Below the pieces are notes generated by a model. That model saw nothing but the letters and a program-made list of their open reading frames with translations, ran no database searches and was not told where the DNA came from. 64,000 bases of DNA from Chlamydiales bacterium (lineage in GTDB: Bacteria > Chlamydiota > Chlamydiia > Chlamydiales > JAAKFR01), in the NCBI GenBank assembly GCA_022601445.1, contig JAJACP010000003.1, positions 68,556-132,555 of the forward strand. The letters are read 5' to 3'. Below are positions 1-64,000 of the stretch, piece by piece. Position numbers and translations under genes: made by a program. Position 1 is the stretch's first letter. Each line of letters opens with the position of its first letter.

Positions 1-608
1 CCTCTTAATAGGGCCAGCGCAATGAACGAGAGAATGGCTACGCACCAGAAAGGAGTAGAGGGGTGAATGGATCTCAGGGCTTCTGCTCCCATGAAGAAAG
101 AACCCACAAAAATGGCCACAATCCAACTGAGGCCCAGTAGTGCAGCAATCAAACTAAAGGTCTTAGCGCGCGCTCTTTTTTTTGTGTACATATCGGCTGT
201 AATGGCCAGGCAGATAGCTAAGCTTCCTCCAAAAAAACCAGCTACAAGACGCCCCAAAATCATTAACCAGTAGAGTTGTAAAAGAACAGCAAGAGCTGTT
301 ACCACATATCCAAAGGCTGTTCCAAGCAGTGTCCAAGTGAGTGTTTTTTTTCGTCCATATTGATCGGCTAGGCTACCAAAAAGGGGAGCACCAAAAAACT
401 GTGCAAGAGGAAAGGCAGCAAATAAAAGAGCAAATCCCACGTTCCGTCCTATTTCTGAGGTAACGGAGGGGAGAAGACCAAAAGAGGGATCCAGAATAAG
501 CGTAGGAAACAGAAGAAAAAGAGCGGCAAATCCAAAATTATTGAGAAACAGAACCGCGAAAATTGAGATGAGCGACTGCCGCCGGCTTGAAATTTTAGGA
601 TACCCCAT
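1..608 (-). CDS. MFS transporter, TetA/DHA1-like (runs off the window start)
   Basis: Manual translation from ATG at 608: MGYPKISSRRQSLISIFAVLFLNNFGF...AQFFGAPLFGSLADQYGRKK (MFS motif A)...ILGRLVAGFFGGS. Not in the ORF track because it is truncated. Confidence 0.85.
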   Translation of the reverse strand, partial: MGYPKISSRRQSLISIFAVLFLNNFGFAALFLLFPTLILDPSFGLLPSVTSEIGRNVGFALLFAAFPLAQFFGAPLFGSLADQYGRKKTLTWTLLGTAFGYVVTALAVLLQLYWLMILGRLVAGFFGGSLAICLAITADMYTKKRARAKTFSLIAALLGLSWIVAIFVGSFFMGAEALRSIHPSTPFWCVAILSFIALALLR

Positions 609-634
609 AGAGGCATCCTAAAATTTATTTAGTT

Positions 635-1681
635 TTAGGTCCAGGTGAGATTTCCTGCCGTTTGGTACTCGGTCACGCGCGTTTCGAAAAAGTTTTTCTC
701 CTTGTTCAAATCGATTGTTTCACTCATCCAAGGGAAGGGGTTTTTCGATTGATAAATGGCTTTAATCCCGATCCGCTCCAGACGGCGATCGGCAATATGC
801 TGCACATAATCACGGAACATGGAAGCGCGCAGTCCTAAGATACCTGTAGGTAGGCAATCTTCTGCATAGGCGATCTCAAGCTCTACAGCTTCTTTAATGA
901 GCTCAACAATGTGCGCTTGAAACTCTGGTGTCCAGAGCTCAGGATTTTCCTCTTTAATTCCATTGATCAAATCGATTCCAAAGTTGAGGTGAATCGTTTC
1001 GTCACGGAGAATATACTGATACTGCTCCCCGATTCCGGTCATCCGATTTTGCCTTTGAAAGGAGAGAATCATCACAAAACCGCTGTAGAAAAAGATGCCC
1101 TCCATGATCAAGTAGTAGCCAATCAGATTTTCCAGAAATTTTTGTGCTCCTTCAAAAGTCTTTGTGGTAAAGCCCTCTTCTAAAACATCAGCTGTGAGTT
1201 TCATCTCAAAGGCATCTTTGTTTTTGATGACAGGGATTTCGTTATACATGTTAAATACTTCCCCCTCATCGAGTCCAAGCGACTCGCAAATATAGAGAAA
1301 CGTGTGCGAATGGACGGCCTCTTCAAAGGCTTGACGGAGCAAGTACTGCCGCGCTTCGGGGTTGGTGATATGGCGAAAGATAGCCAGAACGATGTTATTT
1401 CCTACCAGACTCTCAGCTGTGCTGAAAAAGCCCAGGTTACGCATGATTACGTGCCGCTCATCTTCAGATAAGGCATTGGATTTCCAAAGCTCGATATCTT
1501 TAGACATGGGCACCTCGGTCGGCAGCCAGTTATTCGCACATCCATTGAGATAGTGTTCCCAAGCCCAGTTGTATTTCAAAGGCATGAGTTGATTGACATC
1601 GACTGTGTTACAGTTGATCAGCCGCTTCTCTTTAACGTTGACTCTTTTTGCTTCCGCAATGTCTTCTTCTAATGCTAACAT
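635..1681 (-). CDS. nrdB: Ribonucleotide reductase small subunit, class Ic (Mn/Fe R2c type)
   Basis: Motifs [28 protein letters not shown] (Phe at the radical-Tyr position), MEGIFFY, RDETIH, C-terminal [10 protein letters not shown]. Start placed at ATG 1681 (MLALEE); the ORF track extends to 1729. Confidence 0.95.
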
Positions 1682-1700
1682 TTTTACAATCCTTTTTTTA

Positions 1701-4700
1701 TTATTGACAACTCTCGCAACTCTCATCATCTAGACTACACGCTTTAGGTGTTTCTCTTTCTACGACCACACGGCTGGAGGCCGACTCGCTTTTCATCCAA
1801 CGAGGCTGCAGCCCCCGTTTGTTGATATCGGTGGTCGACTTTTCAATTTGTGTCGCCCCGAGTGAACGAAGGTAGTAGGTGGTTTTTAAACCTTTTTTCC
1901 AGGCCATCATGTACATGTCGTTCAACTTCTTCCCACTCGGTTCAGCTAAGTAGAGATTGAGCGACTGTCCCATGTCAATCCACTTCTGCCTGCGGCTACC
2001 ACACTCAATCACCCAGTCGGGCTCAATCTCAAAAGCGGTTAAAAAGACCTTTTTAATCGAATTGGGGATCCGATCGATCTCTAAAATCGAGCCGTCAAAG
2101 TATTTGAGATCGTCAATCATCTCGGCATCCCATAATCCATTCGCCTTCAGTTTATCTACCAGGTAAGGGTTGAGGACGGTGAACTCACCTGAGAGATTGG
2201 ATTTCACAAACAGGTGCTTGTACATCGGCTCAATTGACTGCGTCACACCTGTGATGTTGGAAATGGTAGCTGTGGGGGCAATGGCCATCGTGTTACAGTT
2301 ACGCATCCCATACTTGCGGATGGACTCACGGACAGGCGTCCAATCCATCCTTGCTGAGGTGTCCATTTCGTGGAATTCTTCGCCCCGCTCTTGCGTAAGC
2401 AAGCGGATGGAATCCATGGGTAAAATGCCCCGTTCCCACTTAGATCCTTTGTAGGTCGAGTAGGGACCTCTCTCCTTGGCAAGCTCACTCGAAGCTAAAA
2501 TCGCGTAGTAAGAGATCATTTCCATGCTCTCATCGGCAAACTCAACCGCTTCATGACTGGCGTAGCTGATGTCGAGCTTGTAGAGCGCATCTTGGAAGCC
2601 CATCATTCCCAATCCGATGGCACGGTGACGCAGATTAGCGCGCTTGGCCTCTTCGATCGGATAGAAATTGATGTCGATCACGTTATCTAGCATGCGGATC
2701 GCCGTGCGCACAGTGGAAGCGAGTAGCTCTTGATCGATTTTTCCGTCCCGCACATGGGCGGGCATGTTCACCGATCCCAGGTTACAGACAGCCGTCTCTT
2801 CTACCGAGGTATTGAGTAGAATTTCTGTGCAGAGATTGGAGCTGTGCACTACACCACAATGATCTTGAGGGGAACGGACATTCGAGGGATCTTTGAACGT
2901 GATCCACGGATGGCCTGTTTCGAAAAGCATACCGAGCATCTTGCGCCACAGTTGTAGCGCTTCTACTTTTTTAAAGTGTTTGATTTCACCGGTTTCAGTC
3001 ATTTTCTCATATTCGCAATACCGTGTTTCGAACGCTTTGCCATAGAGGTCATGTAGATCAGGGACATCGTTAGGAGAGAAGAGGGTCCACGTCTCTGCTC
3101 TTTCGACCCGTTTCATAAATAGATCGGGGATCCAGTTGGCGGTATTCATGTCGTGTGTACGCCGCCGCTCATCGCCCGTATTTTTTCTCAGCTCGAGAAA
3201 ATCTTCGATATCGAGGTGCCACGTTTCTAGGTACGCGCACATCGCTCCCTTCCGTTTGCCACCATTGTGCGCTAGACCAGCGGTTGTCATGTAAGAGGCG
3301 TCTCCTTCTACCTTTAAGTCAAAGACAAAGGGAGTCACCTCACAGGTTTCCTTTTTCTTCAAACGGGTAAACAAGTAGCCGTTATAAGAGAGCCAGTTTT
3401 GCTTGGACACCGGCTTACAGTTGACGCGTGAGGCAAGCTCAGGAACTGCCGGAATCCGTACATCATAGCAGCGCATGGTTCCCTTAAAAGGAGCAGATGA
3501 GCCATCGCTCCTAGTGCCCACATGATCATAAGAGCGTGTCCGTGCATTTCCTGCAGTTGGAACACCCAAGCGAAGCATTTGATAGCGCAGCCCCTCTGCC
3601 AAAGCGCGTGATGTGTTGGAAAAAGAGATCTCTGAGCCTCTTGAGACATTTCCATCCGTTTCTATAAGACCTTGCACAAGAGCCAAGGTTTGTGCGGGAG
3701 GGAGATGGGATAGGCGCGGCGCAATCCGTTTTTTCCCGCTCTCATCGTAAAGATCATCGTGGGTGAAGGGGAGAGTGCTCTCTCCGCTTCCTATAATGCG
3801 TCCAGAGGTTCCATCCCGCACAGCTCCACGGCCAGAGGCCCAATGGATCTGCTGATAGGTTTCCCCTCGCCCATTTTCCCAGAAGTGGATTCCACGCGCT
3901 TGTAGATAGGCGCGGACAAAGGCTAGGTGTGCATCTGTGCTCGGATTACCAGAGACACCCCATTGAGTTTCTTTTTTAGAGAGATGTCCATCACCCAGCA
4001 AAATGCCATAAAGGCGTGCATCTTCTTCAGTGAGCGCCGGAACAGAGACCACCTCTTTAGGGATCACTTGTGCAATATAATCGCCCTGTTGTAAATCTTG
4101 AGCCTCTACCCATTCGCAGCCCACTTTCTCTTTTTCCAGCCACTTCATGGTGCGTGCAGTTGCTTGCTCCATTGGGACGCCACGAATGGCGTAAAAAGGG
4201 TGGCCAGCTGTAACTGAAATGGGATCAATCGTATGCTTGATGTGTAAAGAGACCATAGGATCTTTTTGGTTATAAGCAAGTTTTTCAGTGACTTCGCGGT
4301 AGCGGCCACTGATACCCAGCACAAGATCTCCTTTTTCAATTTCAGAAATCGGTTGTACACCTTGTGCTGTATAAACAAGTGTATCGGGAGCAAAACACTG
4401 ATTAACTGCTACAGCTGTGTCGTTTGCGACTTTTAAGAAAGGGATCACCCCTTGGCTCCGCCCGTTCGTTCCTTTAATCATTGAGCCGGTGGCCCTAACG
4501 TTGGTCCAATCATTGCCCAAGCCACCTGCCCACTTAGAAAGCTGAGCGTCATCAGAAATGATCTTATAAATATGCGAAAGATCATCCATCACAGTCGATA
4601 AGTAACACGAACTGAGCTGCGAGTGATTCGTTCCCGAGTTAAATAGCGTAGGGGTTGCCGACACATAAAGAAAGCGAGAAAGTGTGTGATAAAACTCAAT

Positions 4701-6059
4701 CGCCCGCTTCTCTTTCTCTTTGCTTTCATTGAGCGCAAGTCCCATGGCCACCCGCATCCACATGATCTGAGGTGTTTCCAAGCGGCGCTCTTGGTGGTGG
4801 ATAAAGTAGCGATCGTAAAGAGTTTGTAGCCCCATATATGTAAAGGTTTGATCGCGATCGATCACAATCGCATCTGCCAGAGCATCCAGATCGAAGCTCA
4901 ATAGATTCGGATTGATCCGCTCATGAGAAACGGCCATGCGGAAGTACTCTTTAAAGTACTTCTTGTAGAGCTTTTTCAGGTTAGGGTGAGTGGCCTCTAC
5001 GCCAATCGTTTCTCTATAGAGCACATCAAGAAGGAGGTTAGAAGCAACGTATGTGTAGGCCGGTTCCACTTCCACTTTGGCCCTGGCGGCCATAATATTA
5101 GCAAGGTCAACCTCGTGATCCTTAATGCCGTCGTAAAAATTCGCAATGGCTTGTGTGACAAGCTCTTCAGGTGAGGTGAGCGTTTCATATCCTTTGCAGG
5201 CATGCGCAATGGTCTTGTGCAGTTGATTTTTGCCGAGCTTATAATGCGAACCATCTTTACGCACGACGGTAAAAAATTGCTCGCCTTCTGTTTCAATATG
5301 ACTCTCTTGCTCAACAAAAAGGGGCTCTTCATCTTGGTGCTTCTCCCGCTCTAAAGCGCGCTCGGCCCGATACAAGATAAAGTCTTTGGCCACCTCATAA
5401 TACCCTCCGCTCATCAACATGTGCTCAATTGCATCCTGCACCATTTCAACGCTCAACACACCACCTGCGTGCGTTTTTTCCATTGCATGATCGACAACTA
5501 GGTTTGTAATGACATTCACCGACTCAATCACATTTTGGGGGGTGGGTCCGACTACTTTAAAGGTGTCGCGAAATCCCCGCTCTATGGCAGAGGCGATTTT
5601 CATCGGATTGAAACGGACAAACGAGACGCCATCACGGCGCAACACTTTTAAGGCGCAGGGTGAGTCTTTTCTCAGTTTTTTGTGTGTATCGCGATAAATA
5701 ATGTAGTCACGCGCCACATCGTGGTGTCCTGTCTCCATTAACTTGACTTCCACAATATCCTGTATTCCCTCAACAGTTAGCAGAGCTCCTAGCGTAGATA
5801 GCTTAACTGACTCCTCGACAACAAGATCGGCAATGAGCTCAATCGTTTGCCGGATCTGCTCTGGGAGTGAATCGGGTTGATGAATCTCTTTTGTATCGCG
5901 AAAGGCCGCCTGTAGGGCGTGCACAATGCGATCACGACGAAACGGAACGAGCATTCCGTTACGTTTTACAATCGTGTATCCTTGGGAAGGGATTGTTTGT
6001 GTCTGCTTTGCCTCTTCCGTTTGGGGTGGGAGTGTGGCTGTTACTTGGTCTTCTCTCAT
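1701..6059 (-). CDS. nrdA: Ribonucleotide reductase large subunit with three N-terminal ATP cones and an intein
   Basis: ATP-cone starts IVKRNG, VLRRDG and VVRKDG; [38 protein letters not shown]; C-terminal CESCQ. Confidence 0.97.
3264..4397 (-). mobile_element. Intein (378 aa) with LAGLIDADG homing endonuclease domain, inserted in NrdA
   Basis: Junctions VAVNQ|CFAPDTLV and AGLAHN|GGKRKGA. Block B VTAGHPF, LAGLIDADG-like LYGILLGDG and [10 protein letters not shown], block F VFDLKVE. Removing it restores the conserved VNQGGKRKGA. Confidence 0.93.
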
Positions 6060-6125
6060 ACGTTTTTTTTCTCACTTTTTTGGAAATTACGCTTGCAAAA
6101 AAATCGCTCGTTCAAACCAGGAAAA

Positions 6126-6173
6126 ATACTACAGGTTGTGTCGTTCGCGCTTATGAAATACTATATATAGTAC
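6126..6173. promoter_or_regulatory. Tandem NrdR boxes upstream of nrdA
   Basis: ATACTACAGGTTGTGT (6126-6141) and ATACTATATATAGTAC (6158-6173) fit the consensus acaCwAtATaTwGtgt. Their starts are 32 bp apart, typical of NrdR box pairs. Confidence 0.85.
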
Positions 6174-6273
6174 CGGCGCGGTTAATGTCTACGGAAATTA
6201 ATCTGCGTTTTCACAAAAACTCAAAAGCAAAGAGAATGAGAAATTTCGCGCGCAAAAATCCGACGTAAGTGTG

Positions 6274-6729
6274 TCATTTTAGATTCAAGATAAACTGGAA
6301 ATGGTGCGCGCTGACAGGTTGCACAGACAAGCGTGATCCACGCTGTGTGACCATCAACTCTTCGAGCTCGGGATGTTGTTTTAATTCATGCAGAGTGATG
6401 ACATTTGGGAACTTTTCGACAAACTCCACATCGACCATCATCCAGATGGGTTTATCAGGGGAGGCTTTGGGGTCGAAGTGATCGGATTTAGGATCCCACG
6501 CTGTGTAGTCGGGGTGCGCCTCTTTGCAGACGCGGCAGAGGCCTACAATTCCAGCGGGGTTGCAGCTAGAGTGGTAGAAAAAAGCGAGATCGCCTACTTG
6601 CATTTCATCACGCATGATGTTTCGTGCTTGGTAGTTACGCACCCCATCCCAACTGGTTGTGTGCATGCGTTCTAGATCATCAATTGAGTAGCATGTTGGT
6701 TCAGACTTCATCAACCAGTAGCGTGTCAT
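6274..6729 (-). CDS. EVE domain protein
   Basis: YWLMKSEP, WDGVRNYQARN, GDLAFFYHS, RLSVQPV. Start at ATG 6729. Confidence 0.92.
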   Translation of the reverse strand: MTRYWLMKSEPTCYSIDDLERMHTTSWDGVRNYQARNIMRDEMQVGDLAFFYHSSCNPAGIVGLCRVCKEAHPDYTAWDPKSDHFDPKASPDKPIWMMVDVEFVEKFPNVITLHELKQHPELEELMVTQRGSRLSVQPVSAHHFQFILNLK

Positions 6730-6935
6730 GGCGCGAGCTCCTTTCAAAAACGTAGAGGCATATTAAGTTATAGAGACTATAAACACAATTGCTGCAATGG
6801 CATGTTGCCATATGCAGCCATCGCCGCCGATTTACTACGTAATCGGCACATCAAAAATGGCTTTATCTGCTTAATTCGATTGCATTTCTCCAAAATTTAG
6901 ATATAAAATGCTCTTTTACACTGTTTAGGTGAAAT

Positions 6936-7757
6936 GTGAAAAAAGTCTATTTGATTCCAAGCGGTATCACAGCATTCGGGTTGGCCATTGGCCTCTTTGT
7001 GATCTTTAAAACAAGTCTGGCTGATCCCGATCGAGGCCTTTTCTCTATTTTACAAGCCTCGGCTATCTTGCTCTTAATTGCAGGGATCGCCGATCTAGCC
7101 GATGGGGCTGTCGCGCGCCTGATTAAGGCTGAGAGTGAATTTGGTGGGCAGTTTGACTCTCTTTCAGACTCTGTCACCTTTGGAGTCGCGCCACCGCTTC
7201 TGATTTTGAAAAGCTTAACCGGTGGCGAAGACCTTGGAAGGCTCATCACTCTCTTTGTGATCATTGCAGCGATGATCTACACGCTCTGTGGAGTGCTCCG
7301 CTTGGTGCGCTATAATGTGCATAGCAAAGATGCGGTGAATACTATACAGAAACACTTTACAGGCTTGCCTATTCCGGCGGCAGCAGCAGCAGCGATTTCG
7401 GCCGCTTTGATTTCCATCTCTCCCTGGGTGGAAGAGACGATCGGTTGGGGTGTGCAGACGCGCGCCTTCACTATGATGGGGGTGCTGGTTCTGCTGGGCT
7501 ACTTTATGGTGAGTAAATGGAAATTCCCCAGCTTGAAAGCGCTGCATTTTCGGGTGCACTCTTTTTATCTGGTGTTTGTACTAGGAGTGATGGGGGTTTT
7601 GATTCTCTATGGGATCCTGGACCACTTCGCTGAAGCGTTTTTCATCGTCTCGTGGCTCTATCTATTGATTGCGTGGACACTCTCTATGATTCGGCTGATT
7701 GCCGGCAAACGGTCCAAAGCCCTTGTCGACTTTGAGCCCGATGATCATGAAGATTAA
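6936..7757 (+). CDS. pssA: CDP-diacylglycerol--serine O-phosphatidyltransferase
   Basis: CDP-alcohol phosphotransferase motif DLADGAVARL...GGQFDSLSD..FGVAP; RLVRYN; FTGLPIPAAA. Confidence 0.9.
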   Translation: MKKVYLIPSGITAFGLAIGLFVIFKTSLADPDRGLFSILQASAILLLIAGIADLADGAVARLIKAESEFGGQFDSLSDSVTFGVAPPLLILKSLTGGEDLGRLITLFVIIAAMIYTLCGVLRLVRYNVHSKDAVNTIQKHFTGLPIPAAAAAAISAALISISPWVEETIGWGVQTRAFTMMGVLVLLGYFMVSKWKFPSLKALHFRVHSFYLVFVLGVMGVLILYGILDHFAEAFFIVSWLYLLIAWTLSMIRLIAGKRSKALVDFEPDDHED

Positions 7758-7785
7758 CCCCACTCCCTAGAAAGGAAGTGAGGTT
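7756..7785 (-). terminator. Hairpin between convergent pssA and the Inc-like gene
   Basis: On the minus strand AACCTCACTTCCT-TTCT-AGGGAGTGGGGTT forms a 13-bp stem with G-U pairs. Confidence 0.5.
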
Positions 7786-7829
7786 TTGGATCAGACTAGA
7801 CTGCGTCAGCTGTAGTATGGGGGCACCAC

Positions 7830-8237
7830 CTACTGGCCTCCGCCTCCGCCTCCGCTACCACCTGCTGCGGCAGCAGCTGCGGCAGCACCACTTCCACCAT
7901 CACCAGCTACCTCGCTTGAAGATGAAGTAGAAGATGAGTCATTTCCACTATTAGAAGTAGAAGGTTTGCGGATACAGCGTGCGGAGGCAGCTGACATGGC
8001 TAGCATGAGCAGGGCGGCACCAGGGCCTACAAGAGCGGCACCACCGACTGTGCCTAAAGCTGAGGCAAAAGGCGCTACGCCACTAAGAGCAAGAGCGCCG
8101 ATGATGATTGCAGCAATGGCTGTGATGGCTGCTAGGCTAATTGTGACCTTAGAGGTCGCACATGATTGGGCACGTTGTGCAGGAGCACTTTGAGTGCAGC
8201 TACGCAGCGCAGATAAAGGGTTACAAGAAGCAGTCAT
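7830..8237 (-). CDS. Inc-like (bilobed hydrophobic domain) membrane protein, paralog A
   Basis: ~50-aa hydrophobic hairpin (TISLAAITAIAAIIIGALALSGVAPFASALGTVGGAALVGPGAALLMLAM); S/A/G low-complexity tail; RBS AAGGAG. Confidence 0.65.
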   Translation of the reverse strand: MTASCNPLSALRSCTQSAPAQRAQSCATSKVTISLAAITAIAAIIIGALALSGVAPFASALGTVGGAALVGPGAALLMLAMSAASARCIRKPSTSNSGNDSSSTSSSSEVAGDGGSGAAAAAAAAGGSGGGGGGQ

Positions 8238-8270
8238 TTTCTATCTCCTTTTGTTGAAAATGAAAGAGTT

Positions 8271-8299
8271 ATGATAAATATATTGCTGTTTTAATTCAA
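8271..8299 (-). promoter_or_regulatory. Sigma66/70-type promoter of Inc-like paralog A
   Basis: TTGAAT-N17-TATCAT on the minus strand; the same hexamers and spacing occur upstream of paralog B. Confidence 0.7.
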
Positions 8300-8313
8300 T
8301 TTTTTTTAAAAGC

Positions 8314-9087
8314 CTAAAGCCTAGCGATTCCACTTTGATTCGCGCTATCGGGGTTGGGCCGAGCCTCTACAATACGGTCCCAAAATGCAGAAAAGTCTTT
8401 CCACTTCTGCGCTCTCTGAATCAACCGGTCTGGATGGATGATCTACCCTTGGAGCAGGGCAGAATCGATGGCCAGATCATGCATCCAGAGCGAATCCAGA
8501 AGATCCTTCACTTCTAGGTTATCTGTCCCGTCAACAAGATCTTTTAGTTTATGTGTTAAAATATCATTTGAAATAGCGTAGGCCCTTGCGTTTTCACTCT
8601 GGGGTAGCACAATGAGAAAAAAGTCTATGGCCTTTAAGTACTCAGCTTCCAATGAGTCAGAGCTCTATTTAACTGTAAGAATTTAGTTTCGCTCTAGATA
8701 GAAATGCTCAGTAAGGTGCGGCGTTTTAAACAGCATTTGCCAAGGTGCTTCGATTCGTTCTGTGTGCAACCCTAGGTTTGGATACACTTTTCCAAGATTG
8801 AGAAAAATGCCGTGCGGGTTGCTTCCATTATAAGGGTGTTCAGGTTCAGGGGAATCGATCGGGTACCGAATGAGAGGGCAACGGGCTGTTAAGCCTACTT
8901 CTCCTCTAAAGTCATCTAGAGACACTTCAGTTGGGTAGAAGCGGAAAGAGACCTTCTCTTGTGTTGGCGTGCTGTTTAAAAGAGGATGAAGTTGAGAGCC
9001 GCCACCTAAATTGAAGGTCGTAGATTATTGAACAACTGTTCCTTGTATCAGATTTTGGCTGATACAAAGACTGAGTTTTTTAACACC
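8314..9087 (-). pseudogene. Probable pseudogene of unknown function
   Basis: ORFs 8683-8925 and 8443-8652 share one frame that reads as protein-like over ~255 codons, with in-frame stops at 9025, 8683, 8665 and 8443. Confidence 0.45.
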
Positions 9088-9090
9088 CTC

Positions 9091-9549
9091 TTACCTATCT
9101 GCATCATCTTCTTTTTGTTGTACTATAATTGTATTCGCTGTTGGAACAGTTCTATTGCTGCTGTTGCAGTCATCATCTGTCTGGTCTGCTCGTATTTGTG
9201 CTAATAGTGCTCCCATTTCTGTTACATCCTGCTGTGAAGCAACATGGTGAGTTGGTGGAGGTTTATCCGCACTCGCTGGTTTGCGTGTGCAGACTGCGCT
9301 GGCAGCTGTCCCAGCTAGTAAAAGTAGAGCAATACCAGAGCTTGCAAGAGCGGCGCCACCGACTGTGCCCAAAGCTGCAGCAAAGGGGGCTACACCACTA
9401 AGAGCAAGAGCGCCAATGATGATCGCAGCAACGGATGTAATGGCTGCTAGGCTAATAGTAGCCTTAGAGGTAGCGCACGACTGGACACAGTGCGCTGGAG
9501 TTATTCGAGCAGATTGATTCTCTGGTGTAGGAGTAGGGATAAGTGTCAT
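9091..9549 (-). CDS. Inc-like membrane protein, paralog B
   Basis: Hydrophobic core nearly identical to paralog A (QSCATSK.TISLAAIT..AAIIIGALALSGVAPFA.ALGTVGGAAL). Start set at ATG 9549 by alignment with A. Confidence 0.65.
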   Translation of the reverse strand: MTLIPTPTPENQSARITPAHCVQSCATSKATISLAAITSVAAIIIGALALSGVAPFAAALGTVGGAALASSGIALLLLAGTAASAVCTRKPASADKPPPTHHVASQQDVTEMGALLAQIRADQTDDDCNSSNRTVPTANTIIVQQKEDDADR

Positions 9550-9583
9550 TTTTCTATTTCCTTTTGTTGAAAACAAAAGAACT

Positions 9584-9612
9584 ATGATAATTGCATTACT
9601 GTTTTAATTCAA
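9584..9612 (-). promoter_or_regulatory. Sigma66/70-type promoter of Inc-like paralog B
   Basis: TTGAAT-N17-TATCAT inside an ~80-bp upstream segment duplicated with 8238-8317. Confidence 0.7.
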
Positions 9613-9737
9613 TCTTTTTTAAAAGCCTAACCATTCTTGCGCGGGTGGCGCTCTTAGGCGTAGCCTCCAAACTAGGATCCGCTGTTATTAGGTAGGAACG
9701 GCACATAGAATGGTGGGTGTAAAATAATTCCAGGCAA

Positions 9738-10121
9738 TCATGTCCTGTTCCTTGCTATTGCCGCTGCCGCTGCACGTTGTCCAGGGGTCAATGCGTTACT
9801 GGATCCAGAAGATCCACCTAGTCTGGCTTTTTGGCGCTGGTAGCGGATACAGCCAAGTGTGACACTTAGACAGGTAATCAGAAAACCGGCAGCCAAAAGA
9901 AAGGAGCCTCCAATAGTGCCCCCAAGGGCACTGCCTACCACCCCAATGGCAGATCCTGGGTGGGCGGCACCGGCAAGGACTAAAGCGCTCAAAATCATCA
10001 GAGCAAGGCCCGCCACAGCTAGAAGGGCCACGGCTTTTTTTGTGGTGCCCCACGCTTCCGCTCGCTGAACGAGTGGGTGAGTCTCAAAGCGGTTGACACG
10101 TTCAAGAAGTAGGGAAGCCAT
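9738..10121 (-). CDS. Inc-like membrane protein C
   Basis: Bilobed hydrophobic domain AVALLAVAGLALMILSALVLAG-AAHPGSAIG-...GSFLLAAGFLITCLSVTLGC. Upstream TTGATT-N17-TACTAT at 10144-10172. Confidence 0.6.
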   Translation of the reverse strand: MASLLLERVNRFETHPLVQRAEAWGTTKKAVALLAVAGLALMILSALVLAGAAHPGSAIGVVGSALGGTIGGSFLLAAGFLITCLSVTLGCIRYQRQKARLGGSSGSSNALTPGQRAAAAAIARNRT

Positions 10122-10184
10122 TTTACCTCTCTTTTTTTGAAAGATAGTACAGTTAATATTCTTTTAAATCAATGTATAATTGTT

Positions 10185-10775
10185 TTAATAATTTCTCAGG
10201 AGAGTTAAAATAGTTCCTTGAATAGAGACATGATCTTCGCGGACCATGAGCGGCTGGACATGAGGGCTGACCGATTCAAAGCGGATGTAAGGAGGCTCTG
10301 AATAGGCGCGCTTCACAAGGGTGATCTGCTCATCGATAAGCGCAATCACCAGCTCTCCCTCTTCAAACTTCCGGCGGGGCGCCACTAAAACAAGATCGTC
10401 TGGCTGCAGGCACTCTTCCAGAAGCGACTCATCGGCGACGGTGAGCAGGTAACACTCTTCGCTAGGAGGAGAGGGGAAATGTACAGAAACAATTTGAGCA
10501 AACGTCTCAATGGCAGACCCACCGCGTAGCTTACCAATCAGAGGCACCGTTTCCAAAGAGGGATCGGTTTGAAGCTTTAATGAGCGCGCTCCTTTTGAGA
10601 ATTCTGAGACAACGCCCTTTCGCTTGAGTGTTTGGATGTGGTTGTAGACAGAGCCGAGAGAGGCAAATCCGAAAAAATCCTGAATTTCGCGATAGCTAGG
10701 ACTGCACCGTTTTTCAGTGGCATACGATTCAATGAAGTCGACGATTTCACGTTGTTTTTTGGTCAGCCCTTGCAT
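10185..10775 (-). CDS. lexA: LexA repressor
   Basis: MQGLTKKQREIVDFI...SPSYREI..FGFAS..SVYNHIQTLKRKG (LexA wHTH) plus an S24 peptidase domain (VPLIG, DES, VKR). Start at ATG 10775. Confidence 0.88.
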   Translation of the reverse strand: MQGLTKKQREIVDFIESYATEKRCSPSYREIQDFFGFASLGSVYNHIQTLKRKGVVSEFSKGARSLKLQTDPSLETVPLIGKLRGGSAIETFAQIVSVHFPSPPSEECYLLTVADESLLEECLQPDDLVLVAPRRKFEEGELVIALIDEQITLVKRAYSEPPYIRFESVSPHVQPLMVREDHVSIQGTILTLLRNY

Positions 10776-10804
10776 ATTAGGACGAAATAGTACAAAAAAA
10801 AAGG

Positions 10805-11164
10805 ATGCGAAACAAGATTTTGATTGTCGATGCCGACCCAAGCGCGCGGCAAGCCTTAGAAGAGATACTTCAAGAAGTGGTGGAAAAGGGGGGCGAGTTC
10901 CTCTTTGCCAGCACCCAAGAAGATGGTTTGACCCTTTTAACAAAAGAGCACCCTCAGCTGGTGTTTGTGGATACTCTCCTTCTGGGCGAGAATGAAGAGG
11001 CGTGGAACCAAGAAGGAGTCCATGTTGTGGTGATGCAAATCGGTCACCAGCAGGATCAGTACCGTGCAGACGTTCTGCTCAAGCCGCTGAGGCCTCATCA
11101 GGTTCTTGAGAAGTGTCAGGCCTTTTTGGGAAAAGAAATCTCTCCACAGATGCCCCCCATGTGA
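10805..11164 (+). CDS. Stand-alone response regulator receiver domain
   Basis: KILIVDAD, PQLVFVD, VLLKP pattern; no output domain. Confidence 0.75.
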   Translation: MRNKILIVDADPSARQALEEILQEVVEKGGEFLFASTQEDGLTLLTKEHPQLVFVDTLLLGENEEAWNQEGVHVVVMQIGHQQDQYRADVLLKPLRPHQVLEKCQAFLGKEISPQMPPM

Positions 11165-11804
11165 GCTTATCGATTCCCAAAGCCACCAGCCACATAAGCA
11201 CAGGCGAGGTGACCACGTCCGAGACAAAATGTCCCCCTTGCACGACGCGCGTGATCATTAAGCTTCCTCCAAGACCTGCTGTGAGGACAATTCCCCCCAC
11301 AAAGAGCACCTGATTGCGCGTCCGTTTGCCAACCAAAATCATGGAAAAAAAGTAGAAACCCATTGCCACATGTCCACTGGGGAATGACTTTTGCGGATCG
11401 TGACGCGTATGAAAATTCGGCTGCCAAAAGGGGCGGTAGGCGTGGCTGCCTCCAAATTGCTCAATCTGTTTGGGGCGGGGGCGTCCCCAGAACTCTTTGA
11501 AAAGGGCATTGGTGATGAGACCGGCGCCAATCACGAGCGTTAACACGATCGCAAAAGAGCCGCGCCGCCACTTCTGCCACTGAGGGCGCACATAAGAGAG
11601 AAGAAAAATACTCAAGCCTAGCCCTCCTGTGGCAAAGCCAAACAGCTCTCCGTAGTGATAGAGAAAATGAAAGAAGGTGTTGTTGTAGAATCCTGTTTCG
11701 GGCGTGTAGAACTGCTCCGAGACCATCAGGTCTAAATAAGGTGTGAAAGGAGCGAGTAGACCTAAAAAAAGCAGGGGAAGGAACCATTTAAGGTGGCGTT
11801 TCAT
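11079..11804 (-). CDS. PAP2-family phosphatase (lipid A/phospholipid phosphatase-like)
   Basis: KEFWGRPRP, SFPSGH, RVVQGGHFVSDV. Confidence 0.9.
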   Translation of the reverse strand: MKRHLKWFLPLLFLGLLAPFTPYLDLMVSEQFYTPETGFYNNTFFHFLYHYGELFGFATGGLGLSIFLLSYVRPQWQKWRRGSFAIVLTLVIGAGLITNALFKEFWGRPRPKQIEQFGGSHAYRPFWQPNFHTRHDPQKSFPSGHVAMGFYFFSMILVGKRTRNQVLFVGGIVLTAGLGGSLMITRVVQGGHFVSDVVTSPVLMWLVALGIDKLTWGASVERFLFPKRPDTSQEPDEASAA

Positions 11805-11901
11805 GTAACCTCGTGATCTTTGCTCCCATCATAACCCACTCTCTGAAATAAGGTGAAGGAAGGACTTGCGAATATTTGAGTGAGTCTCCTTAATAGGAGC
11901 T

Positions 11902-13110
11902 ATGTTGTTTTTGAGTGTAGGTTTACTCCTCGGTTTTGTGGTGGGATGGCTCGTTGGCCGGGTGAAACAAAAAGAGTTAACCCTGGAAAAAGAGGGGTTA
12001 AAAGAAAAAATCGTGCTTCTTGAGCAGATGCAGACAGCCTTTACCGAGCAGTTTAAAGGCATGTCGGCCGATGCACTGAAGCACAACAACGAGTCTTTTT
12101 TTCAAATTGCCGAGCAGGCCTTTGAAAAGAAGAGTCAGGCGATCGACAAGCTGATGAAGCCGGTCAAAGAGACATTAGATCAATTTGATGTCAAAATCCA
12201 AAACTTGGAGAAGGCGCGTACAACCGCTTATGTCTCACTAAAAGAGCAAGTGCATGCCCTGATTGAGTCGCAGAAAGATCTGCGCAAAGAGACAACGAAT
12301 CTCTCCAAGGCACTCCGAGCGCCAACAGTGCGCGGACGGTGGGGAGAGATGCAGCTGAAGCGGGTGGTGGAGATGGCGGGCATGCTTGATCACTGCGATT
12401 TTTATGAGCAGGCGCACGCCTCGAATGAAGAGCGCAGTTTCCGTCCCGATCTTCTCGTCAAGCTGCCCGGTGGAAAGAATATCGTGGTCGATTCCAAGGC
12501 GCCTCTGGAGGCGTATTTAGAGTCTCTTGAATCTTCAGATGAGGCGCATCGCCAGCTCAAAATCAAAGAGCACGCCCAGCGGATTCGGAATCACATGACC
12601 CTTTTGAGTCGCAAATCGTATTGGGAGCAGTTTCAGCCTACCCCTGAGTTTGTGGTTTTGTTTCTCCCCGGGGAAACATTTTTCAGTGCGGCGCTCGAGC
12701 AAGATCCCGGTTTAATTGAAGCCGGAGTGGATCAGAAGGTGATTTTGGCGACACCGACCACCTTAATTGCACTTCTGCGGGCAGTGGCCTATGGGTGGAG
12801 ACAAGAGAGTTTATCGCAAAATGCCGAGCACATCAGCGCATTGGGGCGTGAGCTTTACAAGCGGATTGCCGATATGGGGGGGCATTGGTCCAAGGTGGGA
12901 AAAGGGCTTTCTCAAGCCGTGCAGGCGTACAATAAAGCTGTGGGGTCGCTGGAGTCGCGCGTCCTTGTTTCGGCACGTCGCTTTAATGAGCTAGGGGAGG
13001 ATCATGAGATTGAGGCGGTGGAGCCTATTGAGCAGATCCCTCGGATCATCCAAGCTCCTGAGATGCAAAAAGAGAGTGGGGAGGAGATGGCTCCTCCCCA
13101 AAGGATTTAG
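11902..13110 (+). CDS. rmuC: DNA recombination protein RmuC
   Basis: N-terminal TM, coiled coil, RGRWGEMQL, RPDLLVKLPG..VVDSKAP, TPEFVVLFLPGE, ATPTTL. Confidence 0.93.
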   Translation: MLFLSVGLLLGFVVGWLVGRVKQKELTLEKEGLKEKIVLLEQMQTAFTEQFKGMSADALKHNNESFFQIAEQAFEKKSQAIDKLMKPVKETLDQFDVKIQNLEKARTTAYVSLKEQVHALIESQKDLRKETTNLSKALRAPTVRGRWGEMQLKRVVEMAGMLDHCDFYEQAHASNEERSFRPDLLVKLPGGKNIVVDSKAPLEAYLESLESSDEAHRQLKIKEHAQRIRNHMTLLSRKSYWEQFQPTPEFVVLFLPGETFFSAALEQDPGLIEAGVDQKVILATPTTLIALLRAVAYGWRQESLSQNAEHISALGRELYKRIADMGGHWSKVGKGLSQAVQAYNKAVGSLESRVLVSARRFNELGEDHEIEAVEPIEQIPRIIQAPEMQKESGEEMAPPQRI

Positions 13111-13400
13111 GCTTGATAAGTCCCTTTAGGAGCCAATTCGCCTCCATCTTTGCTCACCTTACCGTCAACTTTCTCATAGCTAGAGCGCTTGCTCTTGGGA
13201 TCGGCTTTATTAGGTGTTTCCGGTACCGCGGCATTAATCGTAGCGACGACTTCAAGCCCCTTAATCCGTGCTCCGAGCTTAGCCATTTTTGAAGGCTCGG
13301 CAGCGTCAAATTGTCTCGTGCCACTTCTCGTGTGTTTTTGTGTTCCGTATACGTTGATACCGCCATCCAATAAAGGGCTTCTTTCATTATTAACTGACAT
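13107..13400 (-). CDS. Hypothetical protein
   Basis: 97-aa ORF with strong RBS (AGGAGA) and an AT-rich upstream region. Confidence 0.5.
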   Translation of the reverse strand: MSVNNERSPLLDGGINVYGTQKHTRSGTRQFDAAEPSKMAKLGARIKGLEVVATINAAVPETPNKADPKSKRSSYEKVDGKVSKDGGELAPKGTYQA

Positions 13401-13495
13401 ATTATTCTCCTATTTATTAGGTTTGGTTTTTAGTATGCAATAATTATAGCATTCAATTGTTTACTTTATATTAAATTAGATAGAAATAATTTAAA

Positions 13496-14074
13496 TTAAG
13501 AATGTGTAAAGAGGGCTCGGTAACAGGCTAGGAGATGGTCGACGCCATTTACGGCGCGGTGGGGACTCTCCTCGGGAGCTAGGCCATAGTGTTTGGCGAT
13601 CGTATTCTTGGAAAGAAGGCTCTCTTTGGCCTCCATAGGAAGCTGGGGGTTCTCTTTGACCCGAATTCCCCAGTACATGGAGGCGAGATCGAGCCAGTGG
13701 TAGGGCCAGCCGTAGTGGACTTGAAGGTCTGTGTTGATGATTTGAGCGAAAAAAGCACGGTCAAAAGAGGGGTTTTGACAGATAAAGACCCCCTCTTTCT
13801 CCCCAAGTCCTAGCCGATTGAGGTCATTGAGAATCTCGCTGGCTACGACTTTTTCTGATTTTCCCTTTAGGGTCTCTTCCCAGGTAAAGCCGTTGATTTT
13901 AAGACTATGCGGATCGGACTCTGCCCACACCTCAGGCCTCTGACTCACGATTGTCTCGTAGCTGAGAACGGCCTTGTCTGTCTGCCCGTCGATCACCTTA
14001 TAGGCGATCTCTAAGGTACGGTGTTTATCGGGGTTGAGTCCGGTCGTTTCTGTGTCGAGAAAAATCAGCAGCAT
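13496..14074 (-). CDS. DEDDh 3'-5' exonuclease (oligoribonuclease/DnaQ-like)
   Basis: FLDTETTG, QNPSFD, WLDLAS, HRA..G motifs. Confidence 0.85.
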   Translation of the reverse strand: MLLIFLDTETTGLNPDKHRTLEIAYKVIDGQTDKAVLSYETIVSQRPEVWAESDPHSLKINGFTWEETLKGKSEKVVASEILNDLNRLGLGEKEGVFICQNPSFDRAFFAQIINTDLQVHYGWPYHWLDLASMYWGIRVKENPQLPMEAKESLLSKNTIAKHYGLAPEESPHRAVNGVDHLLACYRALFTHS

Positions 14075-14179
14075 ATCCCCCTACATAGCGTTCTTAGGAG
14101 GAAAAAGTCAAAGGAATTTACAAAATTGGCTTGAGTAAATTATAGTACCTTGCTATCCAGAATTCAAAAGGGGATCTGC

Positions 14180-14587
14180 ATGCAATTGCTCGAGAGTTTG
14201 ACCCGCCTGATCAGTCGCTTCCGGTATCCGGTCTCCCTGCCGGAGGATGTCGCTCGGGATCTGGGCATGGATCTTCCCAATACCTTGAGTTTTCATGATT
14301 TTATCCAGCTTCTCTCTTCCCCTCACCACCGCCCTGCTCATCTCCGGAAATTCATGCCGCGTAGACAAGCAGAAGAGACCTTTGTCTCAGCCTTGAAAAA
14401 AGAAAATTTTAAATCGTGTTCGCTTTTCTCCTACTCTTTCAATAAAAGTTGGCTAGTGATTGCTCTGTACTTTGATAACGAAGAGCGGTTGCGCCGTCTC
14501 CACCTTCAATGTCCTGCTTGCCAGCAGCTCGATGGGTTTGATATCCTTTTAGAAGAAGAAATCTACGCCGCCGCTTCATCTCATTGA
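14180..14587 (+). CDS. Hypothetical protein
   Basis: Clean ORF (MQLLESL..RFRYPVSLPEDVA) upstream of nusB; no recognisable domain. Confidence 0.6.
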   Translation: MQLLESLTRLISRFRYPVSLPEDVARDLGMDLPNTLSFHDFIQLLSSPHHRPAHLRKFMPRRQAEETFVSALKKENFKSCSLFSYSFNKSWLVIALYFDNEERLRRLHLQCPACQQLDGFDILLEEEIYAAASSH

Positions 14588-14621
14588 GTTTTTTGTTCTT
14601 TTTCTCTATAATTCTCTAGTT

Positions 14622-15062
14622 ATGTCTTTTTCTTCATTTACATTTCATGAGATGGTTTTGCAACTCCTCTTCTCTCTGAACGTGGGGGAGAGCTCTGAGG
14701 AGGATTTGATCCCCTTTTTGATGCGCCAGCTGCGGATGAGTCGCAAATCGGTGCGGGAGGCGTATGAAAGAGCGCAGGCTGTTTATCAGTGTCATAAGTC
14801 GCTTGACGAAAAAATAGGGGCCATTTCCGAAGAGTACGCTTTAGAGCGGATTGGAAAGGTGGAGCGTAATGTATTGCGTCTTGCGTTTTTTGAGCTACTC
14901 AATGAGATAGAGACGCCACGAGAGAAAGTGATTGCCGAGGCCTTGCGCTTAACACGGAAATTCAGCACAAAAGAAGCGACGGCATTTGTCAATGCCATAC
15001 TGGACAGCGACACGGAGATTTCAAGTGGATCAACACCCGCCCTTTCCTCACCAGAAGAATAA
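14622..15062 (+). CDS. nusB: Transcription antitermination factor NusB
   Basis: RIGKVERNVLRLAFFEL, VIAEALRLTRKFS, FVNAILD. Confidence 0.9.
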   Translation: MSFSSFTFHEMVLQLLFSLNVGESSEEDLIPFLMRQLRMSRKSVREAYERAQAVYQCHKSLDEKIGAISEEYALERIGKVERNVLRLAFFELLNEIETPREKVIAEALRLTRKFSTKEATAFVNAILDSDTEISSGSTPALSSPEE

Positions 15063-15900
15063 ACTCTTAAGCGCCCTTTCAACCTTTGGGATTGGGGGGC
15101 CTGCGCGTTACTTTGCCCAGGCTCAAGACAAAGAAGCGATGCAAGAGATGCTCGCTTACGCCTATAAAGCCGGGATGCCGGTTCACATTTTAGGCAAAGG
15201 ATCGAACTCTCTTTTCGATGACAAAGGGTTCAATGGTCTGGTTATTCTCAACCGAATTGACTTTCTTGAACAGACAGATCACCTATTTAAGGTAGGCAGT
15301 GGGTATAGTTTTGCTCGGCTGGGAGGCGTCACCGCGCGCTTGGGGTGGAGCGGGCTAGAATTTGCCTCGGGGATTCCAGCAACTGTGGGCGGCGCGGTTT
15401 ACATGAATGCAGGTGCAAACGGGAAAGAGACTGCTGACACGCTTGTGGAGGTGGGTTTTGTGACTGAAAAGGGAGAGAGTCTTTCTTTTCAAAAAGAGGA
15501 GCTCTATTTTGGATATCGCACCTCCTCTTTTCAGAAGTGGAAGGGGGCGATTGTCGAGACGTTGTTTCATCTCAAGCCCTCTGCCGAGGCAAAAGCCGAT
15601 CAGAAAGAGATTCTCGACTACCGTTTAAAGACCCAGCCGTATGGTGAAAAATCAGCGGGTTGTGCGTTTCGTAATCCAGAGGGCGATTCGGCAGGCAGGT
15701 TGATTGAGGCGTCTGGCCTAAAAGGGGTTAAGAGGGGTGGGGCAACGGTTTCTCCCACGCATGCCAACTTTATTGTGAATGAGGGGGAGGCCAAAGCGCG
15801 TGACGTTTTGGACTTGATCGCAGAGATTAAAGAGACGATTTACCAGAAGAAGGGAATCGTATTAGAAGAGGAAATTCGGTATATCCCGTATGACATTTAG
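15025..15900 (+). CDS. murB: UDP-N-acetylenolpyruvoylglucosamine reductase
   Basis: TFGIGGPA, LGKGSN, GLEFASGIPATVGGAVYMNAGA, SAGCAFRNP, HANFIVN. Likely GTG start at 15025 after GGAG. Confidence 0.95.
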   Translation: MDQHPPFPHQKNKLLSALSTFGIGGPARYFAQAQDKEAMQEMLAYAYKAGMPVHILGKGSNSLFDDKGFNGLVILNRIDFLEQTDHLFKVGSGYSFARLGGVTARLGWSGLEFASGIPATVGGAVYMNAGANGKETADTLVEVGFVTEKGESLSFQKEELYFGYRTSSFQKWKGAIVETLFHLKPSAEAKADQKEILDYRLKTQPYGEKSAGCAFRNPEGDSAGRLIEASGLKGVKRGGATVSPTHANFIVNEGEAKARDVLDLIAEIKETIYQKKGIVLEEEIRYIPYDI

Positions 15901-16714
15901 AGCTGATTTACATTGCCATTCGACCTATTCGGATGGAACCGATACGCCTCAAGAGTTAATTGAGCAGGCGATTGAACTGCAATTGGGAGGTCTCTCGATT
16001 ACCGATCATGATACGGTTGCCGCTTACCCCGAAGCTCTTAGCTTTGCCAAGGAGAAACAGTTTCCTCTTCTGGTGGGGATTGAATTTTCTGCCTCTCACT
16101 ATGGGACACCCGTACATATTTTAGGTTACGCTTTCCAGTTAAAAAGTGAAGCGATTGACGCCCTATGTAAGCGACACCAAGAGAGGCGGCGGCAACGAAA
16201 CCGAAATATCTTACAGAAGCTGCAGCAACTAGGTATTTCGATCGATGAGAGTGAACTTGGAGAGGAGGGGCATACACTTGGACGGCCTCATATTGCAAAA
16301 GAGATGATCAAAAGAGGGGTGGTGTCGACGATTAAAGAGGCATTTGAGTGCTATTTAGGTGAAGGAAAAAAAGCGTACGATCCGGGCGAGCCGATCTCTG
16401 TTTTAGAAACCATTGAGACGATCCATCAGGCGGGGGGCAAGGCTTTAATTGCCCATCCCCATTTAATCAACAGAAGCTCGGTAGAACGGCAGCTTTTGCA
16501 GATGCCCTTTGATGGGGTGGAGGGGTATTATGCCAGGTTCGCTCCCCATCAAGAGCGGAAATGGATTCAAATTGCCCAAGAGAAGGGGTGGCTTGTGAGC
16601 GGAGGCTCTGATTACCATGGGCGTAACAAACCTTTTAACCTGCTCGGCAGCTCTTGGGTAGGTAGGGAAACATTTGAGCAGCTCTATGCACAATCAACTA
16701 CCTCCAAGTCTTGA
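15890..16714 (+). CDS. PHP-domain phosphoesterase (TrpH/YciV-like)
   Basis: DLHCHSTYSDG, ITDHD, GRPHIA, AHP, GGSDYHG. Confidence 0.92.
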   Translation: MTFRADLHCHSTYSDGTDTPQELIEQAIELQLGGLSITDHDTVAAYPEALSFAKEKQFPLLVGIEFSASHYGTPVHILGYAFQLKSEAIDALCKRHQERRRQRNRNILQKLQQLGISIDESELGEEGHTLGRPHIAKEMIKRGVVSTIKEAFECYLGEGKKAYDPGEPISVLETIETIHQAGGKALIAHPHLINRSSVERQLLQMPFDGVEGYYARFAPHQERKWIQIAQEKGWLVSGGSDYHGRNKPFNLLGSSWVGRETFEQLYAQSTTSKS

Positions 16715-17729
16715 ACAGGCTCTTGAAATCCGCAGCATGAAGCTCGATTTGGAGCGGATGAAGCGATTTGACGCTGCACTAGGACATCCTAGTCGAGGCT
16801 TTCCTTCGGTTCATATCGCAGGCACAAATGGGAAAGGATCTGTTGCCACCAAAATCGCTAAGGGATTTCCCCGCAAAAAAGTGGGGCTCTTTACCTCTCC
16901 CCATATTCACTCTTTCACGGAGCGGATTCAGATTAATGGTGCGCAGATTAGTGAAGAAAAAGCGCATGCGCTGATGGAGTGGATTGTCAAAACAATTGAA
17001 ACCCCACCCTCCTATTTTGAATTGCTCACGTTACTCGCATTTACCTATTTTGCCGAAGAAGAGGTCGATTTAGCCGTTTTAGAGGTGGGGATGGGAGGGC
17101 GCCTTGATGCGACCAATATCGTCACTCCACTACTCTCGGTGATTACCTCTATTGGCCTTGATCACATGCGCTATTTGGGAAATACTTTAGAAGCGATTGC
17201 CTATGAGAAAGGAGGGGTCATCAAGCCAGGCATCCCTGTTGTTGTGGGTCCAACAGCACGTTATTATCCCGGTGCTATTGAGGTGACAGGATCTTTTACC
17301 GATTACGATAAGGAAAATCAAGCGATTGCGCGTGCTGCGCTTGAAGAATTGGGAGGAGAGTTTTGTGGTTTATCAGACACTCCTCCCTGCCGTTTTGAGC
17401 GCATTGGTCCTTATATTTTGGATGTCGCGCATAATCCAGCCGCACTGGAGCGCACATTTGAAAGAATGGTGGGTGAGCGTGTGCGTGCACTCGTGGCTTT
17501 TTCGGCAGATAAGGACATTTCGGCTTGTCTAAAGGTAATTGAACGTCATGCAGTTGCCTATCACTTGGTGACCATTGACCATCCACGCGCTTTTGTTCCG
17601 GAGGTTCCCTTAAAAATTGAGGAGGCGCTTGGGTTTGTTCGGCCTGGTGAGTCTGTTTTGATTACCGGCACGTTTTTTATGATGGCAGAGGCACGAGCCA
17701 TAATAGAGAGGGAGCTTGCTTCCGATTAA
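16686..17729 (+). CDS. folC: Folylpolyglutamate/dihydrofolate synthase
   Basis: HIAGTNGKGS, FTSPH, EVGMGGRLDATN, DH..LG, LDVAHNP. Confidence 0.92.
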   Translation: MHNQLPPSLEQALEIRSMKLDLERMKRFDAALGHPSRGFPSVHIAGTNGKGSVATKIAKGFPRKKVGLFTSPHIHSFTERIQINGAQISEEKAHALMEWIVKTIETPPSYFELLTLLAFTYFAEEEVDLAVLEVGMGGRLDATNIVTPLLSVITSIGLDHMRYLGNTLEAIAYEKGGVIKPGIPVVVGPTARYYPGAIEVTGSFTDYDKENQAIARAALEELGGEFCGLSDTPPCRFERIGPYILDVAHNPAALERTFERMVGERVRALVAFSADKDISACLKVIERHAVAYHLVTIDHPRAFVPEVPLKIEEALGFVRPGESVLITGTFFMMAEARAIIERELASD

Positions 17730-18192
17730 GCCATTGGTGGTAGCAAACGTGCCATTTTTTGGGATCGAGGGAGCGGGTAAAGTCCAGTAGAGCTGCCTCT
17801 TCTTTCGCTCCCTCAGGATGGCCTGGATAACAGGTGATAGAGAGCGCTTTTGCCACCATTTTAAGAGCGTGCCCTACGCTTTGCAGGGTGGTCTCGGTTT
17901 GGGTGGTTCGCTTCTTGTCACCACCGGGTAGATAGCCAAGGTTGTAGACAATCAGGGCAGCCTCTTTTTCCACAAAAGAGGCGTGAGATTGGAGCCTATA
18001 TGTTGCTTTTGGAGCTCTCATGCGCGCCGTCTCTAGGGCCTTTTCTTGAATATCGTAGGCGACTACCTGGACTCCCAGCCGGGTTAGATAGAGAGTATCA
18101 TGCCCATTGCCGCAGGTGGCATCAATGACCAGGTCTCCCGGTTCCAGAGTTTCCTTCCAATAGGAGTGGGCTTTTTGCAAGTGATTTGCCAT
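17677..18192 (-). CDS. SAM-dependent methyltransferase (YtqB/MnmM-like)
   Basis: IDATCGNGHDT, YNLGYLPGGDK, YPGHPEG..E. Confidence 0.88.
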   Translation of the reverse strand: MANHLQKAHSYWKETLEPGDLVIDATCGNGHDTLYLTRLGVQVVAYDIQEKALETARMRAPKATYRLQSHASFVEKEAALIVYNLGYLPGGDKKRTTQTETTLQSVGHALKMVAKALSITCYPGHPEGAKEEAALLDFTRSLDPKKWHVCYHQWLNRKQAPSLLWLVPLPS

Positions 18193-18259
18193 GACAGGGA
18201 GTATACCACTTTTTTCTTTTGAAATAGAGAGGAATCTGGTAGGCTCTTCCTTCTTCTTC

Positions 18260-18333
18260 GGGGTATTAGCTCAGTTGGTTAGAGCGCCACGTTGACATCG
18301 TGGAGGTCAGCTGTTCGAGTCAGCTATATCCCA
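18260..18333 (+). tRNA. tRNA-Val(GAC)
   Basis: GGGGTAT/ATATCCC acceptor stem, D arm AGCTCAGTTGGTTAGAGC, anticodon arm CCACG-TTGACAT-CGTGG, T arm AGCTG-TTCGAGT-CAGCT; CCA not encoded. Confidence 0.95.
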
Positions 18334-18335
18334 TC

Positions 18336-19439
18336 ATGGACCTAGATTCTCTCAGGCACACCGCCAAAGAAGTTCTTGCCGCCTCTGTTTGCGCCGTATT
18401 CCCCAAAGTTCAACTGGTCGGAGGAGGAATTGATGAGATTGGCTTTTACTACGATTTTCTTTTTCCCAAAGAAATTTTAACTGTTTTCAGTGAGCGGGAG
18501 CTACGCCATATTGAAGATCAGATGATCTTGATGATTCACCAAGACCATCCGATTAAAGTCTTAGAGATGATGCGAGAAAATGGGGCGCGTTACCTGGAGC
18601 ATCTAGGTCAGCCCCTCCGTAAAGAGGCTGCCCTTGAAGCAGAAACCAATATTGTTTCTTTGATCGAAATGGGTTTGTTTCGGGACCTTTGTCCTCATGT
18701 AGCTATCACTCAGACAAGTGAAATTAAAGCTTTTAAGCTGCAAGGATTTAAGTTATTTGAAGGCAGAGTGCGCATCTCGGGCACTGTCTTTCCAGACAAG
18801 CAGCAGCTCAAAACATTTCTTAAACGGTATAAAGAGGCAGCGAAACGGGATCCTTTCATTTTGGGTTCCAAAGAGAACTACTTTTTGCTTTTGAATGAAG
18901 AGTGGGTGTTTCTTCCAAAGGGTGAGCGGCTGCTAGAGCGGTTAAAAAAATATTGGTTAGCTGAGCACGTCGATATAGAGCGGATCACGTTTTCTGACGC
19001 GTCTGATCGGCAAGAGGTACATGAAACGGTGATGGCCTTGCAAAAGAGGGCTCAAATTGCCTCCTACTCCCTTCTAGAAGGGGATTTAGTCTCTTTTAAC
19101 TATCGGGATGATCAAGAACTTTCTAACGTTCTGATTTCTTCCTTGCATTTCTTCCAAAAAGCAATTAAGATCTTCCCGTTTGAATCAAGAGTATATTGTC
19201 TTGAACCAGAGTCAGGTCGTCTTTCGAAGATTTTGCATAACGAGGGAGTAGATCATGAGCGTGAGCGCTCTAAAGAGGAGAGCTCACATCTCATCCTGCG
19301 GGTGGAAGATGGATATGGACGGAAGCGGACTCTTTCATACATAAAGGTTGAGAGAAATAAGAAGGTCTTGCATCGTTCTTTATTCTACTCACCGAATGAG
19401 TGGGTGGCGCATATGATCGAAATGGGAGTTAAAATTTGA
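18336..19439 (+). CDS. Degenerate threonyl-tRNA synthetase-like protein
   Basis: [51 protein letters not shown] are ThrRS N2/linker traces. The catalytic core is much shortened and there is no anticodon-binding domain. It sits at the usual thrS position before infC. Confidence 0.75.
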
Positions 19440-19987
19440 ATTTTCGAGTTAACCGGCAGATTCGTGCTCCAAAAGCACGTGTGATCGGTCCAGAGGGAAA
19501 CCAAATAGGGGTTATCTCTGTACGTGATGCGCTGACGATGGCGCAAGAAGCAGGACTTGATTTGGTGGAGATTGCGCCGAATGCAGAGCCTCCTGTCTGT
19601 AAAATCATTGATTACGGAAAGTTTCGCTACGACCAGACGAAACGTGAAAAAGAGAGTAAAAAAATCCAGCATCAAGTTAGGGTAAAAGAGATCAAGCTCA
19701 AGCCCAACATTGATGAGCATGATTTTCAAACAAAATTGAAAAGGGCCCAAGGATTTCTTGAGAAGGGGAACAAAGTCAAAGTTACCTGTATGTTCCGTGG
19801 ACGAGAGATGGCCTATCCACAGCTCGGTCAACGTGTTGTTAATCGAATGTGTGCAGAACTAGAAGAGATTGCCCATGTAGAAGCTCCCGCAAAAATGATG
19901 GGAAGGAGCATGATTTGCGTTTTAGCGCCTCAGGCTGCAAAGGGTAAGAAAAAGGAGAAACCACATGCCAAAGATGAAAACCAATAA
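19436..19987 (+). CDS. infC: Translation initiation factor IF-3
   Basis: [49 protein letters not shown] start. Confidence 0.97.
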
Positions 19988-20159
19988 ATCGGTTGCGTCC
20001 CGATTTAAAGTAACCGGTACAGGCAAATTAGTGCGTCGTCGCCCGGCGAGACGTCATAAATTAACAAAAAAATCTTCATTGCGAAAGCGTATCTTAGCGC
20101 GTCCTGCTTTAGTTTCAGAGACTCAATTGAAGATGTATAAGAAGATGATAGGAGCTTAA
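19965..20159 (+). CDS. rpmI: 50S ribosomal protein L35
   Basis: [21 protein letters not shown]; operon position. Confidence 0.97.
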
Positions 20160-20164
20160 GAGCT

Positions 20165-20524
20165 ATGGTTAGAGCAACAAGTGCACCCGCGTCACGCCGT
20201 CGTCGTAAACGCCTTTTAAAGCGTGCCAAAGGTTTTTGGGGCGATCGTAAGAATCACGTTCGCCAATCGACTAACGCGGTGATGAGCGCGATGGCGTTCA
20301 ATTACCGTCACAGAAAGTTAAAGAAGCGCGATTTTCGCAGACTTTGGATCACCCGCGTGGGTGTGGGAGCGAAGATCAACGGTCTTTCATATAGTAAGTT
20401 GATTAACGGCTTGAAAAAAGCGGGTTGTGAGCTGAACCGGAAAATGCTTTCCGAGATGGCGATTCATGATCCTGCCGGCTTTAAGGCAGTAGCGGAGATG
20501 GCTAAGAACGCACTTGTATCATGA
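20165..20524 (+). CDS. rplT: 50S ribosomal protein L20
   Basis: AKGFWG, RKLKKRDFRRLWITR, LNRKMLSEMA. Confidence 0.97.
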   Translation: MVRATSAPASRRRRKRLLKRAKGFWGDRKNHVRQSTNAVMSAMAFNYRHRKLKKRDFRRLWITRVGVGAKINGLSYSKLINGLKKAGCELNRKMLSEMAIHDPAGFKAVAEMAKNALVS

Positions 20525-21546
20525 CACTTGGGGAAACCATCAGTGCGATCAGGTCAGATGCTGAGCAAGATCTTTGTCTATGCACGCAAGCCAAAGAGGT
20601 CGAAGCGTTAAAGATTAAGTATCTGGGGAAGAAAGGACGTGTACAAGGGCTGATGCCTTTGCTTAAAGACGTTTCGGGCGATCAGCGTCCTCAGCTTGGA
20701 AAGTTGATCAACGATCTTAAAACCACGCTTGAGGAGCAGTTCACTTTTGCCCTTGAGCGTTTTGCATCAACAGAGTTAAATGCTCGGTTAAAAACTGAGT
20801 GGTTGGATGCAACCTTGCCGGGGCGTCGTCGTTTTCTCGGGCGTGAGCACGTCATTGTGAAGATGTTAGACGAAGCGTTAGAGATTTTATCGGGCATGGG
20901 CTTTTCTGTTCAATATGGGCCTGACATAGAATCAGATTTCTATAATTTTGAAGCTTTGAATTTTCCTAAGGATCATCCGGCTCGTGACATGCATGACACC
21001 TTTTACATTTCGGGTGACATGTTGTTGCGGACGCACACATCCAATACGCAAGTGCGTGTGATGGAGAGTAGTGCGCCACCTATTCGGATGGTAGCTCCAG
21101 GTAAAAGTTATCGCAACGAAGATGTTTCGGCCCGTTCCCACGTGTTGTTTCATCAGGTTGAAGGTTTGTACATCGACAAAAACGTTACCTTTGCAGATTT
21201 ATTGGCGACATTAGAAGAGTTTTTTGTTAAGCTTCTTCATCAAGAAATCAAGATGCGCTACCGTCCCAGCTATTTTCCTTTTGTGGAGCCTGGTGTAGAG
21301 ATTGACATTAGTTGCATTATGTGTGAACAAAAGGGGTGTTCGGTTTGCAAGCAGACCGGTTGGCTTGAAGTGGCTGGGGCTGGCATGGTGCATCCTGAGG
21401 TAATGAAGTCGGGAGGTTTGGATCCTGAGGAGTATTTGGGTTATGCGTGGGGTTTTGGGATTGAGCGTTTAGCGATGCTGCGGTATCGGATTCCGGACAT
21501 ACGGCTTTTTCAGGAGAATAATTTACGGTTTTTACAACAGTTTTAG
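20521..21546 (+). CDS. pheS: Phenylalanyl-tRNA synthetase alpha subunit
   Basis: [52 protein letters not shown]. Confidence 0.97.
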
Positions 21547-21549
21547 TAT

Positions 21550-21634
21550 GGAAGAGTGGCAGAGTGGCCGAATGCGCCTGTCTTGAAAACAGGAGTTGGG
21601 CAACCAACCGGGGGTTCGAATCCCTCCTCTTCCG
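21550..21634 (+). tRNA. tRNA-Ser(TGA)
   Basis: GGAAGAG/CTCTTCC acceptor stem, anticodon arm CCTGT-CTTGAAA-ACAGG, long variable arm, GGTTCGAATCC. Confidence 0.95.
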
Positions 21635-21638
21635 AAAT

Positions 21639-21670
21639 CAAAAAGGAGAAGCTCAAGCTTCTCCTTTTTG
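21639..21670 (+). terminator. Intrinsic terminator after tRNA-Ser
   Basis: Perfect 14-bp stem CAAAAAGGAGAAGC-TCAA-GCTTCTCCTTTTTG followed by a T-run. Confidence 0.85.
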
Positions 21671-21716
21671 TTTTTGGGAGAGAAGCGGAAGCGGCCGAGC
21701 TTTCGCGTGAAGGGAT

Positions 21717-21882
21717 TTAGACCCAGGAGGCTAAATGGCTCTGTCATCCATCTTTGTTGCAGCAACGTATCTGCTTCGTTTTTCTCCGCGGCAATGTCAC
21801 AAGACATTACCTTGTCGCTCACCTCGCATCTACAACACTGCAAAAAGCCGCTGCCACAGCCCTTTAGTCGCCTGGGTCTGAA
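21717..21882. repeat. ~165-bp imperfect palindromic element (MITE/RPE-like)
   Basis: Arm 21717-21774 (TTAGACCCAGGAGGCTAAATGGCT...TGCAGCAACGTATCTGC) pairs with 21826-21882 (GCATCTACAACACTGCA...CCTTTAGTCGCCTGGGTCTGAA); central AATGTC-ACAA-GACATT hairpin. Confidence 0.7.
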
Positions 21883-22100
21883 AGGTTGAAACTCGCGAGC
21901 GAGAGCGAGACGAGTAACCCCGCCCTGGAAGGGCGAATCCCTCCTCTTCCGTTTTTTCTTCGAAAAACCGTCATCGTCGGGACGCCTCGGTGCCCTACGG
22001 GCACTCTCGGACATTTCCCTTCTGAACGCTCCGCCGGAGCCTCCAGAAGTGTCCAATGTCCTCCTCTTCCGTTTTTGGCGGCATCTTTGTCCGATCTCTC
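21809..22100 (+). repeat. Direct repeat copy A (124-bp X segment and 45-bp Z segment) with two tRNA-Ser 3'-end copies
   Basis: 21809-21932 matches 23484-23607 and 22056-22100 matches 23608-23652. CGAATCCCTCCTCTTCCG at 21934-21951 equals tRNA bases 21617-21634; CCTCCTCTTCCG at 22060-22071. Confidence 0.85.
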
Positions 22101-22195
22101 CTCGGCTGTACCCCCCCCCAGCACTACCCTTGCCCTAGATCGAACAAATCTACTCACTAAAAAATATCATGGCATTTTTGAACTTTTATCGCATG

Positions 22196-23353
22196 CTAAG
22201 GACTATTAGAATTTTCAATTTCGTTTAGGTAATTTTCTAATCCTTTAACTGTAACTTTTTCTGAAAGTGAATAATTGCGATTCCCAGGGTAAATGACATG
22301 AAGATGCTCGATGGGCAAATCTTGCAAAATGCTGTGCATTGATTTTGTTATCTTGGGTGCGTCGGAAAACTTAAATTCAAAAGCAATGAACTTGCCCTGT
22401 TGATGAATCATAAGGTCAACTTCTGCCCCTGAATAGGTTGACCAAAAGTAGCAATCCTGGCTACGGACTTGATGGATACGGATAATTTCTTCGATTGCAA
22501 AGCCTTCCCAGGAGGCACCAAGCTTTGGATAGCGTAATAGTTCAGCGTGAGTGCGTAAGTTTAGAATAGAATGTAAGATACCGCTATCGCGCAGATAGAC
22601 TTTGGGAGCTTTAACTTGCCTCTTTTTTATACTTGCATGCCAAGGTTGTAATTGGCGAACCATGAATGTACCAGTCAAAAGATCCAGATAGCGGCGAATT
22701 GTCGTATCAGAGGCGCCAAATGAACGTCCCAGCTCTGAAGCATTAAAAATATTTCCATGGTAGTGCGCTAACATTGTCCAAAAACGGCGTAATGACTCAG
22801 GAGCAATTTTAATCCCTAAGTTAGGGATGTCCTGTTCTAAAAATGTGCGAATGTAGAAGTCTCTCCAATCGAAGCTGTCCTGCTCAGTTTCAGACAAGTA
22901 TGATAAGGGGAAACCCCCTCTATCCCACAGTTGTTGAAGATTATGTGTTTCACTAAAAGAAAAAGGGGTTAGTTCAAGATAGGCGATTCTTCCTGCCAAA
23001 GTTTCGGATGACTGCTTAATCAGGTCTCGAGAAGCACTACCAAGAATCAAGAATCGCTGCTTTAACTGATGATCATCAATGAGGACCCTTAAAACTGGAA
23101 ATAAGTCGGGTTTTCGTTGAATTTCGTCGATCACGATTAGACCCGACAAAGGACGAAGAGCCAGCATTGCATTATCTAATCTTTGCACGTCGATTGGATC
23201 TTCGAGGTCAAAGTAGTTTTCACGTGGAAAGTTATTTTTTAAATATTGTTTAGATAGCGTTGTTTTACCGCACTGGCGTGGTCCAAGAAGAGCCACAATG
23301 GAATGAGTCCGAAAATAACGCTCTATTTTCTCCAAAAAAAGTGATCTAAGCAT
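22196..23353 (-). CDS. AAA_14 + DUF4143-type ATPase with C-terminal PD-(D/E)XK-like domain, paralog 1
   Basis: GPRQCGKTT, IVIDEIQ, ILGSAS, ETLAGR, GGFP, KAPKVYLRDSG, EVDL...FEFK. Confidence 0.9.
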   Translation of the reverse strand: MLRSLFLEKIERYFRTHSIVALLGPRQCGKTTLSKQYLKNNFPRENYFDLEDPIDVQRLDNAMLALRPLSGLIVIDEIQRKPDLFPVLRVLIDDHQLKQRFLILGSASRDLIKQSSETLAGRIAYLELTPFSFSETHNLQQLWDRGGFPLSYLSETEQDSFDWRDFYIRTFLEQDIPNLGIKIAPESLRRFWTMLAHYHGNIFNASELGRSFGASDTTIRRYLDLLTGTFMVRQLQPWHASIKKRQVKAPKVYLRDSGILHSILNLRTHAELLRYPKLGASWEGFAIEEIIRIHQVRSQDCYFWSTYSGAEVDLMIHQQGKFIAFEFKFSDAPKITKSMHSILQDLPIEHLHVIYPGNRNYSLSEKVTVKGLENYLNEIENSNSP

Positions 23354-23356
23354 GAG

Positions 23357-23397
23357 ATCCTTGAAAATTCGGTATATGATACAGAATATTCAATGAT
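23357..23397. promoter_or_regulatory. Inverted repeat immediately upstream of ATPase paralog 1
   Basis: ATCCTTGAAAATTCGGTAT-ATG-ATACAGAATATTCAATGAT, 16/19 arm identity, 3 nt from the start codon. Confidence 0.6.
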
Positions 23398-23483
23398 TCA
23401 ATTTGTTTCAACAAAAAAAGACTTTAGTATCAATCAGGGCTCTAGAGCTTATGTCTTTGGGGATCAAATTTTTCAATGCTCCC

Positions 23484-23652
23484 ACCTTGTTGCTCACCTC
23501 GCATCTACATTGCTGCAAAAAGCCGCTGCCAGAGCTCTTTAATCTCCAGGGCATGAAAGGTTGAAACCCGCGAGCAAGAGCGAGACGAGTAACCCCGCCC
23601 TGGAAGGATGTCCTCCTCTTCCGTTTTTAGTGGCATCTTTGTCCGATCTCTC
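23484..23652 (+). repeat. Direct repeat copy B (X+Z) with a tRNA-Ser 3'-end core
   Basis: Diverged copy of 21809-21932 fused directly to a copy of 22056-22100; CCTCCTCTTCCG at 23612-23623. Confidence 0.85.
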
Positions 23653-23865
23653 GATAAAGTAACAATCTGCTGCGATCTACACCGTCCATATGCTATTTGG
23701 AACAAAACATGACGAAAAGTCTAGCTTTGCCTCATACTTCAGAATTACATAGCGCTTGTCGGGTTAGCAGACTAGAAATAATCGACAGAAGTAGACATAC
23801 CTCTGTTCTTGTATTGGGAAATACACACAAAATTCAGTTTAAGATGCTAATGCGAGGAAAAGATA

Positions 23866-24624
23866 ATGTTTCAGGAAATGGGAGGAAAAGTTGGTGTCAT
23901 TACAGGCGCAACTTCAGGCATCGGTCGTGAGTCTGCTCTATTGCTAGCTCAGCATGGAGTCAAAGTTGTGCTAGCAGGAAGAAATGAAGAGCGTGGCTCA
24001 GAGTTGCAAGATGAAATTTCTTCAAAGGGAGGAACTGCTCTGTTTGTGCCAACAGATGTTTCAAATTGTGCCTCTGTAAAAAATCTCATAGATACAGCGC
24101 AAAGTTCTTTTGGATCGATCCATTATGCGCTCAACAATGCAGGCACCGAAGGTCGCTTGGGTCCTATAAACGAAATGGAAGAAGAAGATTTTCATGAAGT
24201 GTTAAACACCAATTTAAAGGGAATATGGCTTTGCCTTAAGTTTCAGCTTCAAGCAATGGCTACTGAGGGTGGCTCCATTATCAATATTTCTACTAATTTA
24301 ACCCGGATGGCAATGCCAGGAACTGGCCTTTATACAGCCAGTAAAGCTGGAGTGGAAAGCTTAACAAAGATCGCTGCGATGGAATTCGCGGAACAGGGTA
24401 TCAGAGTCAATGCCATTAGCCCAGGTGCTGTGGATACGCCCATGATACGACGCATTTATCCAGAGGAAAGAGAGAGAAAAAGACTCGGTGCGACCAATCC
24501 CCAAAAGAGGATGGCGGATCCAAAAGAGATTGCCCAGGCTGCTCTTTGGCTATTTTCTCCGCTGTCTACTCACGTTAACGGAACTGTCATGTTCGTTGAT
24601 GGAGGAGGATCCCTTAGTAGCTAA
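23866..24624 (+). CDS. Short-chain dehydrogenase/reductase
   Basis: ITGATSGIG, NNAG, YTASK, IRVNAISPG. Confidence 0.93.
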   Translation: MFQEMGGKVGVITGATSGIGRESALLLAQHGVKVVLAGRNEERGSELQDEISSKGGTALFVPTDVSNCASVKNLIDTAQSSFGSIHYALNNAGTEGRLGPINEMEEEDFHEVLNTNLKGIWLCLKFQLQAMATEGGSIINISTNLTRMAMPGTGLYTASKAGVESLTKIAAMEFAEQGIRVNAISPGAVDTPMIRRIYPEERERKRLGATNPQKRMADPKEIAQAALWLFSPLSTHVNGTVMFVDGGGSLSS

Positions 24625-24674
24625 CGTGTATGTGTGTGCCTGGTCTCAAGTGAACCTTTTTGTGAGAACAAAAT

Positions 24675-25136
24675 ATGAAGCCCTATACTGCAGAAATTGT
24701 GGAGAATCTTCCAAAAAACATTGATGAGAAGATGAGAGCCGATCTCATCGCTTATGAAAAAAGCCATGGAATCGATTTCAACCATAAACGCTTTTCGATT
24801 ATTTTAAAAAATGATGCCGATGAAGCGGTGGGTGTTCTCAATGGATTTACAGTCTACGCCGAGGTGTACGTTGATGATCTTTGGGTAGACCAATCGTGCC
24901 GCAGGCAAGGTTTAGGGCGCCTGCTGCTGCAGCTCCTTGAAGAGCGCTTTAGAGGAAAGGGCTTCTATAACATCAATCTGGTCACCAGTGCCTTTCAAGC
25001 TCCAGTTTTTTATGAAAAATGCGGATTCAAGCGGGAGTTTGTAAGAGAAAACGTCCAAAACCCCAAGCTAGCCAAAACATTTTTTGTTAAGTATTTTGAT
25101 GAAGCACAAACGCAAGGCGTAGTTTCAGATTGTTAA
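24675..25136 (+). CDS. GNAT family acetyltransferase
   Basis: LWVDQSCRRQGLG, TSAFQAPVFYEKCGF. Confidence 0.9.
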   Translation: MKPYTAEIVENLPKNIDEKMRADLIAYEKSHGIDFNHKRFSIILKNDADEAVGVLNGFTVYAEVYVDDLWVDQSCRRQGLGRLLLQLLEERFRGKGFYNINLVTSAFQAPVFYEKCGFKREFVRENVQNPKLAKTFFVKYFDEAQTQGVVSDC

Positions 25137-25543
25137 GAGGCTCTCATCTGCTTCTCAAGGGTCCAGCTGTCAAGATAAGCCCAATATTCGATAACTTTTT
25201 CATTCTCAAGTCGATACATAGACATTCCTTGGTAAGTGATCGGCTTGCCCTGTGCTTCAATGCCGTTTAGCGCCTTTTGATGGGTGCCTGTGGCGCGCCA
25301 ATGGGAAACGACGATGTCGTTATCTTCCAACGTATGAAGCAAGGTTACATTGAGGTCAGGGATTGCCAAGATCCACTTTTGGATGGTCTCTGTCATCTCT
25401 TCACGCGATTTGAACTGCCCTAAAGGGCTGTGGATCCGAGTGGATTCTGAAAATACATTGGCAATCATGGCCAGATTTTTCTTGTTCCACACCTCTAGCA
25501 TGTATTTTTCAATGAGGCTCTTGTTCTTTGATTGGGATTCCAT
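25133..25543 (-). CDS. SnoaL-like (NTF2 fold) ester cyclase family protein
   Basis: EVWN, IPDL, W.ATGTH...GIEAQGK.I...G.S.YRL...KV.E.W. Confidence 0.85.
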   Translation of the reverse strand: MESQSKNKSLIEKYMLEVWNKKNLAMIANVFSESTRIHSPLGQFKSREEMTETIQKWILAIPDLNVTLLHTLEDNDIVVSHWRATGTHQKALNGIEAQGKPITYQGMSMYRLENEKVIEYWAYLDSWTLEKQMRAS

Positions 25544-25599
25544 TATGTCCTTGTAAAGAACGCGTGTTATGCGTATCTGTTGGTCTTAAAAGAGGACTC

Positions 25600-27651
25600 A
25601 TGATGACACGATACCGTTATTTATTACTAGCTCTATTCAGTATGGCAATGCCCATCCATGCTGCTACTACAATCGTTAAAAATGGCGAGACTTCAGGTCC
25701 AATTTTCCTTGGAGGAGACGATGACCGTATCTTAGTCGAGGCAGGAGGCGCCATTGAGTCGGCTGGGAACTTTGAGATTGGAGCCGAGCTTTTTGGAGCG
25801 AATGTGCTGGGGAGCAATAGCGGTTCCATCACCATGACAGGACAGGGTGCTGATGGAATGCGTGCTTCAGGGGAAGCAGCAGAAATTCTCAATATGGGTA
25901 ACATTACATTGACTAATGAGATTGCTACTGGAATGGCGTTGGGTGGAACAGATGTTAGAGGCAGCAACTCAGGTGTCATTACGGCCTTAGAGATTAATTC
26001 TGCGGGGATGTTAACTGAGGCTTCAGGTGGAATACTGATCAATAGCGGTGGGATCAATATGCTTGGAGACGATAGTGTTGGAATCCAAGATACTAACGCA
26101 TCCGCTAGCATGTTAATCGCCAATCATGGGGCGATTTTTACCACAGGGGAATCGGGGCATGGTGTTTCCATCAGAGGAAACAATCAAACTACGGTCAATA
26201 CAGGCTCGATTGTGACCACAAACACGCAGGCGGATGGAATTCGCTCCATTGTTGGAGTGAATCAAGTGGTCGATAATCGCGGCACAATTGTAACATTTGG
26301 AGATGGGGGAGATGCCATTTTGGTGTCGGGTACCAATCCAACAGGCCTCAATAGTGGAACGATCATCACCTCAGGCACAGAGGCTCATGGACTGCGATCG
26401 GGAGCTGCTAGTGCTATACTCGTAAACAGTGGTCTAGTTTCTGTATCAGGGCCTACAGCCGACGGTGTTTTTAGTGTAACTGCGGATAACGTACTGACCA
26501 ATAGTGGAACCATCCGCTCTTCAAATTTTGCGATCAATTTTTCTGGAACAGGTTCAACCGTTAATCTACTCCGAGGCTCGAATCTGCAAGGAGCGATACG
26601 CTCTGTGAACCCCCTCAATCTAAATGTAGAAACGGGATTGAACTTGGCTCTCACGATTCAGGGGGATTTTGCAGCACTCGGAATCGAGGCGCCGTTTGTG
26701 CAACTGGGGAGTGTGGTGGGCGTCGTGGATCCCACAGGGCTCTCTTTGCAAGCAGACGTGCTTGCCGATCTTTCTGACACCATCTTAGATGGTATTTACC
26801 GGTACCGAATCGGGAATTGTGGCCCCTCTTGTGGATGCGGGGCTTGGGTTCAGGGAATTGGAAGCGATCGAAAACGGAGCCATAACACTGGAGTCATTGG
26901 TTACCATAACTCTCAAGGGGGCTTTCTCATTGGATATGGAGGGAGTCAGCTGGGCCTCTTTGGGGGCGCTACGTTTGGAAGAGTGGAAGTCGATAGAAAG
27001 ACGCAAACAGCAGACATCAACACGTACTTGGGGGGAGTGACCTATGAGGGACGTTTTTGTGACAACTATGTGGGAGCAGCTCTTGCTCTTGGGTATGTCG
27101 ACTGGAGCAATGATCGTTATGTGATGAACAACCTTGCTCCTGGGGGCGTGGAAACAGCTAAGGCCTCAATTGATGGATTCTTCGTCTCTCCTGAGCTCAC
27201 GTTAGCGCGTCCATTTGGCTCTTTTTTCAGCAAACCCCTAATCTTGAGCGTTACTCTTCGCTACGCCGGTCTTTTCCTAGGAGACTATGAGGAGGAGGGA
27301 TCACTGACTAATTTCTCAGTCAAGGACCGTGAAGTAGATCTGCTTACAACCCGATTTGAAGCTGCCCTTCCCTTTGATCAGACGTGGACAGAGTGTTGTC
27401 GGAGCCTTGAGCCCTATGTTGGGCTCTTAGGTCGCTATCAAGTGGGTGGCACGCATATTCAAGGGGAACTTCTTGGACAGTCGCTGGAGTTTAGCCAGTG
27501 GGGACCTAACAACTTGGTTGCTTTTCTTTTGGGCTTTAGGGGAATTCAGTCGATCGGGTGCTTGGATGTGACTCTCAATCTAGAAGGAAGCTTTGATCAT
27601 GAGAGAGGTTCACGTATTCTCGGTGAGGGTGGTCTCGCTTGGCGCTTCTAA
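25600..27651 (+). CDS. Autotransporter with repetitive beta-helix passenger
   Basis: Signal peptide (RYRYLLLALFSMAMPIHA), ~10 NxGxI repeats, beta-barrel beginning near AWVQG and ending GLAWRF. Start at ATG 25600 after AGAGG. Confidence 0.85.
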   Translation: MMTRYRYLLLALFSMAMPIHAATTIVKNGETSGPIFLGGDDDRILVEAGGAIESAGNFEIGAELFGANVLGSNSGSITMTGQGADGMRASGEAAEILNMGNITLTNEIATGMALGGTDVRGSNSGVITALEINSAGMLTEASGGILINSGGINMLGDDSVGIQDTNASASMLIANHGAIFTTGESGHGVSIRGNNQTTVNTGSIVTTNTQADGIRSIVGVNQVVDNRGTIVTFGDGGDAILVSGTNPTGLNSGTIITSGTEAHGLRSGAASAILVNSGLVSVSGPTADGVFSVTADNVLTNSGTIRSSNFAINFSGTGSTVNLLRGSNLQGAIRSVNPLNLNVETGLNLALTIQGDFAALGIEAPFVQLGSVVGVVDPTGLSLQADVLADLSDTILDGIYRYRIGNCGPSCGCGAWVQGIGSDRKRSHNTGVIGYHNSQGGFLIGYGGSQLGLFGGATFGRVEVDRKTQTADINTYLGGVTYEGRFCDNYVGAALALGYVDWSNDRYVMNNLAPGGVETAKASIDGFFVSPELTLARPFGSFFSKPLILSVTLRYAGLFLGDYEEEGSLTNFSVKDREVDLLTTRFEAALPFDQTWTECCRSLEPYVGLLGRYQVGGTHIQGELLGQSLEFSQWGPNNLVAFLLGFRGIQSIGCLDVTLNLEGSFDHERGSRILGEGGLAWRF

Positions 27652-27661
27652 CTTTTAGTTC

Positions 27662-28798
27662 CTATACAAGCGAGAGTTGAGCGAGCCAGGGAATCGCCTG
27701 CTTGATTTGAAGTTTACTGGGCAAAGACTTGTCTCGCAAAAGATTTTTTACCACTTGAAGGTGTGCGGCATCGGGAAACAATTTGCTAAAGTGGGGAAAT
27801 CCTTTGGCGACATTACCGTTGCCCATCTTGACTTCGATCAAGTGTGTAGGGATTCCATCGAGGTTAACAAGAAAGTCAAGTTCTTGCCCATCCTTAGTTC
27901 TCAGGTAGTGGAGGGCTCCCTTGATTCCTTGTGTATCTTCTAGAAAATGCATTTCTTTTTTCAAAGCGTTTGCCACAATATTCTCTAACCGAGCCCCTTC
28001 ATCCTCTACTAGAGCGTGATCGTAGAAATAGAATTTGGGTTCTTTTTTCAGGGAGCGGTTCACATTTCGAGTATACGGGGTGACGCGGTGAATAATATAG
28101 AGATTTTCTAGAAGTTGCAGCCAGCGCTTGATGGTATTGGGATCACGCTCAAGGTCGCGGGCAAGATTGGCGTACGAAACTGTTGATCCCACTCTTTGAC
28201 TGAGCAGGAAAACAAGGGTTTGTACAGACTCAATATCTCGGACCGATGATAGGTCGATCAAATCCTGCCTTAGAATAATATCAATGTGACTCTGACGCCA
28301 ACGTTTGTAATAGGTTCGACTCCCTTCTAGAAAAGGCTCCGGAAATCCACTGCACTGCCATAGAGTTTCAAATCCTTCTTCTATACCGACATCCAAAAGC
28401 TGAGAGACTTCTTTTAGATCTAATGGATGCAAGCGGTATTGGAAGTAACGTCCTGCAAGCGAATCTCCCACTCTCTTGTGAATGTCTAGTTTGGCACTTC
28501 CGGTTACGACCATCTGGGGAGGAATCCCTTCGGTATCAAATACTCCTTTTAGCCAGCGTTTCCAGTTTTTCATCTTATGCAGTTCGTCAAAAATAACGAG
28601 CTGTTTCGATCGATCCCAATTCTTTTTTTGAATAGCTAATCGATCTTCGCTTGAATCGTAGTTAAAGTAGTCAAAACTATCATGAAGCTGTTTAGAAAGA
28701 GTGGTCTTCCCTGTCTGTCTTGGCCCACTAATTAAGACGATTTTTTTGGGCAGGTCCCTAAGAATAGAATTCTGTAGATTGCGTCTCATGCTGACCAT
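27662..28798 (-). CDS. AAA_14 + DUF4143-type ATPase-nuclease, paralog 2
   Basis: GPRQTGKTT, VIFDELH, VTGSA, DSLAGR, SGFPEP, KEPKFYFYD, ELDF...IEVK. Confidence 0.9.
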   Translation of the reverse strand: MVSMRRNLQNSILRDLPKKIVLISGPRQTGKTTLSKQLHDSFDYFNYDSSEDRLAIQKKNWDRSKQLVIFDELHKMKNWKRWLKGVFDTEGIPPQMVVTGSAKLDIHKRVGDSLAGRYFQYRLHPLDLKEVSQLLDVGIEEGFETLWQCSGFPEPFLEGSRTYYKRWRQSHIDIILRQDLIDLSSVRDIESVQTLVFLLSQRVGSTVSYANLARDLERDPNTIKRWLQLLENLYIIHRVTPYTRNVNRSLKKEPKFYFYDHALVEDEGARLENIVANALKKEMHFLEDTQGIKGALHYLRTKDGQELDFLVNLDGIPTHLIEVKMGNGNVAKGFPHFSKLFPDAAHLQVVKNLLRDKSLPSKLQIKQAIPWLAQLSLV

Positions 28799-28854
28799 TA
28801 TGACACGTATTCCGTAATAGTCAAGACTAAAACGGAATAGATGCCATAATGGTC
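28793..28854. promoter_or_regulatory. 30-bp-arm inverted repeat at the start of ATPase paralog 2
   Basis: GACCATTATGACACGTATTCCGTAATAGTC-AA-GACTAAAACGGAATAGATGCCATAATGGTC, 25/30 arm identity; contains TTGACT-N16-CATAAT on the minus strand. Confidence 0.75.
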
Positions 28855-28857
28855 GTT

Positions 28858-30561
28858 CTAAATCAGCGGATCGACCCTTTCAATTGGAGGTAGATGCCTT
28901 GCAGAACCCACAACCGTCCACGGGCTGATTCCTTGAAGTTGCGTATCACTTGGAAGTGGGTCGATGTCTAGGGACTCAAGTTGTGGCAACTGTCTGGCTA
29001 AGTGCCCTGTTTGATTAGTTGACAGTTGTGAAGCTGCTCTTGAGAAAATCAGATGACGGAGTTGTGTGAGGGCTTGCAGTTTTCCAAGAATTTCACTTAC
29101 GGGATCTGCATTGTGAGACGCCTTAAGATTACATCGAGTCAAAAGAGGAAGAGTGGCGATCCGCGTGAGTGTTTCAGGTCCTGCATATGTGCCGGATAGA
29201 TCTAAATCCTCAAGAGCTCTTAATTGTGTCAATACAGCCGTTGTTGTATCTGTCACATTATGGCTCCACCCGTTCAGGCTTAGGCGACGTAGCCCGGGAA
29301 AATGTGTCAAAAAGTCCGTAAAGTGCGTTCCGGGAGTAGGCATTCCAAGTGGGACACCTGAAACGACAAGAACCTCCAGCTGGCCCAGAGTTGATAGGCG
29401 GTGAAGGTAAGGACCGGCATTGTTGTATTCGGTCACCAATTCTAAGTGCGTGAGTCGAGTACAGGCGCTGACACAATCAATTTCTTGCGCACGCAAGGAG
29501 TCAACGTGCACACGTAGTTTATGCAACGGTAGCGTTGTGAGAGGGACTAGGCGTGTGTCTGAGCGAGGAGCGGTGACATTTAAAGCGGCTACTTCCAGGG
29601 CAGAGAGACGTGTGAGCTGCTCAAGGTTTGAGATCTGCATTTCTAGATGCCGCAAAGCAGTCAATGTTGTTAATATCTGAACTTGCTCTCCTGGAGAAAT
29701 AGTGGTTCCCCATACGTCAAGAGCACGCAATTGGGGTAGAGCAACAGCTAAAGTAGCTGCACCATCTTGGAGGCTTGTGTTGCGGAGCCCTAAGTACTCG
29801 AGACGCGTGAGCTGAGTCGTTGTGGCTAATTGAGCTGCATTAAGACCTCTTATCTTGTTAAGGCTAAAATGCTTTAAGGTTAGTGGAAGTGTGTGGGTGG
29901 TGTCAAAAGGGGTGGGGATATGGCTGACGCTCAGATGGGTGAGCCGGCTCAACGCTTGAAGTTGGACAGGAGCTAAAAAATTGCAATCATCCAGCTGTAG
30001 GTGCCTAAGTCGGGTCAGGTCTCTCCAGGGAAAAGGTTCTCTTTGGGATTGATAATAGCCTCTAGGATTTTTTAAAACCAAGGTTGTGAGCTTGGCTAGA
30101 AGGCGAGCCATCCCCTGGTGCTGAAAGGCATGTGCACAAGAGTACGTTGCACAAAGTGTTCGAAGCCCTTTTCTTCCTAAAGCAGCTAATATTTCCGGAG
30201 TGAGTTTTGTGCTAGAGAGTGTGAGACTTTCAACTGCCGACATGGCTTGGATACGTGTGGCAATAACAGCTGCAGGAGCCTGAGGCTTAAAGCGTAAATG
30301 TTTTGCCTGCGGGATCCTTGAACAGCTAGAGGAAGCTAAGCGCAGGACACGGAGTGCAGTAGCACCCGGAATACCGAGCGTAATGAGCTGTCTGGCGTGG
30401 CGGGCAATAAGAGGCTCTGGTTGAGCTTTTTTTGCAGATAGATAGAGATAGGTAAAAATACTGAGCACAACTGACACGGTTAAGGCAATCAGCTGGTTAC
30501 CGGAGATACAGGGGGGAGCGATGGCTGGCTGGGCCGAATTGGGGTCAAAATTGATGGACAT
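28858..30561 (-). CDS. Leucine-rich repeat protein with N-terminal TM segment (putative host-directed effector)
   Basis: Many LxxLxxLxL units (LTRLRHLQL, LSRLTHLSV, LTRLEYLGL, LRALEDLDLSGT); hydrophobic segment near residues 24-41. Confidence 0.75.
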   Translation of the reverse strand: MSINFDPNSAQPAIAPPCISGNQLIALTVSVVLSIFTYLYLSAKKAQPEPLIARHARQLITLGIPGATALRVLRLASSSCSRIPQAKHLRFKPQAPAAVIATRIQAMSAVESLTLSSTKLTPEILAALGRKGLRTLCATYSCAHAFQHQGMARLLAKLTTLVLKNPRGYYQSQREPFPWRDLTRLRHLQLDDCNFLAPVQLQALSRLTHLSVSHIPTPFDTTHTLPLTLKHFSLNKIRGLNAAQLATTTQLTRLEYLGLRNTSLQDGAATLAVALPQLRALDVWGTTISPGEQVQILTTLTALRHLEMQISNLEQLTRLSALEVAALNVTAPRSDTRLVPLTTLPLHKLRVHVDSLRAQEIDCVSACTRLTHLELVTEYNNAGPYLHRLSTLGQLEVLVVSGVPLGMPTPGTHFTDFLTHFPGLRRLSLNGWSHNVTDTTTAVLTQLRALEDLDLSGTYAGPETLTRIATLPLLTRCNLKASHNADPVSEILGKLQALTQLRHLIFSRAASQLSTNQTGHLARQLPQLESLDIDPLPSDTQLQGISPWTVVGSARHLPPIERVDPLI

Positions 30562-30626
30562 GATGAACCTCTCAATATTAATTGGCTAAAATTATAACAG
30601 ATTAATAATAATTTATTATTAATGAT

Positions 30627-32849
30627 TTAACTAAAAAAGATCTTCCCAAAGTTAAATTTAGAGGCTGAAAGAACATAAGCAATCTTGTTGCTTCCTTCAG
30701 TCTTTTTAAAGAGTGCTGAGAGATATTCAGAGTAAGAAGGGTGCGTTTCATCTTTGGGAGATTCAATGCCTAAAAAAGAGATATCAGCCCCTGAGGCGTG
30801 CTTGGCTAAATGGAGATGAACATCACTGTCGCACTCCGTATGGAGAGCAAAATGAAGATTTTTCATGCGGAGCATTCCTTTGTACTTCTCCCACTCCGTT
30901 AGCATCTTCTCTCTTAAGCTTTCATCGGTAAGCAGAGCGTTGACGTAAATCGGCGCCCGAGCAAGTGTGGAGCTTCCTTGAAAAATCTGAGAAAGGGCCA
31001 AAGAAAATTTGAAGCTGTTGGCCAGCTTGCCCTCCCACCAGAGGTGAATCTGCTTCTGACTTTTCTTCTTGGAAAGCTCTAGAAATGAAGAACTGATTTC
31101 AGAGTCCGATTTCCAAATGATCACGTTTTTTCCATGCCCTAAAGCTTGGTGCAGAAACGCAATCAGGTCTTGATTGTGAGTGCTGTAGCTCTCATTGTAA
31201 GGAATAATCAGGGTGTTGGGGCTTAGTGGGCCCAGTCCATAGTGCGCCGCAATTTCTTTCATACTGTGATGCACACTTATATTATGGTCGATATGGCAGA
31301 AGGCGGGGACACGTATGTCGTCTAAAAATCCTTTAATTGAACTTTTGAGCTCTAAATCTGCGCGCTCACACTTTTCTTCCTCGGGAAGGCAGAGGGAAAA
31401 GGTGAGAAAGCCTCTGTTTTGATTGAGGGAGTGGGCAAAGGCAATGAGATCGCGCTTGTTAGGCGTGTTTTTATCGATAAAAGCGACGATATTGGGGCGC
31501 CAGTTTTTATTATTTCCATCTCCTCGCTGCAACCGTTTGATCGCTTTGTTGACGATGAAGGAAAAGAGACTAAAACGAATGTCTTCCCAGTTGCCTTTGA
31601 TCTTTCTCATTGAGGACCAGATGCAAATACACACAACGGCTGTAAGCACAATAAAGGTCGCTCCGGCATTAATCATGAACATGGTCATGAAGCAGCCGAT
31701 GCTGCCGACAAGGGGGACAAACCAAGGCACTTTGAAAGAGGGGCGCCAGCTCGGGTTGCGCATCAATCCTTCAATAAAGGCAACAAAGTTGAGTAGGCCA
31801 TAGGTGACCAGGCAGACCATTGTCAAGATGGGAATAAGGTTATTGATCTCAGTGAGTAAGGTCATAACAAGGGCAAACAAGAAAACGGCAATCGTGGCAA
31901 TACGGGGTTGATTGGCTTTACCAAATCCTTTGCCTAGAAACTTGGGGAGGATTCCATCACTGGCAACGGCTTGCATGACGCGTGGAGCCCCTAAAATTCC
32001 TCCCAAGGCGCTCGATAGACTGGCTGCCCAAATGCCCATAATGACGAGATAACCCAGCTTGGGAAGATAGTAGGCGATAAAAGGATAAGAGCGGAGCATC
32101 TCCGGTGAAACGTTGCGGGATAAAAACAGGGCCACATTGAGATATAACACAAAGGCAACAACAACGGCTCCGATGGTTCCTAAGGGGAGTGCCCGCGAGG
32201 GTTTGCGTAGATCTCCAGACATCGACATGCCGGCCTCAATTCCCGTTGCAGCGGGGAAAAACATCGCAAAGGCGATCCAAAAGGGCATGGATGGGGAGGT
32301 CGCTATTGGTTCCAGGGAGGAGGGAATATTGCTCGCACTTCCCATAAATAGGGCCCCAAGGGAGACGCTAAGCACTACAAAAATAAAGATTTGGGTTTGA
32401 AGAGCAAGATTGGTAGAGATATAAGAGATAATAGCCAGAAGGACAAGCGTCGACACTTCAAAGACTTGAATCGGCACATCGGGGAAAAATTCGCCCAGCG
32501 AGAGGGCAAAACCGGAAACGCAGAGGGCTATTGAGGTGCTCTGCGAAATGCAGAGCAGAATGCCAATGGAGCTTCCAAACTCTATTCCCAGCGATCTTGA
32601 GATGATGTAGTAAGATCCTCCCGCCCCAATGCGCATATTGGTGGCAATCGCTGTGATGGAGAGGCCGGTAATAAGCAGAAGAAGAGAGGAAAAGCCGATG
32701 ATAGTCGACATCTGCAGAATGCCCACGTGCCCTAAAATCCATCCTAGTCGTAGAAATAAGATGACTCCCAGCATTTGGAGGATGTTGGGAAGGAAGACAC
32801 CTTTGATAGTGCCAAATTTTCCATCGTTCTCAGTCTTAGGACGAGACAT
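30627..32849 (-). CDS. Cation-chloride cotransporter (SLC12/CCC family)
   Basis: KFGTIKGVF.P......GVILFLRL.W, AIATN..GAGGSYYIISRSLG.EFG.SIG, FFPAATGI.AG..MSGDL, APRVMQA, WRPSF, KNWRPN, GLGPLSPNT. Start placed at ATG 32849. Confidence 0.88.
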   Translation of the reverse strand: MSRPKTENDGKFGTIKGVFLPNILQMLGVILFLRLGWILGHVGILQMSTIIGFSSLLLLITGLSITAIATNMRIGAGGSYYIISRSLGIEFGSSIGILLCISQSTSIALCVSGFALSLGEFFPDVPIQVFEVSTLVLLAIISYISTNLALQTQIFIFVVLSVSLGALFMGSASNIPSSLEPIATSPSMPFWIAFAMFFPAATGIEAGMSMSGDLRKPSRALPLGTIGAVVVAFVLYLNVALFLSRNVSPEMLRSYPFIAYYLPKLGYLVIMGIWAASLSSALGGILGAPRVMQAVASDGILPKFLGKGFGKANQPRIATIAVFLFALVMTLLTEINNLIPILTMVCLVTYGLLNFVAFIEGLMRNPSWRPSFKVPWFVPLVGSIGCFMTMFMINAGATFIVLTAVVCICIWSSMRKIKGNWEDIRFSLFSFIVNKAIKRLQRGDGNNKNWRPNIVAFIDKNTPNKRDLIAFAHSLNQNRGFLTFSLCLPEEEKCERADLELKSSIKGFLDDIRVPAFCHIDHNISVHHSMKEIAAHYGLGPLSPNTLIIPYNESYSTHNQDLIAFLHQALGHGKNVIIWKSDSEISSSFLELSKKKSQKQIHLWWEGKLANSFKFSLALSQIFQGSSTLARAPIYVNALLTDESLREKMLTEWEKYKGMLRMKNLHFALHTECDSDVHLHLAKHASGADISFLGIESPKDETHPSYSEYLSALFKKTEGSNKIAYVLSASKFNFGKIFFS

Positions 32850-32957
32850 CCAACGGAAGGGGGCTTTGATGAGTAGTCCAATTTTCATAATGAGCAGTAT
32901 ACCTGAATGGGGAAATATTCGCTTTAATTTGCTTGGTGTAGGTTCGATAGCTCGTAT

Positions 32958-33006
32958 CATAATTCGTACAATTTAGAAATTTGATTTCTAAATTGTACGA
33001 ATTATG
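32958..33006. promoter_or_regulatory. Perfect 23-bp-arm palindrome upstream of ATPase paralog 3
   Basis: CATAATTCGTACAATTTAGAAAT-TTG-ATTTCTAAATTGTACGAATTATG, ending 13 nt before ATG 33020. Confidence 0.85.
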
Positions 33007-33019
33007 GTAGGCTAGAGGG

Positions 33020-34189
33020 ATGATTGAACGCAAGCTCTCAAAGCATTTAGTGCAGTTGGCAAAGGCTTTTCCTGTCGTCTCGTTAACAGGACCTAGGCAG
33101 GCCGGAAAAACCACTTTAGTGAAGCATGTCTTTTCAGAGAAATATCGTTATATTTCTCTTGAAGATCTTGATTTGCAAAGATTTGCTAAAGAAGATCCTC
33201 GTGGGTTTCTTGAAGAGTACGACAAGTTTGTGATTTTTGACGAAGTGCAAAACACACCAGAGTTACTCTCGTACATTCAAGGGGTTGTCGATAGAGACCA
33301 CATTCCCGGTCAGTATATTTTGACGGGTTCTCAGAATTTTCTACTTCTAGAGAAGATTTCTCAGTCGCTTGCCGGCAGAGTTGGTGTTTTACACCTACTT
33401 CCTCTTGAAATTCAGGAAATTGCGGGAGCTAAGCTCTCTCTTCCTCCTCTTGAGCAGCTCATGCTTAAAGGCTTTTACCCAAGACTGTATGAAAAAACGT
33501 TTGTTCCACACGAGTGGTACTCAAATTATCTTAAGACGTATATTGAGCGCGATATTCGGCAAATAAAAAACATTCACGACCTGGGAACATTTCAGCTTTT
33601 TTTAAAAATGTGTGCGGGAAGGTCGGGACAATTAATAGATTTGACCTCTCTTGGCAATGATTGCGGTATCTCTTATCAGACGGCTAAGGCTTGGCTGAAT
33701 ATCCTAGAGGCGAGTTTTATCATTTTCTTTCTCCGTCCCCACTTTAAAAATTACAACAAACGGTTAGTTAAGTCACCGAAGCTCTTTTTTTACGACCCGG
33801 GTTTGCTATGCACCTTATTGGATATCAAGTCTGCGGATCAATTGAAAACCCATTATCTAAGAGGGGGGATTTTCGAATCGTTTGTGATAAGCAATTTGTT
33901 GAAAAGCCAGCACCATCAACTCGCAACGTCTCACCTTTATTTTTGGAGAGATCATCATGGGCATGAAGTGGATTGTATCATCGATAAGGGAGGAGAGTGT
34001 TTTCCTTTAGAAATCAAATCAGCTAAAACGATTGCAGGAGATTTTTTTGGAGGCTTGGCTTACTGGAATCGGTTGTCAGGAGGCGATCAAGCAGCTTCCT
34101 ATCTCGTCTACGGCGGCACACAAAATCAAAAAAGAAGCCATGGACAAGTATTGAGTTGGCAGAGCTTGGATCAAATTGACTTGAACTAA
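33020..34189 (+). CDS. AAA_14 + DUF4143-type ATPase-nuclease, paralog 3
   Basis: GPRQAGKTT, VIFDEVQ, LTGSQ, QSLAGR, GFYP, YIERDI, KSPKLFFYDPG, EVDC...LEIKS. Confidence 0.9.
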   Translation: MIERKLSKHLVQLAKAFPVVSLTGPRQAGKTTLVKHVFSEKYRYISLEDLDLQRFAKEDPRGFLEEYDKFVIFDEVQNTPELLSYIQGVVDRDHIPGQYILTGSQNFLLLEKISQSLAGRVGVLHLLPLEIQEIAGAKLSLPPLEQLMLKGFYPRLYEKTFVPHEWYSNYLKTYIERDIRQIKNIHDLGTFQLFLKMCAGRSGQLIDLTSLGNDCGISYQTAKAWLNILEASFIIFFLRPHFKNYNKRLVKSPKLFFYDPGLLCTLLDIKSADQLKTHYLRGGIFESFVISNLLKSQHHQLATSHLYFWRDHHGHEVDCIIDKGGECFPLEIKSAKTIAGDFFGGLAYWNRLSGGDQAASYLVYGGTQNQKRSHGQVLSWQSLDQIDLN

Positions 34190-34221
34190 AATCAAATGGT
34201 TCGCTAGATTCTCCAACGTAA

Positions 34222-34355
34222 TGACACGGGGTGCCTGAACTAGGCTGAGAAATACCCGTATAACCTGATCTGGATAATGCCAGCGAAGGGATGTCTATTC
34301 ATCTTCTTTTCACGCATCCTTCATTTCAGGCGCTCTCAATTAAACGAAATGGAGG
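34222..34355 (+). ncRNA. TPP riboswitch with SD-sequestering expression platform
   Basis: GGGGTGC..GGCTGAGA..ATACCCG..AACCTGATCTGGATAATGCCAGCGAAGGGA. CCTTCATTTC (34318-34327) can pair with GAAATGGAGG (34346-34355), which covers the RBS of the next gene. Confidence 0.95.
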
Positions 34356-34360
34356 TTTCT

Positions 34361-35296
34361 ATGAGCGCTTGCAAAACACGTACGACTTTACTACTAAACT
34401 GGTACGCAAACCCGTACCACACACCGATCTTCTTGGGAAAAGCTCTCGGCTTCTACGAAGAAGAGGGAATCGATCTCGCGATTCTAGAACCGAACGACCC
34501 AAGCGATGTCACGGAAATCGTGGGACTGGGAAGTGTCGATTTTGGACTCAAAGCGATGATCCACACAATCGCAGCGCGCAGCAAAGGGTTTGCTGTGACC
34601 TCAATTGGAACGCTTTTAGATGAGCCGCCCACAGGGTTGGTTTCGAGGAAGATTGACTCATTTGACGCTCTAAGGGGTAAGCGAGTGGGCTACATCGGAC
34701 ACTTTGGAAAGGTCATTGTAGACGATCTTTTCGCGCACGCAGGGCTGAAACCTTCTGACTACACTCCAGTGAGGGTGGGCATGAATCTGGTGGAGGCGAT
34801 CAAAAAAAATCAAGTCGATACAGGCATTGGGTTCATCAATTTCCAAAAAGTGGAGGTTGAGGATTTCTATGGTGAATCGGCTTTTTTGCGCATCGATGAG
34901 ATGGCGGGTCTTGGGTGTTGCTGCTTCTGTTCGGTGATGATGATTGCGCATACAGATAAGCTGAAACAGGATCCTGAGCGCGCTTTAGCTTTCATGCGCG
35001 CCACACAAAGAGCCGCTGCATACACAACGGAAAATCCGGAGGAGGCTTATGCCCATTTTTGCGCATATAAACCAAAAATCGATACACCTTTGAATCGAAA
35101 GATATTCATGCGGACGCTGCCGTTTTTTTCGCGCACACTACTGAACGTGGAGAGGGATTGGAACAAGGTGGAAAAGTATACAAAGCACCTAAAGGTTGCT
35201 CCAGAGACCTTTGATGCCAAAGCGTGCTACACAAATGAGTATGTGCCTCGCTCCCCGCACTGTTCTGTGGAACCTGTCTGCCAGGCACTCGCATGA
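34361..35296 (+). CDS. thi5: THI5/NMT1-type HMP-P synthase
   Basis: LLNWYANPYHTP, EPNDPSDVTE, GLKAMIH (PLP-Lys and substrate His), GCCCFCS (CCCXC motif). Confidence 0.9.
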   Translation: MSACKTRTTLLLNWYANPYHTPIFLGKALGFYEEEGIDLAILEPNDPSDVTEIVGLGSVDFGLKAMIHTIAARSKGFAVTSIGTLLDEPPTGLVSRKIDSFDALRGKRVGYIGHFGKVIVDDLFAHAGLKPSDYTPVRVGMNLVEAIKKNQVDTGIGFINFQKVEVEDFYGESAFLRIDEMAGLGCCCFCSVMMIAHTDKLKQDPERALAFMRATQRAAAYTTENPEEAYAHFCAYKPKIDTPLNRKIFMRTLPFFSRTLLNVERDWNKVEKYTKHLKVAPETFDAKACYTNEYVPRSPHCSVEPVCQALA

Positions 35297-36018
35297 AGCG
35301 GGCTGTCGCAATTGCGGGCTCTGACAGCAGCGGTGGTGCAGGCATTCAGGCTGATCTACGTGCATTTATTGACAATGAAGTGAGAGGATCGACGGTTATC
35401 ACGGCGCTCACGGCTCAAAATAGTGTAGAGGTGAAGCAGATTTCTGTGGTGCCGATCGAGATGATTGTAGCGCAAATCGATGCGGTTTTTGAAGAGGGGG
35501 TGCCCGGAGCTGTTAAAGTGGGCATGCTCTACGACGCTTTGGTGGTCGAAGCAGTCTGTGAAAGGTTAGCTTACTGGAAGCCTTCTTTTATCGTAGTGGA
35601 TCCTGTGATGGTGGCGAGCTCCGGGGCTTGCCTGTTGGAGCCCTCAGCGATCGTTGCGGTGCGCACCCAACTCTTTCCTCTGGCCACGCTGATCACGCCT
35701 AACCTGATAGAAGTGGAGCATCTGCTGAGCGAGTCGTGTGACGATTTTGTCCAAGCAGGAAGGCGTTTACTGCAGTGGGGTCCAGGAGCTGTTCTTGTGA
35801 AAGGAGGACATCACAAGACAAGAAAAGGATGGGATTGTTTGGTTGCTGCAGGCAGTCCACCCTACTGGTTGAAGCAGGAGACTGTGTCCACAGAAAATGT
35901 GCACGGAACGGGATGCCGGCTGAGTTCGGCGATCACCGCTTTTTTAGCAAAAGGGCACGCTTTAAGAGATGCCGTTTTTCATGGAAAATCGTATGTCCAC
36001 AGATACATTCAAGGATAG
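35293..36018 (+). CDS. thiD: HMP/HMP-P kinase
   Basis: IAGSDSSGGAGIQAD, TALTAQN, VKVGML, VDPVM, ITPN, VKGGH, HGTGC. Confidence 0.95.
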   Translation: MKRAVAIAGSDSSGGAGIQADLRAFIDNEVRGSTVITALTAQNSVEVKQISVVPIEMIVAQIDAVFEEGVPGAVKVGMLYDALVVEAVCERLAYWKPSFIVVDPVMVASSGACLLEPSAIVAVRTQLFPLATLITPNLIEVEHLLSESCDDFVQAGRRLLQWGPGAVLVKGGHHKTRKGWDCLVAAGSPPYWLKQETVSTENVHGTGCRLSSAITAFLAKGHALRDAVFHGKSYVHRYIQG

Positions 36019-37003
36019 TGTGTCGATTATTGGAGGTGGCGTCATCGGCCTCGCCGTTGGCTGGCAGCTGTTGCGTGCAGGTATTGCGGTGACACTTTTT
36101 GATGCGCGCAAGCCGAAGGCGAGCTCAGTGGCTGCAGGCATGCTGGCTCCTTATTCGGAGATGTTCCGTGAACGGTGCCCACTGTTTGAGATGGGTCAAA
36201 AAAGTCTCGGTTTGTATCCACAGTTTTTAGAGGAACTGGAGGCCGATAGCGGCCTTCTGATCTCGATACACACCTGCGGTACGCTCTGGGTGGGGATTGA
36301 TAGAGATGATGCGCGGTGGTTAGAGAGGCTGCGCTCTTTTTGCCCGATCAAAGTGGAGCGGCTCTCAGGTGAGCAAGCCCGTGAAAAAGAACCGCTCCTT
36401 TCACCTAGAGTCAATCATGCTTTATGGATGCCGGGTGATGCGCTGATGGATCCGGTCTCTCTTTTAAACGCTCTGAAACAGGCTTTTCTTCGATTAGGAG
36501 GCAAGTTGATAGAAAGAGAAGTCAAAAGTCTTCCTAGTGGAGAGGTGGTCGTAGCTGCAGGTGTTTGGTCAGGAGATTTTGGACTGCCGGTGCGTCCTTT
36601 GAAGGGAGAAATCGTGACTGTAAAGAGTGATCTCTCACTGACACATATGATCCGCTCTCCCCGAGTCTATTTGGCACCTGGTCCCGCGCAGACCATCCGC
36701 TTGGGAGCGACCTCAGCAGAGCTTGGATTTGATCTAGATGCCAAAGGGGAGAGCGTGCGTACTCTCTTTCAGGATAGTTGGGAGGTGATGCCTGCCTTAG
36801 ATCAGATGTCGATTGTTTCAATCGATGTGGGATTACGGCCGCAGACACTCGATCGTCTACCCCGTATTGGAGAGAGCGAGAAGAGAGGAGTTTTTTATGC
36901 GACAGGGCACGGACGTGGGGGCTTTTTACTCGCCCCTTATACAGCTTACAAATTAAAGGAGGAGATATGCAGATATTATTCAATGGCGTGCAGCAAGAAG
37001 TAG
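35993..37003 (+). CDS. thiO: Glycine oxidase
   Basis: IIGGGVIG, AAGMLAP, PLKGE, GLRP, ATGHGRGGFLLAP; thi operon context. Confidence 0.9.
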   Translation: MSTDTFKDSVSIIGGGVIGLAVGWQLLRAGIAVTLFDARKPKASSVAAGMLAPYSEMFRERCPLFEMGQKSLGLYPQFLEELEADSGLLISIHTCGTLWVGIDRDDARWLERLRSFCPIKVERLSGEQAREKEPLLSPRVNHALWMPGDALMDPVSLLNALKQAFLRLGGKLIEREVKSLPSGEVVVAAGVWSGDFGLPVRPLKGEIVTVKSDLSLTHMIRSPRVYLAPGPAQTIRLGATSAELGFDLDAKGESVRTLFQDSWEVMPALDQMSIVSIDVGLRPQTLDRLPRIGESEKRGVFYATGHGRGGFLLAPYTAYKLKEEICRYYSMACSKK

Positions 37004-37155
37004 CAGAGAAAGTCTCTGTTGCAGATCTAGTTAAGGAGTATGCAGGGATTGCCGTTGCCGTGAATGAGAAGGTGGTTCCACGCGACAGTTGGGAAAAAAA
37101 GACTTTAGCGCCCAACGATCGGATCGATGTGATTGCCCCTTACCAAGGAGGTTAA
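36967..37155 (+). CDS. thiS: Sulfur carrier protein ThiS
   Basis: MQILFNG...AVAVNEKVVPR..W...DRIDVIAPYQGG (C-terminal GG). Start at ATG 36967 after GGAGGAG. Confidence 0.93.
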   Translation: MQILFNGVQQEVAEKVSVADLVKEYAGIAVAVNEKVVPRDSWEKKTLAPNDRIDVIAPYQGG

Positions 37156-37905
37156 GTGTTAACAATCGCAGGAAAATCCTTTCAATCGAGGCTTCTGATT
37201 GGTACGGCACGCTACCCTGATCCCTCAACGCGTCTCAAAGCCATTGAGGCAAGTGGGGCTGAAGTGGTGACGGTTTCGATACGCAGGATTCATGTAGACG
37301 AGCCGATGATTACCGATCTTACGGATCGGTTTTTTGTCCTGCCGAATACGGCAGGGTGCTTCACAGCAAAAGAGGCGGTTTTAACCGCACAACTAGCGCG
37401 TGAGGCATTGAACACAAACTGGATCAAGCTAGAAGTCATTGGAGATGAAAAAACCCTCTATCCTGACACCTCGGAGTTGTTGAAAGCAGCCCATGAACTG
37501 GTTAAAGAGGGGTTTGTGGTTCTTCCTTATTGTAATGATGACCCGATTGTGTGCCAAAAATTAGCCGATTTAGGGTGCGCAGCGATCATGCCTTTAGCCG
37601 CGCCTATAGGTTCGGGAATGGGGATTTTAAATCGCTACATCTTAGAGAGAATTCGGGAGCAGATCTCGCTTCCTCTAATTGTAGATGCCGGATTGGGAAC
37701 AGCCTCCGATGTGGCAATCGCAATGGAAATGGGAATGGATGGTGTTCTTGTGAATACAGCTGTTGCCAAGGCGCATGATCCGATTCAGATGGCACACGCG
37801 ATGCGCCTAGCAGTTGAAGCGGGACGATTGGCTTACCGGGCAGGACGGATTCCCTACCAAACGTATGCAACGGCATCCACCCCTTTACAGGGAGTGTTGA
37901 GATGA
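37156..37905 (+). CDS. thiG: Thiazole synthase
   Basis: [38 protein letters not shown]. Confidence 0.97.
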
Positions 37906-38399
37906 GAATGGCCATCACTCCCGAAGAGGTGACAATCGAGCAGATCCGCGCGGTGTGTGCAGGACCGATTGATGCGCTCCAGTTAAGAAGAAAAAAGTTA
38001 GCGGCAAAGCCGTTGTATGCGTTTGCTCAAGAGTGTCGTCAAATCACGCACGCAAATGGAGTGAAGCTCATTATGAATGATCGGTTGGATATTGCTTTAA
38101 GTGTGAAAGCAGACGGAGTGCATTTGCCTCAGAGAGGGCTTCCCGCATGTGTTGTGAAAAACGTCTGTCCTGCGCACTTTCTTGTGGGCGTGAGTACGCA
38201 CACCGATGAGGAAGCAAGAGAAGCGGCGGGCGCAGGGGCTTCCTATATCACCTTTTGCGCTCATCAGTTGACTCCTGAGTTAGTGCAGAACATCTCCGTT
38301 CCTATTTTGGCATTAGGAAATGTAACCGCAGAATCGATTCCTCACTATTTAAATAGAGGCGCTGCTGGGTATGCGGCGATCAGGCTATTTTTTTCATGA
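37902..38399 (+). CDS. tenI: Thiazole tautomerase TenI-like / ThiE paralog
   Basis: LQLR.K, LIMNDR.D, ADGVHLP, VGVSTH; lacks ThiE's T-x-T-K phosphate loop. Confidence 0.65.
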
Positions 38400-38989
38400 A
38401 AGGAATTTACTTGATTACAGACTCTCTCTCGATTCTCGAAAAGGTGATTCACACGGGAATTGGAGCGGTTCAATTCCGTGACAAAGGGAGTTTAGACTTC
38501 ACAAAAGTAGAAAAGATGCGACAGCTCTGCGCTCAGCATCATGTGCCCTTTGTTGTCAACGATCGGGTGGATTTAGCACTTCTTTTAAACGCCGATGGCG
38601 TCCATTTAGGGCAAGACGATTTTCCGGTGAGAAAAGCGCGTGAGCAACTGGGAAAAGAGGTGATTATAGGTGTGACAGCTCCTACGCTAACGAAGATCTT
38701 TAAGGCCACTGAAGAGGGAGCTGATTATGTAGGTGTCGGACATTTTTATCCCTCCTCTACCAAAGAAAAAAAAGGGAGACCCCTCACGCTCGACATGTTA
38801 GAGGAGCTATGCCGATACTCTCCTCTTCCTGTGGTGGCAATTGGTGGAATCCGTTTAGAACATCTTCTCGACATGAAAAAAAGGGGAGCCAAAAGCGTGG
38901 CTATCTGTTCAGCGATTGCAGACGCTCTCTCACCAACAAAAACCGCAATAGACATGGTAAACAGATGGAACGGTACGCACAACAAATAA
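38396..38989 (+). CDS. thiE: Thiamine-phosphate synthase
   Basis: VQFRDK, VNDRVD, DGVHLGQDD, GADYVGVG..YPSSTK, VAIGGI. Confidence 0.93.
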   Translation: MKGIYLITDSLSILEKVIHTGIGAVQFRDKGSLDFTKVEKMRQLCAQHHVPFVVNDRVDLALLLNADGVHLGQDDFPVRKAREQLGKEVIIGVTAPTLTKIFKATEEGADYVGVGHFYPSSTKEKKGRPLTLDMLEELCRYSPLPVVAIGGIRLEHLLDMKKRGAKSVAICSAIADALSPTKTAIDMVNRWNGTHNK

Positions 38990-39930
38990 AACTGGCCGGT
39001 TTTGGAGAGGAGAAGCAGGAGGTGCTTAAGCGAGGAAAAGTCCTTGTAGTGGGTGCTGGAGGACTTGGGTGCGCTGTTTTACAAACTCTCACAGCGATGG
39101 GCGTGGGAACGTTGGGTATTGCCGACGGAGATAGTGTCTCTTTGAGTAATCTCTCCAGGCAGGTTCTCTACACTCCCGAGGATGTCGGAAAACCTAAAAA
39201 CTGTAGTGCGCGTGCACGACTGAGGCAGCAAAATCCCGATGTGCTGATTGAAACATATGAGTGGCTTACTTCAGAGAATGCACTTAGAACGATTCAATCG
39301 TACCAATTGGTGGTGGATGCTTCTGATAATTTTACCACCCGCTATCTAATCAATGACGTCTGTGTCTCTTTAGGTCTTCCTTTTGTTGTGGGAGCTGTGG
39401 ACGCCTTTTCGGGTCACGTCTCTACGTTTAATTGGCAGGGAAGTCCTACCTACAGAGATCTTTTTCCCACTCTTTGTTACTGTAACAGTTGTGAGGTGCA
39501 GGGTGTGTTGGGTGTGCTTCCCAATCTCATCGGGCAGCTCCAAGCCTTGGAGGTCATCAAGATCATAACGGGTCTTGACACTCCCTTGGCAGGTCAGTTA
39601 CTATGCTTTGATGGAAAAACTTTCAAGACGGTGACCTATTCAAAACAGGAGTTTTCTGTGGTTAAGACCATTGCCTATTCGGAGCTGGAGACACTACATG
39701 AGTATCAGCTTGTGGATGTCCGCACAGTAGAGGAGAGAGAGGCATTTCATATTGGCGGCATGCACCCTCTGGATATGGACAAGCTCGATCCCAGTAAGCC
39801 AATTGTAGTCTATTGCCGAAGAGGGGTGAGAAGTTTGAAAGTGGCGAAGCAAATTGAAAAAAAATGGCCCGCAAGTGAGGTCTACTCGTTAGAGGGAGGT
39901 GTTGAACATTTGAGGCAAAAGTCCGGCTAA
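38965..39930 (+). CDS. thiF: ThiF/MoeB adenylyltransferase with C-terminal rhodanese domain
   Basis: RYAQQI, VVGAGGLG, D.DSVSLSNLSRQ, DNF.TRY.IND; then VDVR..E, YCRRG.RS, SLEGG. Confidence 0.9.
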   Translation: MERYAQQIKLAGFGEEKQEVLKRGKVLVVGAGGLGCAVLQTLTAMGVGTLGIADGDSVSLSNLSRQVLYTPEDVGKPKNCSARARLRQQNPDVLIETYEWLTSENALRTIQSYQLVVDASDNFTTRYLINDVCVSLGLPFVVGAVDAFSGHVSTFNWQGSPTYRDLFPTLCYCNSCEVQGVLGVLPNLIGQLQALEVIKIITGLDTPLAGQLLCFDGKTFKTVTYSKQEFSVVKTIAYSELETLHEYQLVDVRTVEEREAFHIGGMHPLDMDKLDPSKPIVVYCRRGVRSLKVAKQIEKKWPASEVYSLEGGVEHLRQKSG

Positions 39931-41211
39931 ATACAAGGGATAATACCGCTTTGTGCCTGCACGGGAAAGAGGCCTAGCACTTAAGATGACTTGGTTTTTA
40001 GGGTGGTACTTCTCGGTATATTGATGCAGACTTTTGGTTTTGGTCACTTTGCCTGCCTTCACTTCAAGGGGAATGACCTCTCCCCCAATTTCAATCAAAA
40101 ACTCCACTTCTGTGTGCTTTTCTACCCAGGAAAAAAGAGGTTTATTCATTGAGCCAAGCAGTTCTTGAGCGACAAAGTTTTCAGCAAAATATCCCTTATA
40201 GCTCCCGTAGTCGTAGTCTAGAATGACTTTTGGAGAGAGTCCGCTCATGGAGCCCAACATCCCAATGTCAAAGAGCAGCAATTTGAATGCATTTTCTTTT
40301 GAGTGGGCATACAACGGCACCTCGCCCGAGCCTACAATACTGACCTTAATGGCAAGGCCTGCAGCGACCAGCCAATCAATTGCAGACGCAAGACGTTGGT
40401 AATGGGTAATTCCCGGCACCACTCCTTTAAACTTGAATTTTGCCGCCCCCCCCTCCATTTGTTTTTCTAATTGTGCGGGAATAGAGCGGAAAACACGGTC
40501 GATGTGCATGGCGTTCGTTTTCCCCGCGTGTTTAGCCATATCACCGAAATAGGCGGCGAGTAAGTTGTCTTGGGTCTCTCTCACCTTGGTAAAGGCCTCA
40601 TATAGGCTCTCTTTGTGGTCACAGTAAGTTTGAACTGCTTCAGGCATGCCCCCAACGATAAAATAGTGCTTGAGCAGGTGCCATAAATGCTCATGAACCA
40701 GTTCTGAAATCTGTTGACTCTCCAGAGCTTTTAATGATCTTTCTTCTCCCATTGCCATGAGAAATTCAACAAATGACATCGGGGATAAATTGAGTAGAAA
40801 GACTTTTCCTACAGGAAAGGAGACGGGGCCAAGATGAACGCCCAGAAGAGAGCCTGCACCACATAAAGCTAAGCTGGGCATATCCTCATAAAAATATTTC
40901 AGACTCGTGAGCGCCTTAGGACAGGCTTGGATTTCATCAAAAATGACAAGATCATTTTGGATGTCGATCGGAGTATCAAGATAGAAGCTGAGCTCTTCGA
41001 TAATCCGTTCAGGCTTCAGGTTTTCTTCGAAGAGTTTGAAAAGGTGGGGTTCTTTTTCAAAATTGACGTAGTGATGCGCAAGAAAATGGCGCGCGCCAAA
41101 CTCTTTGAGTATGTATGTTTTTCCAACCTGTCTGACTCCGGTTAGAAGAAGAGGTTTGCGTTTATTTGCCTCTTTCCACCCCACCAGATCTTTTAGAATC
41201 AGCCGTTTCAT
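39889..41211 (-). CDS. AAA_14 + DUF4143-type ATPase-nuclease, paralog 4 (long subtype)
   Basis: RKPLLLTGVRQVGKT, VIFDEIQ, AGSLLG, FPVGKV, VGGMPE, FKL.LFDIG, GYFAENFV, EVEF...LEVK. Confidence 0.9.
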   Translation of the reverse strand: MKRLILKDLVGWKEANKRKPLLLTGVRQVGKTYILKEFGARHFLAHHYVNFEKEPHLFKLFEENLKPERIIEELSFYLDTPIDIQNDLVIFDEIQACPKALTSLKYFYEDMPSLALCGAGSLLGVHLGPVSFPVGKVFLLNLSPMSFVEFLMAMGEERSLKALESQQISELVHEHLWHLLKHYFIVGGMPEAVQTYCDHKESLYEAFTKVRETQDNLLAAYFGDMAKHAGKTNAMHIDRVFRSIPAQLEKQMEGGAAKFKFKGVVPGITHYQRLASAIDWLVAAGLAIKVSIVGSGEVPLYAHSKENAFKLLLFDIGMLGSMSGLSPKVILDYDYGSYKGYFAENFVAQELLGSMNKPLFSWVEKHTEVEFLIEIGGEVIPLEVKAGKVTKTKSLHQYTEKYHPKNQVILSARPLSRAGTKRYYPLYLAGLLPQMFNTSL

Positions 41212-41253
41212 ATCCTTTATTCTATGTCATTTTATGCCTCATGTCCAGAAAAA

Positions 41254-41308
41254 TGACGTTTTCGTCACTTTTTGCTCCTGATTTTTGACAAAATTGTCAC
41301 TTTTTGCT
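41254..41308. promoter_or_regulatory. Tandem dyad boxes upstream of ATPase paralog 4 / mscS
   Basis: TGACGTTTTCGTCACTTTTTGCT (41254-41276) and TGACAAAATTGTCACTTTTTGCT (41286-41308), each TGAC-N6-GTCA, starts 32 bp apart. Confidence 0.65.
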
Positions 41309-41335
41309 ACTTTTCTGAAAAACAAAGGAGAGAGC

Positions 41336-42391
41336 GTGGAATTGTTAAAATGTTTGGGGGCGCCGAGCTTGACGGCCTATTTGATCTCTGCAGGCCTGTT
41401 TGTCCTGGCCTACATTCTCTACCGTGTTCTCCTCACTTCTTTTCGCCATCTGTTCAGGCATGATGGAGTGTGGAAGCAGCTTGTGGAGGCTTTTCGTTTT
41501 CCCGCTTTGGTGATTTTGCTTGAGATCGCAGCCTTTCTCGCACTGGGCATTCTAGGAATCAAGGAGCATTACGAAGCGTTTTTCCAGCATGTGATTGTCA
41601 TCGTGAGTATTGCGACAATTGGATGGCTGTTGATTAATACAACCCGCTCATTGTATCGCTATTTTTATCAGAAGTATGAAGCTGCAGGAGAAGCAGATGA
41701 ACACCAAAGGGCTATGATCACCCAAGTTCATTTTCTTTTTCGACTGATCATCTTTCTGATCTTTGCGGTCACCTTTGCCGCAATCTTGATGACCTTTCCT
41801 CGGATTAAAAGTGTAGGAATCGGCATTTTAAGCTCAGCGGGGATTGCCGGGATCGCGCTCGGTGTCGCGGCCCGTCCGATTCTTCTCAACTTAATGGCCG
41901 GTTTCCAAATCGCCATGACCAAAACCATTAAAATTGGAGACGCGGTCTTTTTAGAGAACGATTTTGCCAGAGTTGAGGCGATCCATCTCACCCATGTAAT
42001 CGTACGCACCTGGGATTTGCGGCGGCTTGTTTTTCCTATTTCTTACTTTATCGATAAGCCGTTCCAAAACTGGGATGCCAAAGATCCCGAGTTGCTGGCA
42101 ACGGTTTTTCTCCACTGTGACTACTCAGCGCCTGTAGAAGCGATTCGCCAAAAAATAGAAGAGCTTGTAAAAAGTCACCCCAGCTGGAATCAAAAAGTGT
42201 GGAAGATGCACGTCACCAATTGTACTGAACAGACCATGGAGCTACGCATTATCATGACGGCCAATGATGCAGCGACTGCATTCGAATTAAAAAGTTTTGT
42301 GAGAGAAAAAATCATTGATTTTCTACAGAAAGAGCATCCAACAGCACTGCCTTGTGTACGCTATAAGACTGTCACGCAAGAAGTTCTGTAA
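41336..42391 (+). CDS. mscS: Small-conductance mechanosensitive channel family protein
   Basis: SAGIAGIALGVAA...NLMAG.QI....IKIGD, TWD.RR...P, F.NW. GTG start at 41336 after AAGGAG. Confidence 0.88.
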   Translation: MELLKCLGAPSLTAYLISAGLFVLAYILYRVLLTSFRHLFRHDGVWKQLVEAFRFPALVILLEIAAFLALGILGIKEHYEAFFQHVIVIVSIATIGWLLINTTRSLYRYFYQKYEAAGEADEHQRAMITQVHFLFRLIIFLIFAVTFAAILMTFPRIKSVGIGILSSAGIAGIALGVAARPILLNLMAGFQIAMTKTIKIGDAVFLENDFARVEAIHLTHVIVRTWDLRRLVFPISYFIDKPFQNWDAKDPELLATVFLHCDYSAPVEAIRQKIEELVKSHPSWNQKVWKMHVTNCTEQTMELRIIMTANDAATAFELKSFVREKIIDFLQKEHPTALPCVRYKTVTQEVL

Positions 42392-43457
42392 GCTTAGCTT
42401 GCAGAGGCTCATAGTACATAGGTTGCGAAAAAGAGTGACTGTTGACACCTTCTGCAGTGAGGTGAGTGACCTCTACAGTCTTTCCACTCCCAAGGCCGAG
42501 CCTGGGAACAGGATCGCGACTGACAAGATGAACAGCACTTCCACATATATGGTCAGGGATGTGCGCGGCCCCGGCTACAACCACCACATGAATCCGCTGG
42601 CGCAATTCTGGGTCATATGTACGTAGAGCATTGAACGTGTGCAAAGCTCCTTGACTATGGCTGATCATGATAAATTTCTGATCATCATTTTGATGGTCCT
42701 TGAAAAAGTCGTCCCACATCTCATGTAAGTGCCATACGGGAGCGGTGCACGTTCCCTCCAGTCCCATACGGCACTCTTTGAGGTCTGAGATCACACCGTG
42801 GGTCGCGTTGTGCACACCGTGTACATTATAGCCTCCGACAAGGTGGGAAACTCTAAGAGCGTTTTTATAGGCTTGAGGGAAGCCATTTAGGATTCCATTG
42901 ACAATGCCAATGCGCCCTTTAGGCGGCTCCGGAAACCCAAGATCGAAAAGGGAGCTGGGTGCTCTTGCTGTTTCAAATGTGGTGTTGTAGTCGGTATAGG
43001 TTGTAGTCGGTTCTTTCACCTCTTTTCTTTTTTCGGCAACCTCAGAAAATCGTTCAAAAAACACGTCGGATTTTTTAGGCAGGGCTTTAAGAATCGCGTC
43101 GAGAGCTTGCATGGAAACGGATTGGTGCTCGCCATTCATGACTTTTTGAAGCTCTGGCATCAACTTTTCGTAATGTTCTTCTTGCCTGAGTTTCTTTGTC
43201 TCTTTTTTGACGTTCCCCAAAACAGTTCCGGTGACATAGGAGGCGGCTACCAACTCGAGTCCTATCGGAATGGCAAGAACATGGCAGTGCATCGCTACCC
43301 CTAAAACTGCAGGAACGGCAATAAAAAAAATAAGGGGGATTGCCACATCCGCTACTTTAAGGGTTGTGGAAGAGGCGCGGGGACTCACACCTCCGCGGAT
43401 GAGAGGAAGAGGGCGCTCTACCGAGCCTGAATCACCAGCTGAATCTACAGACACCAT
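42372..43457 (-). CDS. Alpha/beta-hydrolase-like protein (DUF687-like) with N-terminal bilobed hydrophobic segment
   Basis: IVNGILN, VHNATHG..DL.EC, SHSQG nucleophile elbow, DPVP, late His (SHSF). Family assignment is from recall. Confidence 0.6.
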   Translation of the reverse strand: MVSVDSAGDSGSVERPLPLIRGGVSPRASSTTLKVADVAIPLIFFIAVPAVLGVAMHCHVLAIPIGLELVAASYVTGTVLGNVKKETKKLRQEEHYEKLMPELQKVMNGEHQSVSMQALDAILKALPKKSDVFFERFSEVAEKRKEVKEPTTTYTDYNTTFETARAPSSLFDLGFPEPPKGRIGIVNGILNGFPQAYKNALRVSHLVGGYNVHGVHNATHGVISDLKECRMGLEGTCTAPVWHLHEMWDDFFKDHQNDDQKFIMISHSQGALHTFNALRTYDPELRQRIHVVVVAGAAHIPDHICGSAVHLVSRDPVPRLGLGSGKTVEVTHLTAEGVNSHSFSQPMYYEPLQAKLTELLA

Positions 43458-43487
43458 AGGTTTAATGTAACAGATTAAAATAATCTT

Positions 43488-44979
43488 TTATACTATAACG
43501 TCTTCTTGCTGGCTGAGTTTTTTGATGGTGCGGATCATTTGAGTAAAAATCCAGAGATGAAAGGGAGTGAGTATCCACCAGTAGAGCATGCCCCAAAGCC
43601 CTGAGGGAAAGAAGCGTGCGGTTTGCTCAAGCTTGGTGAGGTTCTCATCAATGCGGGTGAGGCGAAAGTCTAAGATGGCCTCGCCTGGGAGGCGCATTTC
43701 GGCTACAAGTAAAAGACGTTCAGGATAAACAATTTGTTTCACACGCCAGAAATCAACGGCATCTCCAACTTGCAAGTGAGTTGTATCACGTCTTCCTCTT
43801 CTAAGTCCTACGCCTCCAATGAGTTTGTCGAAAGTCCCCCGTATTTTCCAGAGCCAGGAGGTAGAGTACCACCCTTTTTTCCCGCCGATTCCCGTGACTA
43901 CTTTCCATACACTCTGTTGGGAGGCTTCGATCATCCGTTCACGGCGTGCCTTAAAAATGGTGCCCCCGGCCCATTTGGGGTCGTGCCTATCTGCCCATTC
44001 GGCTGGAGGCATGATGCCGGCATCGGCCCATGAGGTTTCAGGGTTGATTTTGTCCATAGCGCGAGAGATCGCCTCTTCATAATCCATCAAGGTTTGTGGA
44101 ATGAGCTTTTGTATACGTGCGTCTTCACAAATTACCTTGCTGCTCAACCCTTCCACAAGGGGGCGGCCGAGTTTAGGAGGTAGGGGAGTGACAAGACCGA
44201 TCCAGTAAGAACTGAGTTTAGGAGAGAGGATGCTCACAGGAATCACTTTGCGCAGTGGGAGTTTGGCCACTTTGGCGTAGAGCATCATGAGTTCATGGTA
44301 AGTAGTGACTCTAGGCCCCCCAATATCAAAGGTTTGGCCCACTGTCTCGGGTGCATCGAGGGTGCCGATCAGGTACTCAAGAACATTTTTAACAGCGATT
44401 GGTTGGCAAGGCGTGCGTACCCAGGTTGGCGTGACCATAATGGGAAGGCGATCGGTTAGGTAACGTAAAATTTCAAATGAAGCGCTTCCCGAACCGATTA
44501 TCATAGCCGCTTGAAAGATCGTGACAGGGATCGAGCTCTGACGGAGGATCTCCCCCACTTCTCTTCGGGACTGAAGATGTTTGCTCATGTACCCTTTTTC
44601 GCTTCCCAGTCCACCCAAGTAAATGATCCGCTCTAGGTCTGTTTTTTCAGCTGCAGCTACAAAGTTGAGTGCCGCCTCTCGATCGGCCTTGGTAAAATCT
44701 TTCTGCTCGCGGATCATCGAGTGAATCAAGTAGTAGGCCACAGTGCATCCTTGAAGCGCTTTTTCTAGAGAGGGGTAGTCGAGCACATCGGCCTGAATGA
44801 GTTCGACATTTGGATCTGTTGCCCATCGCCGTCCTTTGAGTTTGCTCATGTTTCTTCCCATGGCGCGCACGCGGTATCCCTTGTCTAAAAGACGGGGAAC
44901 AAGTCTGCCTCCGATGTAGCCTGTCACGCCTGTGACTAAAATAAGGGGGGGATTGATCTTTAACCTCTTTTTGTGACAC
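43488..44979 (-). CDS. YbjT-like NAD(P)-binding oxidoreductase with DUF2867-like domain; frameshifted near the 5' end in this sequence
   Basis: LILVTGVTGYIGG, AYYLIHSM, IIYLGGL, IIGSGSASFE, W..RG..D...GG.G.RRGR, AEMRLPG. No in-frame start lies upstream of the Rossmann beta-1 strand; GTG 44979 joins the frame if the G7 tract at 44945-44951 loses one base. Confidence 0.8.
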
Positions 44980-45044
44980 GATGTCTACGTGTTTCTTCTT
45001 AAATAACACAAATGATTGATCGGGGTCAAAGGAGGGTTACCCAA

Positions 45045-45641
45045 ATGGCTAAGCTCTATTTTCGCTACGGTTCTGTTGGGAGTGCTAAAACACTCAATCT
45101 ACTTGCAGTTGCGCACAACTACAGACAGCAAGAAAAACGGATTTTGCTGATCAAACCGGCACTGGATGTCCGCTTTGGGAAAAATAATATTAAATCCCGC
45201 GCCGGTCTTGAGCAAGAGGCTGATATTCTGGTCGATAAAAAAACCAACCTCCTGCAACTCGATTTTTCGGGGATCGACTGTCTACTGGTCGATGAGGCGC
45301 AATTTTTGCCAGCCTCTGTCATTGACCAACTCCGTTCCATCTCCTACGAGAGAAATATCCCTGTGATATGCTATGGACTACGGACCGATTTTCGCACGCA
45401 CCTCTTTGAAGGCTCTCGGCGACTGATGGAGTTGGCTGATTCGATCGAGGAGGTCAAATCGACCTGTCACTTCTGCAACAAAAAATCGATCATGAATCTC
45501 AAGCATGTGAATGGTAAAGCAACCGTCTCGGGTCCAAGCGTGGAGCTAGGAGCCGAAGAGAGGTACTTTCCTGCTTGCTACACATGTTATAGTAAACAGA
45601 TTCAAGAGGCGCAAGAATGCAACTCCATGGCCTTGCTTTAA
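45045..45641 (+). CDS. tdk: Thymidine kinase
   Basis: AKLYFRYG...AKT, IKSRAG, LVDEAQFL, YGLRTDF, FEGS..L..LAD, C.FC..K, Y...C..C. Confidence 0.93.
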   Translation: MAKLYFRYGSVGSAKTLNLLAVAHNYRQQEKRILLIKPALDVRFGKNNIKSRAGLEQEADILVDKKTNLLQLDFSGIDCLLVDEAQFLPASVIDQLRSISYERNIPVICYGLRTDFRTHLFEGSRRLMELADSIEEVKSTCHFCNKKSIMNLKHVNGKATVSGPSVELGAEERYFPACYTCYSKQIQEAQECNSMALL

Positions 45642-45807
45642 GTTGCTCTTTTTAAAAAGGTTAAGTTTTCATTAATTTCTCCTCTCGGACGCTAAGTATT
45701 TATAATTAAATATTTACTTTTCTTTTGCTCTATATTTGAAGGAAAAGAGATAATAATTATAGGAAGCTTAGTGTCTTAGAGATGCCCTTAGGGCAGAAGG
45801 AGGGGTT

Positions 45808-47946
45808 ATGAACCCAAGAGGTGGATTATCCATTTTAGATGCCTTGGATAACCTCAACGCTCTCGTTGACGCCGACACTCTGGATGAAATCGAAGTAACC
45901 GAACACGCACGTCTCATACCGCATAAAAGAGAAGTTGAGGAAGAGTCAGAAAAAGCTTATTGGGCACCTGCTGGGGCCGATGAGCAGACAGTCGAAGCGA
46001 TTAAAGAGACGTTTCGCTGCGTTTATGACTATCTCCAGGTTTACTGCGGCAAAATGCAGAAAACAGGAGATACCAAAAAACTGGTGGAAGGGGTCAATAC
46101 GATCATGGTGCTTGTGGGTGAAGCGGCCCAAAAGCTCGATCGCTTTGGTGCTTTGTTTAAAGAGCGCGTGAGTGATTTTCCTGAGTATAAAGAGCTGCAA
46201 AACTTTTATCAAAGGAAAGTGATCCCGGAGTCTTTTCGCGAATTTGCCAAAGGGTCCGTTGTAAAAGAAAAAGACGAGGTGCTTTCTGAACAACAAGAGT
46301 TAGAAAGAGAGCTCCAGTCACTTTTACAAGAGGAAGAGGCGATTGAAGAAGTTGCAGGTGTTCACATTCTCAATGACTTGGAGGTGATTAAACGGGATCA
46401 TCTCTATGAGCTTTTTTACCTGAAAAACGAAGCGGGACACCATTTCTATACGACAGGTTTGGCGCGTACGATTAAGCTGGCGTGTGATTTTGGCGTGTTC
46501 TCAGAAGAGTATTTCGGTGATGATCCTCTGTTGCAGGTGAAAAACTGGGAGGATAAGCAACTGCATCTACAGGCTGTCAAAATTCTCGAAAAAGTCAAAA
46601 AACCTTTAGAGAAGTTTTATGCCGGAGCGATGAAATACAAAGAGATGGAGCTTGTAACGCTTGTGCACAATGCGTGCATGGCTTTGTTACTTGCAGCCAA
46701 TCCACGTAATTTGATTCGTCAGTTTTCGCTGAAAGGGTGTCATCTCTACTTCTTTGACTTTTTGATGTTCATGCGAGAGGCGCTCCACAATCGAGAGTAT
46801 GAGAAGTTGGTAATTTATGGCACGCCTAATGGGAAGCCTTTTTTTCAGCACACTCTCGATCTGCTCAATGCCTTTTGCCACACTCTTTTCACAGAGTCGA
46901 TGGATCATGATGAGGTAAAAAGAGCCATTCAGCGCTTGATTGAGAGGGTGGAGCACAAGCAAGAAAAGCGTCTTTCCGATGCTCTGGCCCATGCCCATCA
47001 CGCCCTGACAGAGGCCTTTAAAAAACACCCGAGTGGGCCTGTATTTAAGGCGCTAGATATCGTGCGTGAAGAGTTGGAGCAGCGCTTTGATCCGCTCATG
47101 CAAGGAAATATTCCTGCTGTTGATTGGGTACTGCAGCAAAAAGGGCAAGAGATGCGGCTTTTGCGTCTGGCGTGTCCGGTTGTGCAAGAGTGGATCAATC
47201 ATGCGGTCATCAATGAAGAGTTTAAAACGTTTTTGCGCTCATGTAATCCTGAAGAGCGTTTTTTGTTCGTGAACTACCAAGACCGCACCTCGTGGCAGGA
47301 GCATGCCCGTTCGACGGCGATCGAAGAGCTCTCGCGTCAAGCAGAATTTGCTTCCCATCTGAAGGTTGTCACCTTAGCAAGGGATACCGACTTTTATAAC
47401 CAGGTAGGAGTATATGAGGCGCTCAATGATGCCCAAGACTTTTTCGCCCAGTTTGCTGATCACCTCTCTGATGAAAGTACCGGTTATTATTTTCCTCCTG
47501 ACGTGAGACAAGCGCTCTTTCCTGATTTTATTGGAAAGCTGCTGGGGCTGGTTCATACGACCTTTTTTGAGGGAAAAGCAGAGCTTTCCTTTCTGGAGCG
47601 AATCGACTGTATTGAACTCGTTTACCACTTCATTGAGTTGAAGCTCATAGAGTTGGTGAAACCAACATATGTGGCATTAAGCTCAAAAGATGGGCTCGAT
47701 AGCGGAGCTACTTCAAGTGTGGGGCTTGTGGCTCTTCTCTCTTTAGTAAAGGGGAAGCAGCTGGACAAAGAGAAGGTGCTGACTTCTTTGTTTGGTCCTA
47801 CCCTGATGCAGCGGGAGCGAGTGGTCCACCCTGAGCGATTTGATCGACTTTTTGCTCTAGTGCGCTTACTGGAAGAGAGTGGGGATTATCTCAAGTCCTT
47901 TGGCTCTCTGTTTAAAAGCGAGACCCTCAATTGGGAGGTCAAGTAG
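45808..47946 (+). CDS. Large hypothetical protein (positional equivalent of chlamydial CT837)
   Basis: 712-aa ORF with strong RBS; lies between pheS/tRNA-Ser and lptG/F as I recall for Chlamydia. Confidence 0.7.
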   Translation: MNPRGGLSILDALDNLNALVDADTLDEIEVTEHARLIPHKREVEEESEKAYWAPAGADEQTVEAIKETFRCVYDYLQVYCGKMQKTGDTKKLVEGVNTIMVLVGEAAQKLDRFGALFKERVSDFPEYKELQNFYQRKVIPESFREFAKGSVVKEKDEVLSEQQELERELQSLLQEEEAIEEVAGVHILNDLEVIKRDHLYELFYLKNEAGHHFYTTGLARTIKLACDFGVFSEEYFGDDPLLQVKNWEDKQLHLQAVKILEKVKKPLEKFYAGAMKYKEMELVTLVHNACMALLLAANPRNLIRQFSLKGCHLYFFDFLMFMREALHNREYEKLVIYGTPNGKPFFQHTLDLLNAFCHTLFTESMDHDEVKRAIQRLIERVEHKQEKRLSDALAHAHHALTEAFKKHPSGPVFKALDIVREELEQRFDPLMQGNIPAVDWVLQQKGQEMRLLRLACPVVQEWINHAVINEEFKTFLRSCNPEERFLFVNYQDRTSWQEHARSTAIEELSRQAEFASHLKVVTLARDTDFYNQVGVYEALNDAQDFFAQFADHLSDESTGYYFPPDVRQALFPDFIGKLLGLVHTTFFEGKAELSFLERIDCIELVYHFIELKLIELVKPTYVALSSKDGLDSGATSSVGLVALLSLVKGKQLDKEKVLTSLFGPTLMQRERVVHPERFDRLFALVRLLEESGDYLKSFGSLFKSETLNWEVK

Positions 47947-49450
47947 AATAGATGGCCCTGTACTTGGTGTTGAGATAGTTAAGGTAGGGAGTGGGAGAGA
48001 GAGCGTGTTCTGTCACCTTCTTCACGAGATCGGCTGCGCGGTAGGCTCGCCCATGTTGGTGGATGTTTTGCTGTAGCCACTTGCGAATAAAAAGAAGCTC
48101 TCCTCTCTCTACCTCAGAGACCCAATCGGGAAAGGTTGTTTCAAAGGTCTCAAAAAACTGAGAGGCGTAGAGATTTCCAAGGGCATAGGTAGGGAAATAT
48201 CCAAATGCCCCTAAGGCCCAATGAATGTCTTGCAAACACCCTTCCGTGTCAGTTGGGGGGGTGATTCCCAACAAATTGTGTGTCAGAGTGTTCCATGCTT
48301 CAGATAGGTCCTTGACTTTCAAGGAGCCTTCGATGAGCTGTTTTTCCAGCTCAAAACGGAGAATGACATGGAGGGAATAGGTGACCTCATCTGCCTCGAC
48401 GCGGATCAAAGTGGGCTCCACACGGTTGATTGCCTGATAAAAGGAGTGAAGAGGGACTCCCCTTAGCTCGGGGAAGGTGTGGGCAAGCTTGGGAAGAAAG
48501 TGCTTCCAGAAGGGCTTGGACTGGCCGATCCGGGTCTCCCAAAAGCGGGATTGACTCTCATGAATGCCCAAAGAGACCGCTTCACAAAGAGGAGAGCCGT
48601 AGTACTCAGGTAACATTCCCATCTCATACAAGCTATGTCCCCCTTCATGCAAGACCGCAGAGAGCGAATCGAACAGGGAAGTGGCATGGATGCGTGTCGT
48701 AATGCGACTATCTGAGGGGTGAATGGCCATTGAAAAGGGGTGAGAGGAGAGATCAAGTCTTCCTTTATCGAGATCGTAACCCATCGCCTCGAGCAGCACC
48801 TTGCCAAAGGCAAGCTGTTTGTCAGCCGAAAAGTTGCCGTGCAAACAGGAGTCGTCGACTTGTGGAGTCTCTTGGATGTGAGCCAAAATAGAGCCTATGC
48901 CTTTCTTAATCTCAGAGAAAAGAGGGGAGAGCTCGTCTATTGTCGTGTCGGGCTCAAACGTATCTAAAAGGGCGTCATAGGGGTGGTCCTTGTAGCCAAT
49001 GAGCTCTGCTTTTTTCTGGGAGAGGGTCACAATCTTTTCGAGATAAGGCGCGTAGAGTCCAAAATTATTTTCTTTGCGCGCCTGGGCCCAGACGGTGAGC
49101 GCTTCGGCTGTCAAGCGAGCGAATCGTTTCACAAATGCATTGGGTAGAGAGGTCGCCAGTAAAAAATCACGACGCCACTCACGCAGAGAGGCTTTTTGCT
49201 CAAAGGGGAGCTCATCCGCCAAAATCGTTCCAGTGTCGAGATCAATCAGGTTTTTAAGCGCCTTTTCAAACCGCTTAGAGGTGCGTTGTTTGTGAGTGAG
49301 GCTTGCCATCAGCTCGATCTGCTCGGCACGCACAGGAGAGCCGGCAGGTGGCATATAGGTCTCTTGGTCCCATTCAAGTAGGTAGGAGATACTCTCTAGA
49401 AGGCGATTCTTTTTGGATAGTGTCAGCAGGGTCTGGTAGTCTTTGTTCAT
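47939..49450 (-). CDS. Carboxypeptidase, M32 (Taq) family
   Basis: WDQETYMP, YDALLD.FEP, GRLD.S.HPF, HEGGH.LYE, HESQSRFWE, IRVEADE, GCLQDIHW, GYFPTYALG. Start at ATG 49450. Confidence 0.95.
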   Translation of the reverse strand: MNKDYQTLLTLSKKNRLLESISYLLEWDQETYMPPAGSPVRAEQIELMASLTHKQRTSKRFEKALKNLIDLDTGTILADELPFEQKASLREWRRDFLLATSLPNAFVKRFARLTAEALTVWAQARKENNFGLYAPYLEKIVTLSQKKAELIGYKDHPYDALLDTFEPDTTIDELSPLFSEIKKGIGSILAHIQETPQVDDSCLHGNFSADKQLAFGKVLLEAMGYDLDKGRLDLSSHPFSMAIHPSDSRITTRIHATSLFDSLSAVLHEGGHSLYEMGMLPEYYGSPLCEAVSLGIHESQSRFWETRIGQSKPFWKHFLPKLAHTFPELRGVPLHSFYQAINRVEPTLIRVEADEVTYSLHVILRFELEKQLIEGSLKVKDLSEAWNTLTHNLLGITPPTDTEGCLQDIHWALGAFGYFPTYALGNLYASQFFETFETTFPDWVSEVERGELLFIRKWLQQNIHQHGRAYRAADLVKKVTEHALSPTPYLNYLNTKYRAIYST

Positions 49451-50522
49451 TTTCTTCTCGATCATTTGAAATAAATAGGCGTTCGGTACGGGGTCCGATA
49501 CTGGTGAGCACCTCGCGTACATCGGTATTTCCCCACTGAGCCACTGTCTCAGGGGAGAGGTCGGGGCCAAAAAGAGTGGCGCGATCTCCCACTTCTGCTT
49601 TAGGAATTGTTGTGAGATCCACAAACATAAAGTCCATACAGATCGCACCGACACGGGGCGCTTTTTTTCCCTGAATCAATACATGTCCTTTCTCTTTATA
49701 GTGGCGGTGCATTCCATCGTGATAGCCGACGGGAATGACTCCAAAGCGCATCTTCTCGTGCGGAACGGTATAGTGACGTTGATAGCCGATGGTCTCTCCC
49801 TTTTTTGGATAACGAATGGCGCACAGGTGCGACTCAAACGAGAGGGCAGGACGAAAAGGAGGGGCCACACCATATCCAAACAGACCCACACCAATACGTG
49901 AGAGGTTGCAAAAGGGGAGGGCAAAGCGCAAAGCGGCTGCACTGTTCGCTGCGTGGATCCAGCGAGGAGGAGGTTGAATCGACTGAACACACGCCTTAAA
50001 GCACGCGATTTGTTGCTCTGTAAAAGAATCTAATTTAGCTTGATCTGAGGCGGCAAAGTGGGTCATCACACCTTCAAGGTGAAGATGAGCAGCTTTTTGG
50101 ATCGCCTCTACAAGAAGAGAAGTAGCCTTGGGCTCGGCTCCGAAACGATTGAGACCCGTGTTGATGTTAAGATGAACAGGAATCACATTTGTGGCCACTT
50201 GGTTGAGTGCTTCAATCTCTTCAAGTGTACTGACTGCTGGTTCTAGCTTGTAGCGTGCAGCTAATTTGGCTTCAAAAGGAGGCACAGATAGCACAAAGAT
50301 GGGCATGTCGATCCCTGCTTTGCGTAAAGTAACCCCTTCTTGGACATGAGCAACGCCCAAAAGAGTGACACCAAACTTCTTAAGATAAGGGGCTAGATGG
50401 ATCGCACCGGTTCCATTTCCATTGGCTTTGACCATGGCCATGAGAGCTCCTTTTTCGGCAAAGAGCTTCACGTTCTGTTCAATGGCATCGAGGTCGATTT
50501 TCAAAACACTAGAGCTTGGCAT
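49374..50522 (-). CDS. alr: Alanine racemase
   Basis: AMVKAN (PLP Lys), HLNINTGLNRFG, GVMTHFA, HAANSAA, RIG.GL.G, IGY, PVGY.DG, G.ICMD. Start at ATG 50522. Confidence 0.92.
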   Translation of the reverse strand: MPSSSVLKIDLDAIEQNVKLFAEKGALMAMVKANGNGTGAIHLAPYLKKFGVTLLGVAHVQEGVTLRKAGIDMPIFVLSVPPFEAKLAARYKLEPAVSTLEEIEALNQVATNVIPVHLNINTGLNRFGAEPKATSLLVEAIQKAAHLHLEGVMTHFAASDQAKLDSFTEQQIACFKACVQSIQPPPRWIHAANSAAALRFALPFCNLSRIGVGLFGYGVAPPFRPALSFESHLCAIRYPKKGETIGYQRHYTVPHEKMRFGVIPVGYHDGMHRHYKEKGHVLIQGKKAPRVGAICMDFMFVDLTTIPKAEVGDRATLFGPDLSPETVAQWGNTDVREVLTSIGPRTERLFISNDREENEQRLPDPADTIQKESPSREYLLPT

Positions 50523-51558
50523 ATCTCCATCCAAATAGTCCAAAAAAGAGTGCAAGCGGTAGTGTAAGGGCCCAAAGAGGGGAGAGCACTTGACTCTTGC
50601 CCAATATAACACAAGCGTTGACAAAGGTAAAAAAAGTAATGATGCCGCACAAAGAAAGAGCGTAAATCATGAAGATAGGGAGGTGTCTTCCAAAGCGGAG
50701 GCAGAACGGAGCAGGCGCACAGACAGCAAGCAGGCAGACAAGGGGAATGGTGAGCTTGTAGAAAAAAACAGCGGCCATCTCAGCTTCACGATCATTGAGA
50801 GTCCCTTTCCATCGCATATTGGAAAAGAGTTGAGTGAGCGATTGTTGTCTGGGAGGATGGAGGGCAACAAAAACAGAGCGCGCATCAAAAGAGATCCCAG
50901 GAAAAGGGAGCTGGTCTTGCGAAGCCGTGCGCTGAAGAAGGCCTCCCTCTCTTTTGATCACGTCAACTTGTTTTCCAAAAGGTACGTGCTCAAATGGATA
51001 AAGGGCTTCCATTCGGTAAAGGAGATCGGAGTTTTGGTACCAATAGACATCATGAAAGGCTTGCTCAGCGGTATCGAAGGTGTCGTATACGAGGATGGAT
51101 CCATCGGCCAGAGGAAGAGCTCCAATGGGCTCTTCATGACTACGCTTTTTAAAAAAGCTCTCTTCAAAGGTCTCCAGCGCGTTCAACGAGAGGGGTTGTA
51201 AGAACTGGAAATTGAGGTAGAGCAAAAAGGCCAATAGAGAGGCGACCCATAAAAAAGGGCGCATCAAGGTTTTAAGAGGAGTTCCGGCAGTCAGAAGTGC
51301 CACAATTTCATTCCGTACGTTTAGCGCAGTTAAAACCTTAATAGTGGAGATTAAAAGGGCGATCGGTAAAAGAATGTCGCCTCGCTTTGTGAACTGAAAT
51401 AAGTAGTAGAGACCGATGTCAATGAAGCGTACGCCCTCTTGATGAAAGGCTTTTGTATGCATGGAGTAGTCGATGAGAACGTAGAGAAAATAAAACCCTC
51501 CGATGAAAAGAAAAAAGACCTTGGCCAGCTCTTTTAAAAAATACCGTTTCCAGATCAT
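50509..51558 (-). CDS. lptG: LptF/LptG family permease
   Basis: RYFLKE, LP.ALL, NEIVAL..AG.P...L.RP; tandem with its paralog. Confidence 0.8.
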   Translation of the reverse strand: MIWKRYFLKELAKVFFLFIGGFYFLYVLIDYSMHTKAFHQEGVRFIDIGLYYLFQFTKRGDILLPIALLISTIKVLTALNVRNEIVALLTAGTPLKTLMRPFLWVASLLAFLLYLNFQFLQPLSLNALETFEESFFKKRSHEEPIGALPLADGSILVYDTFDTAEQAFHDVYWYQNSDLLYRMEALYPFEHVPFGKQVDVIKREGGLLQRTASQDQLPFPGISFDARSVFVALHPPRQQSLTQLFSNMRWKGTLNDREAEMAAVFFYKLTIPLVCLLAVCAPAPFCLRFGRHLPIFMIYALSLCGIITFFTFVNACVILGKSQVLSPLWALTLPLALFFGLFGWRYAKL

Positions 51559-52655
51559 TCGATCCCCCTACTGACACGTGTTAAGCTCCAGATTGAGGTG
51601 ATTGTGATCAACACATGAGGAAGGAGAAAAAGGGTTGAGGCAACCCAGACCCAAGTGGACAGCTCTTTTCCTAAAAAGAAGGTAATAAAGGTCAGGGCGG
51701 TTAGAAAAAGAGCGAGGAAAAACCCTTTTTTCGCGCGGTTGCGGCTGATTTGCATGCCGAAAGAGACGCCCATTAGGGTGAAAGTGAATGCTGCCAGACC
51801 CAAAGAGATTCGCTTTACATATTCAGAGTGGCAGCGAGCAAGATGATGCGCGGCCTCGGCACCCGATTGCTCTTGATAGAGGAGTGTGCGCGCACGCAGC
51901 AGGCTGAGCTTCAGATGATCGGTGGCAATCTTCCACCCTTTTCCGTACATCATCGAGGCAAATTCAGCTGCAGAGGCTGTGAGCTGCTCCTGATTTTCGA
52001 TGACCAGGTGGGGGGCTTCTGCGCTAGGGAGGCTGGAGACAAGGCTCACCTGCTCGGCGCATAGAGTTCCTGTTTCGGTGGTGATTTTTTTGGCCAGACC
52101 GAGATGAAGGCGTCCTTTAGGCGTGTTTTTCAAGACTACAAGAACATTTTGAGCTGCTTTTCCATTTTGGATGGGGTCCATTTGCACATAGGATCTTTTC
52201 AATTGAGCTGCTTTGGCGCTTTGCAGGAGAATCAGTGGATTCACTGAGATCAGAGAGTGTGCCATTCTGCGCGTGGCCAAGTGGGAGGTAGTAGCGAGCT
52301 CGGAGGTGATATAAAAATTTCCAAGCGAGAGGAAGGCTCCTGCGATCAAAATGGGAGCTAGAATCTGTTTTAAAGAAAACCCTCCTGCACGGAGAGCTGT
52401 GAGCTCATGCGTTTGAGAGAGGCGTTGGAAGAGAATCATAGAAGAGATTAAGCAAGAGATCGGGATGGCAATGGGTAAAATGTAGGGGATCTGGTACAGG
52501 ACAAAGCGGGTTAAATAGGCGGTAGGCGCGCCTAAAGAAGCAAAGTGGGCGATATCTTCCAGTCGGCTTACAAGCAGAATGGCGATGAAAGAGAGCACAG
52601 AAAGCAGCAAAACTTTCAAGTAGTGCAAAAGTAGATAACGACCGAATAGTGGCAT
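51555..52655 (-). CDS. lptF: LptF/LptG family permease
   Basis: IP.ILPIAIPIS, LSQTHELTALRAGG.S...I.AP. Confidence 0.8.
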   Translation of the reverse strand: MPLFGRYLLLHYLKVLLLSVLSFIAILLVSRLEDIAHFASLGAPTAYLTRFVLYQIPYILPIAIPISCLISSMILFQRLSQTHELTALRAGGFSLKQILAPILIAGAFLSLGNFYITSELATTSHLATRRMAHSLISVNPLILLQSAKAAQLKRSYVQMDPIQNGKAAQNVLVVLKNTPKGRLHLGLAKKITTETGTLCAEQVSLVSSLPSAEAPHLVIENQEQLTASAAEFASMMYGKGWKIATDHLKLSLLRARTLLYQEQSGAEAAHHLARCHSEYVKRISLGLAAFTFTLMGVSFGMQISRNRAKKGFFLALFLTALTFITFFLGKELSTWVWVASTLFLLPHVLITITSIWSLTRVSRGIE

Positions 52656-52719
52656 GCGGTCATTCTAGCAATCAAAGCCGTTTTCTAGGAGCTTTTTATC
52701 TCCTGAGCAGTCAGAATAG

Positions 52720-53685
52720 GTGTCGATGATTTTTAGGTGTATCGTGCTGGAAGAAGTATTAACATTTATTGACTGTCAGAATCTTAAAAAAGAACCTCTT
52801 CTCTTAGGACTCTCGGGAGGACCCGATTCGATGGCTCTTTTCCATCTCCTAAGGAAGATAAACCATCCTTTCCAGGCGGCTCATTTAGACCACGGGTGGC
52901 GCCCTGAAAGTAGAGAGGAGGGAAATCTCTTAGTACAGATGTGCCAGAAGTATGGTGTCCGCTGCCATCTGCGCTCTGTTAAAATTGAAGGAAAGAATCT
53001 AGAAGATGCGTCGCGGCAAGCTCGCTACCATTTTTTTGAGGAATTAGTGGCACAAGAGAGGTTAGCAGGAGTCGTTTTGGGACACCACGCAGACGACCAA
53101 GCGGAAACGGTGCTCAAGCGTGTCTTTGAAGGCGCCTCTCTTCCCAAGCTGAAGGGACTCACTCCACGCTCTCAACTTGGTGCTTTAACTCTCTACCGCC
53201 CATTATTGAGGGTGCAAAAAAAGCAGGTGATTGCGTGGCTCGAAAATGAAAAAATCTCCTATTTTTCCGATCCTACCAACCAAGAGACTCGCTTTTTGCG
53301 TGGACGGATGCGCGTCTCTTTGCTCCCATTTCTATCCGCTCAATTTGGAAAGCAGATCCAGCCAAGCTTGTGCCGCTTGGGCGAGGCAGCCCACGAATTG
53401 GCCGAGTTTTTGGATTGTGTAACGGCTCCTTTTAAAGCAAAAATTGTTGAAAACCAGGAAGCTGTCACACTTGATTTCCATGCCTTTCCTTCTCAGCCTC
53501 GCCTTATTTATAAAGCACTTATTCGCGATTTATTTGGTAATCAAAGACTTGCTCTACCACAATCCGTGCTTGAAACGATACTCCTTCATATTCAGAAAAA
53601 TAGCGCGCGTAAAACGATTCAAGTGGGTCAGACAAAAGTGGAAATGGATCGTGGAGTCCTAATGATCAAAAAGTTAAAATTATAA
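52720..53685 (+). CDS. tilS: tRNA(Ile)-lysidine synthase
   Basis: LSGGPDS, HLDHGWR, AR..RY, GHHADDQAET, RPLL, DPTN. Confidence 0.93.
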   Translation: MSMIFRCIVLEEVLTFIDCQNLKKEPLLLGLSGGPDSMALFHLLRKINHPFQAAHLDHGWRPESREEGNLLVQMCQKYGVRCHLRSVKIEGKNLEDASRQARYHFFEELVAQERLAGVVLGHHADDQAETVLKRVFEGASLPKLKGLTPRSQLGALTLYRPLLRVQKKQVIAWLENEKISYFSDPTNQETRFLRGRMRVSLLPFLSAQFGKQIQPSLCRLGEAAHELAEFLDCVTAPFKAKIVENQEAVTLDFHAFPSQPRLIYKALIRDLFGNQRLALPQSVLETILLHIQKNSARKTIQVGQTKVEMDRGVLMIKKLKL

Positions 53686-53848
53686 CCTTTATATGGGTTG
53701 AAACGTAAAGGTAAAATAGGGTATGATAAGGCGCTGAGGTTAAAGATTTTCACATGTAATTGGAAATTCTTCTAAAAATCAATACTTTAATAATAGCGCA
53801 AAATTTATAATTACCAATAGGCGTGAATCAAACAATTAGTTTTTAATT

Positions 53849-56614
53849 ATGACTCAAGATAAAAAGAATACGAACGAACCTAAGAAAAGCTTTCCTACAA
53901 CATTCTTTCTGTTTCTGTTGGCGATCATTTTGATTGTCATCACGTTGCAGAATTTTATGTCGACAAAATCGGCAAATGTTGCCTTCAGTCACCAAGTTGA
54001 GCATCTCGTCAATTTGCAGCTGATCGTTCCAGAGGATAGTCGAAAGGTTTCACTCAATGACAATTTGGTGACCTTTAGTGGGAAGTTTCGTGAGCGGTTA
54101 ACAGAAGAGGGGCGCAAGCGTTACCGCTATCTTGAATTATTAGAGACCAATCACACACTCACCAACCAGAAAGACGAGATTTTAGCCAATCTGAATCGTC
54201 AAGAGACGAGTATTGAAGATGGGGCCAAGTGGTTTTTGGAGATTTCAGGCACACCTGTTCCTGCGGGTGGCTACCGCGTCATCGAAGAGGTTTACGATCT
54301 TCCTGAGCGTGAAAATGCTGTTGTGATTGAGACACCGCCCACTAAAAAAATGATCAACCTTCCCGCTCTTGAAGAAAGGCTGCAACAGATTAATCGCTCT
54401 TTATCTCCAGCCAGCCAACAGGATCTCGCTGCTTTTGAAAGCGATCTAGCCATTTTGGTCGGGAATTTCCGCTCTCCTGTTTTGGGAATTGGCGCAGAGT
54501 CGATGAAGCAAAAGCTCAAATCGTATACCAAAGAAATAGAAGGAGTGAGCGGAGAGACCTATTCACCCGCTGAAAAAGTGGCTGTTTACGGGCAAGTTCT
54601 CGTGGGGCTTCAGGGAATGGTAGCTGAGCTCAATCAACCAGTGGATCACGTGCGACTCAGCGAACTGCGCTCAGTGCGTCAGTACAAAGAGGAGATGCAA
54701 AAGTACGGCTCTGTCACGCAATCGTTAGAGCAAAATGAGGCTCAGCTGGATAAAGCGCGCCTCTCTGTGGCCAATGTCATCTGGTTTTTCAATAACAAAG
54801 AGCTCTCTAGCCGCGCTTTAGAGCGTCAAGATCCTGAAACCTATAGCCACTGGTTTGCCAATGCAAAAGAGGAGTGGGACACCTTTAAGGTGAATCACGG
54901 ACTTCCCTTTAAAGCGCCTGACCAGCCGCGTACACTCGCTCTTGAAAAGACGTTCAAAAGTGAAGAGCCGGCTCCGAATTACTTCAGTTATATTCTCACC
55001 ATTCTCCCGATTGCTCTTGTAATTTTGCTTCTCTACTTTGTCTTCTCAAGACAAATGAAAGGGGGAATGGGCGGCTCGGCCATGAATTTTGGAAAATCGC
55101 CTGCTAAAATGCTCCAGCAGGGACAAAACAAGGTCACCTTTAAAGATGTTGCGGGAATTGAAGAGGCAAAAGAAGAGCTTGTTGAGATTGTGGATTTCTT
55201 GAAAAATCCGACTAAATTCACAACACTGGGTGGAAGAATTCCTAAAGGAGTCCTATTGATCGGCGCCCCGGGAACAGGTAAGACGCTTGTTGCCAAGGCG
55301 GTTGCAGGTGAGGCGGACCGTCCCTTCTTCTCGATTGCAGGCTCTGACTTTGTTGAGATGTTTGTGGGTGTGGGCGCCAGTCGGATTCGTGATATGTTTG
55401 AGCAGGCTAAGAAAAGCTCTCCTTGTATCATCTTTATCGATGAGATTGATGCCGTCGGCCGTCACCGTGGCGCTGGCATTGGGGGAGGACACGATGAGCG
55501 TGAGCAGACTCTTAACCAGCTGCTTGTAGAGATGGATGGATTTGACACCAACGAAGGTGTGATCTTAATGGCCGCAACTAACCGCCCTGATGTTTTAGAT
55601 AAAGCCCTTCTCCGTCCCGGCCGCTTTGACAGGCGTGTGGTGATTGGACTACCTGATATTAAGGGGCGCTACGAGATTTTGAAAGTGCACGCCCGTAAAA
55701 TTAAAATCGACCCCTCTGTTGACCTTCTCAGTGTCGCGAGGAGTACACCAGGTGCTTCGGGTGCTGACTTGGCGAACCTGCTCAATGAATCGGCTCTTTT
55801 GGCAGCGCGCAAAGGGCGTACGGCTGTGACGGGAACAGAGGTCGCTGAGGCGCGCGATAAAGTGCTCTACGGAAAAGAGCGGCGCAGCATGGAGCTCGAT
55901 GATAACGAGCGACTCACAACTGCCTACCATGAATCAGGCCATGCCATTGTGGGTCTAGTGGTGGAGCACTCAGACCCTGTTGATAAGGTAACCATTATTC
56001 CACGTGGTCTCTCTTTAGGAGCGACTCACTTTCTTCCGCTGAAAAATCGGGTGAGCTATTGGAGAAAAGAGTTGCTTGATCAGCTAGCTGTTCTCATGGG
56101 AGGGCGTGTCGCTGAAGAGATCTTTCTTGGAGACATCTCAAGCGGTGCACAGCAAGATATCTCTCAGGCGACCCGTTTAGTACGTAGCATGGTGTGCGAG
56201 TGGGGCATGAGTGATATTTTGGGTAAAGTGGCCTATGACGAGCGCACTGAGGGAGCAGGTGGTTACGGCATGGGCCCGAGCGAGAAGACCTACTCTGAGG
56301 AGACCGCACGCGTGATTGACGAAGAGGTGCGTAAGTTGTTAGATGAGGCGTATCAGCGTGCAACAGATGTGATTTTAGCCCACCGCGATCAAGTTGAACT
56401 GATGACCCGCATGCTCATTGAGTTTGAGACCTTAGATGCTCAAGATGTGCGTGATATTATCAATAACGAGTGGGATCCAGAGAAGAAGCAGAAGCGGTTG
56501 CAGGAGTTGGATAAGCTTTTTAAAAGAGAGCAGGAGACACCTCCTCCACCCCCACCTCAGATATCCTCTGATGCCAACGATGATGATCGGGATTTGGGTC
56601 TTAATCCGACCTAG
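53849..56614 (+). CDS. ftsH: ATP-dependent zinc metalloprotease FtsH (large periplasmic domain)
   Basis: [52 protein letters not shown]. Confidence 0.97.
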
Positions 56615-56621
56615 TGTTGGT

Positions 56622-56819
56622 TTAGAAAATTATTTTTTTCTGTTTGTAAAAAATAATCACGTTCCTTAAGCTTAACCCAATCTTAACTTTTAGGCTTGAC
56701 GATGTCATCTGATCAAAATATCCAGATCCAGAACACAATTCAGCGTCAAGCCTTGTCTTTTTACAGCACACGTGGATTTTTCCGTCGGAGCACGAACAAG
56801 AGTCAAACCTCTTTTTCAT
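56622..56819 (-). CDS. Small Cys-rich hypothetical protein
   Basis: 65-aa ORF with a CSC...CC...C pattern; no recognisable family. Confidence 0.3.
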   Translation of the reverse strand: MKKRFDSCSCSDGKIHVCCKKTRLDAELCSGSGYFDQMTSSSLKVKIGLSLRNVIIFYKQKKIIF

Positions 56820-56922
56820 CCCTGCGTGCTGCTAAAGCTTCTTTGTTTGAGTAGCATCCAAGAATGAAAGAGAGGTTGGCTCTCTTTCAGTTTGGAAAAT
56901 GTGAAACATAAAGGAGTTTATT

Positions 56923-57276
56923 ATGTCAGCAGTATCTAGTTTAAGATCCAGTGGAGATGAGTGGGTAGACCTCTCTCATCTTCTTGAGGATGAAGACCCG
57001 CCGCCACCTGCAGCTGGTCGAGTACAAGCCGCACATCTCATTCAACAAGGGGATGTTGAAGATGATCGTTATCGCCAAGTCATGGCGATCATACAACGGG
57101 TCCAAAGCAATCCAAGGGAGTACGCAATGAGAACTTCTCTTATCTTTTGGATCATTTGCAGGGGATCTGCGGTTGCACTAAGGTCAACAGGGGCCTCCTC
57201 TGCCGGAAATCTTGCCGGGCAAGCTGCAGACCTTGCACGTATCGTTTGTTTACACCTAAGAGGTTATGAACGATAA
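56923..57276 (+). CDS. Hypothetical protein
   Basis: 117-aa ORF with strong RBS (AAGGAG). Confidence 0.55.
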   Translation: MSAVSSLRSSGDEWVDLSHLLEDEDPPPPAAGRVQAAHLIQQGDVEDDRYRQVMAIIQRVQSNPREYAMRTSLIFWIICRGSAVALRSTGASSAGNLAGQAADLARIVCLHLRGYER

Positions 57277-57381
57277 AAAAACAGTAGTGTCCCACCTTGG
57301 CCTTTGAAGGAAGGGATAAACAGGAGGGACACTACCTTGTTCCGTTGAAAAATGTAAGACGCATATCTTCTGTCATCAATG

Positions 57382-57407
57382 CAAAAAGCCCCGTGAGGAG
57401 CTTTTTG
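57382..57407. terminator. Probable bidirectional terminator after pnp
   Basis: CAAAAAGCCCC-GTGA-GGAGCTTTTTG, immediately past the pnp stop. Confidence 0.7.
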
Positions 57408-57408
57408 A

Positions 57409-59514
57409 TTACGTGTCTGTTTTGGCAAGCAGAGCTTTGCGGCTCAGTTTGAGCTGGCCACGCTCGTTAATATCGAGCACCTTCACAGAGATCGGATCGC
57501 CCTGCTTAATGTGCGCGTTGATATCTTCCACACGTGTGTTAGAGAGCTCAGAGATGTGGCAAAGCCCCTCTTTTCCAGGCAAAATCTCAATAAAGGCGCC
57601 AAACGGCACAACCGAGGTGACCTTCCCATCGTAGGTTTTGCCAATCTCTACCTCACCGATGAGTCCTTCAATGATCTGCTTCGCTTTCTCCATTGCCTCA
57701 GGGCTCGATGAAGCAATGCTGACTAGACCAGAGTCGTTAATGTCAATCTGAACGCCGGTCTCTTCGATGATGGCGCGAATCTGCTTACCGCCTGGACCAA
57801 TAATGACGGCAATTTTGCTCGGCTTCACTTGCATGGTCTCAATACGCGGTGCGTACACAGACATGGTTTCACGTGGCTTGGGTACGACTTCTAACATCTT
57901 AGAAAGAATGTGCGTCCGTCCTTCTTTAGCCTGCGCAAGTGCTTCTTTCATAATGTCGATGGTGATCCCTTCGACCTTAATGTCCATTTGGAAAGCTGTG
58001 ATCCCTTCATCGTCTCCTGTGACCTTAAAGTCCATATCGCCCAGAGCATCTTCGAGTCCAAGAATGTCTGAGAGAATGGCTACTCTGTCCTCTTCAAGGA
58101 TAAGACCCATTGCAATCCCGGATACTGGCCGTTTAATCGGCACACCGGCATCCATCATGGCCAAGCAACCGCCACAGACTGAAGCCATGGAAGAAGAGCC
58201 GTTTGACTCTGTAATATTAGACTCAAGGCGGATGGTGTAGGGGAACTCCTCTTGTGAGGGAAGAACAGAAGTTAAAGCCCGCTCAGCTAGTTTGCCGTGT
58301 CCCACTTCGCGCCTTCCAGCTGGGCCGGTACGGCCCACTTCACCCACAGAAAAAGGAGGGAAGAAGTACTGAAGATAGAAGCGGCGCAGGCCATCTCCAT
58401 CTAAGGTTTCATATCTCTGACCCATGTTCTCGCCCCCTAAGGTGCAAACGGCCATCGACTGGGTCTCGCCACGCGTAAAGAGACAGCTTCCATGGGAACG
58501 AGGAAGGAGGCCAGGCTCCACATCAATAAAGCGAATGTCCTTGACACTCCGTCCATCTGCACGGACCCCTTCTTGAAGGATCATCTCACGCATGTACTTG
58601 GCTTGTACTTTTTTAAAGGCAATTTTTACGTCTACAGGATTGAATTGAGGTGTTTCACCTTCAGGGAAGAGGGCTGTCATCAAATTCTCTTTCACCTCAG
58701 AAACGCTCTCTTCTCGCTTTTGCTTGTCGCTGGTGCGAATCGCGGTTTGAAGCGCTGCAGAGGTCTGCTTTTCGATCAAATCAAAAAGCTCTTGAGGAAC
58801 AACACGGAGGGTCGTGCGGTTTTTAGGTTTTCCAATTTCACCTTGCCACTCTTTTAGAGCGTGGCAGATTTTTTGAATGGCGCTGTGTCCAAATTCGATA
58901 GAAGCGATCACTTGCTCTTCTGTAAGGAAGTCGCAGTACCCTTCAATCATCAAAATGGCATCCTCTGTTCCAGCCAGAAGTAAGTCTAGCGTGGATGCTT
59001 CCATCTCCTCCACTGTCGGATTGATCACAAAGTTACCCTCGATCATGCCCACTCGCACACCTGCAACGGGCTTTATTAGAGGGATGTCTGAAAGTACAAG
59101 AGCGGCAGAGGCGCCGCAAATTGCCAGAGGATCGGGAAGGTGCTGTCCGTCGTAAGACCAAACATAAGAGAGGATTTGCACTTCGTTGTAGTACCCATTT
59201 TCGAACATGGGACGTAGAGGGCGGTCGATCAAGCGGCAGGTCAAAATTTCTTTTTCGCTGGGACGCCCTTCTCGCTTAATGAAGCCTCCCAATGTTTTTC
59301 CTGCTGAGGAGAACTTCTCTTGGTAATCGACCCGCAAGGGGAGGAAGTCGATCTCATCGCTTGCTCCTGCTGAGGCGCAGGCTGAGGTGAAAACCATTGT
59401 GTCGCCCAAGCGGACAATAACGGCTCCATTGGCCTGCCTGGCGACTTTCCCTGTTTCAAATGAGAGCTCTTTGCCCTCACCAATGGTGACTGTTTTTGTT
59501 TTTCGTTGCATCAT
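57409..59514 (-). CDS. pnp: Polyribonucleotide nucleotidyltransferase
   Basis: FETGKVARQANG, DFLPL.VDY.E, GRREVGHG.LA, SNGSSSMASVC, GDMDFKV; KH and S1 domains. Confidence 0.98.
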   Translation of the reverse strand: MMQRKTKTVTIGEGKELSFETGKVARQANGAVIVRLGDTMVFTSACASAGASDEIDFLPLRVDYQEKFSSAGKTLGGFIKREGRPSEKEILTCRLIDRPLRPMFENGYYNEVQILSYVWSYDGQHLPDPLAICGASAALVLSDIPLIKPVAGVRVGMIEGNFVINPTVEEMEASTLDLLLAGTEDAILMIEGYCDFLTEEQVIASIEFGHSAIQKICHALKEWQGEIGKPKNRTTLRVVPQELFDLIEKQTSAALQTAIRTSDKQKREESVSEVKENLMTALFPEGETPQFNPVDVKIAFKKVQAKYMREMILQEGVRADGRSVKDIRFIDVEPGLLPRSHGSCLFTRGETQSMAVCTLGGENMGQRYETLDGDGLRRFYLQYFFPPFSVGEVGRTGPAGRREVGHGKLAERALTSVLPSQEEFPYTIRLESNITESNGSSSMASVCGGCLAMMDAGVPIKRPVSGIAMGLILEEDRVAILSDILGLEDALGDMDFKVTGDDEGITAFQMDIKVEGITIDIMKEALAQAKEGRTHILSKMLEVVPKPRETMSVYAPRIETMQVKPSKIAVIIGPGGKQIRAIIEETGVQIDINDSGLVSIASSSPEAMEKAKQIIEGLIGEVEIGKTYDGKVTSVVPFGAFIEILPGKEGLCHISELSNTRVEDINAHIKQGDPISVKVLDINERGQLKLSRKALLAKTDT

Positions 59515-59538
59515 GATGTCTCCTGATCATAAAAAAGG

Positions 59539-59602
59539 GCTGCATTGAAAAACTCAAGATGCTCAGACCTAGATCTGAAAGTCTTGAATTTTTCAATACA
59601 GC
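59539..59602 (-). promoter_or_regulatory. Long stem-loop between rpsO and pnp
   Basis: ~29-bp stem on the minus strand, GCTGTATTGAAAAATTCAAGACTTTCAGA / TCTGAGCATCTTGAGTTTTTCAATGCAGC, with G-U pairs, followed by CCTTTTTT. Confidence 0.7.
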
Positions 59603-59636
59603 TTGTGAGAGTTGAGGTAGGAACCCGCTCAAGAAA

Positions 59637-59906
59637 TTACTTTCTTAGGTTCAACCGTTTAATGAGGTTCTTATATCTCTCGGTATCTGTAGAATTGAGA
59701 TACTCGAGGAGTTTGCGCCTTTGTCCAACGAGTTTTAGTAGGGCAAGACGTGAGTTATGATCCTTAGGGGATCGCTTTAAATGGTCTGTCAGCTCGGCAA
59801 TGCGCTCTGTTAAAATGGCGATTTGGACGTCTGCGGACCCGGTATCTTTCTCGTGAAGTTGAAACTTTTTTGTGATTTCTTCTTTTGTGCCTTTATCTAG
59901 CGACAT
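59637..59906 (-). CDS. rpsO: 30S ribosomal protein S15
   Basis: [36 protein letters not shown]. Confidence 0.98.
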
Positions 59907-59956
59907 TTAAAAAATCTCCCGATTTATTCGTGTGTGAACATCCATTATATCGTAAC

Positions 59957-60196
59957 CTACACTTTCGTGTCGAGAATAACTTCAATAAAGTCTCTGTGGA
60001 CACCCGAAGGGTCTTTGCGCATGACAATTTTAAACGGGATGGTGATCTGTCCCACATGCTTAGCATGAGACAAATCTGCATAGATCTTTTTTTTGAGAGC
60101 GTCTGAAACAGGCTCCAGAGCATATTTGGAGAGGATTTTTCTCACTTCTTCCTGTTGCTGATCAGGATCGATCTCTTTGCCATAAAATGGTTCCAC
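59957..60196 (-). CDS. Hypothetical protein
   Basis: 79-aa ORF co-oriented with and just upstream of rpsO. Confidence 0.55.
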   Translation of the reverse strand: MEPFYGKEIDPDQQQEEVRKILSKYALEPVSDALKKKIYADLSHAKHVGQITIPFKIVMRKDPSGVHRDFIEVILDTKV

Positions 60197-60259
60197 TAGA
60201 AAAACCTGCTTTTGTTATAACTGGATACCTTACAGAACCTCTTGGTTAAAGGAAAGAGT

Positions 60260-60916
60260 ATGCTAAAAGAGACAGGTTATCAGGAAAAATTTGAATTGTT
60301 GCGCCCTTGGCTCGGCCGCGTGATCGAAACTGTTAAAAAAGACTTGAGAAATGAGCATTTGAAGGTGGATCGGGAGTTTTGCAAGCGCTATTTTCTCGGC
60401 AAGAATTTCCATCGCATTTCTCTCGAAGAGATGGCTGAGGCCTACTACAAGGACATACAGGGTGGAAACACGGGGCTTGGAGAGTTCATTACCTCCCGTT
60501 GGCTTTTAAAGAATACGGATGTTTATGGTTTTTTTGAGAAGCAACTGCTGGCTATTTCAGAGGATTTTGATGCGCTCGACGCACTTCCTGAAGAGGTAGC
60601 AACTTCTCTTTTAGAAGGATCCGTGCAGACATTTGGTCCCATTAAGACGTATCTGTTTGCGGTGTTAAATTCAGTTGTTTTTCCTGAGAAGCTGTATGAG
60701 GATCTCAGGAACCAAGCGGAAAATGAGAGTAAAAAAGAAGAAGAAAAAGTGGTGGCTGAGTCTCTTGCGGTCATGCAGAAGCGGCATCGACGAGAGCTCT
60801 CTGCCCTCACTGATCGTTATGAGAAGAAACTCAGTGGACTGCAGCGTAAGTATCTGAAAGATACGGAAGGATTAAAGGAGCAGGTGAGTCAACTTCAAAA
60901 GAAGCTGTCTTCATGA
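60260..60916 (+). CDS. Hypothetical protein with C-terminal coiled coil
   Basis: Clean ORF whose stop overlaps the tadA start (ATGA). Confidence 0.7.
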   Translation: MLKETGYQEKFELLRPWLGRVIETVKKDLRNEHLKVDREFCKRYFLGKNFHRISLEEMAEAYYKDIQGGNTGLGEFITSRWLLKNTDVYGFFEKQLLAISEDFDALDALPEEVATSLLEGSVQTFGPIKTYLFAVLNSVVFPEKLYEDLRNQAENESKKEEEKVVAESLAVMQKRHRRELSALTDRYEKKLSGLQRKYLKDTEGLKEQVSQLQKKLSS

Positions 60917-61368
60917 CTCTATCAGATGAACACTTTATGCGCGAGGCGTTGAAAGAGGCGCGCAAAGCGTATCGTGATGAAGAGGTTCCGGTTGGCGCGG
61001 TTCTCGTGCATGAAGAGAGGGTCATTGCACGCGGCCACAACCAGGTCGAGCTTCTCAAAGATGCAACAGCTCATGCGGAGATGCTCTGCATGGGGGCAGG
61101 CGCTCAGGCGCTTAACAACTGGCGTCTTTTAGACACAACTCTCTATTGTACAATCGAACCGTGTGTGATGTGTGCAGGCGCGCTTCTTCTATCTCGTGTT
61201 AAACGGCTTGTATGGGGAGCGCCAGATATCAGGCATGGCGCTAATGGGAGTTGGTTTGATCTTTTCTCCCACACGCACCCAACTCACCAAGTTGACATCA
61301 CCTCGGGGGTTTTAGCCGGCGAGTGTGGAGCGTTGATGCAGGATTTTTTCCGTATGAGGCGTCAGTGA
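60913..61368 (+). CDS. tadA: tRNA adenosine(34) deaminase
   Basis: EVPVGAV, DATAHAE, EPCVMCAGA. Confidence 0.95.
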   Translation: MTLSDEHFMREALKEARKAYRDEEVPVGAVLVHEERVIARGHNQVELLKDATAHAEMLCMGAGAQALNNWRLLDTTLYCTIEPCVMCAGALLLSRVKRLVWGAPDIRHGANGSWFDLFSHTHPTHQVDITSGVLAGECGALMQDFFRMRRQ

Positions 61369-61589
61369 AAGAGAAGCTCTCCGCCCTTTTAGATGAAATA
61401 ATTGCTGAGCAGCAGGAGAAAGTGTTGAAGTGTGGGCGTTATTTTGTGCCTACATTAACATCTGAGGATGTGCTGCAGCCAAACGACTATCCCGAGCTTG
61501 AAGATAATCCGCACTTCCGTTACGAAGAGGGTGTTTTGGAGGGTATTTTGACTGTAAAAGCGGCTCTAAACGCGCTTAACGACTCTTAG
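61365..61589 (+). CDS. Small hypothetical protein
   Basis: GTG start overlapping the tadA stop; EDVLQPND.PELE.NP.FRYEEG.L.G resembles a conserved chlamydial small protein (recall). Confidence 0.65.
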   Translation: MKEKLSALLDEIIAEQQEKVLKCGRYFVPTLTSEDVLQPNDYPELEDNPHFRYEEGVLEGILTVKAALNALNDS

Positions 61590-62421
61590 AAATCTTATCC
61601 ATTCGTTCCCGCTCTCTTTTGGTTAGAGAGTCTTTTCCTTTCCGGGCAATTTTATCGAGCATGCGGTCCATAAAGGCAGCATCGCTCTCTTGCATTACAG
61701 AAATGTCGATGATCTTACTAGAGCCCTCTCTTTTTTTGCGTCTCGGCAATTCAAGGTTAAGGGGGTAGGGATTCGGAAGTTTCCACACCCCTCTTCCGAT
61801 GCAAAAGCCCCAGACCATGCCGCACACGTCGGCAAAGAAGGGAACAAACTGTCCGTAAGAGAGACTGACCAAAAGAGAGATGCCCAAAAGACAGGCGACT
61901 AGCCATTTGGCTTTGACGCGCACGACAAAAAAGAAGACAAGCTCTAAGTCGGGATAAAGCATTACCCAGGTCATGAGTAGGGCATAGATCGGCGGGCCAC
62001 TTCCCAGTACAACCGACTGGCTGGAAAAGACAAATAGAGCGGCTGCTGCGAGAATTCCAGAGACAATCCCACCTCCAAGATAAAAGAGGAGAAAGGAGCG
62101 ACTACCAAACCGAGAGGCAATTTCAGAGCCAGAAAACCAGAGAAGCAGCATATGAAAGAAAAGCGAGATCAAAAGGGAGAGGGAAATGCCGACGCCTGCA
62201 GCCTGTAGGAAAAAGTAGGTAAGCGGTTGCCAAAGCCAACCTTGCACTAGCCCCCATAAGGAAAGGGTAAACCATTGGGAGGGGCCCGTTATTTTGAAGT
62301 AGTGATTGAGAATAAAAGTGGCAATGGGCGCCAACAACGAAACAAGAACAGTGATCCATATGATCATCTTGACACAGCGGGGCGTTTTGCCGGGTCCTGC
62401 AAACAAAGAGGAAACTTGCAT
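61576..62421 (-). CDS. Rhomboid-like membrane protein
   Basis: WLWQPLTY.F, multiple TM segments, C-terminal MDRMLDKI...G..SLT..ER. Catalytic GxSG/His not canonical. Confidence 0.7.
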
Positions 62422-62451
62422 GGCTCTAAAAACTTCTCTATAGTGAAGAAA

Positions 62452-63942
62452 ATGTCTACTTTATATCGCCATTCGCTCGCGCTCCTGACCGATCTCTACG
62501 AGCTTACCATGGCCTATGGTTACTGGAAAAGAGAAATGGCCGAAGATGAGGCGGTTTTTCACCTGCTTTTTCGAAAAAATCCCTTTCAGGGAGGGTATAC
62601 CCTAGCTGCGGGGTTACAGAGTGTGATTGAGTATATTCAAAACTGGCGTTTTGAACCCTCTGATCTCGATTATCTATCAACTCTGAAAGCAGAAGGGGGT
62701 GCGCCCCTTTTTGAGGAGGGGTTTTTACGCTACTTAAGCGAAATGCGCTTCACCTGTGATGTGGACGCGGTGCAAGAGGGAGATGTCGTTTTCCCTTTTG
62801 AGCCGATGGTGCGCGTAAAGGGGGCTCTTTTGCAGGCGCAGCTTTTGGAAACGGCTCTGCTGACCCTAACGAATTTTCCCACCCTCATTGCGACAAAAGC
62901 GGCGCGTGTCTCCTTTGCAGCGGGGGGAGATTCTGTTTTGGAATTTGGATTGAGGCGCGCTCAGGGAATCGACGGGGGACTCACCGCCTCTCGCTCAGCC
63001 TACGTAGGAGGGTGTCACGCCACTTCGAATACGCTAGCTGGAAAATTGTATGGAATCCCTGTCAAAGGGACACACGCTCACAGCTGGATCATGGCCTTTG
63101 ATACAGAAAGAGAGGCTTTTCAAGCGTATGCCGAAGCGCTTCCAGAAAATTGTGTCTTTCTAGTCGACACCTATGACTCGATTCAAGGAGTGAAAAATGC
63201 CATTGATGTAGCACATTGGCTAAAAAAAGAGGGGCGCCCCTTTTTAGGAGTGCGCCTGGATTCTGGAGACATCAATTATTTGAGTCGGCAAGCCCGCAAA
63301 CTGATGGATGCAGCGGGATTTCCCGATGCCAAAATTTATGCAAGCAACACCTTAAATGAGATTTTGATTGCCGATCTGAAGCGGCAGGGAGCGCAAGTGG
63401 CCGTCTGGGGGGTGGGAACCAACCTGGTTACAGGGCAATCCCAGTCGGCTTTAGACGGCGTTTATAAGATTTCAGCAATCCGTAAAAAAGGGGCTAAAGA
63501 GTGGAAGTATCGACTTAAGCTCTCTGAGCGGATGACGAAAATCTCCGATCCGGGAATCTTACAAGTGCGCCGCTACTTCACTAAGGATCAAACCTTTATG
63601 GCGGATGCTCTCTACGATATGCACACCGATCTTTCAAAAGGGTGTGAGATTATTGATCCGCTAGATCCCACACGAAGGCGTCAACTCCCTTCTGCTATAG
63701 AATCGCGTGATCTACTCGTTCCGATCTTCCGCGCAGGGGAATGCGTCTACTCGACACCCCCTCTCGATGCGATCCGCGCGTATGGGCAAGGAGAAATGGC
63801 CAAACTCGATGCCAGCATGAAGCGGTTTTACAATCCTCATAGCTATCCGGTGGGGATGGAGAGCTCTCTTTACGCTAAAAAACTAGATTTAATTGACGGC
63901 ATACGCACACGGTTACAGCATGAAAGCACTTCTGATTGTTGA
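62452..63942 (+). CDS. pncB: Nicotinate phosphoribosyltransferase
   Basis: [43 protein letters not shown]. Start at ATG 62452. Confidence 0.95.
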
Positions 63943-64000
63943 TGTGCAAAATGACTTTTTGCCTGGGGGGGCACTTGCGGTGCCGCATGGCGATGAGGTG
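63920..64000 (+). CDS. pncA: Nicotinamidase/pyrazinamidase (5' fragment)
   Basis: Manual translation: [27 protein letters not shown]; runs off the window end. Confidence 0.9.

Follow-up and report, generated by a model that had tools for sequence, protein, structure and literature searches.

A ribonucleotide reductase intein with glycine in place of the +1 nucleophile in a Chlamydiales bacterium

The window, i.e. the whole stretch of 64,000 nucleotides analysed here from a Chlamydiales bacterium, contains an nrdA gene for the alpha subunit of a class I ribonucleotide reductase (RNR) at positions 1701 to 6059 of the minus strand. The reading frame had been called intact in a first-pass annotation and its translation is indeed free of stops, specifying a precursor of 1452 aa, or 1074 aa after excision of an intein. 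The product scored 1629.5 bits against the NCBIfam equivalog NF009029 (cut-off 1350) and is full-length, with the intein as its sole interruption; Pfam matches comprised two ATP-cones, Ribonuc_red_lgN and, in two parts, Ribonuc_red_lgC. The N-extein (4398 to 6059, minus strand) consists of 554 aa ending in AVAVNQ, of which the last 120 align to residues 324–442 of PDB 5IM3. The C-extein (1701 to 3263, minus strand) consists of 520 aa plus the stop codon, and its first 120 aa align to residues 443–562 of the same structure and to Escherichia coli R1 from residue 295. Directly downstream, and overlapping the end of nrdA, lies a putative nrdB-like gene of 364 aa (635 to 1729, minus strand), named from its translation alone. 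A perfect 14-nt palindrome, TACTATATATAGTA, at 6159 to 6172, ~100 nt upstream of the nrdA start, is a candidate NrdR box. The earlier report of NrdR boxes at this gene is less well supported: beside the palindrome, the host genome has an nrdR gene, and matches to the degenerate box pattern did not exceed chance (1 observed, 0.86 expected).

The intein proper extends from 3264 to 4397 on the minus strand (378 aa, precursor residues 555–932, with Hint and LAGLIDADG parts, running from Cys1 to His377-Asn378). The span of 3261 to 4400 first assigned to it does contain the intein, the remainder being the codons of Gln-1 and Gly+1. All features named at that stage were recovered, i.e. Cys1, the block B TxxH motif, the terminal His-Asn, a LAGLIDADG domain and Gly+1. 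On the minus strand, the block with Cys1 is located at 4368 to 4397, block B with VTAGH (T63, H66 and P67) at 4191 to 4220, the first LAGLIDADG motif at 3981 to 4019, the second at 3645 to 3686, and block F plus the C-terminal block (D360, Y369, H377 and N378, with conservation taken from the family alignment) at 3264 to 3332; the GGT codon for Gly+1, the first residue of the C-extein, follows at 3261 to 3263. The G and D residues of the first LAGLIDADG motif are invariant or nearly so in the aligned set A1, the D and G of the second, which falls within the Pfam LAGLIDADG_3 match (E 2.4e-9), are nearly invariant, and the Asp and Gly of both motifs are nearly invariant across 43 sequences. Hint_2 and Intein_splicing scored below their Pfam cut-offs, and the intein had no sequence match in the PDB at E ≤ 0.01. 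An AF2 model (pLDDT 92.7) exhibited a bipartite intein fold, for which the best PDB matches in Foldseek were PI-SceI, the Tli and Pho VMA inteins and PI-PfuI (E 6e-19 to 8e-13), with the endonuclease part matching the folds of I-DmoI and PI-SceI.

The DNA reads GTT AAT CAG/TGT TTT GCT CCC (VNQ/CFAP) at the N-terminal junction and GCG CAC AAT/GGT GGC AAA CGG (LAHN/GGKR) at the C-terminal junction, such that the loop-2 motif NQ/GGKR is split exactly between Gln and Gly. An insertion into loop 2 had been proposed in the first-pass annotation, and the structural alignments agree: the residues on either side of the intein are the contiguous residues 442 and 443 of PDB 5IM3, with residue 295 of E. 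coli R1 as the counterpart of the first C-extein position. Four intein-free alleles from the same genus have an unbroken NQGGKR, identical to the joined flanks of the window copy, and the insertion site in a same-genus allele of this kind reads GTTAATCAG/GGAGGAAA. The intein is inserted in frame at a site that is conserved in the host protein, with nothing gained or lost.

Assignment to an intein class was examined from these features. Cys1, the block B Thr-x-x-His, the C-terminal His-Asn, the Hint fold of the AF2 model and the in-frame insertion are as in class 1; the Cys, Ser or Thr of that class at +1 is replaced by Gly. Class 3 was rejected, as Cys1 is present, block F:4 is Asp360 and the residue before His-Asn is Ala376 and not Thr, i.e. 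there is no WCT triad. Two motifs with conserved acidic residues mark the central part as a predicted LAGLIDADG homing nuclease. The canonical class 1 LAGLIDADG inteins PI-SceI (1EF0/1VDE), Tli/Pho VMA (7QSU/7QST) and PI-PfuI (1DQ3) share its residues in blocks A, B, F and G but carry Cys, Ser or Thr at +1. As judged from sequence, this is a true intein that is mobile and has the architecture of class 1 and no +1 nucleophile, the Gly at its junction being native to the host protein.

Tabulation of the +1 residue in same-site homologues gave Gly throughout the close family and Ser in separate clades. The motif HN/GGKR[KL]G[AS] was present in 120/120 listed close homologues (63–90% identity), and Gly+1 was found in every parsed copy from 45 other genomes (five loci were unparsed). 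Within the clade of the window intein, +1 is Gly in 147/147 rows and never Ser, indicating that Gly+1 is a family trait and not an error. An assembly error at this codon, raised at first pass as a possible flaw, is contradicted by the 120 homologues and by the copies from the 45 genomes. A dying intein in a pseudogene would be in keeping with a few related copies that contain stops or frame breaks (G131, G392, G388, G274 and G619). The window ORF is, however, intact, and a comparison with the same-genus copy in G057, computed with one alignment per part, gave a dN/dS of 0.053 for the intein (dS 0.69) and 0.018 for the flanking exteins, indicating that the intein is under purifying selection. 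Error and pseudogene were thereby ruled out for the window copy, and we attach virtually no weight to artefact or decay as an explanation.

Residue conservation was assessed in an alignment of 180 inteins. Cys1 (180/180), H66, H377 and N378 were 100% conserved in this set, from which rows lacking the terminal HN had been removed beforehand as parsing artefacts. Gln-1 was likewise 100% conserved, D360 was present in at least 96% of each group and T63 in 93% of the Gly+1 group. A Pro directly after the block B His (P67) was observed in 147/147 Gly+1 rows, 12/16 GGG rows and 0/17 Ser+1 rows. The apparent tracking of Gly+1 by this Pro is a lead, weakened by the fact that the Ser+1 side comprises two independent lineages alone and that 4/16 GGG rows lack the Pro. 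His-Pro occurs in some canonical inteins too. The block F His is present in 15/16 GGG rows and 14/17 Ser rows.

The intein was detected in 53/400 sampled genomes of the host phylum, and the earlier impression that inteins are rare in Chlamydiae does not hold for this one. It was also present in 1/5 other genomes of the host genus and in 14/400 genomes of a proteobacterial class; genomes were sampled by taxon, and a single-protein search of genome contigs gave 11 loci. Median cross-phylum identities were 0.58 for the intein and 0.54 for the exteins, i.e. the intein is as conserved as its host protein. Gly+1 copies at the same site were additionally found in giant-virus contigs. A cultured-phage collection contained no close relative, its 10 remote matches (24–36% identity) coming from different genes or from a single record without annotation. 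The pattern of presence is patchy and homing-like, indicating that the intein is mobile. The related Ser+1 clades include inteins at Q/SG of eukaryote/virus-type RNR large subunits (P0167 and relatives), which share the insertion site and catalytic residues at 30–38% identity but differ in having Ser+1 (17/17 rows) and no Pro after the block B His. In one host family, Ser+1 was kept in 26/26 same-site inteins despite Gly at this position in 59/91 intein-free alleles, so that this Ser clade behaves as if Ser-dependent.

The host genome (98.85% complete) was examined for a second RNR and none was found: a single PF02867 locus was present and NrdD was absent, leaving the intein-bearing nrdA as the only RNR. 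The same result was obtained for 13/13 chlamydial genomes examined and for 5/14 proteobacterial genomes of 2.3–4.5 Mb (i.e. G465, G486, G571, G619 and G740), while in G699 the sole other RNR match was a 137-aa fragment. At least five proteobacterial genomes resemble the host genome in having the intein in their only RNR gene, and the intein must therefore yield an active enzyme. Essentiality of RNR in the host is an assumption, because this bacterium probably has an intracellular life. One explanation is that the intein is left unprocessed or is processed conditionally, as a tolerated or regulatory loop-2 insertion; splicing that depends on conditions is described for other inteins (e.g. PMC6195587, PMC11409957). 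It is, however, difficult to see how the sole RNR could function with a permanent insert of 378 aa in its loop 2, and the invariant Cys1 and His-Asn argue for chemistry at both junctions, making this explanation very improbable. The absence of a +1 nucleophile from a needed host enzyme points instead to maturation without trans-esterification. With a genuine intein, no +1 nucleophile and an intact, sole RNR, the first-pass proposal that canonical splicing is excluded and non-canonical maturation required is borne out, and the intein-bearing RNR is probably matured by non-textbook chemistry.

We lean slightly towards a maturation of the precursor by thioester formation, Asn cyclisation and then aminolysis, with ligation of the exteins. 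The observations drawn on are the anatomy of the intein, its exact insertion, family-wide Gly+1, the residues for the first two steps, purifying selection, mobility and the sole RNR; from these we infer ligation, the order of steps and their chemistry. An N-S acyl shift at Cys1 would first convert the Gln-Cys bond into a thioester. Cyclisation of Asn378, assisted by His377, would then cut the C-terminal junction and release the alpha-amine of Gly+1. Kept beside the thioester by the folded precursor, this amine would attack it to form a normal Gln-Gly peptide bond. An observation that speaks against aminolysis is the loss, in this clade, of the block F His of the relatives, which is replaced by Glu or Ala in 132/147 rows (Ala in the window copy).

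Nucleophile-free junctions have a counterpart in bacterial intein-like (BIL) domains, which are reported to give mostly cleaved products when no +1 nucleophile is present (PMC7664689, PMC4031507), so that nucleophile-free ligation is known as an inefficient reaction. Such behaviour lends itself to the main rival reading, in which the thioester is hydrolysed, Asn378 cyclises and no ligation follows, leaving NrdA as a non-covalent assembly of 554-aa and 520-aa fragments nicked in loop 2. Conservation of Cys1 and His-Asn is equally expected if the cleavages alone mattered, and both halves would co-fold before cleavage. The nick would, however, place charged termini at the equivalents of E. coli R1 Q294 and G295 in loop 2, residues that read effector and substrate, and each newly homed host would have to tolerate a nick in its only RNR. 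Moreover, the same-site Ser+1 inteins presumably ligate, as they possess the canonical set of splicing residues. We consider a nicked two-piece enzyme rather unlikely on these grounds, while sequence data cannot separate it from ligation by aminolysis.

Ligation could also proceed by other chemistry, using either a remote C-extein nucleophile in a Cys+9 relay or activation via the side chain of Gln-1. The invariance of Gln-1 and the presence of Cys at +8 or +9 in many hosts of the clade (e.g. GGKRKGAMC and GGKRKGAC) would suit such routes; both residues are, however, host features that also occur in intein-free alleles, and several Gly+1 hosts have no nearby Cys (e.g. GGKRNGAFAA and GGGKRNGSFAI). 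Cys+9 was rejected as a family-wide nucleophile for its absence from these hosts, and other chemistry as a whole appears improbable. Aminolysis by the Gly+1 amine is the route that we prefer.

Known systems close to this intein include the type A BIL domains and the annotated NrdA inteins. The HN/G junction, with no nucleophile after the C-terminal His-Asn, is that of a type A BIL domain; the location in an invariant NrdA motif, the LAGLIDADG domain and the patchy, homing-like spread are not. Against Pfam PT-HINT, a model that we assume to cover BIL domains, the intein scored 19.4 bits, below the cut-off of 27.7. Type A BIL domains (e.g. of Clostridium thermocellum; Dassa et al. 2004 and Aranko et al. 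2013, via PMC4031507 and PMC7664689) share Hint, Cys1, His-Asn and the lack of a following nucleophile, and the same route of thioester, Asn cyclisation and aminolysis has been proposed for them (PMC4031507, PMC7664689). BIL domains are small. They are defined as non-mobile, endonuclease-free elements that occupy variable parts of bacterial proteins lacking conservation (PMC7765530, PMC4031507), and their role there may be cleavage itself. The NrdA intein differs in its 378 aa, its endonuclease, its mobility and its invariant site in a needed enzyme.

Among the annotated inteins, the NrdA proteins named at source as Azotobacter salinestris and Methylococcus sp. are 66% identical to ours over the intein and read HN/GGKR (HN/GGKRKGA in A. 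salinestris), in substance confirming the first-pass mention of a similar Azotobacter intein. InBase has an entry named 'Avin RIR1 BIL'. Intein annotations have been published for nrdA of A. chroococcum NCIMB 8003 as well as of A. vinelandii DJ (PMC4465626) and for the RNR of Methylococcus capsulatus Bath (PMC517821). These Azotobacter and Methylococcus inteins belong to the same family, with the same insertion site and a LAGLIDADG domain; the portions of the two papers examined annotate them with neither a remark on the absent +1 nucleophile nor a splicing test (PMC4465626, PMC517821). Our literature search brought up neither a paper on this Gly+1 trait nor an experiment on any member of the Gly+1 family, its yield being genome papers and reviews; the main text of PMC5784728 contains no CroV, RIR1 or glycine, and its supplements may tabulate +1 residues. 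New here are the same-site relatives, including the Ser+1 clades and the giant-virus Gly+1 copies, and the apparent association of Gly+1 with a Pro that follows the block B His.

To our knowledge, the last attack in all three accepted intein classes is made by a Cys, Ser or Thr side chain at +1, and BIL domains, in which it is a minor activity, are the sole reported case of ligation without such a side chain. The nucleophile is absent from hundreds of copies of this mobile intein in a needed enzyme, so nature appears to rely on an alternative route. If RNR instead works nicked in loop 2, this would be unexpected for RNR allostery. Ligation, if shown, would explain how inteins home into sites without a nucleophile and would offer engineering a splicing domain that leaves Gly at the junction. 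It is a serious prospect, which we hold a little short of probable, that bacteria and giant-virus contigs harbour a large and old family of true inteins, horizontally mobile, which routinely ligates without a +1 nucleophile and does so efficiently enough for the only RNR of free-living cells. The lineage is marked by the block B His-Pro, and this clade has in addition lost the block F His. The family, if this holds, would constitute a fourth mechanistic class of intein and a natural template for ligation without Cys, Ser or Thr at the junction.

The nrdA gene, encoding the ribonucleotide reductase (RNR) alpha subunit, occupies 1701-6059 of the minus strand as a single stop-free ORF of 1452 aa. 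Its product scored 1629.5 bits against the NCBIfam equivalog NF009029 (RNR alpha subunit; cut-off 1350), and Pfam matches comprised two ATP-cones, the all-alpha domain and the barrel domain in two pieces. Between the barrel halves lies an intein of 378 residues (4397..3264, minus strand; precursor residues 555-932). The junctions read GTT AAT CAG/TGT TTT and GCG CAC AAT/GGT GGC AAA CGG (slashes mark intein boundaries), the same codons as in the first-pass annotation, which had also described an intact ORF, Cys1, a block B TxxH, a terminal His-Asn and a LAGLIDADG domain. All were found, with VTAGH in block B, two LAGLIDADG motifs and a C-terminal TTAGLAHN, together with Asp360 in block F. An AlphaFold2 model (alignment of 43 family members) was confident (pLDDT 92.7, pTM 0.90), and its top structural matches in the PDB were endonuclease-bearing inteins (i.e. 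PI-SceI, the Tli and Pho VMA inteins and PI-PfuI); a PDB sequence search with the intein returned no chains at E ≤ 0.01. Flank alignments placed the last N-extein residue at 442 and the first C-extein residue at 443 of the class I RNR large subunit in PDB 5IM3, and the C-extein Gly at E. coli R1 residue 295, indicating that the intein splits Gln from Gly in the QGGxR stretch, as previously proposed; this stretch we take to be specificity loop 2. Four genomes of the same genus carry an intein-less nrdA identical in sequence to the present flanks joined directly. Gly+1 (i.e. the first C-extein residue) is therefore the native host residue, and clean excision with ligation would give back the normal enzyme.

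Downstream of nrdA, its start overlapping the nrdA end by 29 nt, is an nrdB-like ORF (635-1729, minus strand) with an iron-ligand stretch (EEAVHSHTF) and Phe at the position of the E. coli R2 radical Tyr, presumably the mark of a chlamydial class Ic R2. The upstream region (6159-6172 and 6126-6141) contains a perfect AT-rich palindrome, TACTATATATAGTA, and, about 32 nt from it, a weaker counterpart, ATACTACAGGTTGTGT, whose spacing would fit candidate tandem NrdR boxes under what we assume to be the consensus; nrdR is present in this genome (G000:C2:17058-17492). A 135-aa ORF at 7830-8237 (minus strand) is hydrophobic in its central part and has a Ser-, Ala- and Gly-rich tail.

The +1 residue was tabulated across homologues. 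When the intein region was searched against 5.8 billion proteins, 979 matches passed E ≤ 1e-3, and HN/GGKR[KL]G[AS] was present in all 120 of the best matches listed (63–90% identity over the intein), five apparent non-HN ends being regex artefacts. Source names among these 120 included Rhabdochlamydiaceae, Chlamydiota, Verrucomicrobiota, Thioalkalivibrio, Thiothrix, Azotobacter and Methylococcus. In whole-genome DNA, Gly+1 occurred in every pattern-parsed copy from 45 other genomes, a count that leaves out five more distant or truncated, unparsed loci (L039-L043). A sequencing or assembly error at the +1 codon was rejected on these counts; Gly+1 is a family trait. Across 180 aligned inteins (excluding the mis-parsed P0095 and P0120, rows under 280 aa and those not parsed as ending in HN), Cys1, His66, His377 and Asn378 were invariant and Asp360 was conserved to 96% or more in each group. 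Two homologues, P0163 (VNQ/SFTGDT...VHN/GSKR) and P0186 (VNQ/SLIIGT...VHN/GGRR), start with Ser rather than Cys yet keep Gly+1; aminolysis of an oxyester would be chemically harder, and these may be test cases or dead copies.

The dependence of hosts on this gene was assessed by RNR censuses. No second PF02867 locus, NrdD or further Intein_splicing match is present in this genome (1.93 Mb, 98.85% complete). Of the 52 other chlamydial genomes with the intein, 13 were examined; in all 13 the RNR matches were confined to the intein-bearing locus, and none had NrdD. In four of these (G131, G392, G388 and G274) stops or frame changes interrupt nrdA, possibly through sequencing errors; three of the four assemblies have very few contigs. 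Two of the broken loci, G131:C1:1149201-1151948 and G392:C1:602039-604744, belong to one genus (g59). All 14 intein-bearing proteobacterial genomes were surveyed, and the intein-bearing nrdA was the sole RNR in five (G465, G486, G571, G619 and G740; 2.3–4.5 Mb), with two TGA codons close to the 3' end in G619. Seven have a second class I/II RNR gene (G402, G546, G593, G661, G692, G757 and G789), G791 has NrdD, and the only extra match in G699 is a 137-aa fragment. The broken loci, G619 included, reflect either sequencing error or real decay of a sole RNR. Sole-RNR cells that must synthesise their own deoxyribonucleotides therefore rely on the intein-bearing precursor.

The first-pass remark that inteins appear rare in Chlamydiae is contradicted by this one, which occurs in 53 of the 400 genomes sampled from the phylum (E ≤ 1e-10). 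Its distribution is patchy, with one of five other genomes of the genus, four of 22 of the family and 14 of 400 of the class around a Giesbergeria MAG being positive. Against the same-genus copy in G057, the intein had a dN of 0.036, a dS of 0.69 and a dN/dS of 0.053, as compared to a dN/dS of 0.018 for about 1000 codons of flanking exteins; the intein is thus maintained by purifying selection. Median identities between the two phyla were 0.58 (intein) and 0.54 (exteins), i.e. equal conservation, whereas within each phylum the intein was somewhat less conserved (0.65 versus 0.72 and 0.60 versus 0.70). Both LAGLIDADG motifs have retained nearly invariant acidic residues. Taken together, these observations fit an active homing element. 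Copies in G002, G282, G104, G240, G355 and G259 lack about 18 residues near intein positions 292-310, in the endonuclease part (matches cover query 1-29x and 31x-380), which suggests endonuclease erosion in some lineages. Several intein-bearing nrdA genes (P0039, 2297 aa; P0086, 1920 aa; P0111, P0112 and P0118, ~1700 aa; G593 locus L052, a 1680-aa frame) have room for one or two more inteins and show extra Hint/PT-HINT Pfam matches.

More distant relatives came from 1.84 billion cluster representatives scanned with HMMER (1929 matches at E ≤ 1e-3, 320 at E ≤ 1e-10). Among 150 listed matches of the 1929, 65 parsed at both junctions, all at the same Q/ site, and comprised 32 Gly+1 (GG[KRVN]), 16 GGG and 17 Ser+1 inteins. 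In a quick, unrooted IQ-TREE tree of 89 inteins (the present copy, every fifth close match and each parsed distant intein with 280 aa or more; the 'GS' labels on two rows are artefacts of parsing), Ser+1 inteins fell into a clade of 15 (support 100) and a pair nested within Gly+1 rows, with Gly and GGG spread over many deep lineages. Hosts of the Ser+1 clade are glutaredoxin-fused, eukaryote/virus-type large subunits. All 117 fetched proteins of this family were parsed: Ser+1 was found in 26/26 inteins at this site, while the 91 intein-less alleles read NQSGK (32), NQGG[KR] (20) or NQGGGK (39); the Ser clade thus retains the nucleophile although Gly is common in its hosts, while the clade of the present intein lacks it throughout (147/147 Gly). 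Loop 2 in this host family, that of P0167, appears as NQSGKR, NQGGKR or NQGGGKR, differing in length by one residue, and inteins at the site take the Ser form there and, in giant-virus contigs that are related, the GGG form. IMG/VR yielded 29 loci encoding relatives, 26 of them parsed: 20 read DQ/C...HN/GGGKRNGSF, many on contigs labelled GVMAG, and five were Ser+1. One IMG/VR copy, on a 159-kb contig, is 56% identical. Pro follows the block B His in 147/147 Gly+1 rows, 12/16 GGG rows and 0/17 Ser+1 rows (nested pair included); the block F His is replaced by Glu or Ala in 132/147 rows of the Gly+1 clade and present in 15/16 GGG and 14/17 Ser rows. With only two independent Ser lineages, these apparent associations are leads and not proof.

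In context and architecture the insert is an intein; at the +1 residue it departs from the class 1 definition and resembles type A bacterial intein-like (BIL) domains. Its location, size, endonuclease content and mobility are not those of a BIL. An InBase entry under the name 'Avin RIR1 BIL' would indicate that curators had spotted the missing nucleophile. No paper dealing with Gly+1 RNR inteins turned up in full-text literature searches. Genome papers call the Azotobacter and Methylococcus members inteins, and the +1 residue passes unremarked in the relevant passages (PMC4465626, PMC517821).

A Gly+1 junction rules out trans-esterification to a +1 side chain. All residues required for thioester formation (Cys1, Thr63, His66 and Asp360) and for Asn cyclisation (His377 and Asn378) are kept. 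The simplest and, we infer, most likely route is that a thioester would form at Cys1, Asn378 would cyclise to free the alpha-amine of Gly+1, and this amine would then attack the thioester; Gly, being the least hindered amine and positioned by the folded barrel, would be well suited to this step. The same route has been proposed for type A BIL domains (PMC4031507). In the BIL systems described, cleaved products predominate and one domain spliced only once Cys was placed at +1 (PMC4031507, PMC7664689), and for this reason the main rival is a NrdA whose exteins are cleaved apart and act as a nicked two-piece enzyme, a reading with which the sequence data are also compatible. Such a nick would, however, fall in loop 2, sole-RNR hosts have been invaded successfully again and again, and homologous Ser+1 inteins at the same site have canonical splicing residues and presumably ligate, all of which weighs against a nicked enzyme. 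The first-pass proposal of non-canonical splicing thus stands in that Gly+1 in a sole RNR requires non-canonical maturation; its chemistry is put forward by analogy.

Follow-up and report, generated by a model that had tools for sequence, protein, structure and literature searches.

We find that 4 ATPase–nuclease genes in a 64,000-nt stretch of a Chlamydiales bacterium genome (hereafter the window) each carry palindromic sites at their 5' ends, and that such sites are strongly enriched upstream of members of the gene family, phased, specific to protein clades, under purifying selection, overlapping with predicted promoters, and travel with the gene. The reading we favor, with a probability of roughly 0.7, is that every AAA_14-wHTH-DUF4143 gene forms an expression unit of its own, with a private self-operator array bound by its own product, i.e. 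an autoregulated gene. Specifically, the core promoter would be embedded in one long palindrome, or in 2–3 shorter copies phased ~32–33 bp (three helical turns), and the product would occupy them as symmetric dimers along a single DNA face, perhaps also as a higher AAA+ oligomer, with contact presumably made via the winged helix. The bound protein would occlude the -35/-10 region, such repression would let the product, an ATP-dependent nuclease with toxic potential, limit its own expression to a low level, and private sites would prevent cross-regulation among the 22 co-resident paralogs. We infer that the protein itself binds the sites, that binding represses, and that the nuclease works in defense. 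The promoter palindromes of this very common, uncharacterized gene, a candidate in anti-phage defense, offer a direct experimental handle on the family.

All 4 window ORFs (Table 1) match Pfam AAA_14 (E 5e-23 to 2e-30, 82–106 bits; gathering cut-off 27) and DUF4143 (E 3e-21 to 6e-50, 77–169 bits; gathering cut-off 28.1), with AAA_14 preceding DUF4143 in a single protein in every case, and the PADLOC PDC-S01 profile HMMs also match the 4 proteins (best E 3e-78, 1e-52, 1e-103, and 6e-135), in agreement with the original prediction of 4 paralogs at these positions. That prediction held the family to be without assigned function, whereas it is already annotated as the PADLOC phage-defense candidate PDC-S01. 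The ORF of paralog 2 does open at 28798, as first described; its true start is probably the second ATG, because the first ATG is out of frame in the ortholog of genome G002 and homologs begin M-[RKQ]-R. Beyond the 4 paralogs first noticed, the 1.93-Mb genome holds 22 family matches (21 intact genes), an unusually dense set, and the highest identity among the 21 paralogs is 65% amino acid, which is also the identity of paralog 1 to its closest paralog (C4_6627). The window paralogs are solitary, and their flanks are unrelated housekeeping genes. Direct repeats of ~170 nt flank paralog 1, which lies beside a tRNA-Ser.

Table 1. Positions of genes, dyads, predicted promoters, and repeats, counted from the first nucleotide of the window.
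Feature	Position	Strand	Basis
Paralog 1, AAA_14 + wHTH + DUF4143, 385 aa	22196-23353	-	Pfam, PADLOC
Paralog 2, CDS from probable start ATG 28789 (ORF opens 28798)	27662-28789	-	Pfam, PADLOC, homolog starts
Paralog 3, 389 aa	33020-34189	+	Pfam, PADLOC, alignment, structure model
Paralog 4, 440 aa, other PDC-S01 subfamily (best model PDLC04786)	39889-41211	-	Pfam, PADLOC
Dyad 1, 19-nt arms, 3-nt loop, 3 mismatches	23357-23375 / 23379-23397		Inverted-repeat analysis
Dyad 2, 30-nt arms, 2-nt loop, 83% complementary	28793-28822 / 28825-28854		Inverted-repeat analysis
Dyad 3, 26-nt arms, 3-nt loop, 96% complementary	32955-32980 / 32984-33009		Inverted-repeat analysis
Paralog 4, two TGAC-N6-GTCA boxes, 32 bp centre to centre	41254-41267 + 41286-41299		Sequence
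Paralog 4, half-site	41224-41233		Within spacer of predicted promoter 41219-41247
Promoter-like TTGAAA-17-TATTCT, 9/12, overlaps dyad 1	23383-23411	-	Consensus scan
Promoter-like TTGACT-16-CATAAT, 10/12, TG extended, at dyad 2	28797-28824	-	Consensus scan
Promoter-like TGGACA-17-TAGAAT, 10/12, paralog 4	41219-41247	-	Consensus scan
Direct repeat around paralog 1 (~170 nt), left copy	21809-22100 (21809-21932 + 22056-22100)		Downstream of tRNA-Ser 21549-21635
Direct repeat around paralog 1, right copy	23484-23652		Sequence comparison

In an alignment of 14 sequences, Walker A (GPRQxGKT) and the Walker B DE pair are invariant, as are the PD-(D/E)XK residues D258, E285, E315, E330, and K332, with D317 nearly so (at least 90%). 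The structure model of paralog 3 comprises AAA+, lid, winged helix, and PD-(D/E)XK domain; its winged helix lies between ATPase and nuclease (pLDDT 89), and the predicted nuclease residues sit on helix 280–298 and strands 315–332. On sequence and model, the domain would belong to the PD-(D/E)XK nuclease superfamily, with the acidic and lysine residues (D/E...ExK) and the beta-sheet core that mark it. The best Foldseek matches are the archaeal AAA+ ATPases PAB2304 (2qen, E 3e-8) and SSO1545 (2fna, E 4e-7), both at TM of about 0.46–0.5, with ORC2/Cdc6 chains next and STAND-type chains (Avs4 [8dgf], MalT, Apaf-1, and NLR) also among the matches. By Pfam and the structure model, the window proteins (378–440 aa) end in the nuclease domain and have neither repeats nor a sensor domain C-terminal to the NTPase.

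The 4 dyads lie where they were first placed and are far beyond chance expectation. The inner 23 nt of the dyad 3 arms are perfectly complementary, and the TTGA hexamers reported at the centers of dyads 2 and 3 are indeed present, as TTGACT and TTGATT, respectively. Dyad 1 is the weakest of the 4; its right arm contains an AAGGA Shine-Dalgarno-like motif, and its core, CCTTGAAAAT, is shared with the dyads of paralog 1's two closest paralogs. A CCwTGAAAAT core is common to the genome's three closest paralogs (61–65% identical). The dyads are not assembly artifacts, because two further samples from the study yielded contigs that span dyads 2 and 3 without differences.

Across the genome, an inverted repeat (IR score of at least 10, no more than 120 nt upstream) precedes 14 of 21 intact family genes, counted from refined start codons, compared with 62 of 1655 other ORFs (P = 4e-15), and no dyad was found at 3 of the 21 paralogs (C36, C15, and C12_220778). 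When intergenic length is controlled (gaps of at least 100 nt, IR score of at least 12), the counts are 7/11 family genes and 18/557 others. On the 3' side, no such enrichment is seen (2/21 family genes vs 87/1655 other ORFs). The best direct repeat (at least 10/12 matches) falls at a 31–34 bp offset in 10/21 family genes, compared with 49/1638 others. The upstream enrichment extends to relatives, as the original prediction had anticipated: among 78 loci of the paralog 3 clade, from many phyla and including one archaeon, 36 reach an IR score of at least 10 and 42 fall below it, compared with 10/249 neighboring ORFs that reach it. In the paralog 4 clade, an exact TGAC-N6-GTCA box occurs upstream at 25 of 29 loci, and at 18 of them at least twice; the density is 46 sites in 3857 nt upstream vs 1 in 114,700 nt across the remainder of these loci. 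Box-to-box spacing in this clade is 32 or 33 bp in 21 of 21 cases, and arrays hold up to 3–4 sites. The paralog 3 clade has in common a ACAAATTG..AAAT half-site, with which dyad 3 agrees, and its distance to the axis of symmetry is constant at a protein divergence of about 52%; these half-sites are ~16 bp long and contain two blocks of high information content, separated by roughly one turn of the helix.

Such arrays might mainly be assembly or parking platforms, with repression secondary: an ORC/STAND-like ATPase would oligomerize on the phased sites, gating the nuclease, and the same specificity, or titration off the array, would sense or cut foreign DNA. We regard this as rather doubtful. 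The rigid spacing and site number, the ORC/Cdc6- and STAND-like fold without a separate sensor domain, the long two-block half-sites, and the intact predicted nuclease residues in 14/14 aligned proteins are in its favor, but the present results are equally compatible with simple cooperative repression, and the genome lacks extra cognate sites, i.e. no further copy of any paralog's dyad was found elsewhere in it, with a sole exception on contig C34. As a tentative extension of the autoregulatory reading, the phased private palindromes could serve as a cognate platform onto which a minimal ORC/STAND-like immune nuclease loads, its ATP-dependent oligomers assembling there and being held inactive; gene plus array, often leaderless, might then be a host-independent cassette that works after transfer among bacterial phyla and archaea, and the 22 paralogs might be 22 orthogonal sequence-specific DNA sensors.

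When the present genome (G000) is compared with its nearest relative (G005), dyad arms of orthologs differ at 33/462 positions, compared with 100/571 other upstream positions at the same loci (P = 3e-7; mask defined in just one of the two genomes), and third codon positions differ at 190/1100. The arms evolve three times slower than the intergenic DNA around them, as under purifying selection. Dyad 2 is kept in G005 as well as in G002, where two double substitutions preserve its symmetry. Gene and dyads also move together: the homology of G002 to the paralog 2 region is limited to the gene and its dyad (27681–28861), and a gene on contig C19 with 61 nt of upstream dyads has a different context in G005. 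Along with the enrichment, the clade-specific sequences, and the selection on arms, this supports the earlier proposal that gene plus palindrome form a self-contained unit with paralog-specific sites.

None of the 4 genes had been assigned to the conserved backbone, which holds for paralogs 1 and 3, missing from their slots in G005, and fails for paralogs 2 and 4, which are syntenic there. Dyad 3 persists in G005 (94% conserved) although the paralog 3 gene is absent. The original prediction had counted a palindrome that outlasts its ATPase gene as evidence against such a unit; this is literally the case here, and is better explained as a deletion relic. Gene-less palindromes sit where the sister genome retains the gene or a gene fragment, and an orphan dyad with promoter occurs at G000 C12:132130-132190. 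On this comparison, palindromes without a gene look like deletion relics, of the kind that recent deletions would leave, and are also compatible with sites having an independent existence.

The palindromes could, alternatively, be recombination, insertion, or homing sites, beside which a mobile cassette lands or is copied, or at which the nuclease cuts, and we consider this unlikely. It would fit the paralog 3 palindrome, which is conserved between G000 and G005 while the segment on either side of it varies, as well as the several deletion endpoints at or within dyads (e.g. at the paralog 3, C7, and C4 loci, where indels end at the edge of a dyad), the direct repeats around paralog 1 next to tRNA-Ser, and the cross-phylum and cross-domain transfer seen in the family. 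However, the 65% ceiling on identity leaves no near-identical copies, the 3' flank is unenriched, and several indels are plainly internal deletions that left gene fragments (C11, C7, C12_7041, and C34). In addition, the C-terminus of paralog 3 equals that of its closest homolog in length, so the 15-nt stretch still present in G005 is a remnant of the gene and not target DNA, and long palindromes are deletion hotspots. An insertion sequence, transposon, or homing element was rejected on the lack of near-identical copies, the unenriched 3' flank, and the nature of gene-less sites as relics with gene fragments, and the single-gene mobile element that had been offered as one interpretation is not supported.

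The promoters in the window are consensus-scan predictions, and they lie within or abut dyads 1, 2, and 4; at paralog 3, the scan gave no site above threshold at the expected promoter position. The predicted -10 ends 7 nt before the ATG of both paralog 2 (28789) and paralog 4 (41211), a leaderless layout, and across clade loci a sigma-70-like promoter ends 4–9 nt before the start codon in 17/77 cases, compared with 5/646 control ORFs. For paralogs 1, 2, and 4, the dyads would overlap the predicted -35/-10 of the adjacent gene, as operators do, and this position fits the autoregulated nuclease that was the other interpretation offered. The dyads could also be 5'-leader RNA hairpins that sequester the ribosome-binding site or start codon, given that, in the paralog 1 trio, the AAGGA of the proximal right arm comes after the predicted -10 and that dyad 2 ends within 4 nt of the ATG; this is very improbable, as mismatches in 50 dyads have no G:U strand bias (16 G:T-type vs 14 A:C-type), conservation across phyla extends beyond pairing to the sequence itself, at a constant distance from the axis, the predicted -35 is mostly at the dyad center, which would leave half of the dyad untranscribed, and the tandem short boxes of paralog 4 reach 50–80 nt upstream of the promoter. 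An Rfam search of the dyads matched no family, and a cis-regulatory RNA was rejected on this result, the mismatch counts, and the conserved half-sites.

From the sequences compared, each protein clade retains its own site sequence. Distances among half-sites and among proteins are correlated (Mantel r = 0.42, P = 0.0005), in line with the covariation of palindrome and protein clade first envisaged. The correlation is possibly plain co-inheritance, because that between half-site and wHTH, given the rest of the protein, was not significant (partial Mantel r = 0.14, P = 0.11) and the AAA+ region correlated better. Binding by another, shared host regulator in place of the adjacent gene's product is hardly plausible at all, as the site sequences differ among co-resident paralogs and follow the protein clade in hosts unrelated to one another, one of them an archaeon, and the genes are solitary amid unrelated housekeeping genes. 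Overall, the original observation is confirmed and its interpretation partly supported.

Among known systems, PDC-S01 (AAA_14 PF13173 + DUF4143 PF13635; COG1373) shares with the window genes both domains, the PDC-S01 models, and the solitary single-gene layout. The differences are the 22 copies per genome and the upstream palindromes, of which we found no published description in the accessible portions of the literature on DUF4143, PDC-S01, and COG1373. DUF4143 is described as a PD-(D/E)XK family of unknown function (PMC3424549) and PDC-S01 as the fourth most common defense candidate across prokaryotes, with validation pending (PMC12988326); the one PDC-S01 gene challenged with T4, T5, and T7 in E. 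coli B fell outside the four protecting candidates (bioRxiv 10.1101/2024.09.26.614923). The window proteins resemble STAND immune sensors (e.g. Avs4, 8dgf) in coupling an NTPase to a nuclease effector and in their Foldseek matches, but differ in their C-terminal nuclease and small size; membership of the STAND/Avs sensors was rejected, with no C-terminal repeat or sensor domain past the NTPase.

The Orc1/Cdc6 gene stands beside arrays of origin recognition boxes (ORB). Archaeal Orc1/Cdc6 and PAB2304/SSO1545 share with the window proteins an AAA+ module followed by a winged helix, and by analogy with Orc1/Cdc6 the genes here stand beside site arrays that are presumably their own binding sites; they differ in the C-terminal PD-(D/E)XK fusion and the 22 copies per genome. 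A replication initiator at an origin was rejected on these two differences and the GC skew, which gives no pointer to origin function because its cumulative curve rises steadily across the window, with no turn. C-box operators of restriction-modification C proteins and toxin-antitoxin operators resemble the sites here in being tandem dyads that overlap the promoter of a gene that is potentially toxic and horizontally mobile. A restriction-modification controller (C) protein system was itself rejected, as no Xre-type HTH domain or neighboring gene was found, and the analogy is one of logic only, i.e. a product presumed to limit its own synthesis. In the window genes, by contrast with both kinds of operator, the presumed binder is the ATPase–nuclease itself and not a separate small HTH regulator, and the sites are longer (~22–60 bp), phased at 32–33 bp, and up to 3–4 in number.

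Each of the four ORFs singled out in the original prediction carries AAA_14 and DUF4143 domains with scores over the Pfam thresholds, and all four match PADLOC models of the phage-defense candidate PDC-S01, one set of models fitting paralogs 1–3 best and another fitting paralog 4. In an alignment of 14 sequences, the Walker A GPRQxGKT motif and the Walker B DE pair are invariant, as are the nuclease residues D258, E285, E315, E330, and K332, while D317 is nearly so (at least 90% of sequences). The source genome (1.93 Mb, 37 contigs, 47% G+C) contains 22 DUF4143 matches, 21 of them intact ORFs. The paralogs are old: identity is 65% between the two most similar ones, and the median for a best match is 44%. 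The genome also harbors LRR genes, an autotransporter, and a match to DUF687, a domain linked with chlamydiae; together with its small size, these features point to an environmental chlamydia-like source.

The neighbors are unrelated housekeeping genes, so the four genes are solitary. Among these neighbors are pheS and tRNA-Ser, an autotransporter and an LRR protein, an amino-acid permease, a thiamine operon with a TPP riboswitch ahead of it (NMT1/THI5, thiD, thiO-like, thiG, two thiE-like genes, and thiF), and an MscS-type channel that is named together with thiF. Inverted repeats (dyads) are found 5′ of all four genes at the predicted coordinates. Dyads 2 and 3 are bridged without differences by contigs of two further samples from the same study (records 19 and 13, respectively), and no strain polymorphism is seen among contigs from three DNA runs. 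The divergent permease ORF has its first ATG (32958–32960) within dyad 3, in the left arm; its start is probably further in, because homology to G005, the nearest relative, stops at 32930.

Coordinates of the paralogs, their dyads, and associated features (bare numbers are window positions, the window being G000 C23:68556–132555; G000, genome under study; G005, nearest relative; C, contig; promoters are consensus-scan predictions)
Feature	Location	Sequence or layout	Remark
Paralog 1	22196–23353 (−)
Paralog 2	27662–28798 (−)
Paralog 3	33020–34189 (+)
Paralog 4	39889–41211 (−)
Dyad 1	23357–23397	19-nt arms, 3 mismatches	Weakest dyad
Dyad 2	28793–28854	30-nt arms, 83% complementarity
Dyad 3	32955–33009	26-nt arms, 96% complementarity	Inner 23 nt perfect
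Paralog 4 boxes	41254–41299	Two TGAC-N6-GTCA boxes, 32 bp apart	Plus third half-site
Paralog 1 promoter		TTGAAA-17-TATTCT	Overlaps dyad 1; ~23-nt leader
Paralog 2 promoter		TTGACT-16-CATAAT	Inside dyad 2; −35 at dyad center
Paralog 4 promoter		TGGACA-17-TAGAAT	Ends 7 nt ahead of ATG
TPP riboswitch	34217–34308		78 bits; starts 28 nt past paralog 3 stop codon
Paralog 1 with flanking repeats	21549–23652	~170-nt direct repeats
Counterpart locus L014	G005 C2:1234–2577	Single repeat copy	Paralog 1 absent
Orphan operator and promoter	G000 C12:132130–132190	GTGGAGTcaaACTCCAC, TTGACA, second half-dyad	Gene intact in G005
~80-nt dispersed repeat	G000 C36:59990–60070 and at least 10 other places		Copies 88–96% identical
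Other sites of ~80-nt repeat	C18, C5, C8, C34, C32, C33, C23:31329–31365, C2, C22
C32_74084 paralog and upstream	G000 C32:73422–75482; L026, G005 C15		97.5% identical, compared with 84–92% elsewhere

Inverted repeats (IRs) were scored at every position (match +1, mismatch −2, loop 0–12 nt), and the best score between −120 and +15 of the start was kept for each of 1676 crude ORF starts, with four start codons corrected against the family profile before the final counts. As anticipated, upstream repeats are enriched: a score of at least 10 is reached by 14/21 family genes compared with 62/1655 other ORFs, and a score of at least 12 by 11/21 compared with 28/1655. The excess survives among genes with an upstream gap of at least 100 nt (7/11 vs 18/557 at a score of at least 12), and no repeat excess is present in the 3′ flank (2/21 vs 87/1655). 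Dyads are visible by eye in 18 of the 21 genes, many of which have a 20–33 bp palindrome repeated in tandem, two or three times, rather than a single dyad, and the best direct repeat occurs at an offset of 31–34 bp in 10/21 family genes compared with 49/1638 others. Three paralogs (C36, C15, and C12_220778) have no dyad, and the upstream region of the one on C36 is taken up by an unrelated dispersed repeat of ~80 nt; the sequence upstream of its G005 ortholog differs. Elsewhere in the genome, a search for further copies of the paralogs' dyads, as in a regulon or REP-like repeats, returned only one, on C34.

The sites also follow the protein. Scanning one genome per species with a 6-sequence alignment yields 80 loci of the paralog 3 clade, 45–59% identical to paralog 3 and spread over many bacterial phyla and one archaeon. 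Leaving out two loci with too little upstream sequence, 36/78 have an upstream IR score of at least 10, compared with 10/249 neighboring ORFs. When 37 of these dyads are aligned on their symmetry axis, the consensus of the half-site is T(T/G)ACAAATTGgAAAT(T/C), and its two information-rich blocks lie roughly a helical turn from each other. The paralog 4 clade (29 loci from the same phylum, 55–95% identical, the G005 ortholog among them) has a site of its own: at least one exact TGAC-N6-GTCA box lies within 133 nt upstream in 25/29 loci and two or more in 18/29, spaced by 32 or 33 bp in 21/21 cases, while in the other 114,700 nt of these 29 loci the box occurs just once. Because the two clades hold distinct sites, palindrome sequence co-varies with protein clade, which agrees with the original prediction. 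The three most closely related paralogs, namely paralog 1 and, elsewhere in the genome, C4_6627 and C1_339701, have the arm core CCwTGAAAAT in common. A search with paralog 4 finds relatives in 128/301 genomes of the phylum and in none of the 30 genomes of family f11 (~1.0–1.2 Mb among those listed), and a same-genus genome (G004, 1.3 Mb) has no match to either the paralog 3 or the paralog 4 query.

Within the paralog 3 clade, half-site distance tracks protein distance (Mantel r = 0.42, P = 0.0005). This correlation may reflect simple co-inheritance: half-sites are not significantly correlated with the winged helix once the remainder of the protein is controlled for (partial Mantel r = 0.14, P = 0.11), and the ATPase region correlates with them better than the winged helix does.

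Comparison of G000 and G005 (84–92% nucleotide identity) indicates that the dyads are under selection. Specifically, 33/462 dyad-arm positions have changed (7%) compared with 100/571 other upstream positions at the same loci (17.5%; P = 3e-7), with a mild bias from the dyad mask being defined in G000 only; third codon positions changed at 190/1100 (17%). Dyad 2 is kept in both G005 and the more distant relative G002, where two paired changes preserve its symmetry. Mismatches in 50 dyads are of G:T type in 16 cases and A:C type in 14, which shows no preference for wobble pairs on the mRNA strand, and no Rfam family matches the dyads. Sequence kept at fixed distances from the axis is the mark expected of a symmetric DNA-binding protein rather than of a hairpin.

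Predicted core promoters coincide with these sites. For paralog 2, the predicted −10 ends 7 nt ahead of the probable true ATG at 28789, and the promoter predicted for paralog 4 has a half-site in its spacer and the two boxes upstream. Nothing exceeds the scan threshold at the expected position for paralog 3, where candidates picked by eye are TTGATT at the dyad center and TATGGT 16 nt beyond. Across the paralog 3 clade, a predicted sigma-70-like −10 ends 4–9 nt before the start codon in 17/77 loci, with a gap of exactly 6 nt in 12 of those 17, compared with 5/646 control ORFs. The layout predicted at these 17 loci is leaderless, and its −35 box falls in the right arm.

We consider a self-operator array to be the best-supported mechanism, with a probability of roughly 70%. 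The product of each gene would bind its own phased palindromes across the core promoter and, once bound, limit its own synthesis, and private specificities would avoid cross-talk among the 22 co-resident paralogs. The data establish that the arrays exist, are enriched, phased, and clade-specific, evolve under selection, overlap predicted promoters, and are linked to the gene, whereas binding, repression, and any role of the nuclease are inferred. In a bolder and less probable version, for which these data would look the same as for plain repression, an ORC/STAND-like oligomer would assemble on the array and thereby gate the nuclease.

Genes and dyads differ in presence between relatives. G005 has paralogs 2 and 4 in synteny. 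It lacks paralog 3, yet a palindrome 94% identical to that of the missing gene persists, which at face value separates the palindrome from a gene with which it was proposed to form a self-contained unit. Homology resumes 15 nt before the paralog 3 stop codon, and since paralog 3 and its closest homolog have C-termini of equal length, these 15 nt are what remains of the gene. We therefore read the G005 state as a deletion of 1172 bp and reject its reading as an empty site. G005 also has an extra segment of ~0.5 kb with an ORF, not in G000, between permease and palindrome (L013, on its contig C5), so variable DNA adjoins this palindrome on either side. Conversely, dyads and promoter remain at G000 C12:132050–132255, with 63 bp in place of the gene that G005 retains. 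In G005, the C7 gene has lost its first 414 bp, from directly after its dyad, and the C12_7041 gene its 5′ part together with part of the dyad, while G000 has internally deleted or stop-containing copies on C11 and C34.

Several of these deletion endpoints lie at dyad edges, as would be expected if the dyads were recombination sites. However, we assign this reading a low probability; long palindromes are fragile, and the endpoints fit such fragility. Gene and dyads move together, given that homology in G002 around paralog 2 is confined to 27681–28861 (gene plus dyad) and that the C19 gene, along with the 61 nt of dyads ahead of it, sits in a different context in G005. Paralog 1, downstream of tRNA-Ser and bracketed by direct repeats, occupies a variable cargo hotspot; just beyond the G005 repeat copy is a Schlafen AlbA_2/HATPase_c_4/wHTH gene. 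The identity of the C32_74084 segment suggests recent exchange between G000 and G005, and six small G000 contigs have ends that match the 53 nt adjoining it. The proposal of a single-gene mobile element is not supported: there is no sign of transposition, as the paralogs include no near-identical copies and their 3′ flanks have no repeat excess. A phage origin is rejected given that relatives are rare in phage records (10/50,697) and common on plasmids (569/72,556), and a replication origin is rejected on copy number and GC skew.

PDC-S01 is reported to be among the most abundant candidate defense genes of prokaryotes (PMC12988326; PMC13356809), with tens of thousands of loci reported and validation called pending (PMC12988326), and one representative gave E. 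coli B no protection against T4, T5, or T7 (bioRxiv 10.1101/2024.09.26.614923). The defense role of the family is inferred from PADLOC guilt-by-association. We found no description of upstream palindromes in the literature consulted on DUF4143, PDC-S01, and COG1373. A conserved, clade-specific site array beside each gene offers the missing experimental handle on PDC-S01: it predicts the cognate DNA of the protein for binding, structural, and reporter assays, and hints at why foreign promoters may make heterologous tests misleading. The ~18 distinct protein/site pairs in this genome are a natural panel for specificity divergence and, if binding proves true, a possible source of orthogonal repressor-operator parts, and a leaderless promoter may be part of the reason why the unit can work once transferred to a distant host.

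By sequence, paralog 3 gives only weak P-loop matches to solved structures (E about 0.6). Its AlphaFold model (pLDDT 89, pTM 0.90) predicts an AAA+ core, a helical lid, a winged helix (helices 187–230 plus a beta wing), and an alpha/beta nuclease domain. The solved folds closest to this model are the archaeal AAA+ ATPases 2qen and 2fna, followed by clamp-loader (RFC), ORC/Cdc6, MalT, Avs4, and Apaf-1/NLR chains, and by Cdn1 and VC1899 chains, which bear a nuclease.
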